From Leptogorgia sarmentosa (taxonomy: Eukaryota), in assembly GCA_964658305.1 (NCBI GenBank), contig OZ210885.1, forward strand, positions 9,486,001 to 9,550,000: DNA of 64,000 nt. Reading direction: 5' to 3'. Made by a program: the position numbers and the translations under genes. How positions within the stretch are numbered: position 1 is the first letter of the stretch; each line of letters begins with the position of its first letter. Shown one piece after another: positions 1-64,000 of the stretch. A model generated the notes under the pieces. The model saw only the letters and a list, made by a program, of their open reading frames with translations, was not told the origin of the DNA and did no database searches.

Positions 1-293
1 CTTCATATCAGCGCAGAGCGTTGCGCAGACAAGAACGTTTCTCATTAACTATTCCGATTTGCTTATTATACACGAGTTCTACAAGATTTGAATTTCCAGG
101 TAAATTTGTTCTACGTAAAAATAGTAGTTTTTGAACATGGTACAGTACTTGAAGCACAAAAATTAACAAGGTTGAGGCTAGGTTCATATGAATTTAGTAA
201 AATGAAAATAAATTTAGTGAAATGAAATGAAAACGAGATCGTCCGCAACCTATTTATAAGAAAGCTGGCCCAAATAGACAATTTGAACTATAC

Positions 294-526
294 CTGTGAC
301 AGAAAAGCACTGTGTGTGAAGATTCCAAACTCTGAAAGTTCCATCTCTAGATGCGGAAACACATCTAGAGTCATCACGAGCGACTGTAATACCTGTGACA
401 TCATTTGAATGATCAGAGAAACTGTTTTCTTCCATGTACGCAGCAGTTCCCAGGTTCCAAACCCTGATACTTCCATCCCCTGACGCTGTCAATGCCTTCT
501 TTGCATTGGGAATTATTGCAAGACCG
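294..526 (-). CDS. Duplicate of WD40 exon 11
   Basis: Same translation as 6658-6890 at an offset of 6364. Confidence 0.6.
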
Positions 527-1819
527 CTGAAATATTAAAAGCTGATTGTTTATTTCGAATAATAATTTGTTCTACCGAAAAAAGGCAAAGACGATCTCTG
601 CCAGACCATTGATTGTTCAAGAAACCAATGTTATCAAAATATGCTGTATAATTTATTCATAAATGATCAGGGAAATATGTCGTATTCATCAAATGTTAGT
701 GCAAATGAAAACTACATCTAAGGTCACTTCATATTTTGCAAAAATCTTTCTATTACTATGTCGACAACAATTAAGAAGATAGATAGATAGATAGATGGGA
801 GCCCTATAGACATATTGTGGAGTTCAGCACTCTTGATAATCAACGAAAGCAACAATACAAGATAGAGTAATGATAGATGTACAACAGGTAAAATTATGTT
901 GCATGGGATGTCATACGCTTCGGACTAGATTTTAGTCTAAGCAAGATGAACAAAATCTTTCACCAATTAGTAATACTGCAAAATTCAATCGCAAAAGGTT
1001 GCAAAGTACGGAAAATACAGTTGACAAATTTGTATACTTTTTGTATTTGCGTGAATTAGTAACAAATTTAATTATCAGTTTCAGCGCCCGTCATACAAAT
1101 GGATACCAATCTGCAACTTCGCACGGCTATATTTTCCGTATTCAGCACTTTTCGCATTCAACACCCAGGACGCGGGCGAGTGGGCCGGGCAGGCAACTGC
1201 ACCCCCCTCCCATCCCCTCCGATGACTTGCCAGAATTCTGACAACGATCTTTTTGTAAAAATGAAGGAATCTAGACTTCAACAAGATTTATTAGGTCTGT
1301 CCCCAAACCCGCCTAGAGCGTAATCACTAATGTGCATTTTCAAGCGCCCAATCGTGAGTTTTTTTCGATGTATTATTGGATGTATTATCCAACATTTCAC
1401 AACCAAACATTTAGTTTTTCTAATTTTGATAACGTCACAAAATGTCCTTCGTTTATGTTTAAAATCTTTCTAAAGCGCAAGTCGTCTATTGCATTGCAGA
1501 TAAGCTTAAAGTATGTAGCACGGCTATAGCCAGAGCAAATTAGTATAATGGTGAAATAAATAGAAATTCTTATATGACTGAAAATTAACTTCATGGAGTT
1601 CATGCTCGCTATCTTTTCAAGTAATCAAAAACCGATTTCAGAAAGCAGTACGTCTTAGTCTGACTGTGAAATATTGTATTAAATGTATACAATGGATAAG
1701 ACAGAATATGGAGCGTCATAAGCTTAATGTTATATATTGGGTCTTCGTTGTTGCCTTGCCATATAACGATGCTTTCGAGAAAATACCGGCAAATTAAATA
1801 GTTCCTGGAGTGAACCCAC

Positions 1820-2090
1820 CTGATGTCCGCGGAATGACCTTCATAACAGGAAAGTGACTTTCCAGTGTGGAAACACCACAACCTCACACAACCTTTAAGG
1901 TCTCCAGAAATAATATACTTTTTATCACCGCTCACAGCAATACTGGAAACAAGACATCGAACGTCAAGGGTACGAATTTCCTGATACGTTTTTAAATCCC
2001 AAATTTTTATTGTCCCATCGTATGAACCAGACACAAGCATTGGATTGTTCTTTCCTGAATCTAAACGAGAAACTTCGCACTTTAGTCGAA
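1820..2090 (-). CDS. Duplicate of WD40 exon 10
   Basis: Same translation as 8184-8454 at an offset of 6364. Confidence 0.6.
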
Positions 2091-4457
2091 CTGGCACAAA
2101 AAAAAACAAGGGAAAGCAAAGTACATGATATCCTAAATATATTCAATAACTCGATCATTGACAGGGGAGATTTTCATTTATGCATTCTGCATGTCCAGGC
2201 AATGGATTCTGCAGCAGTCCATATACAGAAAGTTGATTTTGTTAATACCGTTAGGATATTGAAGAGAAATTTACGCAAAAAAGAAATCATTCTTCTAGTT
2301 AGTTTTGCATATTATGTTAAAGCTCATTACCTCCGCGAGGAGGTTATGTAATCATCTCTTCGTTGCCTTATTTTTTAAATATGAATGCGTAATGAAGTTA
2401 TTTGATATTCTGGATGTGTTGTGTGAATTAGTATATTTACGGTACCGTACGGGTTGTTTTAGGAAATTCAACAAAGAGCAACAGTCTTGCGCACCATCTA
2501 AACGATAGAAACAGATTTAACGTTTCGATGAAACGTCCTTCCTCGTGAATTGGCGTGTTCACTAATGTAGTTAATCAGTGGATAGCGCAATCTTACATGT
2601 GAACAACCAACCCGTTACAGGAACGTTATAAATTGTTACAGCACGAGACCTCCTCCACTACACGAGCGGGAGGAGTTGAAAATTGATTTCTTTCACCAGT
2701 TGACACTTGACAAGTATTACTATTTACGCATGCGTTGCACCACAATGAATTTTTCCACGATTCTTGCTCCATCGAGTCATCGATTATATACAGGATTATC
2801 TCCGAGCCTCATATTAATTGGACTATATCAAATGTCTATATACATAACTATATATGATACCGATCTTGAACAATATATAATTATCTTGTGTCGCATCACA
2901 AATAGGTAAAGTCGTACATTACAGAACTTCAGCATTCAGTAAGTTGTTGCTGGGTCTTCCAGCAACACAAAATAGATAGTAAATATCTTTCCCGTATAGA
3001 TGACAAGTTTGGTAGGGATTTTTATAATGGGGATATTTTACGATCGGGTTAATTTGGTTCCAGATTTTCTAACTACAATACAAATAAAAGTTGCATTTTT
3101 AGTACTCAGTTGTGTTGGTAGTGGCTTTATTAACAGAGAGCAAAGAGTCTACTCTCCACCTAAATAACATAAACGGCGGCCATGGCTAGAAATATGCGAC
3201 ATGCAGTATTACGCAATGGGCATTCGGACTTTCAAAATGCTCGTAAATTTATAGTATGCAGCAACGCAAAATAGTATGTTTTCTTACATGCGAAGTATAA
3301 ACATGGTAAATCGACTTGTAACGAATCAAAAAAGCAAAATATTGTGATATTTAGAAGCCGATAAACCTTGTCCCCGAGCGATTCAAACGTATCCATGCAT
3401 TGTAGCGTATTAGCCGCCATTAATCATCAATTCTTATATACTTCACTGAAAGAGAGCGGTGTTTTAGGATACATGAAATACAAATTCCAACATGCGAAGC
3501 TTGATTTGTCAAGATGGGGTTTCGGCGGCTTCAACTAATATAAAACCTTTAAAAGGTTACGTATCTTTCCCTTGTCCAGCTTTACGTTTATGTTCGATAG
3601 TTATGGATATTTCAAGCAAAGTGAAGCACTTTGCCGAACATAAACGTAAAGCTGGAACATCTGCTACCTACACTGGTCACATATTCATACTTCAATTATT
3701 ATCTATCAGGGGTTATGTGTATTGTGTACGTTGACCTGAAACCGTCATCATATAGGTCTGAATGAAGTTGATGTATAGTTTGTCTTAAATCTTGCATGAG
3801 AATCCATTCCATAACACATGGTAAATTAGTAACTTACTGAATCTGTCGAAATTTAAAGCTGTTTATGAAATTGAAAGCCAATGCTTCAATGCTCGTATCC
3901 ATATACTGATATACAATTTTACTAGACTATTTTTAATATTAAAATATAACTTACTTCAAACGGACATTTGTTATATTTTCTTATTATATATTATATGTAA
4001 ATGTATATTTCTTTCGGTTCTGCTTTAAAATATGTCAGTACGAAGTCCTGGAATGGATTAAAAGTGAAGTTACAGGTTTCAAAGCAAAGCGCAAAACGCG
4101 GATGTCGTGCAGTTTAAGGCAGAGGTTCCAGTCCATGCCTTGGATTTTCAGGATCTGATACAAAAAGAACACAAATGTGTTCTTTCATTTTAAGAACACA
4201 TCTGATATAACATCAGAAAATCAAAGTTACAGGTTTATGCCAGTCAACGGAAAACTGCGTATTACATATACTGGCACTTGCACGCTGATGATTTCCTCTT
4301 TGTTTTCTTCATGAATTATTAATGCTTTTCACAAGTATATGTACCCATGTTTTGTAAAAATTGTATACATTCCTAATAATGAATACGCCGAGTCGAAATG
4401 TGGAACGAACAGTTAAAAAAATTTCTTGTGTTTGGATGTTTCTATTGTTTTGTATTT

Positions 4458-4603
4458 CTATATGCACAGTATGACTAGTAGCCTTGTGTACTGCACCTTT
4501 ATCGAGGACTTCCATGAGTTGAAGATATTCCCATTCTTTGACAGCGACACGACATATTGATCATCAGCAGAGACTGCAACATCTTTTGCCCATTCAAGTT
4601 CAC
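4458..4603 (-). CDS. Probable terminal exon 12: partial WD40
   Basis: caatag|GT gives GELEWAKDVAVSADDQYVVSLSKNGNIFNSW...LCI*. The 5' part is WD-like; the true 3' end is uncertain. Confidence 0.6.
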
Positions 4604-7600
4604 CTATTGATCAAGAAGGAAAAAATAATCAATTCAGAAATTGAAGTAAACATTAAAAGTATATTTCTGTAACCGTCACAAATAGGTTGTGCATGATCAT
4701 AAAAATCTTAGCAATTTAAGGATTTATATACAATGAAAAGAAAATTCTTGAAGAGTGGATTAAATACTGTATCTAATATGGCTGGATACTTTAACAAGCA
4801 GCAAAAGTTCTACTCACCAACTGAACGATATGGCAGTGAATTTGTTTTGTAACGTTTAGGTAGTAAGTAGAACTTTTGTTGCTTGTTGATGTTATTATAT
4901 CCGGAACCTACACAGCAGTTTTATCATAGAAGATATTTTCATCATCACAAATGGAGATGTATTTTTCACTTGTAAAAAAATGCACACATTGAGCTATCGC
5001 TAGCACCTCCATTCATATGACGTTGCATTGATAAACAACTTTGTAGCAATAAATTACGATGAACTACTAGACTACCATCCTTTAAATATTTATAATGTAA
5101 GAACTGGTGGAATTGTGAGAAAGTACATTAGAATGCGATACGATTTAGCGGATTGTGAAAAGTCAAGATGCAAATATATATTGTAATGTAATATATTATT
5201 GTTCCCACATGCTGGACCATTTGTCAATATTTTAAATATATATAAGTTTCATAAAAAAATCTGGTTTGTATTTATTACCGATAATAGGAGGGATTTGCAC
5301 AGAAATTAATCAATGCAAACACGATATAGGAATATTCGCGCCCTCTCACCCATTTAGCCACACCAAAATTGTGCAAATTTACACTTATTCAGTGTCCGCT
5401 GAACACTTCGGAATTTAGAGTTTGGTCGCATATTGAACCTTATTCTAGTGGACTAGACCATAAACTATCAAAAGAATGGACTGGAAACGCACGCTGAAAC
5501 TGCACAACAACCGTGATACGCTTTATGTGGAACCACGTAACTTCACATTAAATCCTTTCCAAGACTTCGTATAGACATATTTGAAACCAGAAGAGAAATG
5601 AGTGGGCAAAAATTCATTGTTGCAATAAGTGGTGAGAAATTTTATATCTTGATATTTTGCTTGCGTTGTGTTTGTCATTGTTGCCTTTCAGTATCAAATA
5701 TTCCGTATCTCTACACTCTTCTTTATACTCCTGTAATAAACAAATTACTTCCCAGTTGCTCGTTTGCACCGTTATATACTCGCTGTGATCGCTAAGCTCA
5801 CGATCGTATAAGCTAAGATCGTATTTAGCGATCCATCACAATTGGTAAATAAAAATTATATGCACTCGCCAACCGTGAAGTAGCCAATATCTATGTATTG
5901 TCTTTCCATCTTAGACAGTCGCCAAATCTCATAAAACATTTCCCTTTCGTCAATGATGTAAATAGAGATGTCTACCGTACGATTCGCAAATAATAAAATT
6001 CGAACAAACGAGACAACTGCACATGAAGTAATTTGTTTATTATATGAATACAAGGAATAGTGTAGAGATATGGAATATTTGATACACACAGACGACAATG
6101 ACAAACACAACACGAGCGAAACATCAAAATATAAAATATCTTAGCTTACTGTATTGCTTTGTTTTCAAGGAGGTTTATATCGTCATTCTGCATGAATTTA
6201 GTTGAAATTTTGTAATTACGATTGGTTATAAGAATACCAAAGGAATTCTTTTCTTTACATGCAATTATCTTAGGGAATACAAATCAAAAGGCAATTAACG
6301 TAGGCCTAATTAATCTACGAAAGCCTGCTATCCATTCAAATGTACTTAACCACCGGTTTTCTGTCTTCATATCAGTGCAGAGCGTTGCGCAGACAAGAAC
6401 GTTTCTCATTAACTATTCCGATTTGCTTATTATACACGAGTTCTACAAGATTTGAATTTCCAGGTAAATTTGTTCTACGTAAAAATAGTAGTTTTTGAAC
6501 ATGGTACAGTACTTGAAGCACAAAAATTAACAAGGTTGAGGCTAGGTTCATATGAATTTAGTAAAATGAAAATAAATTTAGTGAAATGAAATGAAAACGA
6601 GATCGTCCGCAACCTATTTATAAGAAAGCTGGCCCAAATAGACAATTTGAACTATACCTGTGACAGAAAAGCACTGTGTGTGAAGATTCCAAACTCTGAA
6701 AGTTCCATCTCTAGATGCGGAAACACATCTAGAGTCATCACGAGCGACTGTAATACCTGTGACATCATTTGAATGATCAGAGAAACTGTTTTCTTCCATG
6801 TACGCAGCAGTTCCCAGGTTCCAAACCCTGATACTTCCATCCCCTGACGCTGTCAATGCCTTCTTTGCATTGGGAATTATTGCAAGACCGCTGAAATATT
6901 AAAAGCTGATTGTTTATTTCGAATAATAATTTGTTCTACCGAAAAAAGGCAAAGACGATCTCTGCCAGACCATTGATTGTTCAAGAAACCAATGTTATCA
7001 AAATATGCTGTATAATTTATTCATAAATGATCAGGGAAATATGTCGTATTCATCAAATGTTAGTGCAAATGAAAACTACATCTAAGGTCACTTCATATTT
7101 TGCAAAAATCTTTCTATTACTATGTCGACAACAATTAAGAAGATAGATAGATAGATAGATGGGAGCCCTATAGACATATTGTGGAGTTCAGCACTCTTGA
7201 TAATCAACGAAAGCAACAATACAAGATAGAGTAATGATAGATGTACAACAGGTAAAATTATGTTGCATGGGATGTCATACGCTTCGGACTAGATTTTAGT
7301 CTAAGCAAGATGAACAAAATCTTTCACCAATTAGTAATACTGCAAAATTCAATCGCAAAAGGTTGCAAAGTACGGAAAATACAGTTGACAAATTTGTATA
7401 CTTTTTGTATTTGCGTGAATTAGTAACAAATTTAATTATCAGTTTCAGCGCCCGTCATACAAATGGATACCAATCTGCAACTTCGCACGGCTATATTTTC
7501 CGTATTCAGCACTTTTCGCATTCAACACCCAGGACGCGGGCGAGTGGGCCGGGCAGGCAACTGCACCCCCCTCCCATCCCCTCCGATGACTTGCCAGAAT

Positions 7601-10600
7601 TCTGACAACGATCTTTTTGTAAAAATGAAGGAATCTAGACTTCAACAAGATTTATTAGGTCTGTCCCCAAACCCGCCTAGAGCGTAATCACTAATGTGCA
7701 TTTTCAAGCGCCCAATCGTGAGTTTTTTTCGATGTATTATTGGATGTATTATCCAACATTTCACAACCAAACATTTAGTTTTTCTAATTTTGATAACGTC
7801 ACAAAATGTCCTTCGTTTATGTTTAAAATCTTTCTAAAGCGCAAGTCGTCTATTGCATTGCAGATAAGCTTAAAGTATGTAGCACGGCTATAGCCAGAGC
7901 AAATTAGTATAATGGTGAAATAAATAGAAATTCTTATATGACTGAAAATTAACTTCATGGAGTTCATGCTCGCTATCTTTTCAAGTAATCAAAAACCGAT
8001 TTCAGAAAGCAGTACGTCTTAGTCTGACTGTGAAATATTGTATTAAATGTATACAATGGATAAGACAGAATATGGAGCGTCATAAGCTTAATGTTATATA
8101 TTGGGTCTTCGTTGTTGCCTTGCCATATAACGATGCTTTCGAGAAAATACCGGCAAATTAAATAGTTCCTGGAGTGAACCCACCTGATGTCCGCGGAATG
8201 ACCTTCATAACAGGAAAGTGACTTTCCAGTGTGGAAACACCACAACCTCACACAACCTTTAAGGTCTCCAGAAATAATATACTTTTTATCACCGCTCACA
8301 GCAATACTGGAAACAAGACATCGAACGTCAAGGGTACGAATTTCCTGATACGTTTTTAAATCCCAAATTTTTATTGTCCCATCGTATGAACCAGACACAA
8401 GCATTGGATTGTTCTTTCCTGAATCTAAACGAGAAACTTCGCACTTTAGTCGAACTGGCACAAAAAAAAACAAGGGAAAGCAAAGTACATGATATCCTAA
8501 ATATATTCAATAACTCGATCATTGACAGGGGAGATTTTCATTTATGCATTCTGCATGTCCAGGCAATGGATTCTGCAGCAGTCCATATACAGAAAGTTGA
8601 TTTTGTTAATACCGTTAGGATATTGAAGAGAAATTTACGCAAAAAAGAAATCATTCTTCTAGTTAGTTTTGCATATTATGTTAAAGCTCATTACCTCCGC
8701 GAGGAGGTTATGTAATCATCTCTTCGTTGCCTTATTTTTTAAATATGAATGCGTAATGAAGTTATTTGATATTCTGGATGTGTTGTGTGAATTAGTATAT
8801 TTACGGTACCAAATTTGGGTGAAAATTTATTAAGCCCCACCATCTACTTAGTCCCCTCTTCAGATAAGCGGCCACCTGAAAGCAGGAAAACATAAATATC
8901 CCCCAAGGGGCTAAATAGAGGAAATACGGTAGTCTTTCTTTAAGCTGATCGAATAGTTAATTTCCCAATACGTGTTTAATTGGATTTTATACAAAACACA
9001 CTTCTTTCTCGTTTATTAAAAATAAATAGGAAATACGCAGTCGTAATCAACGTTTAATTTGGGCCGCAAAGTTCGAAAGTTTTGTTGAGGAAATATTCGA
9101 GTACCCAAATTTATAATTGCTATTTCTACTTATATCCATACTATGTACTGTAAAGTTAAGGAAAAGTCAAATGAAAGATCGTAAGAACTCTGCGTTGGTG
9201 CAATTACTCAAAACCAGAGTGTAACAGTACTGAACAGTACGTACACTGTAGCACGTACCCCAATGGGAAATTTTCATTGCTGCATTTGATCATTATTAGT
9301 TTGCACATGTATTCATACTTATGTTTGGGAACATAACTGTGTTTAACTGCTCTTAACTGTTGCCTAACTGCTCTTTCATGTCAATGAGTAGCTGTGAAAA
9401 TTGACTGATTAAATTCAATTATTATCACATTTATTCAAGCAACTAACCTACCAAGTTCTAACAGTACAGCACAATGTTTGTCACAACAATTATAAAACAG
9501 GTCTAACTATATAAATTTTGTCTGTTGGAATAAGAGGATCTGAGGTCAAGATGGACAAGATAAGTCAAACGACACCTGGCTATATACCTTGGCAATGGAC
9601 AGTATATCTAAAACAATATTACTTTACAAACAACATTCATGTTGGCTTCCATTTGTTACTTTATCTATATAATTTCATAAGTCAAAAACAAATGATTATA
9701 TGATTAGTCATATTCTGTTGTCAGCTTGTAATTCAATTCATTCTCCTGTAATTGAATTCTATTATATATTGTAGTTCAATTCGATATGTGTGCATTAATT
9801 AGATACATGTGAAACGGCTAGAATTGTTCCTGGTCGATATATCCCTATGAAATGCATTTCAGAGCAGTGGCGTAGGATGGTGGGGCACTTGGAAGGAGCC
9901 CCCCCTAACTTTCACGGTTATAAGAAAAAGTGTCATTTTAAAAAAGAAAGTCCCCTTCTTTCATGCTTAGGATTTGTACAGCTTTCTGATAGACATGAGA
10001 ATTTGCCCAAATGTACTAAAATATCCTGTAGGATTCCATCATTCACTAGCTTTTATATGTTTTGTTTGAAAATGCCGCCTTGCTGATTGCAAGTTGCAAA
10101 TACAGTAATAAGTTTTCCCAACCAAAAATATCATGTCTTCTGGTTGCTAAGTTATCGAAAGTTAAAGTTGAAACTTATGTAAAGTTGCAACATTTAATAG
10201 TAAAGATTTGGATTCTGTTCTCCCTGTGCCTCCCCCCCCCCTCCCCCCCAAACTACAACTTGATTCGTATGCCCTTGTTTCATAGCCTGCTTCTACTTTT
10301 AGGGCAGACTATTATTACTTACAAGAGGTCTAAACGCTAATAAAATATACAATACCCTGCCTAAATGCCAAGTCTTTTGAATCTACTTGTACATTATCAC
10401 AATTTATACATTTAAGGTCTGCGACACAGGGTAATCAGTTGAAATATACACACACAAGCAAATTGTCTCAAAGTATATTTAGAAAGCTAGCATAGATAAA
10501 TCTAATGGCCATTTTAAATACTCTTAGCATATACAAATACAACCAGCCTAAAAATTTGAAAGAAATCAGAAAGTCCTAAAATAGTGCTTGTACATGAAAG

Positions 10601-13600
10601 CACTGGTTACCACCATACTAACAATTAAGGAAAGACATTGCTTTCTTTCTAGGCATAATTTTTAATTACAATATTAGAATGCTGTTACAAGCAGGTATTT
10701 TTGTGCAACAATTGGGAAAATTAATTCCAAAACATGATATTCCCCACCAATCATTGCTTTATTGAACCATCGAGGAAGTTTACAATAAAGAATATGTTTT
10801 ATCCGAATGAAATAACAAATATAATTCTGAAGAGACTCTATTGAAGTAAGATCTTCAAAATGTTATGAAATATTAAGGACTTATTAACCGAGTGCGAGGT
10901 CTGTACGGGAAATTATTATATGGCAAGTGTTCTGAGCGGTCCGTCTGCTAAAATACAGCGTTCTGATTGGTTCCTGAGCGGTCGGTAACCTGCAGTACGG
11001 ACCGCTCACGTTTAGCGACGTCGGTTGTTTATTGAATCAAGCGACAACGAAGACGAAAGAAGTTAAAAACATGTTTGAACATTCTGTTCTTTTTTTGTTT
11101 CAACATTTTGTTCTTTTTTTGGTAGCCAATAACATTTTAGAGAACAATTTTTAGCGAACTTCTTCAACTGTTCTTATATTAATTAGCTGTTTACCGGCTT
11201 TGTTCATACTGTTGAATTGTTGTAAACGAGTTTTGTTTATCTTTTGCCATATAATAAAAAGCTTATTGACTGAGTTTGTTCGATCCGTACTGGAGGATAC
11301 TGCACGGTCTCGTTCTTTTCTCGCTTGTTTATGGACCTCGCCTTCGGCTCGGTCCATAAACAAGCGAGAAAAGACCTCGACCGTGCAGTATCCTCCGGTA
11401 CGGACCTCACACTCAGTCAATAACATATATGTATTGCCTGAGGTTTTTCCCACAGACCGAGCGACGAACGAGCGAGGTCTGTGCGTTAAAAACCGAAGGC
11501 AATACTTTCCCGTACAGACAGAGCAAATGAGGTTAATAAGGGATTTATTATATGGCTTTGTTCGATCGCAATTTGTTCTGACATTGTAGAAAGAACTAGA
11601 AAACACTTTCGCTGCTAAAACGTTCAGCCGTATACACTCGCATACTGGATGGCGGTTTCTAGCCGTTCACTGCGGTACAACAACAAAACAATAAAAATAC
11701 AACAAAGGAAAAAATTGAATAAAAAAATATAATGTAAATGTCGTGATAAACAACAAACGTTCGATGCGAAAGTGTTGTGAAAACAATGTACGTTCGCAAC
11801 AGTTTTCGAACTGTTGTTTTGTTCCCTGTTATTTTCACTTTAAAACTCAGCATTTTGGGTCGTGTGTTTTTCTGGGACAGTAAAATTCAATCGGGGAGTG
11901 TTCTTCATCGTCACGGTACGGCATAATAAGATTTAGTTTCCTTAAAAATTTTATTTGTATAATAGTTTCACGAGCGGGCAAGATGACTTTTTCCGGACCG
12001 CTAATCAACCAATCAGCGTGCGGCATTTATGTTAGCCATATAATAATAACTCATACAGTATTGCATACCTGTTGCGACAACACATGTCACCGTACGTGTA
12101 TGGCCAACCAAACTGGCCTCAAAATTTAGTGTATCGGCTTTCCACAACTTGATAGTCTTGTCAAGATGTGATCCAACAGTAGCAATGAACTGTCCATCTT
12201 TGGTCGTACACAGCGACGTGACTACCCCAGGAATACTTGTTGAGAGGTTTTCTCCGGTAGATACACAATACACTTTCAGCCCTACAACGCATGATGGATA
12301 CTCGTCAGACTGATGTTTCAATAATGTCTAACTCTAATACGATTTTGTGAAATCTTGTTTTTAATTGTGTCCCTCTCCGGCGCTGAACATGCTCTGGCTG
12401 TTGCTGGCTTATGTTTTTACACTGCGTTTCACTGCGCTGTACACAACGTTTACAGTTAACCGCTGGTTTGAAGATACGAATCCTGGAATCCTCAAACCAG
12501 CTGTTGCAATTATTGTTCAAATATATGAACAATTTGTACTTTTGGCAAAGGTTGAGAGGTGCTACTAAAACAGACGTATCTGGTTTTCCCAGGAAATCAT
12601 TTTACTACAGCTACGTTGTAAAACTGCTGTTCCTGGCATCAAAGACAAAAGAATTAGTGAACATGGTCCAATCACACGATACGATGCCGTTTGTAAATTT
12701 TATAAACCCACCCTCTACCATAGCCACATTGTTGTCAAATGTTGAAGCACCACAATGCAATTTGGAAATATTAATCAGTTCATTATATATAATTTTTATG
12801 AGGAGTAGCAGTAGTATGAAAGATTTATCAGAATGAATTTTAACCGTATACAAATAGAAACAATAGAAAGCGGAAATCTGACATGGAACAAACAAAGATA
12901 AGTACTTTCTTCAATAAAAAATCTAAGAATGTAGACAATAACAAGGAAAAGGATACTTCTGAAACAGCACATGCATCAGGTACAGACACAACGACAACAG
13001 ATGAAGAAATAATGGACATGACTTCAATTATATCGAATGAGAACATGATCAATGAAACAAATGTTACAATAGTATATGAATGCAGTGAAACTCAAGATGT
13101 CACAAAGGAAAATCAGCAAATTGAAAACATGAATACTGACTCTCACTCATCTGCTGTAACTAGCATAGCTGCAAGTAAAAAATCCAAGCATGAGCATGCA
13201 AAACCAAAACAAGGCGATAGCAGTGGGCATCGAGAAAGGTGGTTGAGTGTTTTTGAGGGATTAAAATATATTCCTGGCGAAGGCTACTATTGCACAATTT
13301 GTCAGCTGAAGATAACCAAAATCAAGTTAAGAACGAAGATGTCACAAGCATTCCTGAATTCTCTTGTGAGAATAAGATATAATGGACCTCCATCACCTGA
13401 ATTCTTTGCTGAGTACTCCAGTGAAGTCATCAACCATTGGAGAAATATGAGAAGAAGTGACCGAGTGATATTTAAGTAGTATTAGATTTAGGACATATTG
13501 AAATGAATATTGAACGGAGTAGTGAACTGAACCGTTAAAAATAACAATAGGGACAAGAACTGAAGTCAACTGTTGAACTTTGCAGTTTCTCATTATTATA

Positions 13601-16600
13601 CTACCGATGACATCATTGACATTCTAAATATTATTTTGTTTCTAATATATTATAACTTCATGCAAGTGTTGTTAGCAACTGACCTCACCGAATTTTGTAC
13701 TTACATATACTGTATGCATTTGCTAGTTACTGCATTGATATTAAGAATTCTATGAAACTAAACTAGGGATCCAAGGATAGTGCAAAGTTTCTAAGGCCTA
13801 GGTCGAACGTCGAACCTTACATGCGCTGAACCTATAATGCAAATGAGCTCAAACAAAGAACTTAGCTCATTAACATTAGGTTCGGCACATGAAAAGTTCG
13901 ACGTTTCACCTAGGCCTTAGAGGACATTAAAATCATATTTTTCAAAAGAAAACTAAGGAAACATTGTTGACGTGATACGAGAAAATAATCACTATTTTAT
14001 TGTCAGGAAGCAACTGCAATCGCAGCAGCGCGCGTCTAAAGCAAATCAGATAAATCTCTGACCTCTGACCTTTTTGAAATTATATACACATCGTACAGAA
14101 CAAATGATCTTAAAAGAGTTAAATCACAATGTGACACGCTACTTCTGCGTCTTAATAAAATATCCAGTTTATTCACAGTATCAGCCAACGTTAAATTTAC
14201 TTTTGTATGCCTATATGTGGTTTAGTTCATTTAGTATCGAAAATTCTGTAAATCCCCGGTATTTTCGGGCAAACAAACAGCCCAAGCTTAGTGATGCCGT
14301 CGACCAGTGTTGTCGAGTCGGAGACAGCGAAAACAAACACGAAAGCTATAAATGCGAAAGCTCGCAAATATGTTGCAAATATCATCAACCAATTTAAAAT
14401 ATGTGACGAGTTCTACTGTGTTACACATCTTAGTTTGCCTGCAATGTCGGCCAACTAAATTTTTAATATAAATACGCACGGCGGCTGTTAACAGTACTAA
14501 ATTGTCCATGACAAATACAAGTTTTCTACTGATAATGATGATAAATTCAAATCTCTAGATTCATTACTGATATATAAAGAACATTTTAACTGCTTTATCA
14601 ACGCATTCAAACATGTTGGCCACATTATATTATCATCATACTGAATTACTGATTCACGGTCCTACTCTTAGCGTCCGCCATATTGTGTAATTTCATTCAG
14701 AAGTGCTGAGTTGCAATTTTTGCAAAAACTGAAATTCCGGAGGGGCGTCCGCCATTGTGTACTGTATTTCTGCGCTTCTTTGATCACATTTCACTTCTAA
14801 CAAACTTTCATATCAATGAGAACAACTGCAAATAATGATGAGCAACGATATATAACTGCAATCGAATCATTTTTGTTCAAATATTTCAAGGATATCAGTC
14901 AAATACCGAGTTTCGCATGTCAGGAGAATTTGGGACGCTCCCCCCGGAGTTTACACTATGAATGACTGAATGACTACATGACTACATGACTATGTGAATT
15001 TTCGCCACTCATCACAATACTGCTAAGTTTCTTTGAAACTTTGCACTAATAAAGCAGGGGGAATTCCCCCCCCCAAATAAAAAATCTTTAAAAATTTGGG
15101 GGGGAGCTCCCACCCAGCTCCCACCCAGCTCCCAAAACCAATGCCCCTGGTGTTGGAGAGAAAGAGTACTTTTCGTAAGTAAGACATTTTTCTAAAATGT
15201 ATTAACGATTATGCTGCACGAATCTGACGAAATGCTTCTGAATTTCACATATTCGCTACGAAGCACAAGTTGAATACATATAGTGAATTTTTAACTCACT
15301 CTGATGACTGCGTCGCTATTTAGAGTTGACTCCCACTCAAATATGGAACGTTACGTGAAACCCAAGAACTGAAACGATATGCATCAATCTGCTTCATAAA
15401 CGTTCTTGTATTAAAATGTGAAGCCAAGTTTGTTAGTAAGCATCGATGTAGCTAATGTGCAAAGTGGGGTATTAAAATGTGAAGCCAATTTTTTTAGTAA
15501 ATAGCGATGTACACAGTGGCGTAACTACTAGGGGCCCAACCTGGCCGGGGGCCCTGGGAAGAGGTTTCTTCAGGGCCGTGGCTAATGTGAAATTCAAATA
15601 ATTTTATTGAATCTGAAGATGCAAAAACGTTTGAAGTCAACGAAACGTTTGATATCATTCAGTAGCTGAAACAATTTTGTTGCCTTTAAAATTGTGCTTG
15701 GGTGTTGACAGTATATTAATTGTTGTATATTACAGTCGAACTTTTACTGTTGTCATTGTTTCTGCTTTATAGGAACTTATTTTAGTGTGCTTCTTTTTAC
15801 GGAACGTTTTTACCTTTTGGGTATAATTGAAGCAGAAGAGATGTTAAATAGCTATAATATGTTCAGTATGTTCGATAACAAATAGCAGAATTAAAATGCA
15901 TATCATACGCAGAATTCAGGAGAATATTTCGTAGAGTTAGCTTAATTAAGAGGTATAATTAAGAGGCCATCCACAACAGTTCAACCGAGGGCCGACACTG
16001 GAGATTTACGCCGCTGAATTTGCAACGTAAAACAAACATTTTGTGAACGTACTTTCAAGTATTTTTATTTGAAGAAAAAATAATTATTTTAATTTAATAA
16101 TAGTATTCCAATATTCAATTTGGTACCGGCGGGGTAACATATTTCCGAAAGTATGATCATTTGTGGAGTTATTTGACAAACATAATATGAGAAGGATTTA
16201 ATTTTTTCTCTAATGGCATCGTTGCTGGCGTTCCTTCAGAAGCAAAATCATATCTTTTATCGAAACTCGCGCACTTTAATACTAACTTTTAAGCAGAGCG
16301 GAAGTCGAGAAAACGTTTATGCAGATTTTCTTTTACCGATTCTGAACAACATTTTGATATACGTGTTTGACTTGTGTTTAAGATGCTTACCATTGTTTGT
16401 TCCAATAAACACTCGCTGATCATCTGCACTGAAATCCAGAGCAATAACTGCACTCTCCACTTGGAACACAAAAAGCTGTTCATAATTATCCATTCTCCAA
16501 AGGATTGTACTTTTGTCAAACGCCCCTGACGCCAGTATTGCTTCACTTTGTGACACAGCCAAACAGTTAACTATCCTAGAATGTCCCAGTAGTTGTTGAA

Positions 16601-19600
16601 CTTCTCTACCTGTTTATAAAATAAGATAGCACGTACATAAAAGGGTGTAATGGATCATTTTCACTCATATGGTTACTACACTGGGAGTATTGTTCAAAAC
16701 ATTGCGGCGATAAAATAAATGATTGAGACAAGTAACTACATTAACTAAGCCATCAGCTACACTCGGCTTTACTGCTTACAACGCTAACTTTCATTTTTAC
16801 TATTACGTTCCTATAGCAACTTAAACAGCAATGTAAGCGATAGACAAACACCGAAACGATTTTTAATACTAAAAACAAAATAACTGTAATTTTGCGGAAT
16901 TTATTGTGGCGTGTTTCACAGGCGTGTGTTTTCATTCGTTACTTCTTGGGATTTCATAAAAGTATGCCCTCATCTTTGTTGTGCAAGTCCATTAAGATAT
17001 ATAGGTATCGAGCCAACTTGAACGGTTGGGTAAGACTCGCTACCGGTCCCATTTGGCTCGATAACTAAGGTGGTAGAGTAACGGTCAAGTAACCTACACA
17101 CGTACTCTGTTGCTGTTTTGATGTAACAAATTAGATATTCGTTTATGAAATCGTAAATTTCACCAACCACATACTATACAAATATGGGTTTGATTGTAAA
17201 ACAGCCACATGCACATATGGCTGTTTTCCAATGCCGAACAGTTTACTGAAATTTTATAATATATTTACTACTGTTTAGATAATATTTAGTGGCTGGTGTT
17301 GGTGGTAGAACAGAAAGTAGATAATCGGAAAACATGCATGAGGCCATAAACAGGAAATGTTCTATACAGTGAATACCAATGATTGCACAGGAATGTTGTC
17401 CTACTTGTATTTGTAATTACTGAACTTTCACATTTTAAAATTGGCAGATATCATTTATGCACACGATTTCTTAATAATTGTATGTTTTATTGTTTAGAAG
17501 AAATAATATGTCACTCTGTCCGAATTGATTTTTATAGTTTGATTAATATGTTGCAGACAAAAGCATTCCCTACAGCCATTTGTGAGATTTTTTTATTTTT
17601 TACCCAGTAAACATTGATCCTGTTCAAGAAATGACTGAATTAATTTTTATCCCAGCGTTAATCTGGATGAACATGTCTCTTCAAGTACTAATTCAAATTT
17701 CAAATATCATCATATGACGACGACTACCGTACATGATTGGCTAATTTTCTAATGAATTATCAATTACTTTGAGTGTAAACCTTTCTTGCCACACCCATAT
17801 CAACTGCATATTAACTATATTCTCATTTCAATGAATAACCAAGATCAAAGCTTTTGTTTAGCTAAAAAGGCATGTATGAATATGTTTAAAATATTGTCAT
17901 AATATATACGCTATAATTCAATTTGTCTGCTTCCAAAACTGAAACTTTTTTCAAAAACCGGGGCAGTGGGCTACAGCTCTAAAAAATTTGGATAATTATC
18001 CGTGTAACGAAATGACATTTGGATGGCGTAATATTATTAATACTTACTTATTTGCGCGAAATATTACGTGTGTATACAGTGGTTTATTTAACACTTATTT
18101 TACACTAGTTTTTTTTTTAATTTTATCAACTATGTAACTATCACGAGACTTTTCTGTTATTCTTAATAGAAAGACAACTACATTGTGGATAAGTTCAAAA
18201 ATGGTGTCATAGCAATTTTGTAGCAGAGGATTAGGGACCTTAAGATCTACAACGTGACCAACTCGACGACGACGAGCCTTCCGAACAAACAAATTTTTAT
18301 GCTGAACAAAAACCAAGCATAAATTGTGGTATCAACAGCTTTGTTGTTATCAACGTTAAGCTAAGCATTATAACGTCTTCAAAACAACGTAAGCTGATTA
18401 CAACGTGCACGTGAAAGCTGTAACTTCAAGTTGACTACACAGAAACGATCGCATTGCTTTAGCTGAACCTGTGTAGCTGTTTCTTGAAAAAATTCCAACA
18501 TCTATTTAAAGCATAAAAAGGTCAGCACTCATTTTCAAGCTGAAATTTAGACCCCGTCGTCGAGTTTGTGGCGTTGTAGATCTTAAGGTCCCTACTATCA
18601 ATTATTGGAGACGCCGCACGAAATACCGCGAGTTATCGTTGGCGAGCGGATCAATTATTTGCCGATTCCGAAAAGAGAAGCACGTAAGTAATCTGAGAAC
18701 AACCGATATATAACTGATGCAAAGCATAATAGGACGAGCCCTGAGGCCAGTGGGCGGTGAGCTCTAAGAGATCATAGCGCCGTAAAATTTCCGATGTAAT
18801 ATCATTGTTGTCAATTTCCTGGACGCTGATTGGCTAAAAAGCTTCAACAACTGTGCAAATTAATCTTTAATTTGCACAGTGTGCAAATTAAACTTAATTG
18901 CACGGTTTCGAGCCCGCGATACATTATAAAAACAAATAAATAAACGCCGCCAAAATTCTTGTTTTTTTGTCATTTATTGTCAACTTTGGACAAAAAAGGT
19001 TAGTCCGTTAGTGGACGTGTACTAGAATGATATTAATACGAAATTACACTTGTTCTCGAAGTATTAATGAAAAATTGCACTTGTGTTTGGCGAAATACCG
19101 TCTTTCGCCAAACACGCGTGCAATTTTTCGCAATTTTTCATTAATACTTCTCGAACCGTGTAATTTCCTATACTAATCAACTACTGTACATGTGACAGCA
19201 GGTAAGTTAAACATGTACTTTATTAAACTTTTTACTATATTTAGTTCATTATCAGCGCTAACAAAAAGAATTGAAGCTGAAGGCTAGTACAACGTTTCTT
19301 GACAAGGGGTGATTTTGTACTGCAAAGTTTTGTTAATTAATAACGCCACCCGAGTGGCTTTGTGAAATTGAGAGCGATTTCAAATTTGCTCAGTTTTTTA
19401 TACACGTATATCGCGCAGCCGCTCGACTTGCATAACTCAGAACTGATGATTCTTTCAAATGTGAGTGAGGATATGGTTGCACATATAATTACAATTACAA
19501 GCAGAGGCGGCATTGAATCTGTGTTTTATCCCTTTTCCGGACTGACGATCGGTCAAAAGAAAAAAAAAACTATTGAAAACCCCAAACCTTGCCATTAGTT

Positions 19601-22600
19601 TATCCATAGTACGTTACCACACGATTACCTACCTGTGTCAAGATCAAAGATTGTGATTGAACCATTCCTTAAACCACAAATTACAAGAGTAGCAGATGAA
19701 CTATTGGACGTCGCTAATGACCATACCCTTGAATCAAACGTTTTTCGAAAGATCTCAGGGCCTCCAAGATCTAAACATGAGAATTCCGGTATAAGACGGC
19801 AAGTCTCCGTGCATGTTGCACGGAGTTGCTCTAATAGCGTCTTTATCCCCGGATACTCTTCATAAGATAGCAATCTGCCTGGAAAACAAAAATACACAAC
19901 AGTATTAGCGCATATAACAAATTCAGAAAATTTAAAATAGCATTTAAAGATGAAGACAATTTTTGACAGGGAAAAATATTAAATTGAACAACTAAGGGGC
20001 CTATCTGATTATACTATATATATATATATATCTGTTTCTTGATTATTAACATAATAGGTTCTTAAAATTCATCATATGAGTTCTTTTCTAATTTCTAATG
20101 GAAGTTTTTGATTTTTTAACAAAATGTTCGTTCCCCTTCAGTGACTTTCATATAAAGGGGACATAAAGTAATATCAAAGTTTGAAAATGAGACAATGAAA
20201 AAAACGTTTTTGAAAGCTTTGCAATTGTTGAAATGATGTTGTATTCTGCTTAAGACAGTGAAAAGATGAGTAATTTATTTTGTGATAACGGAACGAGTAT
20301 TTATGAAATGATTTATTTCCGCATATGTTACACTGACAAGGGTTAATTCTGCTATTTACCAGCAGTTGTCATGCTTAGTTGCTATAGTTACAATTATTGA
20401 CATCAGAACCAACGATTAAAAGAGTATAGTATGCATGTGTTCTTGATCGAGTTAGCAATGTTCTTTACAACGGGAAGGATATGCAACATGTGCGGTTATG
20501 CATAAAGTCCATAAATATCGACTTCAGCTCTGGGAAGAATGATCCTTCTTTGGTCGTGTCTTGGATGTTTTCATTGTATATAGTCATTTTCGGGAAGTTG
20601 AGATCACAGACATATTTACGATCGTGCTATAGTTCTCTTATCTGATCATCGGTGGCTGACAGTTGATAGTTGAAGTACAGATGAAATATTGCATAACAGG
20701 TAGCCTTATAGCTTTTATATACTGCTGTTCTGATAGACTTAACTTTTGAGAAAATTCATCTGCCTTGATGGAGTCTATATAACTCAGGTATCCGTTCTAA
20801 AGCATTCTGTACAGGGGCGAAATTTAAGGGGGGGTTAGGGAGGGCGACTAACCCCCCCCCCCCAATGCTTAACTTTGCAGGGCAAAGAGGGAATTCGCAG
20901 GGCAAAACGAAATAAATATATATTCATTTGAAAAAAATTGACTATCAAGAGTTTTAAATTGCAATTAAAGTTTACATGACACGTTTTTGTGCTTGTAAGT
21001 CGACCAGCGGAAAACAGTAGCACCCCCTCCCCTCCCCCCCCCCTATATTTTCTACGGCTCCCTCCCCCCCCCCCCCCGCTTGTTGGAACAATTTAGGAAT
21101 ATTTTCTACGGTTCTGGTTATCTTGCAGGGTATTCCATTTACTTGCAGGGCATTTTTGCCCATAACCCCCCCATTGAGAAGGTGCAAGTTTCGCCCCTGA
21201 TTCTGTAATATATATTAATATATACAGTACTGTAGCTGCGACATTTTCGTCAGGATCAGTCTCAGATGAATGCTCAAAAATCATGGTTTTTGGCATTTGT
21301 GGTAATGGAAAATTAAATCTGCATACAGCCTGACCACTCTTCTTACACGTTTCAAAGTGTTTATGCCTTTGTAATTTTACGAAATCAGTTAAATCATCTG
21401 GGTCAGCTTTACATGAAACATAACTATCGATAAACTCAGCAACATCTTCATCACTATCTTTACCATACTTAGAAGCATTTTTTATCCAGAATAAGCCGTA
21501 GATATGTGGAGAACCTCTGCGGAAATTCAACGCGATAGAAGAAGTCAACAACTTCTACTAATTTCGTCGTTAGTAGAATCTTTATTGTCTATAAGACGAC
21601 CAAGAATATTTTAGTCAAATGAATCCACTGCATGTGTTTGAACAGCTAAAAATGAACAGAACCACATTACGCAATGATAAACTTGCACTTGAATTTGCCT
21701 GATCTGTACTTTTTTAGTTTGTAAAAAATGTTTGGCACAGACTGCGCGATTCTTCTATCTTTGCTTCGCAGTTCCCATTTACACATTGTGCTATACTGTT
21801 TTCAGCTTGATGTTTTCCACAATTGATGGGGGAAAAAACAGAAATTCATAATCTTTGTCTGTAAATATACCAAGTGGTCTATTCCTTCTCCTGGTGCAAA
21901 ACTTATTCTGTTACCATCTTGGGTAATGCCGGTTTCTTGTAGTAATGTATCCATAAGACCTGATGACCGTTCAGTCACTGCACACCACTCATCATCTGTA
22001 TCATTATCAATCAAGCCTTTATTTGCATTTGTCTCAACTACTTCTTGACTGTGAGCGTTCAGATTTTTTGAAGTCTCCATTCCATCCATGAATAAATTCT
22101 GACCACTTCTCTTCATTATTATCCACTTGATTTGATACATAATTGCCCATTACTTGCATTCCGTCGTTTGTAAAGATGTCACTGGTACGAACTAAGTATT
22201 GAGCTCCTTCTGCAGCTTTACTAATAGCATTCTGAAATTGATAGTGGTGTTCGTACCAAGGGATCGTTTTAATTGAAAATTTGAAATTGTTTGCGATTCA
22301 TCAATTGGTCTTTGTAAAACGCTTATAGTAGAATTTACATCATCAGGTACATTGCCTACATTCCCATGAATACTTAATTGGCCTCCTCGAACTAAATTGG
22401 GAAGTTCGCGTAATTGCATAAAAGGTATTCTTGAAGAGGTTGGAATTTTGTCTCCGCTGGTTACATATTCGCTGGCGCGGGTCATCATTTATTCGATTTT
22501 CATCTCTTGTGCCAACGTGTTCGGTTTTTGTCACGGCAAATATACCTTTTTTGTGCAAATTATTTGTCGAAACGTAGATTCTTTTGAAGCTCAGGGAGAA

Positions 22601-25600
22601 ATGTTTACGCTACACAAATTTTATTGAGATCGATGTTAGTTTTGAAGGAATTTCAGCTGCGAAAACATGGTAGAAAATGCGTTCGGTTAATATTGTCGTG
22701 TGTTTATGACGCTAGAAATCTTGTTTATCACGATCGTACGAACATGGGTAAATGATTAAATTTTCCTTGATTCTTTAGCTCTCAGAAAGTATCGTTAGAT
22801 TTCTTGTTGGATATAACATAATAGCATGATCGTTCGTGTAAAATTGGCTATTCGGAGTATAAGTAGGTTTTTACGAAGTTTTCAAAGCAAAATTGCGTAA
22901 AATCTAGTCGAGAGGCTCAAAACGAAACCCATTTTAAAAGTGATCACATGTCCTATACTTTTTAATTTTATGGCAATTTTAGCAATGAAAATTCGCACCG
23001 ATACGAATTTCGCTCAATTTGTAAGCGTGGTGTATATTATTTTGTCCACGTTGTCTTCTCCTAAAATGCCGTGTGAAAGTACACTTGATCTACTTTGATT
23101 GCTTTCAACTTGCATTTACGTTATTCTTTATATGCAACAGAAGTAAGGAAAATATAGCATAACCAAGAATAATAATTGGCTATCTTTAAAACCCGGAACG
23201 GGTAATCGCGGAATGGAATGGAACGGACAAAACTCGGAATGAGAAAATGCGGAATCTTTAAAACCCGGAATGAGAAAATGCGGAATCTTTAAAATCCGGA
23301 ATGAGAAAATGCGGAATCTTTAAAACCCGGAATGAGAAAATGCGGAATCTTTAAAATCCGGAATGAGAAAATGCGGAATCTTTAAAACCCGGAATGAGAA
23401 AATGCGGAATCTTTAAAACCCGGAATAAGAAAATGCGGAATCTTTAAAACCCGGAATGAGAAAATGCGGAATCTTTAAAACCCGGAATGAGAAAATGCGG
23501 AATCTTTAAAACCCGGAATGAGAAAATGCGGAATCCTTAAAATGCGGAATCTTTTTAGAGAACCATGTGCACACTGCCATATGATACTGCAGTGGCTGCA
23601 CAGTTTTTCGTGAGCACGTGAAAGGGGGAACTGCTTAGAAGGTAAGATATATACAATCTGTTTCAATCTGACGTTTTTTACAGTTGTTCATCATGTTCGT
23701 ATTTTTTGAATAGTTTGGTAGATAATCGGGGATCGTTTCGTTAAAATTTTGACACTTGTGTATCTGCATAAACGCATAAAATTTTAATTATAAGACACTT
23801 GAGTAAACAGTAACAATTGTTACGGAAGCAGAGCGCTGTAGCCTAAGTTTGACACTAAGATCATTCATTTTGTGGCACTTAATTTTGCTCAAAAACACTT
23901 TTTTGCCTCCTTTAGGTCACCTGTAACTATGTATTAGTAATTTGCTTTGGTTAATACTTGTATACCCCAACCCCTTAAGGGGCTTAATCTCGAATGGCTG
24001 CCAAACTCCCTGTTCTCACACAAGAGAGGCCACAAAGTGCAGAACTTATCCCAGGTGTTCCACCATTTATGTGGGCATCTGTTCAAAATAAACGACTACT
24101 TGGAGAAAGAAGCTTTGGTGAGGTGTTCGTTGGGAAATATGAAGGGCATGATGTTGTTGTAAAAAAACTGAAAAGGCAAAAAAGTCCAAGGTCAAAGGAT
24201 TTATTCATAAAAGAGGTAAATATTTTAAAGGACCTGAAATGTGATAACATTGTGAACGTTGAAGGTTTTTGTTCCCAGCCACTGTCAGTCATGTTGGAAT
24301 ATTTATACTTTGACTTTAAGCCATTTGGAATTGAAAGTGGTCCCTTAGCATCCCTAACTGACTACCTAGAGTTTGTTAGTACTCAAGATCATGTTGCCCA
24401 AATGTCATGCCTTCAACTGAAAATTGCCACTGACATAATGGAGGCTATAGCATTTCTCCACAGCAGAGATATAGTTCATAGAGATATCAAGCCTGCAAAC
24501 ATTTTGGTTTCAAATAAACATTACTGCGAGTTAGAGGAGGCATCGGCTATCGAAGAAGCATGGCTAAAGGAGGGGATAGTCTGCAAACTAGCTGACTTTG
24601 GTGAAAGCAGGTCTGCAGTACATCAAACTGCAGCAATTCACCATACAAGGACAACAAACTTTGAAAGAGGGACACTTGTGTACAACTCTCCAGAGATTTT
24701 AGCTGCCCAAAACTCGTTATCCTTGAATGATTTGAAATGTTGCGATGTGTGGTCCCTGGGTATGGTCATGTTTATGCTCATTAATCCCGATGTGGAAGCC
24801 CCCTATTCGTTAGAGATTGAGGAAAAACAGGTTGATACAGTTTCTGAGGCAAAAACAGTTCTTCAAGACTTCATGAATATTGAGAAGAAGACCGAGTATT
24901 CTGCTAAATACAGTATCTTGCGTAAAAGTCCAGACTGGTTGAAGATTGAACAAGCTTTTGATTCCTGTACCGCTTTCAAACTGGAGGATAGGCTAACTGT
25001 GGTTGAATCACTTAAGATTGTTAGTGTTGCAGAGGAAAGACAGCATGACACTACCAAAGATCACAACACTTGTAGTGAGCCGGAGATTAGCGAATTGGGA
25101 CAGGATTCACAGGTAACTGAGAATTGCATCTATTTCTTAAAATGTCCCTTTTCCTGGAAACCAATATCGACTATCCAGTATCTAGCTTTACTCTGTTTTT
25201 AACAGATGTCATCTCTTTTTAATCTTGCTAGCATTATATTGACAGTTGGTAGCATTACATTTTTAGATATTGTGGGCTTTGTGGCATTAGTTAGTCTACG
25301 TATGATCAATGAAGGTCGAAATTTGCTGTGAAACTGAAATAGTAAAACTAAAGTCAACTTTTTTTAAGGTTTTTGTGCCAGGAAAGCGAAAGTTATCTGC
25401 ATGTACGCATATACCTGTATCAGGTAAGTGTCAGGGGAACATAATTCCCAGTCTGCCCACATGTTTCCAACAATAACAAATACCGCGAAAAAATGACGGT
25501 TAACCGCTCAGATCTATCACTAAATGATCGTGGAACATTTTTTGTGTAGTGAGAACGATAGAATTAACAGTTTCAAGCCCTCTGGCGAGGCGTACAAGGA

Positions 25601-28600
25601 CGATGCAATGACACCTGTTTTCTCGTGGCACAGCAAAGCGTTTACAAGCGAGGAGCTTGTTGCAATCCTCCTGGGAAGTTATGAACCCGAGCATACTTGC
25701 ATCTGCCAACTGTCAATGTTTCCCACAATGCGTCATTCTTAGTTCACGTTAATTCGTTAGAGCACCGAGATGACATAAAATGCGACGATATGGGCTCGTG
25801 GAGACACAATGGAACTCCGAAGCGTAGATTCTTGGTAATTTTTGATCAACAAGAGATAAAGAAGATATCTGCCACGAAAGATCGAGATAAGTCACCTTTA
25901 TTATCCAAAACGGAGAAGATCTACGAACTGAAGAGAGCGTATTACAAGGACTGTTCTGATGAATCCGTTCGCAAGATAGTGTCCGAACTACATGGTACGG
26001 TTGTCAAACATACACTGCTAATCAATTATTGCATGCATGTGGTTGAGCAGGATGTTCAGAAGTATCGAAATCAAGGTCAATTTTGCCTGTAACTTTCATT
26101 CGAAATATATATAACTATCCGCCTATAACTTTTATTCCAAATTTTGTTGCATTTTCCGTGCATTTATATGTGTACTAGCTGTTGCCATGTTCACTAAAAT
26201 GCTCATTTTTCGTTTTTTTTAGAAATGGGAGGTAGTTCTTGCCCATACATTCTTGTACAGTACCTTTTTAGTGGAAAAGGACGAAGTCGAGCGAGTTATG
26301 CCCCACGGTAACGCGAAATCAAGGCAGTCGTATAGACGTATATTACCTAGCAGAAGGGAGAAACTGAAAAAGTCCGTGCTCGAAAAGAAGACGGCGAAGG
26401 AAGTCCTTGATGAGGTGTACTGCGCATCAGGCGACGTAACAATGGCCCGGTCATTAGGCCAGTTACCCAGAGGACCGGGAGACATGTACAATGCCAGACA
26501 TTCTGCAAAACAGTCCCCCGGCCTTGTGAGTAACACTTCATCAGTTCCACAGAGACAGGGCGAAGAAAATTCCAAGGGAGTCCAGTTGAATAACGTATGG
26601 ACAAGAGAGAGGAAGAGGCGTCGAAAGACTCGGCGTTCATACGTGAGTGCTCGATACATCCTGACCTCTTGGTTGTGCTCGCGAACGACCAACAGCTAGA
26701 AGAGCTTGTTCTATTCTGCACGTCCCCATTAGAATTCTGCGTTTTGGGAATCGATCCAACTTTCAACATTTTCGATCGGAATATCAGTTTGACTGTGACA
26801 ACTTACAGAAATTTAAAACTTGTAAATCCAAAGACAGCGAAACCTCCAGTGTTCGTGGGTCCACTAATGATGCACCAGCGCAAGGATTGGAAAACTTACT
26901 CCAAATTTGCGTATGCTCTGACAGCAGCAAAACCAGAATTGGGAGGAGTTTCAGCCTGTGGCACTGACGGGGAGAAGGCGCTGATTGATGGGTTCAAACG
27001 GCATTTTCATTATGCCATATTTCTCCGGTGTTTTCTTCACTTTAAGGATAACATCAAGCGAGAACTGACTGCCAGAGGCATCTCTGGTGATGCCAAAAAC
27101 GATATCATCGCTGAAATATTTGGCAAGCAAGAGGGGTCCACAAAGTTCGAGGGGCTGGTGAATTGTGAGACAGACGACGAGTTTGAGTCGAAACTTGAGC
27201 AGCTGAAACTAACCTGGGAAGACCGTGAGGCAGCATCTGGCAACAAAACGAAAAAACAGTCCTTTTTCGATTGGTTTCTAACAGAAAAGGTATCTAAAAA
27301 TTCGTGCACACAAACAGGGTGCTCTCATGAAAAACCCTACTGTAGATACATCAAGGGCACCACATGCCAAGGCGTTAGGCCTAGTTCATTTTTTCCGTGT
27401 TCCTGAGTTATAAAAACACTTGTGGAAGTTTGGGAGAAACTCGAAATTGGGTAGAAACACTCACACTTCGTGCTCGTGTTCCCACGGAATTTCTCGTTTC
27501 TCCCAAACTCACGGAAAATGTTTTCTATTTCTTAAATAGTCATGCAGACTCTTCGTTTTACATTGTCATAGAGGTCAGTTTTCAAACCTTTACATAGATT
27601 TTGTATTATTACCAACGACCCCATTTTTGTTATTACTAGGCAACGGACATGAAGGATTCGATGCTGAAGAACATCCGAAGAGACGCGGGCCTAGGAGATC
27701 CTCCGACAACATATACAAACAACGATCCCGAGGCTGCGAATTTCATGATAAAACATGGTTTGCTCTTTAATGCCCAGAAGCCCCACGAGTTCATCGAAAA
27801 GATCAAGAATATTATCGAAACGCAGCAGAGGAACGAGGATCGGGCGGTTTTTGGATTGGGTCCTTACAAGGTGCGAAAAGAATTGGCACACCTTTCACTC
27901 GAACATGTAAAGAGAAGTCAGTTAAGCCATGCTCAAATGACGAGCAAGATCGCAGCATTTAAGAAAGCCAGTATGGCAAACAAAAACGATGTGGTGACAG
28001 CGGCACAACTGGAGCAAAATGACAAGTCGCCAAACAGGATCGAAATAAGCGCCAACGAGAGTGGCATAAAGACAGTTGCTGCGCCCATAATAGAACATAT
28101 ATTTGCAAAAGCAAACAACTTGTTAGCAAACCAAGGCAATGTCATTGGTAAACCTGGAGCCAACGATGGTTCATATATAGTCGCCGGAAGTTCGAATAAC
28201 GTCCACATTGTTACTCCTGGTCGAGGTGGTTCTTGGTCGTGTGACCGTACTTGCGTGAACCACTCTACGAAGATTTGCGAGCATGTGTTAGCCGTTGCTC
28301 AAATCACGGGGCAACTGCAAGAGTTTCTGACGTGGTTCAAACAGAAGAAAGGCCCATCGATGATGGGAATGGTGGAACAAGCAGGCCCGAAAAATGCTGG
28401 AAAAAAGCCTTCAAGAAGGAAGCGTACAAACGCGAAACAGCAGCCAATAGTAGAATACGTGGATGTACTTGGCAATGATTGCGACGACCAAGTTGGGTCT
28501 TCGGCATCCACAAGCAGTCAGACTCACCATCCATCCGCGATGTTACCGCCTACTGCCTCCCCTTATACCCCTTTCCACAAACAACACCACAATCCATCGT

Positions 28601-31600
28601 ACGCATCAGTGATACCCATTGATATGCGAAGCTACCCGCAAGTGAGCACACCTGGCGATCCACCAAATATGTCCACCACCAGCTTTTCCTTCCAGGCACA
28701 TCAAATGCACAACAAATTTTCGCCATTACCACCTAGAATGTTGGGCAGCGTTCCACCGAGCACTCAATATTCACAAGCGAGCACATCTGGCCATCCACAA
28801 AACATGTCGGCCACTACCAGTTGTTCCTCCCAATCACATTTACCAGCTCAAATGAAGAACCAATTTTCATCATTGCATGCATCTGGAATGATGGCCAGCG
28901 CACCACTGCACACTCAACAGTCGTTGTTCATGGGATCCTTCCGCTTAAAATGGGTCGGGGGTTAGGGTTAGGATCTAGAATCTCCAAATGCTATGGCTGC
29001 GCTCGTAACATCCAAAACCCTCCGATTCAACGGCCGGATGACCTGGTAATCGTGTGTCGCGATTTGCGCCAATTCCGAGACCAAACGACAGGACTTCTGA
29101 CGACAAGCACTGCCCCTCAGAATTGTCATTTCCATTTAAATAGGACGTGCGTCTTAACAAGGTACCCCACCTTTATACCCAGCATGTTGGTAATCGACCG
29201 TGAATTTGTACCACTGTTGCAGGCAGAACATACTAACCGGTTGGCGACACGTTTCGGTATAAATGTACCAATGTGATTCATTGACAGACGATGAAAATCA
29301 AGTTTTTGTTACAGTTATGTTAGGTTGAAACAAAGTTATGTTAGGTTGAAAAATGCCCTTCGTAGATCTAGGACATTCAGAAGAGTGGCTAATGGCAAGT
29401 CCAGGATCTTTTTGCTGCCATCTGTAGCATATATATACATATACATTATGACTATGTACTTCAAAGTTCAAACATATTCAATACATACATGTTTAGGTAA
29501 ACAGAAGCTTTAGATTTAGTTATTAATAGACCTGGGGCCGGTTGTACGAAAGGCGTTTAACTTAAACGGCGTTTAAGCATTATCCAACGTATAAATTTCC
29601 TATCCAGCGGATAGTTAACTAGCGGATAAAATCGCGTTGCACGAAGCCCGTTTAGCATCGCGTTTAACTATACGATGGATAAAAACTTACCCGTAAAAAA
29701 CCGGATTTTCCAGTATTTGTGCACCTCAACTTGGTACTTGAGGGAACTTGAGGGTAAAATGTTGCAGATTTCACTCTCGTATAACATCACGCTTCATGAA
29801 ATTCGAAAACAACGGTACGAGTATATTTTTAACTAGAAATACATACATGCAGCAACCCCTCGCCTTACTAACCAATTAATGCAACTATATTTTTGGAACA
29901 TGAAGTACTACAGAGGCTGCCGGAGGTTGTTGTCATGGCAACACGATCGGAAATTCATATTTCTGTAATTTTTTGAAAACAGTCAAAATATCAGCTTTTA
30001 TCTTTGTTTTATTGGCATTAAATTTCGAGAACCATTTGTTATCCGTACGTTATTAGGACTAATATAAACTTGAATTTGGTGCGAAATACTACATTTATTT
30101 GCATAAAACGGTTTAATTAAGTCAGTCTTTGATATGAAACAATTTCCAGCCAATGTTCGCTCGCGTTCTTTTGGGGTAAAGTTTGTAAATATTTTGTGAA
30201 GTCCTGCCTTTAAAATGATAAACTTATACTCTGGAATTGAGCCGTGAATAGATTAAATGCGGCGACGGCGACCTTTCATACAAATAGTAAACTGTAGATA
30301 GTAAATACGCAAAACAAAAGTTCACTGCCGGCAACCTATTGATGAACTTATCTTGTGTTTCAATCCGTAGTCGTTTGTTCCCCTTTCTCAGCGTTTTATA
30401 TCTTCTGAGAAGGCTTTCCAAGTCTTACAGCGTAGGTCTTGTCTTTTTTTCGCCTTTCCAAAGGCCCAAAAGCTTTAAAAAGCTTCGGCTTTTCATTATA
30501 GTCCAGCTTAATTTTGAGATCAGTGATGACCACCCTTACACCCATAACCCAAAATGGCCCCCAAATCCAGCAACTTTGAATCCGCTATAGCGGAATTATT
30601 ACCCTCGCCCCGGGCTAACGCCCGGACGGCGCTTTGCGCCGTGGCTCAGGGATTAATTTTACAACAACTTCAACATTATATAATCCTTGTCCTTGACCTT
30701 GAATTTTGTTGAATACAATTTTTCGAACATTTTCTCTCATATTTTGATTGGCTTAACAAAGTCGCACCGAGCGAACAAAGTTCTTTCCGAATTTTGGGCT
30801 TTTGGCGTCTTTTTGTTTGTGTATTTATGTACGTTTAATATTTGGTCGTCTACAGCGATTGTTCATTTAAAATGGCTTTAGGTTGGAGTTTTACAGCTAT
30901 TATTAAACACGATATATTAAGTGTGAAGCGGGAAAGTCAAAGAATATAACGTATAAACACGCCGGAAACTCGTGCGTTATGAAAGTATAGCAAGGTCGCA
31001 GCCTTTTATTCATTTTCGAGGTGAATTCAGTTTACCTCAAGACAAGTTAGACAACAAAAGTCGATGGTGAGTGCTCACTTGACTTCTTTTGGTCCGTTGT
31101 AGTAAAGACAGTCCCCCCCTTTCTGTCACAATTCTCCTTCGTTAATCCGAAATCCTCATTATCATGTTTTGAAATGTTAATTTATCCGCCGGATAGTGAG
31201 TTAAACGGTCTCATGAGACCGTTTAACTTTATCCATCGTTTAGCCAAAATTTAACTAGTGGATTGCGCTAAACGGGCTTTGTACAACGCAATTTCTCAAT
31301 CGTTTAAATGGTGTATAGCGACTTAAACGCCTTTCGTACAACCGGCCCCTGTTATAAACCGGCATAACAGTCAGTAGTCGAACCTCTGATGTACTATAGC
31401 TCAGAGTGGCAATTATAATCACTCAGTGTTTACAAGTCTATAATCATTTCACCTTTGGCCAAATGGCTCAGTAAATATATTGCGCATTTTCTCATTCCGG
31501 GTTTTAAAGATTCCGCATTTTCTTATTCCGGGTTTTAAAGATTCCGCATTTTCTCATTCCGGGTTTTAAAGATTCCGCATTTTCTCATTCCGGGTTTTAA

Positions 31601-34600
31601 AGATTCCGCATTTTCTCATTCCGGGTTTTCTCCGTTCCATTCCATTCCGCGATTCCATTCCGCGTTCCCCGTTCCGGGTTTTAAAGATAGCCACCAAGAA
31701 TTTGCATTTTTTTTCTGTACTCAATACGTTAGAGTATTAGTATTTTTTGTCGAGGAAATTATGAAGTAACCCGTAAAGAAAAAATGGAATATTTTTAAAT
31801 TTTGTCGAGAGCCTCAAAACGAAATAGGGATAAAAACACTTTACTTCTACCATAGATCACGTTAGTATCATGTTTATTGATATTAAAATTCGCGTTCATA
31901 GAAATTTCAGGGCTCAAACATGAGCAGTATGAGAAGTTCCACCAAAATTTCTTGCAAGCATAATGTAAGCATTGCGAAGCTTGTACGGTAAATTCCGAGC
32001 ACCCACCGATGATGAAAATATTTGCCGGGCTTCATGTTGTGTTTCTTTCTTTGCATAAGAATGACAAAACGTTTGCTGATTTTGCTCTTTATTTCTATAA
32101 TTTTTGTTTTCAAATTTTCTTCGATATTTTGTACTTATTCAAAGCTCGGTAAAAAGCGCGACCCAGTACACCATTGGCGTTGTTGACCGCACCGAAACAA
32201 CTTGAAAAATTCGTGTTGGTGGAGGTAACTGTATAGTATCTTTCAGACGTTTTCTTGCCGTGGGAATCTTTTCGGCCACAAACACAGCATGCATCTCTGT
32301 CTTTTGCTCCACTTGCAAAATTAGATAATGTAAAAAAAACCAACAAAACACCCAGGAAAACAGCGAAATTTTTGTTTATATTCATTTTATTTACATTTTT
32401 CTAAGGGCATTTTAATTTCCCGCCGCTCGCTCAGGGAAAATCACACGAAGGGGGAAAGATTCGCGCGTGGTTCAAGCAAATTTCCACTGGCCTCAATTTC
32501 AAATATATCTAAATGAAAACAAACACTTCTTTGGCGTTTAGTGGTACCAAACCTATCAACAGGAAAATAGGGCCTCATGATGCTTTAGTTTAGTGTTTGA
32601 GACCCACTTGCTTCACACGTGTTGTGGTCAAATTCTGGCCAAGAATCAAAGACCCAAAAGTTAGTTTACATCATCAAATCTGCTTCGAGAAAGGTCTAGA
32701 AATATAGCTTTTAATTTAGATTTCGTGAGCATAATTTGGTTAGAAATTATTTTTGTATTTGATGAGATTCAAAATTTTGTGTTTATTCAAGTCAGGCTTC
32801 AGTGTAATTATAATGATAACCGGCAATGAAATGAAGATATTTCAAAAAGGGTATGGGTAAAATGCGGATACGGACGGACGGATGGCCGCGGACGGACGGA
32901 CGGACGGACGGAGGGATGCGGACGGACGGACGGACGAAAGGGTAAAATGCGGATATGGTCCACAAAGCGTTGAAAAACGTTTTAAAAGCTCCATCCGCAT
33001 TTTACCCCAAAGGGTAAAATGCGGATATGGTCCACAGAGCGTTGAAAAACGTTTTAAAAGCTCCATCCGCATTTTACCCCAAAGGGTAAAATGCGGATAT
33101 GGTCCACAAAGCGTTGAAAAACGTTTTAAAAGCTCCATCCGCATTTTACCCTTCGGGGTAAAATGCGGATATGGTCCACAAAGCGTTGAAAAACGTTTTA
33201 AAAGCTCCACAAAGCGTTCAAAAACGTTTTAAAAGCTCCATCCGCATTTTACCCTTCAAGGTAAAATGCGGATGGAGCTTTTAAAACGTTTTTCAACGCT
33301 TTGTGGACCATATCCGCATTTTACCCCGAAGGGTAAAATGCGGATGGAGCTTTTAAAACGTTTTTCAACGCTTTGTGGACCATATCCGCATTTTACCCTT
33401 TGGGGTAAAATGCGGATGGAGCTTTTAAAACGTTTTCCAACGCTTTGTGGACCATATCCGCATTTTACCCTTTGGGGTAAAATGCGGATGGAGCTTTTAA
33501 AACGTTTTTGAACGCTTTGTGGACCATATCCGCATTTTACCCTTTGGGGTAAAATGCGGATGGAGCTTTTAAAACGTTTTTCAACGCTTTGTGGACCATA
33601 TCCGCATTTTACCCCGAAGGGTAAAATGCGGATGGAGCTTTTAAAACGTTTTTCAACGCTTTGTGGACCATATCCGCATTTTACCCTTTGGGGTAAAATG
33701 CGGATGGAGCTTTTAAAACGTTTTTCAACGCTTTGTGGACCATTTCCCATTTTACCCCGAAGGGTAAAATGCGGATGGAGCTTTTAAAACGTTTTTGAAC
33801 GCTTTGTGGAGCTTTTAAAACGTTTTTCAACGCTTTGTGGACCATATCCGCATTTTACCCCGAAGGGTAAAATGCGGATGGAGCTTTCAAAACGTTTTTG
33901 AACGCTTTGTGGACCATATCCGCATTTTACCCTTTGGGGTAAAATGCGGATGGAGCTTTTAAAACGTTTTTGAACGCTTTGTGGACCATATCCGCATTTT
34001 ACCCTTTGGGGTAAAATGCGGATGGAGCTTTTAAAACGTTTTTCAACGCTTTGTGGACCATATCCGCATTTTACCCCGAAGGGTAAAATGCGGATGGAGC
34101 TTTTAAAACGTTTTTCAACGCTTTGTGGACCATATCCGCATTTTACCCTTTGGGGTAAAATGCGGATGGAGCTTTTAAAACGTTTTTCAACGCTTTGTGG
34201 ACCATATCCGCATTTTACCCTTTCGTCCGTCCGTCCGCATCCCTCCGTCCGTCCGTCCGTCCGCGGCCATCCGTCCGTCCGTATCCGCATTTTACCCATA
34301 CCCATTTCAAAAACTGACGGTGGCCTCACGATGAAACATTCTAAAAATACTCTCCACTTCATGTATTTTCTTGTGATACTTTAATTGTAAACGTCAAAAT
34401 AGGGCCTTGAACAGTCCCGGGGTTTGCATTTCAGCTTTCGGTAGAAGTGAAATCTCACGCCTCATCACAAGTTATTTTGCTCCGCCGTGATTTGTGCTCT
34501 GTCGCTGATATTTAAACCTTTACGAGATAAATATTGTCATCCTCGTTAGGATACGAACATTTCACAGAAAATTCTAATTATTGCAGATTAACTTGTGACT

Positions 34601-37600
34601 GTAAACAGTAGGTAGAAGTATGCCATTCAGAATCGACACAAGATTTGTTTTGATTGTTCGTGAAATGTACATTTCTTCTTCCCGCAAAATACACGCACGT
34701 CTCGTGGGGATTCCCCGCGCATGCTCAGTCAATTTTCCCACCTATTATTCTTGGCGAGATTAGTCTTTCTTCAAGAGGTGTCAAATCCTTTAAGACATCA
34801 GGCTTTTCTTGGTAACTTATTTTATTCGCCTTATCACAAGTAGGACGTTTGACAGCTTTTAGGTTCGGGAGGTATTACATATCACTTCAGTATTGTCAAT
34901 GCTTTTGAGAAAAGTAATACATAAATCGAGAAATTCTTTTGAACACGACTTATACAAAGAAACATTATATTGGTCTGATACTGGTATTATACTGGTAACA
35001 ACATGTACAAATGTATTCTGGTCCAACACTATAATGTTGGCATGAAATAATTCAATGGCTGTTGATATGTTTGTTGACAACCTCGTATCAGAAGGAGTTA
35101 CATTAATTTTAAAGTTTCAATTGAATTGCCTTGGAAGTTAGATTTTAATCTCGTTTGTTTCCGTACAATACAGTTTCCTTTCAATTTTTAGATGAATTTT
35201 TAGATCCTTTAGTTTTTAGATGATTCCACAACCTTCTCCGGATTTAAATTTCTGTAAAATGCAGTAGCTCGCTCTCTAGATTCTTCAGCTTTTTCAGGAT
35301 TATTATGAATTTACTTTCCAGTGGCTTTCTTGGAGGACCGTTTCACCTTCCCGGGATTTAAATTTCTGTAAAATGCAGTAGCTCGCTTTCGATATTTATC
35401 AGGTTTTTCAGGATTGTTACGAATGTACTTTGCAGTGGCTTTGCAGTGACTGTTTAACCTTCTCGGGATTTCATTCTTTGTATGTTGCAGGAGCTTTTTG
35501 CCAAGCTAGATTCTTTAATTTTTTCAGTGTTCAAATTTTTATAGTTTTTATGACAAGACTTTTTGTTTCAAGTTCTTTGTTTTCAATTTCATCATCTTTT
35601 TCTCACTCTTTTATATATTTTTTCCTCTTCGGGAGGTATTACATATCACTTCAGTATTGTCAATGCTTTTGAGAAAAGTAATACATAAATCGAGAAATTC
35701 TTTTGAACACGACTTATACAAAGAAACATTATATTGGTCTGATACTGGTATTATACTGGTAACAACATGTACAAATGTATTCTGGTCCAACACTATAATG
35801 TTGGCATGAAATAATTCAATGGCTGTTGATATGTTTGTTGACAACCTCGTATCAGAAGGAGTTACATTAATTTTAAAGTTTCAATTGAATTGCCTTGGAA
35901 GTTAGATTTTAATCTCGTTTGTTTCCGTACAATACAGTTTCCTTTCAATATAACACTTTATTTTGAATATTTTGAACTCTTCATACCAGATAGTTTTTAT
36001 TATAAATTCTGCTTTAGTTTTTAGATGATTCCACAACCTTCTCCGGATTTAAATTTCTGTAAAATGCAGTAGCTCGCTCTCTAGATTCTTCAGCTTTTTC
36101 AGGATTATTATGAATTTACTTTCCAGTGGCTTTCTTGGAGGACCGTTTCACCTTCCCGGGATTTAAATTTCTGTAAAATGCAGTAGCTCGCTTTCGATAT
36201 TTATCAGGTTTTTCAGGATTGTTACGAATGTACTTTGCAGTGGCTTTGCAGTGACTGTTTAACCTTCTCGGGATTTCATTCTTTGTATGTTGCAGGAGCT
36301 TTTTGCCAAGCTAGATTCTTTAATTTTTTCAGTGTTCAAATTTTTATAGTTTTTATGACAAGACTTTTTGTTTCAAGTTCTTTGTTTTCAATTTCATCAT
36401 CTTTTTCTCACTCTTTTATATATTTTTTCCTCTCGTCTATTTTTGCTTAATAAGGCAAATCCTTTTTACTTTGATAAATTTTCTGATTTGGATTGAGAAT
36501 CTCGCGAGTTTGATAAGTTTCAGCATCTGTTATTTGATTTGTTTGTACAGAAAAAAATTGTGTGGTAGGCGTAGTTGACACGTAATGCAGTTCATCAGGA
36601 TGGCCTATATAAATATCTCTCGCATTTCATCCTTCAAGCTGAGTATGTAAATAGTTCACAATTGTTGACTCGGAAAAATTGAGTGCACTTTCCGTGATGA
36701 ATTATTCGTAAATTATTTGTATTAGCAACTGCCTGTATAATAATAATATTGTCTGCCCATGTACCAAGTGTCGACATACTGCAACCATGACGGCTCAGTG
36801 TTATGTTCCATGAAATGTTCTGAACAGTTTATTAAATTTTGCATGGCGAGAGCTCTTATTTGGAGATGTTGATCTTCAGTTCCGTATAACGTTGCTGGCT
36901 AACACTACGAAAGAAGTAATTTGCATCACCGACAATATTCACTTGCTTTCGCCCTTTGCGAGCTAATCTTGTCGTCAACACTGACATATGAGTAGCATTC
37001 ACGGGACCCGGATTTAACTGAATATCACCACACACAAATAAGAAACAAATTATCACATGTTTTAAATTTTGTACATTACATTTATTTGCGCGAACAATTT
37101 TAGCATTGTTTAATTCAAAACATTTGTGTTTTCTTGTTCCGATAGTATGCGTGCTAGTAATTGTCAAACTCGTTTTGAGACAATCATTCTTTGCATGAAA
37201 CTTTGTATAGGCTTCAGAAATTGCCACATGTTTGTATTTGCAGGTTTTTGAATCACATTTTTGCGGTATCTTGTAGAGAGAAAATTGTACCAACATGATG
37301 ATTTTTGAATGAAATGAAGCTTTTCATTCTACGCCTTTAGTCTTAATTGTGCTCATTAAATAAACCAACTTTTTCATGGGAATGTCTAGACGGTTCACGA
37401 TCACGTTTTCTAGCATGTCCCAAATGTTTTATACATCATGAGCTACTTTTGTAGATAAAAGTTCACCTTTTATATTCGTATTATAATTATTGCTACTTAG
37501 CTGTAAACTAGCATCGGATGTTGCTTTTGAATACGTGTGATGTGCTCTAAGTCTCATTGACCTTTGATTCATACAAGTAAGCGTCTCATAAGCGTAACTG

Positions 37601-40600
37601 TTTCATATATAAATTTTTCATCATTTCAGATAAGTTAACAATTTGCATAGGTTCTCGATTACAGAAGGGTCGCTGCCAAGTGAAGCGAGTGGCGACAACA
37701 CGTTGGCTATCTCCTTGCCGTTTTCCTCGATTACAGAAGGCTCGCTGGCAAGGGGAAGCGAGTGGCGATAACACGTTGGTTATCTCTTCATCTTTTACTT
37801 TTAAAATCAGCCCTCTGACGAGTCAAGAGGTTTTCAGAAATGTCGCAAGGTTTGCACTTCATTTTCTTCGATCGTATACGAACAACTCCTTGTGTGTTGG
37901 CAAGAACTCATATGACGTTGTGCAACAGCCACATTGATTCATATCGATCAGCCAGCTAATTATTTTCAATACACGCAACGCGTTGTGCACGTGTTCTGGC
38001 TGTTTTATAATGATCTTTGGCATCTTACTCAACTGAGTGTATTTCCATATTTATTGAGCCAATCACCTTGAATTACCCAAAGCATGCTTTACACGTGCGA
38101 TACGAGGTACTGCGTCATGCGCAGACGCACGTAATGTGACGATTACATTTGCTGTAATTACAGCGTTTAAATTTTGTGGCCTTGTGGTAGTCAAACATTG
38201 TTAACCAACTTCACTGATTGACGGCCCCACTCTAAGCGTTCGCCATGTTGTGTAGAAATTTTAATGCCCCGAATGAATGCTTTTGCATAAATTGAAATTC
38301 CGGAGGGACTTTCCGGCATTGTGTACTCTAACTTGTGGGGCTCTTAGGTCACATTAGTGACATTACTCATCTAGCTTACTTTCCTATTCATTAGAGTAAT
38401 TGCAAACAATGCTGAACAACGATTTATAGCTACAATTGCATAATTTTTGTACATGGGAACATTTTGGGAAGAACACGCCCTCCCCCCAAGTTTACACTAT
38501 GAATGAATGACTGATGTGAATTTTCGCCACTCATCAAAATAATGCAAAATTTCTTCGAAACTTTGCGCTAAATAGTGAGGCAACTTAAATAAATCATAGA
38601 AGAATGAGATAAATTAAAGTTCATTATTTGAATTACCTAGGAGTTGAGGACAGATTGAATCTGGCTTTTCATTGATGACTTCGGCAGAGTACATTAACGA
38701 GGATTTGAGAAGTTGGATTTCCTTCGATTCTGTGTCCACAAAACGAAAATCTGATATTACAGAGAATACGTTGACGTGCTTCACTTTTTGTTTGAGCCAG
38801 TGTAGATCAAACAGCAGCTGAAGTAGTTCACCATGTCGTCCCGAAGAATAAATGTGATAGGGTAGGTACTTGAAATAATAGTCTCTTTGGCAGGTAGTTG
38901 AATTATCATTCCATTCACCATCCACGCACAGGCCACGAAGTGTCTTTACGAACTTATCCTGAACATCATTTAGTGTACCCATGTCTTGAAGTTTTGTCTG
39001 GGCAAAATCCAAAAGCAAGTCGTGTACACGATAGCTTCTCTTTCCGTGGAGTTCAGGCCCTGAAATTGATCGAAATGTTAGGAAATTTGTAATGAGACGG
39101 ACAATTTTTCAAATCGCCGTTGAGTAGCTATGGAAGAAATTGTGCTATCAGGTTTTCGTAAATACGAAATGGCTTAGTCACAATAAGAATAATTACTGGC
39201 TATAGTGAGCCAAGAATAATGCAATATCTGTAAAAAGGCACATAGACTTAAGGTAGTCCTAATTCTAATTCCTAAAAAGCAAAGAATGTTTTTTAATTCA
39301 CATGATTCGCCTTATTATTACAAAACATCAATAAAGAAATTACAATAGACACTAGATGAAAATAGATGGTAGGGCTAACCCACAAACTCCAATAACGGGA
39401 TCCTCCAATACGTTATGTTCAGAACTAGTTAATACATTTACTAACAACATGAACTGGCTTTGATTAATATTAAGCCATGATCAAACGAGATGCAAATCAT
39501 CGCAAGTTTTAACTTCTGGGCCATGGAAACGAGGTGGCAATGATTTGAAAAATGTTGGATAAGCAGGCAATGGAGTCAAATTGTTTAAAAGACACATGCA
39601 AAACATACTCTTTGCATGGATGATACAAGAAAACCATTCAGAGTTATTAACGAATTATTCGCCTTAGATAACATTCTATCTTACGCCTTCTCCTTATATT
39701 TCTGTTAATGAAGTCTTAATGAGAGCATTCATATCATTCAAAAGAATTCTTGACGGTTGTACTAGATGTCTATAGTTGGATGCAAGTATACTCACATTCG
39801 CTTTGCTTCACATGCAAAATCGACTTGGAGCAATGAAAATACGCGGTTAGCAGAAATTTTTTTTGGGATCACTTTGCTCGGGAGGTACTGGGTCGAGAAT
39901 ATTATATGGCAATTCTGACTCTAAACAGAAAATATTGTCTTTTCTTATTTTTGTTTTTCTAATCCAGGTCCAAACAGTAATTCTGACCCTAATAACAAAA
40001 TGCTGAGAAAAAGAGCTTGAAAAAAACAAACAAAATGACAAAAAGCCAACACGCGAGATTCGAATTTGCAGGTTCGCTACTGGCGAGCCGGGACCACAAC
40101 CTCTGAGCCAACTATTTTATATGAATAGATTTTGCAATACAATAAAATTTATAAAGTACGCGCGGTTACTAAGTATCCCAAAGAAAGTGATCCCAAAATA
40201 AATTTCTGCACGCGGTTAAGACACGCAAACGTTGTTCGGTTTAGTTTTCCCGTCAATCCAGGATGAAATCTCGATCCACTTTGCAACCTGTATTACTGGT
40301 TCACTGAATGTTGTAAATGTTCGTGACTAATGACAATACTTCAAAGTGAACTTCGCACTAAATATAAAAATTTTTCGGTGCAAAACTGAATTTTAACAAT
40401 TTTTCATGCAAAACTGTTAAAATATAAAACTATATTTAACAATTATACCATGAGCTCGAGTCGTATATGAGCTGATAGCCGACGAGTTGGCTATCAGCCA
40501 TATACGACGAGAGCGAATGGTATAATTGTTTTATTATATAGACAAAAGGCGAACATTATAAATTTTATTAAAATCATTCATTTGAAGGAAACGCTCAGCC

Positions 40601-43600
40601 ATTTTCAGCCATTTTGTTTTAAGCTCACTTGAGTGAGATCATTAATTCGTCCTACTCACTATATATGAAGTAATAGCTAGTGAGTAGCTCAGCCAATCAG
40701 ATTACAGAATATCTCATATATAGTGCTTGTCTATGTAATAAATATATATATACCTTTTAAGATCAGCGACTTTCTCTCGAGCACAGCAAGTATATCTTTG
40801 TGTTTCTGAGGTTTGCGCGAAGTTTTTCCACTCTGGTTCTGTATCGAACACCACAGCAGCTCGAGTACATCTGACGGTATATCTGTATCCTCTGGAAATA
40901 TAGCCAAATATAGAAACATCTCGCGTACACTTTCGTCTAGGCGTTGATAGCTCACATCAATGACTGCTAAGAGGTTATCATAAGGATAATCGACTTTGGG
41001 AAATAATATACGAATTCTCTCCAGGTCAGCATTTTTAAGATCATCTAAAACATCCTCCCAGTCTTGTTCCGCACGAGTGTCCGTTAAATTTGAACCCACC
41101 AGTGACACAGCCAGCGGTAAACCTCGACACTGCTCTAACAGGTCTGCAATAATTCGCCGTAAGTTTGGCGTTAACTGTTCGTCTGGACTTATCCCGGCGC
41201 TCCGATACAAGAGCCCTCGGGATTTATCTTGTGGCATAATAACAAGTTCGTACTTGGTAATTCCCGAGCCGCAGAGAACAGTAGCATCTCTAGTTGTTAT
41301 TAATAATTGGCATTTGCCAGATAAGCAATTGAATACAGCAGCGTCGTCCACCTTCCAAACATCATCAACAACAACCAAACAATCTTTATCAATCTAAAAA
41401 TGAGTTGAAAACTAGCTCAGAAACCGTATCTGTTAACTGCATTCAAAGGTTGGTAAAATTTACCACTCTTACTAGCCAAGGCATTCAAAGGCTCGCTTGC
41501 AATTTTTTAGTGGCATTTTCTGGCCTTTCTGATATACGAGGCACATGTTGATTTATGACGAATGTTCTGATTTTATTATTTCTGAATTCCGCAACTGGTT
41601 TAGTCTTTCACCTCAATAATAAAACTCGCACTAGAAATCGCTGCAAAAATTGCAAGTGTAAAAGAGTCCCAGCTGCCATCATCTCACCACCAATGCATGA
41701 GATGAATGAGGTTTTTAACGAACTGAGAAAGTAGAGGTACTATTTATCATTTATAGACCCGGGGGCTACATATAATCGTCGAAATATTTCATGAAGACCT
41801 GATGGCTTTAGCCCAAGGGAAATATCATCACTGCATGAAGGAAATATTTTGACACATCAGTCGTATGCAAATATATATTGCTTTCGTTTAACAAGAATGC
41901 ACGAGTTAAGAATTGTGCTTTATTTACAAATACTTACACGAACTGGCTGTACAACGCACGAGAAATTTTCAATACTGAACAAGGCGAAGCCGGGTTAAAA
42001 TGCTAAATTTATTTTAAAAATTAAAGACAAGTAATAAAGCTTACCGCCCTGGGTAAGTGGTCGTGCGAAAGAAAAGACTTGGAAGAATTGCCACTATTCT
42101 ATATTTAACGTCCATCTAACATCAGACTTCTACATTTAACGTCGCTTTAATTTACGTTTACCAACGCTGTACCGGATATATTTTTCTGTATTCGTGCAAC
42201 TTGGCTATTCGAGCTACATCCCATTAAAAATCGTCCCTATCTTGAAAATAGCCCTATCACATTTTCTCACAAACATCAAATATAGCACAGCATACATACC
42301 GTGTATTTTCTTAACCAAGATTGCGCTGCAACAATATCACTGAACGACACATCTCCACCAAGGACTCTGACGAGGGTGTTAATCAGTTTCAAGCGATCAG
42401 GTGTTTGACCAATGTCAAGCCAGACAGCTTGACGAGATTTTGAGACTTCCCAGGCAACAGCTTGGGCTAACACCGTCTTACCGAGGCCTCCCATTCCACG
42501 GATACCAACGTCGCCACCATGACGTCCAACAACACCCACTTTATTTCCCTGCTTGAGTAACTCCAATATCTCGGTTACTTCTGATGGCCTTTCCACCATG
42601 TGAGCAGGTAGATTGCGTAATCCATACGGAACTAGAAAATCGAATAAAATACAGATGATAATTTTGAAATCACTCTGCTGCACGCTTCAAATAATTGTGT
42701 ATACCAGAATGCATAGTTGTAAAATTTAAACTTTGAACATTAATTTCGTTCAATAGTTTACGTCGCTCTGGCATTAAAATCTCTTGCTACAGTTTGCAGT
42801 GTATGGTTACTGAAGTGAGTCTGAACTTTATTTAAACTTTCGCAACAAAAGCAATTTGTAGTGTGGTTTACAGTTATTGATGAGAAGTTTCTACGTTGTG
42901 GCTGTTCCTATTTGGTCGTTTATGCTTGCGCGCGCAGAAGTTGCTAATTGGTACAGTCTTTCCTCGCCACCTGTACTGCAGGGTGAGAGAACTTGGAGTA
43001 CGTTATGATTTTGAAGTGCTGTCCACTGCGTGCAGTGGTGATATAAAGATTTATGAAATATCGTTTTAAAAAATCCGTGTTTCTATAACACTATAGCTAG
43101 AACAAGGGCGTCAATCCTGGGGGGGATGGGGGGACGCGTCCCCCCCCACTTTTTGAAGTGGGGGGGGGGACGAATATCTAATTATCCCCCCACTTTTTAC
43201 CACATTAAAAAAAATTTTTTTTTGGTAATCTTAAAACCCCATGCCTGTATGCTTATATATCGTGAATTGTGAAGTACAATCAACAATCTGAGATCAGAAG
43301 AAAACTATTCGGAGCCTTCGAATAGTTCTGCGAATGAAATCCTCATTGGAAAAGCAATAAACGGACCTCAGCCACGTACACACGTTCAAATTTGCTTTTG
43401 TTTTTACCGACCACTGTATGTACAATGATCAAATCATTTCATTTGCGATTCAAATCTTTTTTTTTATTTATTAAAAATAATACCTGTTCAAATAATACAC
43501 ATGCATTCGACATCGACAAAAAATTCTCATAATTTAGGCAAGAAATTCAGCGGAATAACTTTAGTAACGCTGAAAATGGCATTTGTGCATGAGGTTTCAA

Positions 43601-46600
43601 ATTTCAAAATTTTTCTGGGAAGCATGCCCCCAGACCCTTCTAGAAAGGGGCACGCTTCATTACTATTTTACAACAGACAAATTTTCGCCCCCCCCCCATA
43701 AGCGTACGAGGCGGGGGGACAAGGGGGGCAACCCCCAAAAAATTGAAATCGGGAAATTCGGGCACCGATTTTCAGCATAATTCGGGCAAAAATTTGAGGA
43801 ATAAGGTAATGTCAACAATCCTCCAGTCGTTCACCTGAACGACCGTGCCAAGAAAGTGGAGTTAGGACTCTGAAATCGCCGTTTCCGGCAATCCAGAGGT
43901 TGTAAAAGTTCAAAAATTTCTCGCTCGGCACCAACCATGGTGGCGCCTCGTGACATTTGGTACCCTCAATTTCGGGCAAACATGTTTCTGCCCCCCCCCT
44001 GAAAAAATGTAGCCCTTACGCTTATGGTCCCCCCCACTTTTTGGGACGGATTGACGCCCTTGCTATAGAAACACGAGGATTTTCACGCGGGTTGCGTGGA
44101 TTGCGCGGGAAATTAAAAAACCAAACGAATCTTTGAATGAATGCAATTAAAATCAATAAATTTATCTTTTTTATTGTTTTTAAAAGGCTATTTAATAAAG
44201 GAAATAGAAAACACTTTTTCCGTGTTCCTATAAGTTATAGAAACACTTGTGTAAGTTTGGGAGAAACTCGAAATTGTGTGGAAACACTCGCACTTCGTGC
44301 TCGAGTTCCCACGGAATTTCTCGTTTCTCCCAAACTTCCACGCGTGTTTCTATAACTCTATAGAAACACGAAAAATGTTTTCTATTTCTTAAATTGCATT
44401 CGAAACCATGCTAATATGTACCTACATATACAAATAAGAATTAGACATTCTAGAGTATGATTCGGCTTCTGGACAGCCGAAGTTTCATTGTATACAGGGT
44501 GACTAAAAAAAAAGGTAATCGAACTTCGGCATGCCATTGTGCGTTAATTACTGGGTATGAACGTAATTTTTGCATGGTCATAAAGATCAGGGTCTCAGCT
44601 GTTGAATGAAATGTTTTTTGTGTTATTATGAGCAAAGCAGAATGAATATGAGAGCGATTAAAATTGACGGTCGAAATTGCATATTTTCACCTCTGTGCCT
44701 AAGCATAACAAAAGAAAAATGCAATTAATCACGAATGTGTCATGGTAACAAAGATTATTAATAATTATGCATAATCAGGTCGTTTGTTGAAGGGAAGGTC
44801 GTCATCTTCGAGTCTCAGAAGGAGTTAATTTCGAATAAGTTTAGCCGCAATTCTCACGGGTGAGAATATGCGATTTCGACCAACGATTTTTAATAGACTC
44901 ATACGTGCTCTGTTTTACTCAAAATGGTACAAAAAACTTGTCGTTCAACAGCTAATAACTTGCTCTTTATGACCATATAAAAATTACGTTCATACACCCA
45001 GCAAATAGCGCTCAATGGCATGTCAAAGTTGGATTACATTTTTTGCGACACCCTGTATATCGCGCAGCGTCCATTCCAGTTAGTTGAAGCTTTCAAATCA
45101 TGCTATAGAATAAAGCTATAAACATCATTTACAGCATGGATTTTTAGAAAGTAGTTCAAACGAATAGTGACATCTCGGCAATCAGAGCCTCTAAAGTCAC
45201 AGAAGTGGCAACCAGCAAGCTGACCAGTCTCTTCATACAAGTCACATAATTTTGCCGACAGAACACTTTTCCCATCGCCGGGACCTCCATTTAGGATCAT
45301 AACTCTCGATTTCGTATCGTGAAGCCAATTTTCAAAGTCGTCAAAGAACCATTGTCTGGTTCCTTGAAATTTTCGAATAAGCTGGTCAATCTTTCCATTA
45401 AAGACAAATTTAGCTCATTTTCAGAAGATTTTATATTTTCTACCACAGTTCGCAACTTGACAACTTGGCTTTCAACATTGGCTATACTGAATCTCCTATT
45501 AATGAAGCATCTTAGGACATAAATCAAAAGAAGCATTCAAATACTATCAGCAACATTTAAGCATTCTTGTACCAATTGAGCTGCGTCAACTTTTCACGAG
45601 CGTTTTTTATTTGGTTGTGACCTACGCAGTTAATCCGCCCAACATTAAAATTCATTTTTAGTGATGATGAGTGCGACAGCGCGTACTGCACTGCCAATGC
45701 TTGCGGATTCCCACTAATTCTGGGAAGTGTTAGAAGACATATTGGATTCCTGTTGCCGTTTACTCTAACGAGATATTTTCCTACAAAAAATTCTTAGAAC
45801 GTTGAAGACCGGGAAGGTTCGTGGGGGACAAATTTCGAAAATTGAATGGCTGCCTGATACTCTGCAAATTTTTCCGCATTATATATTCTGCATAAATAGT
45901 TTCCCATCTTCCCTAGTTGATTGAAACACTACCTTTTTTCTCTGCAAAATCTGAATGCTCCGTCCACGGCTTTTTCTGTCGACATTCGATTTCATCTGTT
46001 TTCTCCGCCAGGCGTTTAAGCTCCATTGAATGATGTTCAAGTTTCTCAGCTGCAGACCTTTCAACCTCTTTAATTTTGCGAAGCAGTGTGGATTGTATGT
46101 TATCGAGTTTCTCCTTCACTGGATTTATCTGAATAGATTAAATTGATTTAGTAATATTCAATTTACGGGCTGAAACAAATTTGAAATCACTCTCAACTTC
46201 ACAAAGCGGCTTTAGGTGTGTGATGTAATAATAGTTATATAATCTAACGTTATATCGTATAGGTAATTGTATGGTTTCGAGTGCAATTTGGAAAAACATG
46301 TAGGAGTAAGTTTTTCAAAGACATTCAAAATTGCACGAGTCCAAAGGACGAGTGCTATTTGAAGTCTTTGAAAAGCTCATGAGTGTATGTTTTTTCCAAA
46401 TTGCATGAGAATTTAAATAGAATATACTTGTCTCGCTTTGTTCTGCCGCTAATATACGGAGATGTTTTGCTTGTCCACCGAGCACTTGCTTGGACGAAGA
46501 GAAATCTCTGTCTTGTATTATAAAAAGATTGTCAACATCGACTGCTGTTAATATCACTTTTAACCTGTCTGGTTCATATTCATGTCGTTTCTTTTTAAAT

Positions 46601-49289
46601 TCACAGTTTTCGTTCAGCATAAAAACAATCGAGCAAAATATATAATCTAACACCTGCTGCGGAATATTTTGTACTCGCGCTGTACTTCCTTTTCAATGCA
46701 ACACTTTATCCGCACAATCAACCACAGGAATAGATATCTTTCCTGGTATTTTCATTTTTCAAACTATTTTTAAGCCCCTCTATCATTTGTCTGTTGCCAA
46801 AAAAATCTACCCAAAGAGGCAGCTATTTTTTCATCCTCGAATAATTTCATATTTTGTTATTGTTCGCCAGAAATGGCTTAATCTGATTGGATAGCTTTGT
46901 AATCTCAGCCAATCATAGGACATTAACATGAATTTACTTTTTTGGCACTGTATTTCCTTAAAATTGCACTGCTCTCAGCTGCCACTCTGTGGACTTGGTT
47001 TGTTTGAACAGCGACGCACGCCCGTGTGAGCTTTATCAATATTTTCCTGACTTTAATGGTTGGGATTTTAGAGAAAGGGAAATTGCTTCGCCGATCTTTT
47101 ACGGGCTACCCACATGCGTACCTATTTTTCCTCTCTTATAAATTGGCCCATTTTTCTCAAAATTTTCGAATTGCCATCGAATAATTTTTACCTCACTATG
47201 AGGACGAAATATTGCAATGCTTAGTCGACACAGATGTAAAGTCGAATACGAGCTAAAATTTTTGTGACGACATTATACAGGGTGTCTCAAAAAAAAGGTA
47301 ATCCAACTTTGGCATGCCATTGTGCGTTAATTACTGGGTGTACGAACGTGATTTTTGCATGGTCATAAAGATCAAGGTCTTGGCAGTTGAATGACATATT
47401 TCTTGTACGATATGGAAGAAAATCAGGCAAATGCGAGCGTGTTGAAAAATCTCGGTGAAAAACGCATTCTTTCACCTCTGAGAATTGCAGCTAAACTTAT
47501 TCAAAATTAACTCACTCTGGGACTCGAAGATGACGACCTTCCCTTCAACAATCGACCTGATTATGCATAATTATTAATAATCCTGATAAAATCTTTGTTA
47601 CCATGACACATTCGTGATGAATTGCATTTTTCTTTTGTTATGCACTGCTTTAATTAGGCACAGAGGTGAAAGAATGCGTTTTTCACTGAGATTTTTCAAC
47701 ACGCTCGCATTTGCCTGATTTTCTTCCATATCGTACAAGAAATATGTCATTCAACTGCTAAGACCTTGATCTTTATGACCATGCAAAAATCACGTTCGTA
47801 CACCCAGTAATAAACGCACAATGGCATGCCAAAGTTCGATTACCTTTTTTTTGAGACACCCTGTACATAAGGTCTATTGAAATCTGATATGCAAGTTTCC
47901 TAGTCTGTAAACTTTTCAGAAATTTATAGTTCAACGTTGGAACCTCAATAGCAATTTTGCAAGGAAAAATAATTGTTATCTATCAAAATTTAGGTTTAAT
48001 GGGATGTCCCAGCCCCTTGGGCTAGTTTTTTCCCCCCTAAAAGAGTATTTATATTAGTATTTATCAGTAATTGATATGTAGTGTGTTTTATTTATCAGTA
48101 CACACTTCGTTCTAAGTATTCTATTGCAAACGTCTCCCCCAAAAAGTATGAACATGTTTGACTTGCAACGTTTAACGGGTAAAGCAAAACTCATAAAAAC
48201 AGCATTATCGAAAAAAAGCACAGATTGCGTTCCCACGCTGAAAATTTGCACTCGCTCGCATTTGAAACATGTCTTATATTAATTTGAACAGCGTCGTCCT
48301 ACTTATTCAACGACTGTTAAATGAAACATCAAAAGTTCCTCAAACCTTTGTGGCGTCCAAATCGTAGTTTTTGATACAACGGCAAAGTTCAGCTACACTT
48401 TCTGCAATTAGTTTTGCGTGACGACCATCAACAAGAATGTCTGGAAATAATGAAGAAAATTTATCTTGAGTATCACAAACACTATAAATCTATATGCGTT
48501 CAACGATTGATCGTATTCAGAATCGCATTGTATTGTATATATGGTAATAAATGAATAAAATTGGATAATAATAATAATAAATGAATAATAAGAGAAATTC
48601 TTTCAACACATGGGGGTTTTCTTACAGGAGATCAAAAATGATCTGCGCAAAACATATTTAAAGGCATGATGAAATTCCGGCAATAATGCTAATAATACAG
48701 TACCTGTTTTATTCCAGAAATCTAGGTCATCACAAATTATTTTTTCGTCAGCTGCTGGTAAATTTAATATTTTGACCAAAGATTCCATTGCTTGAAACGA
48801 GTCATTGAACATATGTAGTGTCCATTCAGAGATGTTACAATGAGCCCATGGGTTTCTGATGTCCGACCGGACTTTGTTTGCTTCAGCTGCAGCACCAGAA
48901 GATACAAAAGGAGCTGCCTTGCCGATAATAGTCAAAAGTGCTGACATATCCATGGTGCCATCAAATCCAGTGAAATGTGCCATAAAGTCCGTGACGAATA
49001 GTTTCGCCAACGAGACAGGATCTTTAACAGCATAATCATAAGCTGATTTAGTAGGCTTGTGGATAATGTTATTGTTAATGTTTTTATATTGTAGGTTATG
49101 GGTGGAAGGGGGTAATTTCTTCCTTCTGTATGCTGCGAAATCTTGCTTGTGAATTTCATCAGGTGGTTGGCATAAAGAATTATACCACTTCCCAAGTTCA
49201 GTGGCGACAACTTTCCTCAATGCAGGTGCAAGAACTTTGGTAAAGGCAATGCCAACTAAAACCCAATGTTGTTCTTCCTCTGATATCAT
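4458..49289 (-). CDS. 12-exon gene encoding HEPN-like domain + coiled coil + NB-ARC (APAF-1-like) + helical domain + WD40 repeats, about 1199 aa
   Basis: Exons 49289-48704, 48440-48346, 46128-45933, 42631-42300, 41393-40754, 39059-38637, 19878-19633, 16609-16391, 12281-12069, 8454-8184, 6890-6658, 4603-4458. All introns are GT-AG, phases match (1,0,1,0,1,1,1,1,1,2,1), total 3600 nt with no internal stop. Confidence 0.85.
6658..6890 (-). CDS. Exon 11: WD40
   Basis: ALTASGDGSIRVWNL...DHSNDVTGITV...VSASRDGTFRVWNL. Confidence 0.88.
8184..8454 (-). CDS. Exon 10: WD40
   Basis: MLVSGSYDGTIKIWDL...IISGDLKGCVRLW...YEGHSADI. Confidence 0.88.
9865..10277. mobile_element. hAT-type MITE
   Basis: CAGTGGCGTA...TATGCCCTTG; TSD TTTCAGAG/TTTCATAG (7 of 8 match). 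Confidence 0.7.
10872..12048. repeat. Nested palindromic interspersed repeats (TTATTATATGGC / GCCATATAATAA family)
   Basis: Internal hairpins such as ggacctcgccttcggctcggtcc. One copy interrupts another at gggaaa|gtattg. Confidence 0.6.
12069..12281 (-). CDS. Exon 9: WD40
   Basis: VVTSLCTTKDGQFIATVGSHLDKTIKLW...LVGHTRTVTCV. Confidence 0.88.
12883..13479 (+). pseudogene. Internally deleted hAT transposase remnant
   Basis: An N-terminal zinc-finger-like segment (ERWLSVFEGLKY...YYCTICQ) is fused directly to a hAT C-terminal-like segment (KIKLRTKMSQAFLNSLVRIRYNGP). A hAT-like end ...gcccctg lies at about 15149. Confidence 0.65.
13762..15048 (-). mobile_element. Non-autonomous Helentron-like element (HINE)
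   Basis: Subterminal inverted repeats TAGTGCAAAGTTTC (13778) / GAAACTTTGCACTA (15035-15048), terminal atcc-aa-ggat hairpin, tgac/tgaa microsatellite. 14720-15048 resembles 38280-38570. Confidence 0.7.
13794..13917. mobile_element. Small TA-flanked MITE
   Basis: TIR AGGCCTAGGTCGAACGTCGAAC / GTTCGACGTTTCACCTAGGCCT. Confidence 0.75.
15514..16016. mobile_element. hAT-type MITE (old)
   Basis: CAGTGGCGTAA...TTACGCCGCTG; TSD degenerate. Confidence 0.5.
16391..16609 (-). CDS. Exon 8: WD40
   Basis: LLGHSRIVNCLAVSQSEAILASGAFDKSTILW. Confidence 0.88.
18232..18594. mobile_element. MITE
   Basis: TIR TAGGGACCTTAAGATCTACAACG...CTCGACGACG with its inverse at the right end. Confidence 0.85.
18825..19175. 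repeat. Palindromic interspersed repeat; second copy at about 61035-61385
   Basis: Shared gattggctaaaaagcttcaacaactgtg and the hairpin tgcacttgtgtttggcgaaa...tttcgccaaacacgcgtgca. Confidence 0.75.
19633..19878 (-). CDS. Exon 7: end of helical domain and first WD40 repeat
   Basis: Joins exon 6 to give QLLGRLL across an 18.8-kb intron; VWSLATS...GLRNGSITIFDL. Confidence 0.85.
20812..21199. mobile_element. hAT-type MITE
   Basis: TIR CAGGGGCGAAA; perfect 8-bp TSD ATTCTGTA. Confidence 0.9.
23235..23555 (+). repeat. 31-bp subterminal tandem repeat, about 10 copies (MULE left end)
   Basis: CGGAATGAGAAAATGCGGAATCTTTAAAACC units. Confidence 0.95.
23994..25112 (+). CDS. Ser/Thr protein kinase inside the MULE (ORF runs to 25202; likely splice donor at 25112)
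   Basis: GERSFGEV, VVVKKL, FIKEV, HRDIKPANILV, LADFGES, GTLVYNSPE, CDVWSLG. Phase-0 donor CAG|GTAACT. Confidence 0.9.
25550..29276 (+). pseudogene. MULE transposase with SWIM zinc finger and C-terminal Cys/His finger, disrupted
   Basis: D1 GIDPTF, D2 GTDGE, CxxH RCFLHF, E TNNDPEAAN, SWIM CDRTC...KICEH, C-terminal KCYGC...HFHLNRTC. Introns 25995-26222 and 27290-27639. Apparent frameshifts near 25705, 26280 and 26600, and a stop at 28963. Confidence 0.85.
29535..31348. mobile_element. Non-autonomous PIF/Harbinger-type element inside the MULE
   Basis: TIR GGGCCGGTTGTACGAAAGGCGTTTAA; 3-bp TSD CTG. Confidence 0.85.
31483..31630 (-). repeat. Same 31-bp repeat inverted, about 4-5 copies (MULE right end)
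   Basis: ggttttaaagattccgcattttctcattccg units. Confidence 0.95.
32849..34303. mobile_element. Foldback element made of inverted 72-bp minisatellite arrays
   Basis: TIR GGGTATGGGTAAAATGCGGATACGGACGG; perfect 10-bp TSD ATTTCAAAAA (32839-32848, 34304-34313); array orientation flips near 33257. Confidence 0.92.
34865..36432. repeat. Tandem duplication of about 0.77-0.8 kb within the Helitron
   Basis: ORFs recur at +764 and +805; the first copy has a short internal deletion. Confidence 0.9.
38637..39059 (-). CDS. Exon 6: MHD-equivalent motif and APAF-1-like helical domain
   Basis: YRVHDLLLDFA...YYFKYLPYHI...LLFDLHWLKQKV...ICPQLLG. Confidence 0.9.
39850..40209. mobile_element. MULE-type MITE
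   Basis: TIR GCAGAAATTT..TTTGGGATCACTTT; perfect 9-bp TSD ACGCGGTTA. Confidence 0.9.
40754..41393 (-). CDS. Exon 5: NB-ARC Walker B, sensor motif, GLPL, winged helix
   Basis: CLVVVDDVW, LLITTRD, CRGLPLAVSL, SYQRL...LAIFPED...LELLW. Confidence 0.92.
42300..42631 (-). CDS. Exon 4: NB-ARC N-terminal part with Walker A
   Basis: LPAHMVERPSEV...VGIRGMGGLGKTVLAQAV...VWLDIGQ; canonical splice sites. Confidence 0.9.
43103..44062. mobile_element. hAT-type MITE with a nested MITE at 43697-44026
   Basis: Outer TIR CAAGGGCGTCAATCC; inner TIR CATAAGCGTA; TSDs imperfect. Confidence 0.8.
44190..44394. repeat. Palindromic short repeat; partial copy at about 27390-27536 in the MULE intron
   Basis: gaaatagaaaaca...tttgggagaaactcgaaatt...aatttctcgtttctcccaaa...tgttttctatttc. 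Confidence 0.8.
44495..45055. mobile_element. Tc1/mariner-type MITE (copy 1)
   Basis: TA-flanked CAGGGTG...CACCCTG with long TIRs. Confidence 0.85.
45170..45481 (-). pseudogene. Frameshifted, truncated NACHT NTPase exon
   Basis: AKFVFNGKIDQLIRKFQGTRQWFFDDFENWLHDTKSRVMILNGGPGDGKSVLSAKLC...LAGCHFCDF. Frameshift near 45415; similarity ends before Walker B. Confidence 0.8.
45933..46128 (-). CDS. Exon 3: coiled coil
   Basis: INPVKEKLDNIQSTLLRKIKEVERSAAEKLEHHSMELKRLAEK; acceptor ttcag, donor AG|gtagt. Confidence 0.75.
47278..47863. mobile_element. Tc1/mariner-type MITE (copy 2, inverted relative to copy 1)
   Basis: TA|CAGGGTGTCTCAAAAAAAAGGTAATC...|TA; TIRs of about 200 bp. Confidence 0.9.
48346..48440 (-). 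CDS. Exon 2: short helical linker (not in the ORF track)
   Basis: tttccag|AC...AAG|gtttga encodes DILVDGRHAKLIAESVAELCRCIKNYDLDATK and converts phase 1 to phase 0 exactly as needed. Confidence 0.7.
48704..49289 (-). CDS. Exon 1: DZIP3-type HEPN-like N-terminal domain
   Basis: MISEEEQHWVLVGIAFTKVLAPALRKVV...DMSALLTII...KVRSDIRNPWAHCNISEW. The Rx4H motif is at 48840-48857. Donor AG|GTACTG. An acceptor just upstream (exon start 49296) implies a further 5' exon. Confidence 0.8.
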
Positions 49290-50074
49290 TATCGTTCTAT
49301 GAAGTAAACATAAAATAATGGTGTTACAATTTTAGCTATCAAAACACAAAGCTTTTGTAAACAGTACAGATTCTTTGAAAGTTTCTTTGAAAATACTGGT
49401 CTGTCCTTTGAAAATACTGTATGGGTAACCCAGTTCTGAAAAACAGACAAGCAAGATTTATACAAATTATAAGAAGAGCGGAAAGTATTGACCATTCAAC
49501 GCTGTCTCCAAATATTCGGCTTCGTGGCCTCGCAGTTTGTTCAGTATTTCGAGAGCGTATTATGGATGGTTGTAAACTGACAAGTGACAACGATTAAATA
49601 TATTTCTTTCGTTATTTGTGTCATTCAAACCGTGTCATTTTAATGTAATAATCGGTTAAAAGTCACTTAGATCATAGACAATCGTCTATGGCTCTATGCT
49701 TAGATTTAAGTAAAACATTGTTCTTTTTACACATAATTGTCCATCCGGAAATATGCATATTCATAGCCTACTGATATAGGGAATAATGAATTGAATAAGC
49801 GTCGCACTTTTGCAACTACAGTGCGGCGGTTAATCGAGGATAATAGAGAACTCAAGCAGGGGACGATTTTAACAACACGGTTGTCAAGGTGACGATGATG
49901 TGAAGGAAATTAATATTCTATTCCGAACAGTTTTTGTTCATTCGTTAGGTTTTTGGGCAATAAAAATTACAAGCATTTAGCTACGGTACTTGCATGCTAT
50001 CAGTAAAATATTCTTAATCTTGCAATAATTAAAAATGAAGTTTTATAGTATGAGATGTATCCTGAAGATATAAT

Positions 50075-53000
50075 ATAGTTTTTAAATGAAATTTACACTA
50101 CCAGTATTGAAGTTTGCTTGCGTATGAATTTAAAGGCCTCGTCGAAATCTAATCATAATTAAGAGCAGGAAATTTGGGATACAGACTGTAAGTTTTCAAT
50201 TACAATGCAATTAAGGTCCGTCTGCGTGTTGTTTGACTCTCTGGTCATTGCATGTTCAAGTCTGAATAAGCTCAGTTCAATTTAGGATTTTCAGTAAATC
50301 GTGCCACGTAGCGCTGTATGTCTAATGCATGACATGCCAATGACTGAACATTCGCCGGAGTCATACGTCTCCATGATATAATAACCCCAAGAATACACTG
50401 CAGATATAGCAATGAAAAGCTTTTTATAGTATTCAATGAATATATTTAATGATTCATGATCCCGACCTTTTCAGATCAAAACGTTTGAAATGATATCTAG
50501 TTTTAGGAGTATCCTGTCTGAAAAATTTAAGTCTACAACACTACAACATAGAAACAAACGCTTTTGCATGACGAATTGCTTAGATAAACTAAGTGGTGTG
50601 TGAGGTGTTTGTGTTCACGAAATCACAGATAAAGTAATAGAGACATACTCCAAGGGCACGTTTATTTGGCATTTTGCTGCAGACGCATGATATCGTACTT
50701 TGAAAGGAATTTGTAATGTGACATTTTATAACGTTACTCTGCAAACTGGAAATAATTTCGAAACATTTTCGTAGAGTCACCAAGTGTTAAAATGACTTTT
50801 GAAAGAAAAAGCGATTCTGTATTCATTTTGTGTCACATAACTCAACGCCGTCATATCTCGCGAACGTTCGAGCAATTCTGTTTGCGGGTTTCACTTGAAT
50901 GGTGCTGGGTCGAAGAACAATATAACTGACATAAGTCAGCAAGACACTCATAATGTGACATTTACAATAAAGATTATATAACTATAATAGCACAATTTTC
51001 ATGGTTTTTTTCGGCGCTCATTTCAGACTAAAGTTTATGCAAATTTGGGTAAATCTTTTAAAATACAATTTGAAACTGCACTACGGTCGTTGTGAAACAT
51101 TCAAGATCGTTAAGTTCACAAAGACAATGTCAACATGCGTTTGCATGTAGAATATTTTATATATGTTTCAACTCTGATTCCAATGAAGCAATGATCTACT
51201 TGCTTTCTATGAGGTGACAGTTGATCAGTACTAAAACAATACGCAGATTCGAATTTTCGAACAAAGGCTCTTAGTCGAACTTTTGCTAAAATACAATCCG
51301 TGGTGAGTGGATTTTCCGGTGCTCTTGATGCTATTATTCGTCAGACTAAACCTAAATTATACGATGTATTCCCTCGTAACCCTTTCTGGTGTTTGCTGTT
51401 GTGATCCGCTACCTGCACTGGCGCGCCGCATATTGTATATTTCCTTACACTCTACTCGGTAAAAATAATTCAGTGACAATAAATTTGATGAATTCTACTC
51501 ACCACAAGACATTCTGTGTATAAACTACATGAAGCTGAAGCAAGTTGCTGTTTAAGCTTCGGGAAAATTGTTGCGAAGTGCAAAGTAATGCATGTTGGGT
51601 TTCATGCAACAAAACAGTACATTGAAATGACTTCTGTCACAATAATAAGACGTCTGAACGACTAATACAAGCTTACCCCCGACGTAAACTACTAAAATGT
51701 TTTTCGCCTGACATGAGTTCGTAGCTGTACACAAGCGCACAATGCAACTCAACTTGTGTTGTAAGTAAACGAAAATGTTTTTAATCCGTCATGAATTTAA
51801 AACCATCCAGTGGTAATTTCCCTCTTCTTAGGAAATATAATTATCATAAGAATGGAAAATTAAAGACATTTCGTATATTAAATTTCGCAAAGATTTTGGC
51901 ATTTAAATACCCATCACAGTGAAGTACATGTTACCGTGATTTTCAGGCATAGGTCATGTGGGAAAGAGTTTGGTAGATATACGCGCGACAATTTTAAAAC
52001 TAAAGCACATATATCTTACATTCCTTTAAACAACCCCATAGTTCGTTTACTTGCATGCTGTCAGTCAATTTAATCTGAGTCTTTGTTTTATGGTAGACGC
52101 AATCTATCAACTGTTACAGACTGAAATGTTGCCAATCATATACTATAGTTTTTAATGAAACTTGTAAACAAACTTGCGTGAGGTAAGGGACCGTTCATTA
52201 TTTATGCCTCGGGGTGGCACAGAAAAGAAAATAAAAAATGCTATTTTTTTTTATTTGCCCAACCCTTTTTTTGGCTAATTTTTTTTTACTTAACCCTTCC
52301 TATATAGGTCTTTTGAAATAATTATCGTAACTTTTTAGTATTAACTATTTTCATAAATTTTATGTAGCCGTTCAGTTGGTGTATAGAATGCTTATGAAGC
52401 ACCATACAGTACCAAAATTAATGGATGTTTATGAATTTGTTTGAACATCAAGCAATACTACAAAATAAATATCAATAATCAATACACTTTATATACATAC
52501 CACAGGGCAAAGGATATCTACTCTGTGACCGATGCCGCTCTTGCAAGTTTTCATATTGGGCCAAACCAATCACCAGCGGGATAATTTGACTTACATCTTC
52601 AGGTTATCTATTGTAATTGAATCAGAGACCTAATTTACCCGAAGACGTGAGTTAAAATAACCTGCTGGTGATTGGTTAGGCTTCGTTTGAAAACATAAAA
52701 AATATGTAAAGGTGGCCTCGGTTTGCCTGTTCCAGCTGTAATACAAAGTAGACACTCCTTGAAAGACACTTACTTTATTTTACCCACCCTTTCAGAGCAA
52801 CTCCAATTTTCCCTTTACGCACCCTTTGTGTAGGTGAAAAAATCGGTTACCCACCCATTTTCTCTTCGGTGCCACCCCGAGGCATAAATAATGAACGGTC
52901 CCTAAACACTGCTAGTATTGAAGTTTGCTTTCCTTAGTTTGCTTTGAAGACTTCGTCACAACCTAATTAGTCAAGAACAGTAAATTTGCTAACAGCGCTA

Positions 53001-53850
53001 CAGACTGAGCGTTGCTAAGTTGCAGTCATATCGCTGAAAACCTGAACGCAATAAAGGTCCACCTGTTGTTTGGTCCCTGGTTATTGCATGCTCAAGTCTG
53101 TATTGAATAAGCCCGAAGTGAGGATGGAGGCTGCTTTGTTTGGCAATGCTCAATTCAATTTAGGATTTCAACAAATTGTGCCAAGTAGCGCTGTATGCAT
53201 GACATGTCAGCGATTGAACACGCACAAGTCATATGTATGTTCACCATGATATAACCACACAAGAATCAGTACAGATAGTAATGGAAAGCTTTAAAGCATT
53301 TAATAAATAATGATTCATGACCTCAGCTTTTATAAAAAGATCAAAATCTTGTCTAGTTTTATCAGTGTCTTGTCTGAATAAATTAAGTTTAATTTACAAA
53401 CAAGCGCTCTTGTATGAAGAATATCTTAGATAAACTAAGTGGTGATATGTGGAGTTTATGTTCGATACAAGGCTCACGAGATCACAGATAATTAAAAGTA
53501 AGAGCGACATAGAACACCCTCACATAACCTGAGACAATATTACACGAATGGTAGAAGCGTAAAGGCATGTTTGTTTGTCATTGTGTTGCAACGTCATCAG
53601 ATGGATATTGTGCTTTGAAAGGAAATTTGTTATATGGGATTTTGTAACGTTGTTGTGCAAACTGGAAATAGTTTCAAAAGTTTTATTATAGTACTCACCA
53701 AATGTTGAATTCGCAAAGATGTTAAAAGGACAAAAGCTTCTGTATTAAACTTCTATGACGTAAATAAATGTCGCCACATATTGAGAACGTTCCACAAACA
53801 TGTGGGTTTCACTTGAATGGTGCCGGGTCGAAGAATAATATAACTTAGTC
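50075..53850. repeat. Diverged direct duplication of about 0.9 kb (50075-50940 vs 52905-53850)
   Basis: Colinear shared blocks, e.g. agtattgaagtttgctt, tagataaactaagtggtg and gggtttcacttgaatggtg. Confidence 0.8.
52187..52902. mobile_element. PIF/Harbinger-type MITE
   Basis: TIR GGGACCGTTCATTATTTATGCCTCGGGGTGGCAC; TSD TAA. Confidence 0.88.
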
Positions 53851-55098
53851 ATATGTCACGAGTTGCGTGGGAGCAAGGAGCAGCATGTATTTACCATGCA
53901 TCAGACATTGATTATGAGTGCGAATTAGAATCGACTCTGACTTGTATAGGCGTGCCGATTCCAAAAAAGTTTTCTTTATAGAAATTACTCTTTTGTTGTT
54001 AATCTCGGGTTATAAATTCACTATAAGTTTAAATTCAATTCTGGCGAACAGCATCATAAATTCGTGTTGTTTAGCCTCATTTGCACCAACAAGCTTTATT
54101 TGGCAAGTTCCACTTTAACAATTTTTTCTTGCATTTATAGTTTTTAATGGACGTGAAACTGCAGAGACCTGTCCAAAGTTATACAACAAAGGTTGGATAC
54201 AGACATAAAGAGCAGACCATCATGTGTTTGCTAAAGCTGCAATAACAACTCAACTGATCATATGTTAAGTATGGCGTAGCGTTCGCAGTAATTGCAACTG
54301 TCATTCAATAGAAACCTATCACAAAGTCATGGCTAGCTGCTCTATATAGAATTGTAAGGTTAAAAATAAAATTGTAATCAGCAGGAACCAAACCCGAGTT
54401 ATTGTGGTAAATATCAAGTGAAGCGATAATAATTTTAATACACATTAATACACAGGCAGAAAGCTAAAAACATCATACACTACAGTCATGCTTTGTAGTG
54501 GGAAATTCTATCTTTTTACACGTCTCTGCGACGGCAATCATTGCAATTTTCAGGGCACCAGATTAACTTGTACATTTAATATATTTAATAGGGAGCTAGG
54601 GCAATCTTTCTAGTTTTAAAGTGCCCAGTTTAATTTGCATGTACATGTGCCAAAATCAACAAAAACGTCAAGAATATATGTCTACAGGTTTGACAGATCA
54701 AAAGGAAGTGGCGAAAGGAAAACAATTAAAATATTCCACAGAATCAAAACACTTCACTTATAAAAACTCTTTGATATCAATCACACTGATGAATAAAGCA
54801 ACTTTGTTATTTCACATAGTTCGGTGCCAGCGAGATATTTGTTATCATTCTTTAGAGAGAGTATATAAAATCGGCGGATTATCGCACAACGTTTGTATTT
54901 TCAACAATATATAACATAATCGATATAATTGAAAAGATTGGGCTACATGTGGTTTGGGATACAAAGATAAAGAAAGAGATTTAAAAGGTAATCTTCAAGC
55001 TAACATTATATGCAGTTAGATTTGCAAGTCTGAGAGATCATCTGACCATGTCTGTATAATATCTATAATATTCGAACATTAATTGGCTTATAAGCTAT

Positions 55099-56661
55099 TA
55101 TAATATAAGTAGGATAAAATCTGCAGCGTGATTGGCTAATGAGCGTGCATTATTTAAGGGTTAGAGACTGCTGTGAGTGTTTTGTTTACAAATATACGCA
55201 CGCGCTGATCGTACAATGAACGAGAAATTTTCAATACTGCACGAGGCGAAGCCGAGTGCAGTATTGAAAATTTTGAGTTCATAGTACGATCAGCAAGTGC
55301 GTATATTTGTAAACAAAACACGAACTTAGCAGTCTCTAACACATTTAATATATAATCTGAGTTCACTGCTTGCACGCAAATGCACGCACTGCTTGCGGGT
55401 TCTTTGCCCACGAAATAAAATAAAATAAAACAAAATAAATCAATTTCAGTTGAAAACAACATTTATTTGGTATTGCATCCTCTATAATCTTGACAATTTC
55501 TTCCTCATCGACTCGAGCAAACCTTGAACATGAACTGGCAGCCTCGCCGGTGGCAGCCATTTTCAATAATGCACGTTTTTTATGCGTTATTGTCAATAAT
55601 GCACTGGCAGAATTCATTGTTGCCAGGTAACAAGAACACACGTGATCGATTTTGACCAATTACGTGCGTGCATTTTGTACAGTGAACAAAAATTATATAT
55701 TAAAACAGCGTAATGCACGCGTCTAGCTATTAAATTCTCCCGCGACTTTTTGGTTTGATAAAAAGACAATAAAGATACATATATACTAAAAATACGTCCA
55801 TAAAAAACGCTTGAATTGTTTGCTTTCGCTCAGCTAAAGGAATAAAGCTGTGTTGCTGCTTGGCAACATTTGAGAACACGCTTGATTACATGTAAAGAGA
55901 ATTGTAATTTTGATCTTCCTAACGAAGTTTTTTGTTGCGCTAATATTCTCTTATATTATAAAAGAAATAGAAAAACTCGTCGCGTGCCATTATGCTGTTA
56001 TAATGCACTCGGGCAATGTTGTGAGAATACTCGAGAATCGCGTAAAACACTCGGCTATGCCTCTTGTTTTACGCGATTCTCTCGTATTCTCCCAACATTG
56101 CCCTCGTGCATTATAACAGCATAATGGCACGCGACTCGTTATCTATTTCTTAATTATAATATAAGTAGGGTAAAATCTGCAACGTGATTGGCTAATGAGC
56201 GTGCATTATAACAGCGTAATGCACGCATCTAGCTATTAAATTTCTCCCGCGACTCTTTGGTTTGACAAAAAGACAATAAAAATACATATATACTAAAAAT
56301 ACATCCATAAAAAACGCTTGAATTGTTTGCTTTCGCTCAGCTAAAGGGATAAAGCTGTGTTGCTGCTTGGCAACATTTGAGAACACGCTTGATTACATGT
56401 AAAGAGAATTGTAATTTTGATCTTCCTAACGAAGTTATTTGTTGCGCTAATATTCTCTTATATTATAAAAGAAATAGAAAAACTCGTCGCGTGCCATTAT
56501 GTTGTTATAATTGCACTCGGGCAATGTTGTGAGAATACTCGAGAATCGCGTAAAACACTCGGCTACGCCTCGTGTTTTACGCGATTCTCTCGTATTCTCC
56601 CAACATTGCCCTCGTGCATTATAACAGCATAATGGCACGCGACTCGTTATCTATTTCTTAA
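55099..56661. repeat. Tandem pair of ~500-bp palindromic repeats; the first is interrupted by a ~550-bp insertion
   Basis: 55099-55153 plus 55703-56152 corresponds to 56153-56661. Confidence 0.8.
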
Positions 56662-57165
56662 TTATTTGTGATTCTATATATTTGGTGAGTTTGCCATTTT
56701 GCAAGAGTAATAGTAAATGACAAAGATTTGTCATTCGCTTTGCAATTTTAGGCTTTAAGGTCTATTTTCCGCGTCGCACACTGTAAATGGGCATTTATTG
56801 GGTATGGTGCATTTAAGCAGTAATTCATAACTTTCCTAAGCTTAAATCAACATATTATAGTTCTGGTTTCATCCCAATCAGAACCTTTTCATAATTTTGA
56901 TACGTCTACTGTCCAGAAGTCAAAATGTGATTGTTTAAGGTGTGAAAACATAACCATTCGTCGCTTTGTGTCAAAGTATGTCAAAGTATTTGAATGATGT
57001 AATTATTGAATCTGACGAAATCAACACATAATATTATTACAACGAGAAATTTGGCCGTGGGGCTTCATTTCTCATTTCATGTGGGGCTTCATTTTTCATT
57101 TCAAAGTAGATGTTGATTTGGAGACCATGATTGTGCCAGCATTGTAACAAGAGGGGATAACTAAA

Positions 57166-57915
57166 GGCTATGTGTGAAACAAGGAACGGGGAACCTGGAA
57201 AGCGGATCGTAAAGGGAATACATGAATCTGTAAAACCCGGAACCTGTAAAACCAGGAACCTGTAAAAGCAGGACCTGTAAAAGCCGGTGACTGTAAAAGA
57301 CGGAATCTTAAAACAAGGAATCTCTGAAGCCAGGAATCTGTAAAACCAGGAATCTGTAAAACTAGGAATGAGTAAAATCTAGAACCTAAAAAAAACGGGA
57401 ATCTATAAAACCAGGAATCTGTAAAACCAGGAATCTGTAAAACCAGGCATCTATAAAATCAGGAATCAATAAAACCAGGAGTCTGTAAAATCAGGAATCT
57501 GTAAAATCAGGAATCTGCAAAATCAGGAATCTGTAAAATCAGGAATCTATAAAATCAGGAGTCTGCAAAACCAGGAATCTATAAAATCAGGAATCTTTAA
57601 AATCAGGAATCGGTAAACCAGGAATCGGTAAAACCAGAAATCTATAAAATCAGGAATCTGTAAAATCAGGAATCTGTAAAACCAGAAATCTATAAAACCA
57701 GAAATCTATAAAACCAGAAATCTATAAAACCAGGAATCTGTAAAACCAGAAATCTATAAAACCAGGAATCTGTAAAACCAGAAATCTATTAAACCAGGAA
57801 TCTGTAAAATCAGGAATCTGTAAAATCAGTATTCTATAAAATCAGGAATCTGTAAATTTAGGAATCAAAACCAGGAATCTGTAAAATCAGGAGTCCTTTA
57901 AAAGCCGGCATCTGT
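57166..57915 (+). mobile_element. Left end of a second foldback/MULE-like element with a 16-bp tandem array
   Basis: Starts GGCTATGTGTGAAACAAGGAACGGG, similar to the 23178 TIR. About 40 copies of GTAAAACCAGGAATCT follow. No right end seen in the window. Confidence 0.65.
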
Positions 57916-58928
57916 AGTAAAGCCAATCAATTCATTTCATTTCAAAATTCCAGTGCACTTAGTGCATCTAATGCCAAAAAATCCGCTAGAAATCCGGTAA
58001 AATAAAAAAAAACTTATGCTTCGCCCAAAGAATGCTGTACAAGTCCAAAGTAATTCAGAAAAAATCAATAGGTTTAAAGAGATCAATAAAAATTCATTTG
58101 CCGTGCAATGCTATAATCGAATTCATTTGACATCAGTTGTTTGTTTACTTTGTTACTGTTGCTGGCAAACAGCCAAAGCGAAATGAAAAAAATAAATAGA
58201 ATTGCTGCTTTTTTATTCCACATGACAATCATAAAAAGTAAATTCATTGAAATGATTTAATCACCCTGTTCAATGGTTAAAATATACCGTTTACGACACC
58301 AAAATATTTCGCCGAAAATGTTCGTACTAAAAAGTATTTCCAAAAATATAGAAGGGAAATTAAATCAACTGGTGATCTCATTTTTTAAAAATTTAAATTT
58401 TAACTTAAGATAAACTACAAGTTTCCGATATATATTTCAATTTTTTCTATTAAAACAGACATACAAAAGAGATTTTTGAAGTTGTTTTGGCCAATGAAAC
58501 GTTTTAACCTTCAGAAAGTCTATTTTGATTTAACACAAAAATCTAAAGTTCGTTAGTATTTTGAAATAATAAGAAGGCAGTCTTACATTTACAAAACGTA
58601 AACTTTCTTAAATTAAGCTGTTAACAGACTTAATGTGGCGCTAAACCAGCAATTCATAAAAATACGCAAAATTTTATATGCAAACAACACATACGCTTGT
58701 CCTGTATTTCAATCCACTGATCCTCGTTTCTCCTGCCTTCTCTATCTTTGCGAGAACGTATGCGTGCATTCCAACGCCATTTCTAGCCATGACCTGATTG
58801 AGTGTTGTTAACGTTAGCATTGTCAGCATTACGTTTGGCCAGCCAATCACAGTTGGCTGGCCATTCTCTATAGTTATTTTCCAAGTTTTACCTTTGCCTA
58901 AAATAGTTTTATAACACTTGTTTTGCAG

Positions 58929-59989
58929 CAAATATCAAATTTGTTTTGACGTTCAAACGTTTGTCTCTGTATTGAAAAGTGAAATCTTAGAAAGGCCTAC
59001 AACATTTGCAAAACCGTTGATTGCAATTGTAAAGAATGCCATCACCAAGGACGATTTTGATGAATCCAAAATTGATGGATTATCGCTAGAAGTGATGGGT
59101 GGAAACCACCGCCGTGAGGCATTGTTGCAACTAAACAAAGAAGGACAACTTAAAGAGCACCCATAATGTACGCAATGGTGCAGTTATATACAGGTTTGTC
59201 AGTTGCTTTGGGATGAATTAGGGTGTTTAGGAATTTTTAATCACAAGCAATGTATGCTTCCCTTTTCTTTCCAGAAATGCCTTCTAAAGATGCATTACGA
59301 TTGGCACAGTTGCATAACAGGGTAGATGCCTTGCACCACAACCTCAACGCAGCTGATAAGGTACCATTATGTATAATAAGTTGAAGAGGTGTACCATAAT
59401 CTGTATACGTAATGTTTGTTTGATCTTGCCGGAAAACAATCAACAGTGTAATTAAGTTTTAAAAAGACATCCTCTTGTTTATAACATAAATCATAATCTC
59501 CATATTGCAACCAATTGCAAAATACAACATTATTTTACTCTAGATGTTACTGTGCCGAAAACTATTGGTGGAGCAATTTAATAAAAAAAAGTGCCCTGAA
59601 TGGAGGAGTATGTGTTCTGCCATTATTAGTGAATCAGTACGTTTTTCTGGAATAATAATACCTTGAGAGTGAAAGTTATAGTATAAACTGGCATTTTTAT
59701 TGCTATAGTGTGATAAAATAGGGGTGCAATATTTATATTGGTATTTACTTGATAGGAGTCTACACTTGCAAATATTCTGTTTGTGTGTGCTGATGTCGGT
59801 GAGAAAGTTTTCCACACATTAGTGGAAATTGCCATGAAATATCGGAAGATGGAATTGAAAAGGCAAAGAGCCAAAAAGAAGGTATTGCAAAATATCAAAT
59901 CCCAAGCTGATTTTCCGTTTGCAGAAATAAAATGCATGAGAGGGGATGTGACTGGGAAAGAGTTACTTGACATCAATTGGGTCAAGTGA
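58929..59989 (+). pseudogene. Spliced ParB/Sulfiredoxin-like domain gene fragment
   Basis: Exons 58929-59193, 59275-59360, 59544-59636, 59756-~59989 join in phase. Motif LEVMGGNHRREALLQL then ALRLAQLHN. Frameshift/stop at about 59164. Confidence 0.7.
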
Positions 59990-60199
59990 ATTCACGAGAG
60001 AATTCTTTGGGTTGAATTCATTCTGCGTGCATTACAATGCTTCTTTGTCAAGCATTCCAACTGCTGCAAGAATGGAAAATTTTTTGGGACGGCGGAGATA
60101 TTACATTAAGCCCGTATTTATCTTCCTCAGTACAAAGTACATTAGAGATTGGATACAATCAATGGCTTGCTGATGGAAAATTTTGAAAATTTGCTGTTG

Positions 60200-60333
60200 T
60201 GTAGTCGGCAGGATTTGAACCTGTGCGGGAATTGAACCTGTGCAGGAATTGAACCTGTGCAGGAATTAAACCTGTGCGGGAATTTCCCAACAGATTTCAA
60301 GTCTGTCGCCTTAAGCACTCGGGCCACGACTAC
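60200..60333 (-). pseudogene. tRNA-Ser(TGA) pseudogene with internal tandem expansion
   Basis: Ser body with the unit ttgaacctgtgc(a/g)ggaa repeated 4 times. Confidence 0.85.
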
Positions 60334-60548
60334 GTTGACATTAATATTGGCTTGCACTTCGATATGAATAAATCTTCAATCTGCCCGTAAACTCGAACAT
60401 AATATTTTAGTACTTAACAGAAGGACTAATCGTATTCAAGTATTGGTGGATATATTTAACACGAATGGCAGTATATGCATCTTAACCCTTTGGGTTGCAT
60501 TTTTTCCCATGAATTTGAAAGTTTTACAGTTTATAGGTTCGGTAAATT

Positions 60549-60620
60549 AAGGAGCGGGCGGATTTGAACCACCGACCTCTCGATCTGCAGTCGAATGCTC
60601 TACCACTGAGCTACACTCCC
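60549..60620 (-). tRNA. tRNA-Cys: tRNA-Cys(GCA)
   Basis: GGGAGTGTAGCTCAGTGGTAGAGCATTCGACTGCAGATCGAGAGGTC...GGTTCAAATCC; cloverleaf intact. Confidence 0.92.
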
Positions 60621-60875
60621 TGTGTGGACTACCAAGATAATTACGTACATGTTATTTCAAACGCAGCTGTAATCAATTCACGGACCTCTTTGTTTTCAAA
60701 TTTACATTCAAATACAAAATCATTTTTGGCTTGTTTCATAACCTTAATACAAAAAAAACGCGACTTCTCGAATCTGTCACTTTAAACACTCATCGCCACC
60801 ACCACCGAGAACAGAATCTCTTCTCATCAAGGTTTTTCCCCAAAAAATCATGTTTACATTCGAGGCTTTGCGTAG

Positions 60876-60957
60876 CGTTGTCGGCAGGATTTGAACCTGC
60901 GCGGGAAACTCCCAACAGATTTCTAGTCTGTCGCCTTAACCGCTCGGCCACGACTAC
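60876..60957 (-). tRNA. tRNA-Ser: tRNA-Ser(AGA)
   Basis: 82 nt with long variable arm; anticodon loop CTAGAAA; one acceptor-stem mismatch. Confidence 0.88.
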
Positions 60958-61890
60958 GTTGCTACATCCAACGGGTTTCGCGTAGTTCAACTAAACATTG
61001 ACATCTACCACTCACCAACACACTCAGCGCTAAATTGATTGGCTAAAAAGCTTCAACAACTGTGCGAATTAAACATTAATTACACAGGTGTGTAATTCAT
61101 TTTTCAAATACCTCGGTTTCGAGCCCGCGATATGCGAGCGGTAAATTTAAAAACAAGTAAACTACTGTAAAATTTTCGTTTGCGTAGAAATTTACGATGG
61201 ATTTTCATTTGTTTGATATTGAAATTGCCCTGAAATTACTACAATGATATTAAAAGGAAATTACACTTTTTCTCGAAGTAATAATGAAAAATTGCACTTG
61301 TGTTTGGCGAAATACCGCGAAATATTTCGCCAAACACGCGTGCAATTTTCATTAATACTTCTCGAACCGCGTAATTTCCTATACAAATTTGCTGGGATGT
61401 GCGAACGATTTTGCAAAGATGCACGACTTGCAGTTACTTTTACAAGTGCATGCATGTTTTTTATCTAAATTGGAAAAGCATCTGAATCCCACTCCTGCAT
61501 CTTGGTGCACTACACGAGAAGTATAGCAATCCCTCAATTTCACCCTCCCAAACACTAACAAGATAATACAAAAACAACATAAACACAGTATTTCCGATAA
61601 TCATTGAAAATTCGCAATGGTTTTAAAATCGTTCGACTTCAACTGCTATTGATTGAAAAATTCCACTAAAATAATGTGTGCCTCCGTCACGTATTCGGCT
61701 CACGTCAGTTGTCAAGAGAAAATCAGAACGGGATGTGGCATGTTGAAGGTAGCAAAGAATAAATGTGGTAGGAAATTCCATGTTTTCATACGTAGTACTC
61801 TCACTCGTAGTAATCTCTCGAAATTTTCTTCCAAATTCAAATTAAAAATATTATCGTTATTTTCACATTCTGAGAAAAGATAAATGTTTC

Positions 61891-61962
61891 TCCCATGTAT
61901 TCCAGTGGTCAGGATCTGGCGCTCTCACCGCTAAGGCCCGGGTTCGATTCCCGGCATGGGAA
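61891..61962 (+). tRNA. tRNA-Glu: tRNA-Glu(CTC), D-arm slightly degenerate
   Basis: TCCCATG...GGCGCTCTCACCGCT...GGTTCGATTCCCGGCATGGGAA. Confidence 0.8.
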
Positions 61963-62366
61963 TAATACTTGCGAGAGAAGGAAAAAAACGTGCAATTCGA
62001 GAAATTAGCAAAACCATTGCTATTATAATAGCTCTATCCCTCTTACCCATTCTTTTGGTGTTTTCTGTATTTAAGCCTTTGTTGTCATGATTTTGCTTCT
62101 CCAAAACAGTTTCCTAGAATTCTAAGCCAGAATATTTTCATTTCGTTGCATTTCAATTTCAATTTCGTTGCATTTCAGTTTCATAACCTTAATACAATAA
62201 AAACGGGATTTCTTTCCGTTGATTTTGTAGATGGAAAACTTGTACATTGAATCTGTCACTTTAAACACTCACCCACCACCACCGAAAAGAGAACTTCCTG
62301 TCATCGAGTTTTCCATAAAAAAATCATGTTTATATTCGAGGCCAAAATTTTAAAGACTTTGCATAA

Positions 62367-62448
62367 CGTAGTCGGCAGGATTTGAACCTGCGCGGGAAAC
62401 TCCCAACAGATTTCGAGACTGTCGCCTTAACCTTTCGGCCAAGACTAC
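62367..62448 (-). tRNA. tRNA-Ser: tRNA-Ser(CGA), possibly a pseudogene
   Basis: 82-nt Ser body; mismatches in the anticodon stem, acceptor stem and D loop. Confidence 0.75.
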
Positions 62449-62946
62449 GTAACCACAACCAACAGGTTTCGCGTTGTTAAACTAAACATTGACATCTACA
62501 ACTGACCTACACTCTGAGCGCCATACTGTGAATAATATGTAGAATAGTGAGAAGTGGTTATACCGTTGCGTGGCGCTTGAGCCCAAGGTTGCTTGGGAAT
62601 AAAATGGATTCTTTTGGGTGTTTCTTTCTTAATAATATACGTAAATGTTTAGGTCGACTGTGATTGGTTTATTTCAGTGCAGTTAATCCCAAATCATAGT
62701 ATAATTTTGTGTAATCACAGTGCCATTTTCTGTTATCACTTGGAATCAATTAAATTAGAGCTCAAGCTACAGATTGCTTCAAAACAAAACAAACATGGCG
62801 GACGCGCTAAACAAAGCAAAAATTGTCTTCGGATCGAAAATATAGCTTTTATCTTCTATCCACGTCCAACGGCAATAATAAACAGAACTTCAACGGTGAC
62901 AATGCACGCAATGGTAATTACAATAATTTTTGCTGTATGAAACAGA

Positions 62947-63018
62947 TGCCGTGACCAGGATTCGAACCTGGGTTATAGCGGTAACAACGCAATGTACTAA
63001 CCACTATACGATCACGGC
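62947..63018 (-). tRNA. tRNA with a His-type body but a GTT anticodon
   Basis: GCCGTGATCGTATAGTGGTTAGTAC...TCACGGCA is a His body; the loop is TTGTTAC instead of TTGTGGC. Confidence 0.8.
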
Positions 63019-63133
63019 CACGTCGCTGCAAAATTGGAAAATGTTTTGGAAGGGCTGAGATATTACATTAATTAATCCCATATTTTTCTTCGTCAGTACA
63101 AATTATATTAGAGAACTTTTTGATACCATCAAT

Positions 63134-63205
63134 GGCTTGCTGGTCTAGTGGTATGATTCTCGCTTAGGGTGCGAGAGGTCACGGGTTCGATTCCCGTGCA
63201 AGCCC
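63134..63205 (+). tRNA. tRNA-Pro: tRNA-Pro(AGG)
   Basis: GGCTTGCTGGTCTAGTGGTATGATTCTCGCTTAGGGTGCGAGAGGTC...GGTTCGATTCC. Confidence 0.93.
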
Positions 63206-63327
63206 TAGTTAATTAACCATGTAAGACGTTCGCTTTTTTGAAAGCTTTGGTAAGTCCTTAGAAAACCCCGCGCAAAAAATTCCGTTACATTTACCGTCAC
63301 GACGTCTGAATAACATCACACCAAACA

Positions 63328-63450
63328 CGTCCCTGGTTGGACTCGAACCAACAACCTTTCGGTTAACAGCCGAACGCAGCCGAACGCAGCCGAACGCAGC
63401 CGAACGTAGCCGAACGAGCCGAACGCGCCAACCGATTGCGCCACAGAGAC
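63328..63450 (-). pseudogene. tRNA-Asn(GTT) pseudogene with internal 10-bp repeat expansion
   Basis: Asn body GTCTCTGTGGCGCAATCGG...GGCTGTTAACCGAAAGG, with agccgaacgc repeated about 6 times. Confidence 0.88.
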
Positions 63451-64000
63451 CTACTCCAGTGAAAACCTTCCGAAGAGAAATATAATTACACTCTAACACA
63501 CCGTGACCATTTTATGTCTAAACTACATGATTAAATACACAGAACAACTATTAGGAGGCGGGCATCTCGTGTTTATTACGCAGCATTGTGTTACAGCAGT
63601 TCAACGACTGATTTACTCATAAATCGTTTAATGAATAGGACAGTGGCGTAACAAGTGGGGGTGCTGTGGGGGGGCAAAGTCAAAATTTTCCCGACAAATT
63701 TAAGGTAAACCTTAAACCAGTTTTAAACCTTATACCAGTTTTTACCAATTAGCGGTCCTCGAAACTATAAATGGCCGATACATAACATATTCAATTGATA
63801 ATATTAATTGCGTCTATTAATATGACAATATTATATGCGTCCGATAATACTAATACATACTTTATTGAACAATTCCCAACATGTATTTTCAATGCCCATT
63901 GCAGTATACAATTTTATACAACAAAAATATCAATACCTATCTACGAAGTTCTAACCACAAAATTAAATAATGGTTATTGCATGCATTGATCAATAACGCA

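What the first reader, a model, noticed from the sequence alone, without database searches (positions are those of the whole stretch)
4458..49289. Animal APAF-1-like STAND protein with a putative HEPN RNase in place of the CARD
Seen: 12 exons splice in frame to about 1199 aa with complete NB-ARC motifs (GMGGLGKT, VVDDVW, ITTR, GLPL, VHD), an APAF-1-like helical domain and WD40 repeats. The N-terminus has no death-fold domain but carries RNPWAH in a DZIP3-type HEPN context, followed by a coiled coil. Established: HEPN RNases (RNase L, Ire1 KEN domain, Cas13, many bacterial toxins) use Rx4-6H and need dimerisation. STAND ATPases oligomerise on ligand binding, and bacterial Avs/NLR-like defence proteins couple this to nuclease effectors. 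Inference: this could be a one-protein sensor-executioner, with WD40 sensing, NB-ARC oligomerisation and HEPN-mediated RNA cleavage, acting in invertebrate innate immunity without caspases. The ORF stays open although its introns are full of decayed transposons, which suggests selection.
Basis: partly seen in the sequence, partly recalled or inferred. Interest (0 to 1): 0.9.

Follow-up and report, generated by a model that had tools for sequence, protein, structure and literature searches.

The report
APAF-1-like sensor with HEPN head
An expressed 12-exon coral-type gene encodes an APAF-1-like switch protein whose usual caspase-recruiting head is replaced by a domain that is likely a HEPN RNA-cutting module, so it would kill or defend by cutting RNA instead of calling caspases; the general theme (HEPN on animal NLR-type proteins) is already known, this APAF-1 version is not.

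Summary
On the minus strand, 12 exons (49289 to 4458, all introns GT-AG) give one open frame of 1187 aa. It has a 195-aa N-domain with RNPWAH (145-150), a K/E/L-rich linker, NB-ARC (GMGGLGKT, VVDDVW, ITTR, GLPL, VHD), the APAF-1 helical domain and WD40 repeats. Contigs of two transcript-like runs join E1-E2, E4-E5 and E5-E6 at the predicted bases, and a loose end fits E2-E3. In-frame stops precede the ATG, so no hidden CARD lies upstream.

Two transcript-like homologs (P0001, P0138) share the whole architecture. In a tree, the three form a 100/100 clade inside octocoral APAF-1-like proteins that carry DED or Death heads.

The N-domain has no Pfam hit, but five lines point to a HEPN fold:
- RNxWAH is invariant in 16 of 16 sequences.
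- It aligns to real DZIP3-type HEPN domains (hhalign E 3.5e-4, controls far lower).
- The motif sits at the end of a helix, as HEPN requires.
- Its structural matches to Swt1, Csm6 and SO_3166 HEPNs are as strong as those of a positive control.
- 7 of 14 members weakly hit HEPN_Swt1.

RNase activity, the E3-E4 junction and the 3' end are untested. HEPN-NACHT fusions are already described in cnidarians, so this is a new variant, not a new kind.

The parts
48704..49289 (-). Coding exon 1 (aa 1-196): ATG at 49289 and the HEPN-like N-domain with FTGFDGTMD (106-114) and RNPWAH (145-150). The exon itself starts at an AG acceptor at about 49296/49297, spliced to 5' exon(s) not present in the window.
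   Evidence: ORF; donor G|GTACTG; the E1-E2 joint 48704|48440 in X4 and X5; loose ends at 49297 and in-frame stops before the ATG
48346..48440 (-). Exon 2 (aa 196-227), a helical linker
   Evidence: Co-linear with P0001 'ILVDGRHAKL'; joint with E1 in X4 and X5; the X5 loose end at 48346 matches the start of E3
45933..46128 (-). Exon 3 (aa 228-293), a K/E/L-rich coiled-coil-like linker
   Evidence: depth 567 (X4) and 195 (X5) in its bin against 0 in the next intron bin
42300..42631 (-). Exon 4 (aa 293-403): begins at the conserved junction VPYGLRNLP; NB-ARC P-loop GMGGLGKT
   Evidence: Pfam NB-ARC 9e-6; X4 record 20 joins 42300 to 41393; the junction motif is shared by P0001 and P0135-P0142
40754..41393 (-). 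Exon 5 (aa 404-617): NB-ARC Walker B VVDDVW, ITTR, GLPL, and the start of the winged helix
   Evidence: Pfam NB-ARC 5.6e-18; APAF-1 1z6t E 6.5e-17; the E5-E6 joint in X4 and X5
38637..39059 (-). Exon 6 (aa 617-758): VHD motif and the APAF-1 helical domain (HD2)
   Evidence: Pfam APAF1_C 3.3e-11; APAF-1 E 3.4e-6
19629..19878 (-). Exon 7 (aa 758-841): end of the helical domain and the first WD40-like blade. The junction with E8 is ambiguous by 4 nt (19633|16609 gives the same protein).
16391..16605 (-). Exon 8 (aa 841-913), WD40
   Evidence: Pfam WD40 9.6e-9
12069..12281 (-). Exon 9 (aa 913-984), WD40
   Evidence: Pfam WD40 3.6e-7
8184..8418 (-). Exon 10 (aa 984-1062), WD40
   Evidence: Pfam WD40 2.7e-13
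6658..6890 (-). Exon 11 (aa 1062-1140), WD40. The donor ACAG|GTATAG is at 6658; reading through instead reaches a stop at 6614.
   Evidence: Pfam WD40 4.4e-12
4458..4603 (-). Exon 12 (aa 1140-1187), with the stop ending at 4458. An alternative donor AAG|GTGCAG lies at 4497, where longer relatives continue into a second propeller.
   Evidence: Weak co-linear match to P0138 1151-1168 (67% over 18 aa, E 0.031); acceptor and frame
45172..45488 (-). Not part of the gene: a frameshifted pseudo-exon inside intron 3, derived from the octocoral HEPN_DZIP3-NACHT-WD40 family (P-loop GGPGDGKS)
   Evidence: Pfam NPHP3_N 3.2e-13; 142 family hits; two HSPs in different frames with a stop between them; depth 1.9 (X4) and 27 (X5), against 140-570 on the exons
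1..2446 (.). Exact second copy of 6365-8810, carrying copies of exons 10 and 11 (2054-1820 and about 526-294)
   Evidence: blastn: 37-2446 equals 6401-8810 at 100% over 2410 nt; tblastn

Best explanation
This is an intact, spliced and expressed gene for an APAF-1-like STAND ATPase (NB-ARC, winged helix, APAF-1 helical domain, WD40 propeller) whose N-terminal death-fold head is replaced by a domain that is likely a HEPN fold and is predicted to be an RNase switched on by oligomerisation. Shown: the 12-exon open frame, the domain order, spliced transcripts, the absence of any upstream coding exon, two further proteins with the same architecture, and their nesting among DED- and Death-headed octocoral APAF-1-like paralogs. 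Well supported but indirect: the N-domain is a HEPN of the DZIP3/Swt1 kind with an intact R-N-x3-H site. Inferred from known STAND and HEPN biology: an unknown ligand sensed by the WD40 propeller(s) releases the NB-ARC switch; nucleotide exchange drives ring assembly as in the apoptosome; the linker and ring bring HEPN heads together in pairs; paired R-N-x3-H sites form the active RNase, as in RNase L, Ire1, Csm6 and Cas13; host or viral RNA is then cut, giving translation arrest or cell death without a caspase step. The head most likely came by exon shuffling from the octocoral NB-ARC-TPR family that carries the same domain, inserted at the phase-1 intron in front of 'VPYGLRNLP'.
For: Gene and expression: all 11 introns are GT-AG and the frame is open for 1187 aa. 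The model is co-linear with P0001. X4 and X5 contigs join 48704|48440 and 40754|39059, and X4 also joins 42300|41393; the DNA-like runs X1 and X2 show none of these joints. An X5 loose end at 48346 equals the start of E3. Stops lie 11 and 3 codons before the ATG in the two 5' forms.

APAF-1 side: Pfam hits; APAF-1 is the best solved homolog; the NOD is 61% identical to D. gigantea 'APAF-1-like' and 42% to Nematostella APAF-1.

Same fusion elsewhere: P0001 (1205 aa) and P0138 (1709 aa), both on transcript-sized contigs, carry the N-domain at 71% and 59% identity. The three form a clade at 100/100, sister to DED-headed P0137 (86/94), inside a 9-row octocoral clade at 100/100. DED and Death heads are confirmed by Pfam.

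HEPN:
- R145, N146, W148, A149 and H150 are invariant in 14 of 14 aligned sequences, and RNxWAH is present in the window plus 15 of 15 homologs.
- hhalign against octocoral PF18738 domains scores 31.9, E 3.5e-4, over 150 columns, with the RN..AH and FD.T motifs in register. Controls score 10.0-16.3 (ten column shuffles), 11.5 (reversed) and 12.8 (unrelated helical domain).
- In the AF2 model (pLDDT 73, pTM 0.70), R145-A149 end helix 133-149 and H150 opens the loop. That is the position HEPN requires (PMC3710099, section 7).
- A positive-control PF18738 model has the same helix order.
- VIA-align: Swt1 HEPN 4pqz Z 7.9 (rmsd 3.3, 120 of 136 aligned), SO_3166 Z 7.0, AbiA 6.5, Csm6 6.2 and 5.8, 1wwp 6.1. 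The control HEPN scores only Z 5.0-7.9 on such chains and shares five of them.
- HEPN_Swt1 is weakly hit by 7 of 14 members, best E 0.026.
- Atlas neighbours carry PF18738 or PF15112 in 11-38% of members.
Against: No Pfam HEPN model reaches significance on the window's own N-domain (0 families at E<=10). Foldseek finds nothing at E<=0.001. The top VIA row is an acyl-CoA dehydrogenase bundle (Z 8.2), and all Z values lie in the range that generic helical bundles reach. The hhalign probability is only 37%, and the comparison set was chosen by presence of the motif. Residues 39-85 and 102-108 of the model are under pLDDT 50. The E3-E4 joint was not among the rows shown and could not be re-examined. 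No run is on record as RNA. Of the 11 exonic differences shown between the assembly and the runs, 7 change the residue and 4 do not, so strong purifying selection is not evident (88 further rows not shown). The 3' end is unresolved. No RNase, dimer or oligomer test was possible.
Confidence: 0.6

Rival explanations
1. The N-domain is HEPN-derived but works as a non-catalytic adaptor: an RNA-binding or homotypic-interaction head that recruits other HEPN proteins (for example the many HEPN_DZIP3-NACHT proteins of the same genome), the way CARD recruits caspase-9.
For: All previously described head swaps in APAF-1 homologs involve interaction domains (PMC2246300, passages). The isolated sacsin HEPN domain is reported as RNA-binding (PMC13669270, search listing only). 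The genome family of HEPN_DZIP3-NACHT proteins is large (PMC8260672).
Against: The full catalytic signature R-N-x3-H is invariant from octocorals to mussels in 16 of 16 sequences, together with an invariant acidic FTGFDxTxD motif. Such conservation is what PMC3710099 (section 6) takes as the mark of active HEPN RNases.
Confidence: 0.2
2. The N-domain is not a HEPN at all but an unrelated helical bundle that happens to carry an RNxxxH string.
For: No Pfam hit. No Foldseek hit. Generic helical bundles score as high as HEPN structures.
Against: The hhalign score stands far above 12 controls, with two motifs in register. The motif sits in the defining structural position. The helix order is the same as in a real PF18738 model, and five HEPN chains are shared with the positive control's top 50. 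7 of 14 members weakly hit HEPN_Swt1. The Atlas neighbours carry HEPN families.
Confidence: 0.1
3. The locus is a decaying or mis-assembled gene, or exons 1-3 and exons 4-12 are two separate transcription units, so no HEPN-APAF protein is made here.
For: The E3-E4 joint was not displayed. Intron 3 holds a pseudo-exon of another STAND family. An exact 2.4-kb duplicate of the last exons suggests assembly trouble. Among the differences shown, 7 are nonsynonymous and 4 synonymous.
Against: The open frame runs through 12 exons with canonical sites. Depth in X4 and X5 is similar on exons 1-6 and near zero on non-repeat intron bins. No start codon or other domain lies between E3 and E4. The E3|E4 junction peptide 'KK-VPYGLRNLP' is reproduced in P0001, and P0138 has 'QK-APYGLRCLP' at the same point. 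The phase-1 donor and acceptor match.
Confidence: 0.07

Closest known systems
APAF-1 and cnidarian APAF-1-like proteins (AP-ATPase / NB-ARC clade of STAND NTPases)
   Same: NB-ARC with Walker A and B, winged helix, the APAF-1 helical domain HD2 and C-terminal WD40. APAF-1 is the best solved homolog, and the gene sits in one clade with octocoral and Nematostella APAF-1-like proteins. The conserved junction 'VP[FY]GLRNLP' lies behind the head domain.
   Different: It has no CARD or any other death-fold head, so it cannot recruit a CARD caspase in the known way. In print, the head swaps are CARD pairs, DD, DED and TIR, all interaction domains (PMC2246300). Only one propeller is visible in the window, whereas APAF-1 has two.
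DZIP3/hRUL138-like HEPN (PF18738) - NACHT - WD40/LRR/TPR proteins of anthozoans and bivalves
   Same: An N-terminal HEPN with R-N-x(3-4)-H, a coiled-coil-like linker, a STAND NTPase and a repeat sensor. These are expanded in the same group of animals: 17-83 per anthozoan and more than 50 in the pearl oyster (PMC8260672, PMC9646362). A pseudo-exon of this family lies in intron 3.
   Different: The NTPase is NACHT, not NB-ARC/APAF-1. The HEPN here is a separate subfamily that Pfam PF18738 does not detect; it is linked to PF18738 only at profile-profile level.
Octocoral and Mytilus N-domain - NB-ARC - DUF7779 - TPR - beta-helix - zf-MYND proteins (P0002-P0013)
   Same: The same N-domain (40-65% identity, RNxWAH invariant) followed by a coiled-coil-like linker and an NB-ARC. 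The APAF-type heads nest among them in the N-domain tree (86/93 and 90/92, midpoint root only).
   Different: A different NB-ARC subtype (NB-ARC-TPR), with beta-helix and MYND tails and no WD40 or APAF1_C.
Bacterial HEPN-STAND and Avs-type NLR-like defence proteins; RNase L
   Same: It works like them on paper: a repeat sensor plus an oligomerising or dimerising switch plus a built-in nuclease. PMC3710099 (section 16) notes bacterial N-terminal HEPN plus STAND proteins. RNase L couples a sensor and dimerisation to a HEPN (KEN) RNase (recalled).
   Different: There is no evidence of direct descent. The NOD here is of the animal APAF-1 clade and the HEPN of an animal subfamily. Activity is untested.
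Yeast Swt1 C-terminal HEPN domain (PDB 4pqz)
   Same: The best HEPN structural match to the model (Z 7.9, rmsd 3.3, 120 of 136 residues). HEPN_Swt1 is the only Pfam HEPN model weakly hit (7 of 14 members).
   Different: 10% sequence identity, and the Z value is in the range of generic bundles. In Swt1 the domain follows a PIN domain, and PMC3710099 says it may be inactive.

Membership tests
HEPN superfamily | Rx4-6H motif with a polar residue (N, D or H) directly after the R (PMC3710099, section 6) | tested here: met
   R145-N146-P-W-A-H150 is Rx4H with N after R. It is invariant in 14 of 14 aligned sequences and present in the window plus 15 of 15 homologs.
HEPN superfamily | The motif lies at the end of core helix 3 and the start of the loop to helix 4 (PMC3710099, section 7) | tested here: met
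   In the AF2 model, helix 133-149 ends with R145-A149, H150 opens the loop 150-157, and the next helix is 158-174; local pLDDT is 90-97. The PF18738 control model has the same arrangement (helix 110-126, R121). This is a prediction, not a solved structure.
HEPN superfamily | Four-helix up-down core with an insert between helices 2 and 3; structural similarity to solved HEPN domains | tested here: inconclusive
   The model is all-helical with a disordered insert at 39-85. VIA-align gives Swt1 HEPN Z 7.9, SO_3166 7.0, AbiA 6.5, Csm6 6.2 and 5.8, and 1wwp 6.1, but also an acyl-CoA dehydrogenase bundle at Z 8.2. Foldseek gives nothing at E<=0.001. A real PF18738 model scores no better (Z 5.0-7.9) on HEPN chains.
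HEPN superfamily | Profile-level sequence similarity to an established HEPN family | tested here: met
   hhalign of the N-domain family against 70 octocoral PF18738 domains: score 31.9, E 3.5e-4, probability 37%, 150 columns. The 12 controls score 10.0-16.3. The comparison set was picked by presence of the motif.
HEPN superfamily | Metal-independent RNase activity dependent on R and H | not testable with these tools
   Needs biochemistry.
Pfam HEPN_DZIP3 (PF18738) | Match to the family HMM at its gathering score | tested here: not met
   0 families for the window's domain at E<=10. PF18738 is absent from the listed families for the 14 members, while HEPN_Swt1 PF18731 is weakly hit in 7 of 14 (best E 0.026, below significance). 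I therefore file it as a separate HEPN subfamily, not as PF18738.
APAF-1 / AP-ATPase (NB-ARC) STAND clade | NB-ARC NTPase with Walker A, Walker B and the GLPL and MHD-type motifs | tested here: met
   GMGGLGKT 338-345, VVDDVW 411-416, GLPL 494-497, VHD 628-630. Pfam NB-ARC 9e-6 and 5.6e-18.
APAF-1 / AP-ATPase (NB-ARC) STAND clade | Winged helix plus the APAF-1 helical domain (HD2), followed by WD40 propeller(s) | tested here: met
   APAF1_C 3.3e-11, Dark_WHD 4.8e-4 (below cut-off), WD40 on four exons. APAF-1 is the best PDB match for both exons. The number of propellers is unresolved.
APAF-1 proper (apoptosome scaffold for CARD caspases) | N-terminal CARD | tested here: not met
   The first 195 aa have no Pfam death-fold hit. 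In-frame stops precede the ATG in both 5' transcript forms. The gene is therefore APAF-1-like, not APAF-1.
APAF-1 proper (apoptosome scaffold for CARD caspases) | Ligand-induced (cytochrome c / dATP) ring assembly | not testable with these tools

The most novel reading that the evidence does not exclude
Octocorals have turned the apoptosome scaffold into a self-contained RNA-cutting death or defence machine. In this reading, an APAF-1-clade ring has an RNase as its executioner, built into the same polypeptide and activated by induced proximity, instead of a recruited caspase. The head would have been acquired by exon shuffling from an NB-ARC-TPR immune family shared with mussels. That would make it the animal counterpart of bacterial nuclease-armed Avs/NLR-like proteins, arising inside the apoptosis lineage itself.
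Probability: 0.45. Interest if true: 0.75.

Novelty: new variant of a known kind. Interest (0 to 1): 0.55.

Why it matters
In every APAF-1 homolog described so far, the head is an adaptor (CARD, DED, DD or TIR) that passes the signal to another protein. If the HEPN head here is active, an apoptosome-type switch can carry its own enzymatic effector. That would link animal cell-death machinery mechanistically to bacterial STAND-nuclease defence and to RNase L-type RNA decay.

The finding also exposes a HEPN subfamily in octocorals and mussels that Pfam-based immune-gene surveys cannot see. Published counts of HEPN-armed NLR-like genes in these animals are therefore likely underestimates. The protein is a compact, testable model for whether animal HEPN-NLR proteins, known only from genomics since 2013, really are RNases.

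Tried and rejected
**The 45106-45536 ORFs as an exon.** I considered that these ORFs (coiled-coil-like plus the GGPGDGKS P-loop) might be a real exon, or a sign that exons 1-3 belong to a HEPN-NACHT gene. I rejected this. The piece is a frameshifted fragment with an internal stop, it belongs to the PF18738-NACHT-WD40 family, it is barely covered in X4 and X5, and P0001 and P0138 have no counterpart at that position.

**The 11-exon model ending at 6614.** I replaced it with the 12-exon model after P0138 and P0135 showed that conservation stops exactly at the 6658 donor. P0001's own end, 2 aa after that boundary, looks like intron read-through.

**Searches that gave nothing useful**
- No RNA holder is listed among the sequencing runs.
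- The search of protein representatives met a full queue 9 times, so no exhaustive family survey was made.
- Complex prediction for a HEPN homodimer was not available (too-early).
- No whole genome is held for this window, so paralogs were not counted.
- phmmer of the N-domain against PDB sequences gave 0 hits at E<=10.
- A profile of A1 against PDB was swamped by TPR and NB-ARC hits.
- Foldseek against PDB gave no hit at E<=0.001.
- The 5' loose-end letters are not found in the window, so the 5' exon(s) lie outside it.
- Earlier scan notes held nothing on this genome or sequence. One unrelated protist note had no bearing.
- Nine of the ten non-kinase intronic ORFs scanned in Pfam had no family.
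Full report
**The gene**

All exon-like ORFs lie on the minus strand. tblastn with the 1205-aa homolog P0001 and a search for GT/AG pairs that keep the frame gave 11 exons. Comparison with longer relatives added a twelfth.

The exons are 49289-48704, 48440-48346, 46128-45933, 42631-42300, 41393-40754, 39059-38637, 19878-19629, 16605-16391, 12281-12069, 8418-8184, 6890-6658 and 4603-4458. Every intron is GT..AG. The joined frame has one stop, whose last base is 4458, and encodes 1187 aa. All quoted motifs are present.

**Domains behind the head**

Pfam finds NB-ARC, Dark_WHD (below cut-off), APAF1_C and WD40 on the expected exons. The best solved homolog of both the NB-ARC exon and the helical-domain exon is APAF-1 (1z6t, E 6.5e-17 and 3.4e-6).

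**Expression and splicing**

No run is on record as RNA. Even so, two small runs of the same organism (X4, X5) behave as transcript assemblies:
- Their depth is 140-570 on exon bins and 0-2 on non-repeat intron bins. For example, it is 0 at 41803-42169 and at 45473-45839.
- Their contigs join 48704|48440 (E1-E2) and 40754|39059 (E5-E6).
- One X4 contig joins 42300|41393 (E4-E5).
- An X5 loose end at 48346 spells the first bases of E3.
- The two DNA-like runs (X1, X2) cover the introns and show none of these joints.

Both transcript-like runs continue upstream of 49297 with letters that are not in the window. The exon with the ATG is therefore preceded by one or more 5' exons. In both forms an in-frame stop lies before the ATG, 11 and 3 codons upstream. 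The protein thus starts with the N-domain, and no CARD is hidden upstream.

The E3-E4 joint (45933|42631) was not among the rows shown. It rests on indirect evidence:
- the matching phase-1 donor and acceptor;
- equal expression of both sides;
- the junction peptide KK-VPYGLRNLP, found again in P0001, with QK-APYGLRCLP at the same point in P0138.

**The odd P-loop in intron 3**

ORFs at 45536-45106 carry a coiled-coil-like stretch and a NACHT-type P-loop (NPHP3_N, 3.2e-13). They match residues about 198-306 of a large octocoral family, HEPN_DZIP3 (PF18738) - NACHT - WD40, with 142 hits. The match falls in two different frames with a stop between them, and the fragment is barely covered in X4 and X5. 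It is a pseudo-exon fragment, not part of this gene. It was useful as a source of genuine PF18738 domains from related animals.

**Is the head a HEPN?**

Evidence against:
- The window's 195-aa domain hits no Pfam family even at E<=10.
- It hits no PDB sequence.
- Foldseek finds nothing at E<=0.001.

Evidence for:
1. *Motif conservation.* In an alignment with 13 homologs from octocorals and Mytilus, R145, N146, W148, A149, H150 and the FTGFDxTxD motif are invariant. With P0014 and P0138 added, RNxWAH is present in 16 of 16 sequences. It is an Rx4H with N after the R, the commonest HEPN form (PMC3710099, section 6; PMC9646362; passages read).
2. *Profile-profile comparison.* I compared the N-domain family with 70 PF18738 domains. 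These were the first 70 of 99 that carried the motif, out of 120 hits. The score was 31.9, E 3.5e-4, probability 37%, over 150 columns, with RN..AH and FD.T in register. Ten column shuffles scored 10.0-16.3, the reversed alignment 11.5 and an unrelated helical domain 12.8.
3. *Position of the motif.* In the AlphaFold2 model (pLDDT 73, pTM 0.70; residues 39-85 disordered), R145-A149 close helix 133-149 and H150 opens the loop to helix 158-174. PMC3710099, section 7, defines exactly this position for HEPN. A positive-control model of a real PF18738 domain (pLDDT 87) has the same helix order.
4. *Structural matches.* VIA-align against 48,161 chains ranks the yeast Swt1 HEPN second (Z 7.9, rmsd 3.3, 120 of 136 residues). 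It also lists SO_3166 (7.0), AbiA (6.5), Csm6 (6.2 and 5.8) and 1wwp (6.1), among generic bundles topped by an acyl-CoA dehydrogenase at Z 8.2. The positive control scores only Z 5.0-7.9 on HEPN chains, and five chains are shared by both lists: 4rgp, 4pqz, 9fcv, 6tug and 1wwp. The Z values alone would not prove a HEPN, but they are what a true DZIP3-type HEPN gives.
5. *Weak sequence leads.* 7 of 14 family members weakly hit HEPN_Swt1 (best E 0.026). The nearest Atlas clusters carry PF18738 or PF15112 in 11-38% of members.

Taken together, I put about 0.85-0.9 on a HEPN fold with an intact active-site signature. I file it as a subfamily of its own, not as PF18738.

**Relatives and origin**

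The N-domain occurs in two architectures.
- Twelve octocoral and mussel proteins combine it with a linker, NB-ARC, DUF7779, TPR, a beta-helix and zf-MYND.
- P0001 (1205 aa), P0138 (1709 aa) and the window's gene combine it with the APAF-1-like module.

I made a tree of the NOD module with 18 rows: the window model, P0001, P0135-P0147 except P0144 (no P-loop found), two Branchiostoma proteins and two cyanobacterial proteins, all chosen from the 120 listed. In it the three HEPN-headed proteins form a clade at 100/100. P0137 (DED head) is sister at 86/94. All lie within a 9-row octocoral clade (100/100) that also holds DED-like, short-headed and double-Death-headed (Xenia) paralogs. The clade containing Nematostella APAF-1 lies outside.

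All these proteins share VP[FY]GLRNLP.DMVERPSEV directly behind the head. In the window this is where exon 4 begins. In the N-domain tree the APAF-type heads nest among octocoral TPR-type heads (86/93 and 90/92, midpoint root only).

My inference is one head swap by exon shuffling at the phase-1 intron, with the NB-ARC-TPR family as donor and a death-fold domain replaced.

**The 3' end**

P0138 and P0135 continue past the point equivalent to 6658 into a second propeller. P0001 stops two residues after it, which looks like intron read-through. The window has a donor at 6658. Exon 12 then matches P0138 1151-1168 weakly. Exon 12 itself has a possible donor at 4497, where the relatives go on.

Downstream, 1-2446 is a 100% identical copy of 6365-8810, with copies of exons 10 and 11. 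This is either a very recent duplication or an assembly artefact. Whether the protein has one propeller (1187 aa) or two therefore remains open.

**Selection**

Of the 11 exonic differences between the assembly and the runs that displayed (88 further rows were not shown), 4 are synonymous and 7 are not; none is a stop. This does not show strong purifying selection. It would fit a fast-evolving immune-type gene, but the sample is small.

**Mechanism (inferred)**

By analogy with APAF-1 and other STAND proteins, ligand binding at the WD40 sensor would release the NB-ARC switch and drive ring assembly. HEPN RNases need two domains to build the active cleft, so assembly, helped by the about 100-residue K/E/L-rich linker, would pair the heads and switch on RNA cleavage. 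No step of this was tested.

**What is known**

- HEPN heads on animal STAND proteins have been described since 2013: DZIP3 and CXorf38 families fused to NACHT, CARD and DEATH, with expansions in Nematostella and oyster (PMC3710099, Table 1 and section 16).
- They have been counted in anthozoans (17-83 HEPN-NACHT proteins; PMC8260672), corals (PMC10236652) and the pearl oyster (PMC9646362).
- Head swaps in APAF-1 homologs are known, but only with CARD pairs, DD, DED and TIR (PMC2246300). 'Unconventional domains' are mentioned in PMC10959488.
- For all these papers I read passages only.
- Full-text searches for HEPN + Apaf-1 (9 papers), HEPN + NB-ARC + WD40 (3 papers) and HEPN + NACHT + coral (7 papers) turned up no description of a HEPN-headed APAF-1-clade protein. 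I did not open supplementary tables.
- Because Pfam does not detect this head, Pfam-based surveys would have missed it (inference).

**Verdict**

It is a new variant of a known kind: a Pfam-invisible HEPN subfamily placed on the APAF-1 scaffold. The RNase mechanism is plausible but untested.

Noticed in passing
window 45172-45488 (-): A frameshifted fragment with an internal stop, derived from a HEPN_DZIP3-NACHT-WD40 family gene (P-loop GGPGDGKS), sits alone inside intron 3 of the APAF-1-like gene. No other part of such a gene was found in the window.
   Followed up: yes
window 1-2446 and 6365-8810: An exact (100%) 2.4-kb direct repeat with a period of 6364 bp duplicates exons 10 and 11. It runs off the window's left edge. 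It is either a very recent tandem duplication or an assembly artefact, and it leaves the gene's 3' end uncertain.
   Followed up: partly
window 23988-25202 (+): An intronless 404-aa ORF with a full protein-kinase domain (Pkinase 6.1e-33) lies on the opposite strand inside the 18.8-kb intron 6. It sits at the start of a G+C-richer block (24-30 kb, 0.41-0.44 against about 0.36) that also holds long ORFs without any Pfam family (26594-27406, 27640-28965). It is a nested gene or part of a large mobile element.
   Followed up: partly
window 32937-34223; 23229-23550 and 31479-31629: Intron 6 holds a 72-bp satellite array (about 1.3 kb, 94-97% matches) whose units read as open frames on both strands. 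Two arrays of a 31-bp unit lie in opposite orientation about 8 kb apart and flank the kinase/long-ORF block, which may mark the ends of an element.
   Followed up: no
window 34859-36310: Two near-identical copies of a segment about 750 bp apart (identical ORFs at 34859-35116 / 35611-35880 and 35311-35505 / 36116-36310), showing further local duplication in intron 6.
   Followed up: no
window 49297 (upstream end of the ATG exon): Contigs of X4 and X5 continue upstream with two different sequences, and neither is found in the window. The gene therefore has at least two alternative 5' leader exons more than 14.7 kb away, or a spliced leader.
   Followed up: partly
window 43638-44371 and 47308-48041: Depth in the DNA-like runs is 20- to 50-fold above neighbouring bins, which marks high-copy repeats in introns 3 and 2. 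These stretches are also moderately covered in the transcript-like runs.
   Followed up: no
window 57224-57916: A 16-bp microsatellite-like array with 43.6 copies lies upstream of the gene.
   Followed up: no

Follow-up and report, generated by a model that had tools for sequence, protein, structure and literature searches.

The window, a 64,000-nucleotide stretch of the genome of Leptogorgia sarmentosa, contains a broken copy, frameshifted and defective, of a Mutator-like cut-and-paste transposon family. A protein kinase is linked to the transposase across this family rather than captured once by this copy. With reasonable confidence, the sequence can be read as a frameshifted Mutator-like element (MULE) whose family keeps the kinase, often together with a predicted deubiquitinase (DUB), ahead of the transposase, likely within one spliced protein. 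With such a protein, the element would have a signalling switch of its own. MULEs with other extra domains and the kinase of the TBE elements are known already; the kinase-bearing variant of a MULE appears to be new.

The earlier note on this DNA proposed a single element with matched terminal inverted repeats (TIRs) at 23178-31692, and this is borne out. The ends are perfect inverted repeats of 25 nt, accompanied on both sides by 31-nt subrepeats. An identical 19-mer begins at 23178 (+) and 31692 (-) and occurs nowhere else within the window; with the subrepeats, the TIRs span 200-370 nt. The features of the element are as follows.

23162..23170, no strand: left copy of a probable 9-bp target site duplication (TSD), 7 nt outside the element end; the 9-mer recurs at 31693-31701
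23178..23552, + strand: left TIR, 25-nt perfect end and ten 31-nt subrepeats
23642..23915, + strand: predicted 5'-UTR intron (donor 10.6, acceptor 10.6, approximate matrix); the frame is closed before the kinase ATG
23994..25112, + strand: kinase exon, intronless, Ser/Thr-type (RD); Pfam Pkinase 6e-33; relatives begin at the same Met
25369..25423, + strand: predicted linker mini-exon of 55 nt with strong sites; an ATG at 25401 shares the frame of the transposase
25550..25994, + strand: first transposase exon with the conserved N-terminal domain; acceptor of phase 2, frameshift near 25707
26223..27289, + strand: transposase catalytic exon with D, D and CxxH; frameshifts near 26262 and 26600
27387..27534, no strand: palindromic MITE-like insertion in a transposase intron, 92% identical over 125 nt to 44212-44336
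27640..29276, + strand: last transposase exon with E 27730, a SWIM-like finger (28240-28284) and a low-complexity linker
29535..31348, no strand: non-coding element nested in the first, with 26-nt inverted ends of its own and flanked by CTG on either side
31479..31692, - strand: right TIR, five 31-nt subrepeats and 25-nt perfect end
31693..31701, no strand: right copy of the probable 9-bp TSD, adjoining the right end

MULE TSDs measure 8-11 bp and adjoin the TIRs. The probable TSD of the window element is imperfect: the right copy abuts its TIR, and the left copy stops 7 nt short of the left one, a gap possibly due to AAT slippage. A 9-mer match of this kind arose by chance in 234 of about 2,000,000 random pairs. 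The TIR pattern, known from the window copy alone, gave 0 matches in prokaryote genome contigs and 0 in viral contigs. The nested element at 29535..31348 is a later insertion outside the family core. The kinase itself, considered as a possible separate insertion with its own TSD, is ruled out as such, since a repeat search of the window found no separate inverted repeat or duplication flanking it.

The transposase lies on the same strand as the kinase and is preserved in five pieces with four frameshifts. Its catalytic residues are D 26753, D 26966, CxxH at 27029-27040 and E 27730. A C/DxxH motif after the second Asp of the DDE triad has been described for MULEs (PMC7780238). The last exon carries a C-x3-C-x7-C-x-H finger at 28240 and a C-terminal Cys/His finger at 28986-29150; a short telomere-like repeat interrupts its frame near 28960-28970. 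Of the proposed DDE+SWIM transposase, the D-D-CxxH-E part stands. The finger at 28240 is SWIM-like by eye only, with no SWIM family matched in Pfam scans. The C-terminal finger is conserved in relatives and matched no PHD model in such scans of the window and of the relatives. Among 62 relatives, the catalytic positions are kept in all or nearly all covered (D 62/62, D 61/61, E 55/56), and CxxH is near-invariant. The Pfam MULE model PF10551 is found in 33/62 and PF00872 in 10/62 at E<=0.01, most of these matches falling below the curated cut-off. The window pieces match no MULE Pfam model, which marks this transposase clade as divergent. Searched by sequence, a profile of the DDE exon matched no solved structure. 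The top fold for a model of the relative P0001 is ISCth4 of the IS256/Mutator superfamily (Z 11.8, rmsd 5.7, 253 aligned), followed by hAT Hermes (Z 9.1). The Mutator assignment is thus supported by the Pfam matches of the relatives and by the top fold.

The kinase reading frame extends over 23988-25202 with an ATG at 23994, and the exon comprises 373 codons. The motifs previously listed for it (K, alphaC-E, HRDIKPAN, DFG and SPE) are all present; K57, E74, D251 and R333 are among the residues found. The GERSFG "Gly-loop variant" is likewise present. As a family trait it is ruled out: Gly occupies the site in 59/59 relatives covering it, as well as in three proteins at 97-99% identity. G39R in the Gly loop is therefore a private substitution, as is P300T at a near-invariant Pro. 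In 69 related kinases, the HRD Asp is kept in 68/68 covered, the DFG Asp in 69/69, the beta3 Lys in 61/62 and the alphaC Glu in 62/62 covered. The residue set of a competent kinase (Gly loop, beta3 Lys, alphaC Glu, HRDxK, DFG, APE-like Glu, alphaF Asp) is near-invariant in relatives, and the window copy misses only the second Gly-loop Gly. Judged from their sequences, the element kinases are a family of their own with near-invariant catalytic residues. The best relative among solved structures reaches only E 1e-15. Among 80 viral loci kept, no source of the kinase was found (best E 9e-18, 29% identity, as against 1e-40 to 1e-128 for animal relatives). There are 60 near-length kinase matches, for a minority of which the context is known. 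One subclade includes P0038, a kinase joined to non-transposase repeats, and some kinases of the family, P0038 for example, may be host genes.

The pairing of Pkinase and MULE domains, looked for in other cnidarians, occurs in gene models of a gorgonian, a jellyfish and a stony coral; all of these fusions are gene predictions. In the gorgonian Paramuricea clavata, P0259 joins the kinase directly to the transposase as in the window; its kinase is 52% and its DDE exon 64% identical to those of the window copy. The jellyfish Sanderia malayensis has three models (P0007, P0008 and P0016, mutually 97.5% identical), in which a third domain with a viral-tegument-like deubiquitinase (VTD) fold lies between the two. 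In the stony coral Pocillopora meandrina, P0349 has kinase, VTD and only the start of the transposase, a more distant member of the transposase family (E 5e-9, against 0.04 for the best of 500 shuffles). P0009 combines a degenerate kinase with a transposase in one gene model, and the Dendronephthya models P0001 and P0003 are without a kinase. In P0036, the kinase-VTD module precedes a different C-terminus; its last 500 residues are transposase-like by eye, match no Pfam family and were rejected as a member of this transposase family (hhalign probability 0.4).

At the DNA level, fifteen transposase loci were fetched. Two of them include the first transposase exon together with 4.5 kb or more of upstream sequence, and each has a kinase: a whole one upstream of this exon at L005, and at L002 the C-terminal end of one, which lies at the edge of the contig and scores 15.8 bits (1000 shuffles gave no more than 5.3). 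No kinase was detected in the approximately 2.0 and 4.9 kb upstream at L009 and L010, where the first transposase exon was likewise undetected. L001 and L003 are too short for an upstream kinase, and eight loci begin in or beside the transposase. The possibility, raised in the earlier note, that other family members lack the kinase is thus contradicted by the models of three species and by two contigs.

The middle domain of many relatives is a predicted VTD deubiquitinase of papain-like fold. For a model of L005:2842-3501 (pLDDT 81), VTD structures rank 1-3 (Z 13.5, 11.8 and 11.2), the top match having an rmsd of 3.3 over 170 aligned residues. An Atlas match to Herpes_teg_N clusters (score 0.86) is a lead only, and the assignment is based on the fold searches instead. 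The putative active-site Cys is invariant (14/14 VTD rows), and Asp-x-His is found in most rows. A VTD profile search in six frames of the element and of the whole window found nothing, and the window lineage appears to have lost this domain. In the transposase tree (23/171 rows with fewer than 170 aligned residues left out), every kinase- or VTD-linked transposase falls into one 24-row clade (SH-aLRT 98). In the kinase tree (9 kinases of fewer than 240 residues left out), the kinases without a VTD group in a 12-row clade (99) that branches from among the VTD-bearing ones. From these trees, both quick searches without bootstrap, we infer that the kinase-VTD-transposase layout is older and that the window/Paramuricea lineage lost the VTD.

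How the kinase is joined to the transposase depends on splicing. The intron at 23642..23915 should lie in the 5' UTR. The phase-0 donor at 25112 and the mini-exon at 25369-25423, both noted earlier, are indeed strong splice sites (donor score 9.0). The next junction, which the earlier note could not close in frame, does close via the weaker donor 25074 (phase 1, score 4.9), the mini-exon and the phase-2 acceptor at 25550, and not via 25112. The highest-scoring chains of the window use donor 25112 and are out of frame (16.6 and 16.5 vs 12.4 for the in-frame route). A GAG acceptor at 25554 would connect with donor 25112 in frame, but it was discounted, the homologous acceptor of five loci (L001, L002, L003, L005 and L006) being of phase 2. 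In the window, as in 5/5 loci holding it, the first transposase exon has a phase-2 acceptor and lacks a start codon. At L002, the best exon chain links kinase and transposase in frame through eight internal exons (54.4 vs 47.9 and 47.4 for the other phases). At L005, the kinase donor and the VTD acceptor are both phase 0; exon-chain scoring gave no resolved chain from VTD to transposase at this locus. The earlier note had left the choice between a fusion and a two-gene element. Fusion is favoured because of the gene models in three species and the phase-2 acceptor without a start codon, that is, from gene predictions and splice phases, and kinase and transposase quite probably form one spliced open reading frame.

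The targets of a kinase tethered in this way would be the transposase or chromatin proteins at the ends of its element. The transposase would bind the 31-nt subrepeats and multimerise, whereby the tethered RD-kinase domains would meet and phosphorylate their activation loops; we give this predicted mechanism an even chance. The activated kinase might then switch on or protect the transpososome, from which the VTD, where present, would strip ubiquitin. In the window lineage, the stronger donor 25112 would yield a kinase-only product and the weaker donor 25074 the fusion.

A mainly kinase-only splice form could instead be directed at the host, phosphorylating silencing, DNA-damage or immune factors cell-wide in the manner of viral kinases and tegument DUBs. 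This role is conceivable, if some way short of probable. It fits the pairing with the VTD, a domain common to herpesvirus tegument proteins and Helitrons, the occurrence of the module ahead of a different C-terminus in P0036, and the faster divergence of the kinase than of the DDE exon (34-52% vs 57-64% identity for P0016 and P0259). However, an activity that diffuses would benefit every element, and selection should preserve it less well than one that is tethered; the kinases of viral contigs, moreover, are only distant.

Less probable still is an element with two genes, separate kinase and transposase proteins as in TBE or mudrA/mudrB being merged by the predictors. The transposase would then start at a small upstream exon. 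The strong donor that leads out of frame, the ATG at 25401 and the separate kinase ORF of TBE (PMC4724952) would agree with this, whereas the fusions in three gene sets, the in-frame chain of L002 and the in-frame route in the window speak for one spliced protein.

A one-off capture or chance host kinase neighbour (Pack-MULE-like), or a domesticated host gene, is very improbable and already largely refuted. In predicted proteomes, many TE domains are found together with kinase domains, though mostly in few taxa (PMC12062965), and P0038-like kinases may belong to hosts. Against this, models from an octocoral, a scyphozoan and a stony coral, as well as two contigs, have a kinase of the same family in the same order and orientation. 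The kinase is full length, intronless and far from any solved structure, and the window copy has TIRs and four frameshifts.

Eukaryotic cut-and-paste transposons carry proteases and chromatin readers. The family described here resembles MULE/MuDR elements (IS256 superfamily) in its long TIRs, its D-D-CxxH-E transposase with a helical insertion, its zinc fingers and a probable 9-bp duplication; it differs in the N-terminal kinase, with or without a VTD. Extra domains on record for MULEs are OTU in the cnidarian MuDR-6_HM, SET and PMD (PMC6446971, Table 1), and the survey never uses the word "kinase" in its main text. A kinase is not known as a standard MULE module, as the earlier note said, and a literature search found no kinase-bearing MULE, Repbase lying outside its reach. 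Rehavkus, a MULE relative with a 9-bp TSD, repeats near its end and a Cys/His finger in the transposase (PMC6446971), shares these traits with the window element, the TSD being probable here. Compared by description only, it has been described from arthropods and annelids, has a PHD finger and no listed kinase, and carries a minisatellite before the 3' TIR; the window element has subrepeats in both TIRs. Pack-MULEs contain gene fragments without a transposase of their own (PMC6431247). Like them, the window element holds extra coding sequence between MULE TIRs; unlike them, it has its own transposase and a whole, conserved kinase that is linked family-wide across cnidarian classes.

Among known cases, the nearest to a kinase-bearing MULE are the TBE elements of ciliates, whose kinase has an ORF of its own. 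TBE of Oxytricha is a DNA transposon with TIRs in which a kinase-domain protein of unknown function is under purifying selection (PMC4724952). It differs in its Tc1/mariner transposase, telomeric TIRs, ANT duplication and separate 57-kD zinc-finger/kinase ORF; the window element, with a Mutator-type transposase and non-telomeric ends, is not a TBE. The middle domain of the relatives shares its fold and Cys/Asp-x-His site with the VTD deubiquitinases of Helitrons and herpesviruses, unlike the window copy, which has no VTD. Cnidarian VTDs fused to transposon-associated domains have been reported, and protection from proteasomal degradation has been proposed for them (PMC9741609); the main text of that paper contains neither "kinase" nor "Mutator".

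If the reading as one spliced protein is correct, a kinase kept intact on a transposase from jellyfish to corals would represent a new kind of element-encoded control. It bears on whether phosphorylation and deubiquitination serve transposons in timing their jumps or in opposing host silencing, the same question that is left open for the TBE kinase. Annotation is also affected. Element copies are filed as host kinases, P0259 being named a MAP kinase kinase kinase, and coral kinase counts may therefore be inflated.

More speculatively, and rather doubtfully, the family could be an old, undescribed animal transposon lineage with a kinase-deubiquitinase cassette on its transposase, the cassette having moved between transposase lineages and host phyla and splicing setting the ratio of free kinase to fusion. 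Large viruses, with their kinase and tegument DUB, would offer a parallel to such a cassette. The host phyla would include the cnidarians; related kinases are also found in a sea cucumber and krill.

The element at 23178-31692 is a decayed member of an apparently undescribed lineage of Mutator-like elements (MULEs) that carry a protein kinase, in part together with a viral-tegument-like deubiquitinase (VTD). This lineage is common to octocorals and a scyphozoan, and probably to stony corals too. Most of the element's named relatives are cnidarians, which makes a cnidarian host likely. As the earlier note had proposed, matched terminal inverted repeats (TIRs) enclose a kinase and a transposase gene on one strand.

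Features of the element
23178-31692: whole element, with 25-nt perfect inverted repeats at both ends
Left and right ends: 31-nt subrepeat, 10 copies on the left and 5 on the right
From 23994, + strand: intronless kinase ORF (Pfam Pkinase, 6e-33)
25550-25994, 26223-27289 and 27640-29276, + strand: three predicted transposase exons 3' of the kinase, limits set from homology breaks and splice consensus
27387-27534: MITE-like palindrome in a transposase intron; second copy at 44201-44388 (92% identity over 125 nt)
29535-31348: nested 1.8-kb non-coding element in the 3' part; its own inverted ends match perfectly over 26 nt, and CTG flanks it on each side

The 9-mer abutting the element on the right also occurs at 23162-23170, 7 nt off the left end, and the pair is interpreted as a probable target-site duplication changed by slippage within an AAT run. 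When about 2,000,000 pairs of positions were drawn at random from the window, 234 gave a comparable match. A 3-bp CWG duplication at the nested element suggests PIF/Harbinger. Because the transposase has four frameshifts (near 25707, 26262, 26600 and 28965), the window copy is not autonomous. An 11-nt TTAGGG-type telomere-like stretch at 28960-28970, possibly a break-repair insertion, splits the last transposase exon at a point where relatives are continuous.

The window's transposase pieces match no MULE model in Pfam. At E<=0.01, 33 of 62 aligned relatives match PF10551 and 10 of 62 match PF00872. The first D is kept in 62/62 rows, the second in all 61 covered and the E in 55 of 56 covered, as are the C and H of CxxH; D, D, CxxH and E are all found in the window copy. 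For the predicted structure of P0001, a 67%-identical relative (pLDDT 81), Foldseek ranks the ISCth4 transposase first (E 2.9e-4) and VIA-align also places it on top (Z 11.8, rmsd 5.7, 253 aligned; hAT Hermes, Z 9.1). ISCth4 is described as an IS256-family transposase with a C/DxxH motif, resembling MULE transposases (PMC7780238). The relatives' Pfam matches, the kept catalytic residues and the ISCth4-like fold therefore identify the element as a divergent MULE, in agreement with its first assignment as Mutator-like.

The kinase has 60 near-length relatives passing E 1e-32. Those named include proteins of krill and a sea cucumber, and Porites, Pocillopora and Montipora are represented among the cluster members. 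Common to the relatives is an insert that follows the catalytic loop and precedes DFG; the closest solved kinases reach just E 1e-15 and viral kinases E 9e-18. The catalytic motifs reported from the window are conserved among them (HRD Asp 68/68 covered, DFG Asp 69/69, beta3 Lys 61/62, alphaC Glu 62/62), in a set gathered by similarity to a kinase and biased toward intact ones. The GERSFG variant of the Gly-loop proved private to the window copy, with Gly in its three closest relatives and in 59/59 covered rows. HRD-x-K indicates a kinase specific for Ser/Thr, and the RD motif indicates regulation through the activation loop. Twelve kinases (P0038, P0210, P0214, P0215, P0217, P0222, P0224-P0228 and P0231) form a long-branch subclade without a VTD match; its sole named member, an Oculina patagonica protein, is joined to non-transposase repeats and may be a host gene that was domesticated.

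Carrying the kinase is characteristic of the family. Fifteen longer relatives of the DDE exon, the catalytic exon of the transposase, were retrieved, three of them with a kinase domain; these three and one further protein from a cluster were predicted from the jellyfish Sanderia malayensis. Proteins P0007, P0008 and P0016 (mutual identity 97.5% over 1100 residues) are ordered kinase, middle domain, transposase, fingers. P0259 of Paramuricea clavata (CAB4018245.1), obtained by cluster look-up of kinase relatives, has the window's layout of kinase, low-complexity linker and transposase, with 52% identity to the window in the kinase and 64% in the DDE exon. In P0349 of Pocillopora meandrina, kinase and middle domain precede the first domain of a transposase that belongs to the family but is more distant (E 5e-9; 500 shuffles gave 0.04 at best). 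Among 436 collected proteins, kinase and transposase profiles both match in five, and middle domain plus transposase in three more; most of the others are single-exon fragments, unable to reveal a fusion.

Of 15 transposase-bearing DNA loci, two hold the first transposase exon plus at least 4.5 kb upstream, and both have a kinase. In L005 it is whole; in L002 the contig edge leaves the last 40 residues. The middle domain is also present in L006, a locus near-identical to L005 whose contig ends early. Upstream reach is only 1.7 kb in L001 and 0.7 kb in L003, and eight loci start inside the transposase or next to it. In L009 and L010, the roughly 2.0 and 4.9 kb upstream showed no kinase, and the first transposase exon was not found in them either; L010 has an inverted-repeat insertion in that region. 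In a quick DDE tree (148 rows), every kinase- or VTD-linked row lies within one 24-row clade (SH-aLRT 98), scattered throughout it; kinase absence elsewhere means little, because the rows there are mostly fragments.

The middle domain is, by structural modelling, a VTD fold and a predicted deubiquitinase, carried by many relatives ahead of the transposase. It is present on 15 of the 60 near-length kinases and, if those whose tail is at least 60 residues long are taken, on 15 of 18. Its Cys is invariant, and most rows have Asp-x-His. With the model (pLDDT 81), Foldseek ranks 1-5 are VTDs and MCMV M48, and VIA-align gives Z 13.5, 11.8 and 11.2 against VTD structures. Erven et al. define VTDs by an Asp-x-His site, show Helitron-borne VTDs to be active and mention that VTDs of cnidarians occur in fusion with transposon-associated domains (PMC9741609). 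A profile search detected no VTD within the element or the window. In a quick tree of 68 rows, the window kinase and P0259 belong to a VTD-less clade (99), and since this clade nests among VTD-bearing kinases, the simpler reading of the sequences is that their lineage lost the VTD. P0036 has the same kinase family and a degenerate VTD before a different transposase-like C-terminal region, which gave no match to the window's transposase family; the kinase-VTD cassette may move between elements.

A single predicted protein, with kinase and transposase fused, is the favoured reading and a rather probable one. In the window and in all five loci holding it, the first transposase exon opens at an identically placed phase-2 acceptor and lacks a start codon; it therefore needs upstream coding sequence. 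With an approximate splice matrix, the best-scoring exon chain in L002 (54.4 vs 47.9 and 47.4) runs in frame from kinase to transposase, its first two internal exons being weak. It passes through five tandem-duplicate phase-1 exons at 1400-3330, about 400-600 nt apart, which form a long hydrophilic linker. The L005 result covers the junction of kinase and VTD, where a phase-0 donor meets a phase-0 acceptor. In the window, the strong donor at 25112, from which the earlier note had reached a mini-exon at 25369-25423, gives out-of-frame products (16.6, 16.5), and the weaker donor at 25074, joined to that mini-exon, closes the frame (12.4). The mini-exon also contains an in-frame ATG at 25401.

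Transcription from a promoter near the left TIR would yield an RNA that is spliced, including at an intron in its 5'-UTR, and codes for kinase-(VTD)-linker-transposase. The transposase is predicted to bind the subrepeats and multimerise, whereupon the tethered kinases might activate one another; their substrates would be the transposase or chromatin proteins located at the element ends. The VTD would protect the complex against ubiquitin-dependent removal, the shielding role also proposed for Helitron VTDs (PMC9741609). Of the two main rivals, a free, host-directed kinase, compatible with the fusion, is conceivable though doubtful, and an element with two genes and separate products is unlikely. 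The bolder reading of a mobile kinase-deubiquitinase counter-host cassette is as tentative as the free kinase. A one-off kinase capture, which members lacking the kinase would have indicated, is very improbable: both informative loci and gene models of several cnidarians have one.

No kinase-bearing MULE was reported in the full-text literature searched; Repbase, Dfam and most subscription papers lie outside this scope and may record the family. A MULE survey lists OTU, SET, PMD and FAR1 as extra motifs, the word "kinase" being absent from its main text (PMC6446971) and likewise from the available text of a review (PMC6431247), of PMC13359780 and of bioRxiv 2021.09.26.461848. The accessible text of bioRxiv 2026.02.11.705288 draws no kinase-MULE link. 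Kinase domains are stated to co-occur frequently with TE domains in PMC12062965, the supplement of which might list such a pairing. Among DNA transposons, the precedent is set by the Oxytricha TBE elements, whose kinase is a separate 57-kD ORF (PMC4724952).

Elsewhere in the window, 57166-57916 is, judged by sequence, probably where a related element has its left end: 24 of 30 terminal nt are identical to the TIR, and next to them lies a tandem array with 72-74% likeness to the subrepeats. Within the window, neither a right end to match it nor a kinase or transposase for it was found. The segments 1-2446 and 6365-8810, with a WD40-like exon, are 99.96% identical; either the segment was duplicated recently or the assembly is at fault. 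At 32840-34380, 72-nt repeats are arrayed in inverted, foldback-like blocks. By eye, exons at 38614-41393 and 48603-49331 (- strand) resemble an APAF1/NB-ARC-type immune gene and a further conserved domain.

Follow-up and report, generated by a model that had tools for sequence, protein, structure and literature searches.

The NACHT-type sequence in intron 3 of an APAF1-like gene of Leptogorgia sarmentosa is very probably debris of the DZIP3-HEPN-NACHT-WD gene family, which is spliced out with the intron and likely was copied in after a likely replacement of the DED head of the host gene by a predicted HEPN RNase. It appears to be an ordinary leftover of a large gene family and to record no swap of NTPase modules. 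The interest of the locus lies rather in the host gene: here the exchange of an effector on an APAF1-like protein can be assigned to a single intron, and the likely source families both still exist.

Within the window (the whole analysed stretch of 64,000 nucleotides of contig OZ210885.1), the host gene model comprises 11 exons on the minus strand, from 49289 to 6658, which form a stop-free frame of 1141 codons with GT-AG ends at ten out of ten introns and the domain order HEPN-like, coiled coil, NB-ARC, and WD40 (Table 1). Pfam covers exons 4–5, 6, and 8; the remaining exons were positioned by homologs, and the 3′ end, taken as the last exon of the model, is provisional. The encoded protein has both Walker A and Walker B, the APAF-1 helical domain, and the WD40 repeats of APAF1-like NB-ARC-WD40 proteins. 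A death-fold domain (CARD etc.) was not found in exon 1, with no Pfam match at E 1, while the same library detected DED and Death domains in relatives. The gene likely encodes a receptor resembling an apoptosis sensor, with the death-signalling head swapped for a predicted RNA-cutting domain.

Table 1. Features of the host gene and of the surroundings of the fragment in intron 3 (window coordinates).
Feature	Positions	Strand	Description
Exon 1	48704..49289	-	HEPN-like domain, RNPWAH motif; ends in phase 1; joint 48440/48704 in run X8
Exon 2	48346..48440	-	Linker and start of coiled coil; joint in X8; at 46130, loose ends in both X13 and X14 continue into exon 2
Exon 3	45933..46128	-	Predicted coiled coil; ends in phase 1; X8 joint 42631/45933; loose end of X14 at 45933 continues into exon 4
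Exon 4	42300..42631	-	Start of NB-ARC, Walker A GMGGLGKT; Pfam NB-ARC, E 9e-6
Exon 5	40754..41393	-	NB-ARC with Walker B (LVVVDDVW) and GLPLA; Pfam NB-ARC, E 5.6e-18
Exon 6	38637..39059	-	VHDLL motif and APAF-1 helical domain; Pfam APAF1_C, E 3.3e-11
Exon 7	19633..19878	-	Entry to WD40 region; tblastn of P0001, P0135, and others
Exon 8	16391..16609	-	WD40; Pfam WD40, E 9.6e-9
Exon 9	12069..12281	-	WD40-like; homolog alignment
Exon 10	8184..8424	-	WD40-like; second copy at 2060-1820
Exon 11	6658..6890	-	WD40-like; second copy at 526-294; gene end provisional
NACHT pseudogene fragment	45172..45500	-	Covers the end of the coiled-coil linker and Walker A but stops short of Walker B; lesions are two frameshifts, one stop, and loss of one codon
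AG proposed earlier as acceptor	45482..45483	-	Inside the coding frame of the donor family; the ORF of locus L004 passes through
Alternative acceptor 45780	45557..45780	-	Joined to exon 3, gives 74 in-frame codons and a stop; predicted head-only product
Probable dispersed repeat	45501..45800 (right edge approximate)		Adjoins the 5′ edge of the fragment; contig matches without the NACHT part
Inverted-repeat element, MITE-like	44491..45059		Arms of ~200 bases, TA flanks; downstream of the fragment; related copy at 47274-47865

The fragment, about 330 bases within intron 3, is real and dead. Its ORF at 45414-45106 of the minus strand reads AKFVFNGKIDQLIRKFQGTRQWFF...VMILNGGPGDGKS...AGCHFCDF and matches Pfam NPHP3_N well past chance, with 50.6 bits against the cut-off of 24.8 and E 3.2e-13; its Walker A, GGPGDGKS, aligns with GPGVGKS of relatives. 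A homolog search with this ORF yielded 142 proteins, and all of the best 120 out of 142, which were used below, align at a single place in the window, 116 alignments ending at 45157-45190 and four at 45112. Walker B, the remaining NTPase, and an open frame are absent, and about 110 of some 1350–1400 codons are left. The profile of the next 450 residues, built from 77 long family members, revealed nothing of the rest of the donor gene within the window (best E 0.8). The fragment is broken mid-gene at both ends; no target-site duplication or poly(A) tail is evident by eye at its edges.

Relative to its homologs, the fragment carries three indels, +2 at 45483-4, -7 at 45418, and -3 at 45363, two of them frameshifts, and an in-frame stop at 45417-45415, where runs X1, X4, X5, X8, and X10 have a sense codon. 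These comparisons were made with contigs of eight runs, none of which is on record as RNA or shares half of the words, the best run reaching 0.42. Assembly error as the source of the frameshifts and the truncation was rejected, as contigs of other samples show the lesions and the 3′ break: a contig from another sample (X1 record 5) spans 45385-45533 gap-free, and the break at 45172 is crossed by contigs from runs X4, X5, X8, and X13. Over 82 residues, the fragment shares 85% identity with P0015, a protein that itself looks damaged, and it differs from paralog contigs by 16 substitutions in 137 bases and 16 in 185 bases. The more distant locus L004 aligns with 45499-45180 at 72% DNA identity and has the gaps +2, -7, and -3; agreement drops to 5–9 of 25 further upstream, and beyond ~45170 there is no sustained identity. 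In the closer paralog contigs, the +2 and -7 gaps are seen in X5 and X10, and the -3 gap in X5, and the alignment reaches 45500 and then diverges. The description given by the sequence-only reading is confirmed: this is a same-strand (minus) fragment of a different STAND family, frameshifted twice and cut off before Walker B, where similarity ends near 45172, and exon 3 (phase 1) is spliced past it to the NB-ARC exon 3 kb further on (45933 to 42631 in contigs). The proposed distance of about 450 bp from exon 3 corresponds to 452 bases between 45933 and 45481, but the fragment actually starts at ~45500, not at 45481.

NPHP3_N is present in 120 out of 120 listed homologs. More than 180 residues precede the aligned region in 101 of these 120, the motif RNxx[YF][GA]H occurs in 96 out of these 101, and Pfam labels the head HEPN_DZIP3 in three out of three scanned proteins. 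A metagenome search with P0015 alone gave no locus, and one with alignment A2 gave four loci of the donor family, on contigs counted as DNA according to the label of the collection. Two of them (L001 and L002, apparently the same protein) each consist of one ORF, with 1349 and 1389 codons, respectively, that runs from the HEPN domain to the C-terminus; L003 combines HEPN and NACHT in a single frame that is interrupted once, by a stop between them; and in L004 the HEPN part is itself frameshifted. The fragment is 60–85% identical to the 120 listed members of the anthozoan DZIP3-like HEPN-NACHT-WD40 genes, with which it shares the linker, Walker A, and HFCDF, but it is frameshifted and has no HEPN, Walker B, or repeats. 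According to the available part of one survey, Dendronephthya gigantea has 83 HEPN-NACHT proteins, and DZIP3-HEPN-NACHT genes are abundant in anthozoans (PMC8260672), hence stray fragments are to be expected; HEPN/NACHT/WD40 rows are also present in Additional file 17 of PMC10236652, as far as that file was accessible.

The AG at 45482-45483 is in phase with exon 3 across 21 linker-like codons, an agreement that would arise by chance in one case out of three. It is preceded by 10 pyrimidines out of 22, versus 11–16 at ten modelled acceptors, the lowest count of the 13 acceptors compared, and homology to the donor family starts at 45499-45500, 19 bases upstream of it. The open frame of L004 crosses this AG, and hence the edge is not a native acceptor of the donor family. 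Nor does that family have the same head as exons 1–3: the profile of 101 donor-family heads did not detect the host head (E 1.3), and blastp of the host head against 120 donor-family members had the best E of 0.32. Since the donor family consists of single-ORF genes with another head, coding through the supposed acceptor, the origin of the fragment as a former exon of the host gene is not supported by these comparisons. A stronger AG at 45511-2 (17 pyrimidines out of 22) was considered as the true acceptor of the donor and rejected, as paralog matches end at 45500, and 45501-45530 goes with the adjacent repeat.

Four runs were taken as RNA by inference: X8, X13, and X14 due to spliced joints or exon-to-exon loose ends, and X10 because it belongs to the same study as X8 and one of its contigs stops at the donor site of exon 3. 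In X8, the joints 48440/48704 and 42631/45933 have CT..AC ends, and the exon 3–exon 4 join is seen in two contigs. Loose ends of X14 read exon 2 and exon 4, which supports the splicing of exon 3 to exon 4, and in X13 one loose end reads exon 2 and one joint connects exon 3 with 45780. Splicing into the fragment (at 45481 or 45510) was not observed among the joints shown for the contigs of eight runs, in which rare isoforms may drop out; these joints are part of a total that includes a further 120 joints and 18 loose ends, and one comparison showed five joints. The acceptor at 45780 is based on the joint 45779/45932, with CT..AC ends, in one X13 contig with variant letters; an X10 contig crosses 45780 unspliced, and no Pfam match was found in the 74-codon extension of this form. 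The contig depth over the fragment in X8 is ~7, versus 330–570 over exon bins, and the fragment has no cover in X14; neither was counted as evidence.

On its 5′ side, the fragment meets a probable dispersed repeat. Loose ends of X13 at 45528 and of X5 before 45500 belong to contigs matching 45501 onward and not the fragment, and since other contigs thus match this sequence without the NACHT piece, 45500/45501 is the junction with the repeat. The MITE-like element on the other side was considered as the cause of the truncation and rejected: it lies 110 bases past the break, and other alleles lack it, as the contigs of all four runs in one comparison skip it (joint 44492/45056).

No Pfam family, including HEPN_DZIP3 (PF18738), matches the host head (exon 1) at E 1. 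Its assignment as HEPN-like is well supported. R145, N146, and H150 of the R-[NDH]-x-x-x-H motif are invariant in 15 out of 15 aligned heads, and RNxW[AG]H occurs in 112 of the best 150 out of 387 representatives of the head family. A profile–profile comparison matched the host head with DZIP3-type heads (probability 90.7, E 1.2e-6), in an alignment that also spans the NTPases. The AlphaFold model of the head has pLDDT 69.7, and Foldseek found no match to it in PDB at E 0.001. In VIA-align, the C-terminal domain of Swt1 (Z 8.2, rmsd 3.3, 119 aligned) and the HEPN toxin 7ae2 (Z 7.1, rmsd 4.0, 99 aligned) are middling matches (Z 7–8) that are tied with acyl-CoA dehydrogenase bundles (Z 8.5) and rank among other helical bundles. 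The look-alikes in the Atlas are molluscan clusters with HEPN_DZIP3 in 11–38% and DUF4559 in 11–37% of members (score 0.97, recognition value below the threshold). The head shares the invariant R-N-x-x-x-H with the HEPN superfamily, including the CXorf38/Swt1-like and DZIP3 families as far as described in PMC3710099, but differs in that no Pfam family covers it. Its RNase activity is predicted.

The head occurs on many other proteins. Among at least 14 long close homologs, one has an NB-ARC-WD40 tail, 12 have a tail of the NB-ARC/AAA_16-beta-helix type, one is a shorter NB-ARC-DUF7779 protein, and none has NACHT; this list is not exhaustive, as P0135 is not among them. Similarity in the head spans exons 1–3 up to the exon 3/4 border. 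In particular, the HEPN-like-NB-ARC-TPR-beta-helix-MYND proteins P0002-P0013 align with exons 1–3 at 34–54% over the whole head and up to this border, but past it the NTPase subfamily and the sensor differ; the heads of published coral HEPN-NB-ARC-TPR proteins are of the DZIP3 type according to the available part of PMC10236652, whereas the host head has no such Pfam match. Dendronephthya and Mytilus are among the named sources of the beta-helix-tailed homologs. At E 0.001, the head family has 387 representatives, and in the best 150 of them, 13 match the NB-ARC-TPR profile (10 strongly) and two match the NACHT profile. Pfam assigned to the 44 longer proteins of these 150 nSTAND3 (17), NPHP3_N (two, P0363 and P0374, both ~35% identical to the fragment), NACHT (two, P0266 and P0285), Roc-COR (two), and, once each, AIG1, a kinase with Ribonuc_2-5A, Death, PARP14 RRM, and DZIP3 HEPN; for example, in P0256 a 56% identical head is followed by a DZIP3 HEPN. 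Most of the remaining representatives are short, with no tail visible. The head is very mobile across signalling scaffolds. The head tree (15 rows) puts the three heads with APAF tails among those with TPR tails; this nesting is not starred, and neither of two AU tests rejects (p 0.36 and 0.22, the latter for TPR-tailed octocoral heads kept apart).

For the tail, we compared the 17 top animal-type matches and P0001. The HEPN-like coiled-coil head is present on the tails of P0001, P0135, and partly P0140, a DED head on P0136, P0137, P0139, and P0142, and paired Death domains on P0143 and P0145, the others being N-terminally incomplete. Alignments of the tail homologs begin at the border of exon 4 of the window. 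The nearest named tails are annotated as ‘apoptotic protease-activating factor 1-like’ of Dendronephthya and Xenia. The tail tree (23 rows, LG+G4, without a mixture model) was rooted with four NB-ARC proteins of cyanobacterial type, three of them named Anabaena; plant and other bacterial matches were left out, no vertebrate sequence is among the rows, and a long-branch warning applies to the root. It unites the window, P0135, P0001, P0140, and the headless P0138 in one clade (100/98). Starred branches place this clade within the tails that have DED or Death heads, and the four successive outgroup branches to the HEPN-headed tails carry DED or Death, most of them starred.

Taken together, these data make it likely that the DED head of an APAF1-like NB-ARC-WD40 protein gave way to a mobile HEPN-like one. 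Since the closest heads sit on NB-ARC-TPR proteins, and the closest tails carry DED or Death, the swap needs no NACHT stage. The switch falls at the exon 3/4 border, which is an exon border in the host gene and is placed in the others by protein alignment. The notion that the gene is a chimera made by effector shuffling is therefore likely correct, given the DED and Death N-termini of related tails and the change of partners at exon 3/4, though not with the NACHT origin that was proposed for it. The predicted other N-termini of the closest tail paralogs were indeed found; the closest full-length heads, by contrast, run into NB-ARC and in none of the 14 listed cases into NACHT, which speaks against a head derived from a HEPN-NACHT gene and against the expectation that the closest relatives of exons 1–3 continue into NACHT. 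It had also been suggested that an unrelated insertion and an ancestral HEPN-NB-ARC-WD40 arrangement would overturn the proposal: the fragment is likely such an insertion, and the arrangement, while common to other genes, appears to be derived rather than ancestral.

The order of events can be estimated from trees and identities. The junction of the head with xPYGLR is common to P0001 (head 71%, tail 64% identity) and P0135 (head 59%, tail 67%), and P0140 from Paramuricea (tail 62%) shows it through the coiled coil only. As the fragment is 85% identical to a relative, versus 59–71% for proteins sharing the junction, it is likely younger than the junction; dead sequence of the same age would be expected to have decayed further than the neighbouring coding sequence under selection, not to be better preserved. 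This dating is loosened by the disagreement of the two trees on the sister of the window, which is P0001 in the head tree and P0135 in the tail tree, both starred, the head of P0135 being on a long branch: later re-grafting or exchange among paralogs is possible.

The same conflict leaves room for a late re-graft in which exons 1–3 were at first joined by splicing at 45481 to a NACHT gene and, after truncation of that gene, were taken over by the NB-ARC-WD40 tail, the fragment being the dead exon. The same strand, the position 452 bases past exon 3, and the AG in phase for 21 codons agree with such a history, as do the distant heads of the family on NACHT-type proteins (four of the best 150 representatives) and the CXorf38-type and DZIP3-type HEPN fusions to NACHT published for cnidarians (PMC3710099, in the part available). 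However, the donor family has another head and no intron at the site, its homology begins 19 bases upstream of an AG with the weakest pyrimidine tract of 13, NACHT follows none of the 14 long close heads listed, the decay of the fragment is too small for the age of the junction, and the contigs of close paralogs show no connection with exon 3. We thus regard a relic exon of an NTPase swap, as envisaged by the sequence-only reading, as improbable: the donor head is of the DZIP3 type in one ORF, the supposed acceptor lies inside the coding frame, and the fragment looks younger.

Slightly less probable still is that HEPN-NB-ARC-WD40 is the old state of the APAF1-like clade and the DED and Death heads are newcomers, with the fragment again an unrelated insertion. 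The sampling is thin, the head being known for ten tails, and the root lies on long branches, but the four successive outgroup branches, most of them starred, are DED- or Death-headed, and DED-headed NB-ARC proteins are described for Nematostella in the accessible text of PMC2246300. The fragment might also function as RNA, lying within the 3′ untranslated region of a head-only isoform that uses the acceptor at 45780, where it could tune the large NACHT family or the head-only product. X13 has the joint of exon 3 with 45780 and contigs over 45546-45775 and 45106-45226; yet this is one contig of one run, whose variant letters suggest another copy or allele, X10 passes 45780 unspliced, and no contig connects the joint with the fragment, so we give this role the lowest probability of the three. 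Debris copied into the intron after the head replacement remains the preferred reading.

The head swap may have occurred by recombination within the phase-1 intron that precedes exon 4, and the fragment may have been captured later by break repair or along with the neighbouring repeat. APAF1 forms an oligomeric apoptosome, and such oligomerisation could juxtapose HEPN motifs. In the host protein, ligand sensing by the WD40 part would release the NB-ARC switch, the protein would oligomerise, and the HEPN heads would pair. With APAF1 and HEPN nucleases as models, the latter requiring two juxtaposed motifs for catalysis according to the available part of a preprint (bioRxiv 10.64898/2026.05.28.728550), the paired heads would then cut RNA rather than recruit caspase. 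We tentatively put forward, as a speculation that may well prove wrong, an octocoral ‘RNase apoptosome,’ in which a caspase-recruiting DED head gave way to a mobile non-Pfam HEPN at one phase-1 intron, paralogs still exchange heads there, the alternative acceptor frees a head-only form, and assembly of the oligomer would set off RNA cleavage in place of caspase activation. Should the head prove to be an active RNase, RNA would be destroyed in an animal by way of a scaffold of the apoptosome type, which would connect apoptosis scaffolds with RNase L-like defence in a manner open to testing.

Swapping of effectors on APAF1-like and NLR proteins is known. The CARD of APAF1 is replaced by CARD pairs, Death, DED, or TIR, HEPN not being among the heads given in the accessible text (PMC2246300); N-terminal shuffling is described for invertebrate NLRs (PMC3879445), DZIP3-like HEPN heads for coral NACHT and NB-ARC proteins (PMC10236652), and HEPN fusions to NACHT and Death for cnidarians (PMC3710099), each as far as the available parts of these sources go. 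The host gene shares with APAF1/CED-4-like NB-ARC-WD40 proteins the NB-ARC, the APAF-1 helical domain, and the WD40 repeats, but its head is an enzyme-like HEPN with a coiled coil and not a death-fold adaptor. A HEPN head on an APAF1-like tail may be new: literature searches outside subscription papers showed no report of such a protein, and NB-ARC with WD40 is not seen among the first 30 of 323 HEPN rows in Additional file 17 of PMC10236652, the other rows of which may bear on novelty. The head family, with its 387 representatives at E 0.001, would constitute an unannotated mobile effector on many signalling scaffolds. The named best protein matches of the window come from Dendronephthya gigantea, Paramuricea clavata, and Xenia.

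The head tree and the tail tree disagree on the sister of the window's gene: the supported sister is P0001 in the head tree (exon 1), whereas it is P0135 in the tail tree (exons 4-6), both being homologous proteins with the same head–tail junction. Due to this discordance, the trees hint that further head–tail exchange may have occurred among paralogs. As to the head itself, variants in three sequencing runs of other samples (X5, X10, X13) carry three different 9-base insertions in exon 3, at 46042, which suggests that the head is present in more than one copy or allele.

No Pfam model covers the head family, of which the best 150 of 387 representatives were compared (P0254-P0403). Among these, the partners of the head are nSTAND3-ankyrin, NACHT-LRR, Roc-COR, and AIG1 GTPase, and it also occurs on proteins with an RNase L-like kinase or a Death domain and on PARP14-type proteins. 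In one contig from run X13, an acceptor at 45780 (minus strand) is joined to exon 3; this splice form is predicted to encode a head-only protein with a 74-residue tail, the latter encoded at 45780-45557 (minus strand) and matching no known family.

Downstream of the eleven modelled exons of the host gene, a possible twelfth, WD40-like exon lies downstream of a CAATAG acceptor, at about 4603-4440 (minus strand). It seems to contain a frameshift or an early stop, and tblastn with the tails of homologs gives no match there, so the host gene may be shortened relative to its relatives of 1500-1700 residues. In the same part of the window, positions 1-2446 and 6365-8810 (6364-base spacing) form a duplication with one mismatch in about 2445 bases, which includes a second copy of exons 10 and 11, extends beyond the window start, and is either a recent tandem duplication or an assembly artefact.

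The long ORFs following the kinase ORF within 23988-28962 (plus strand) have no Pfam match and look transposase-like by eye; the segment is possibly a kinase-carrying transposon. The degraded Helitron-like ORFs contain internal duplications (spacing 764 and 805), and the MITE-like element at 44491-45059 is missing from contigs of four other runs.

Putative mobile elements, repeats, and tRNA genes in the window
Feature	Position	Strand	Details
MITE-like element pair	44491-45059, 47274-47865		80% identical to each other; inverted arms about 200 bases
Protein-kinase ORF	within 23988-28962, inside intron 6	+	Pfam Pkinase, E 6e-33
Degraded ORFs, Helitron-type-like by eye	21096-22488, 34860-37320	-	weak DUF6570 match, E 0.012
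72-base tandem array	32897-34322		part inverted
31-base arrays	23167-23600, 31448-31654		mutually inverted, 8 kb apart
16-base array	57200-57950
Six tRNA genes	60548-63205		Cys, Ser, Glu, Ser, Asn, Pro
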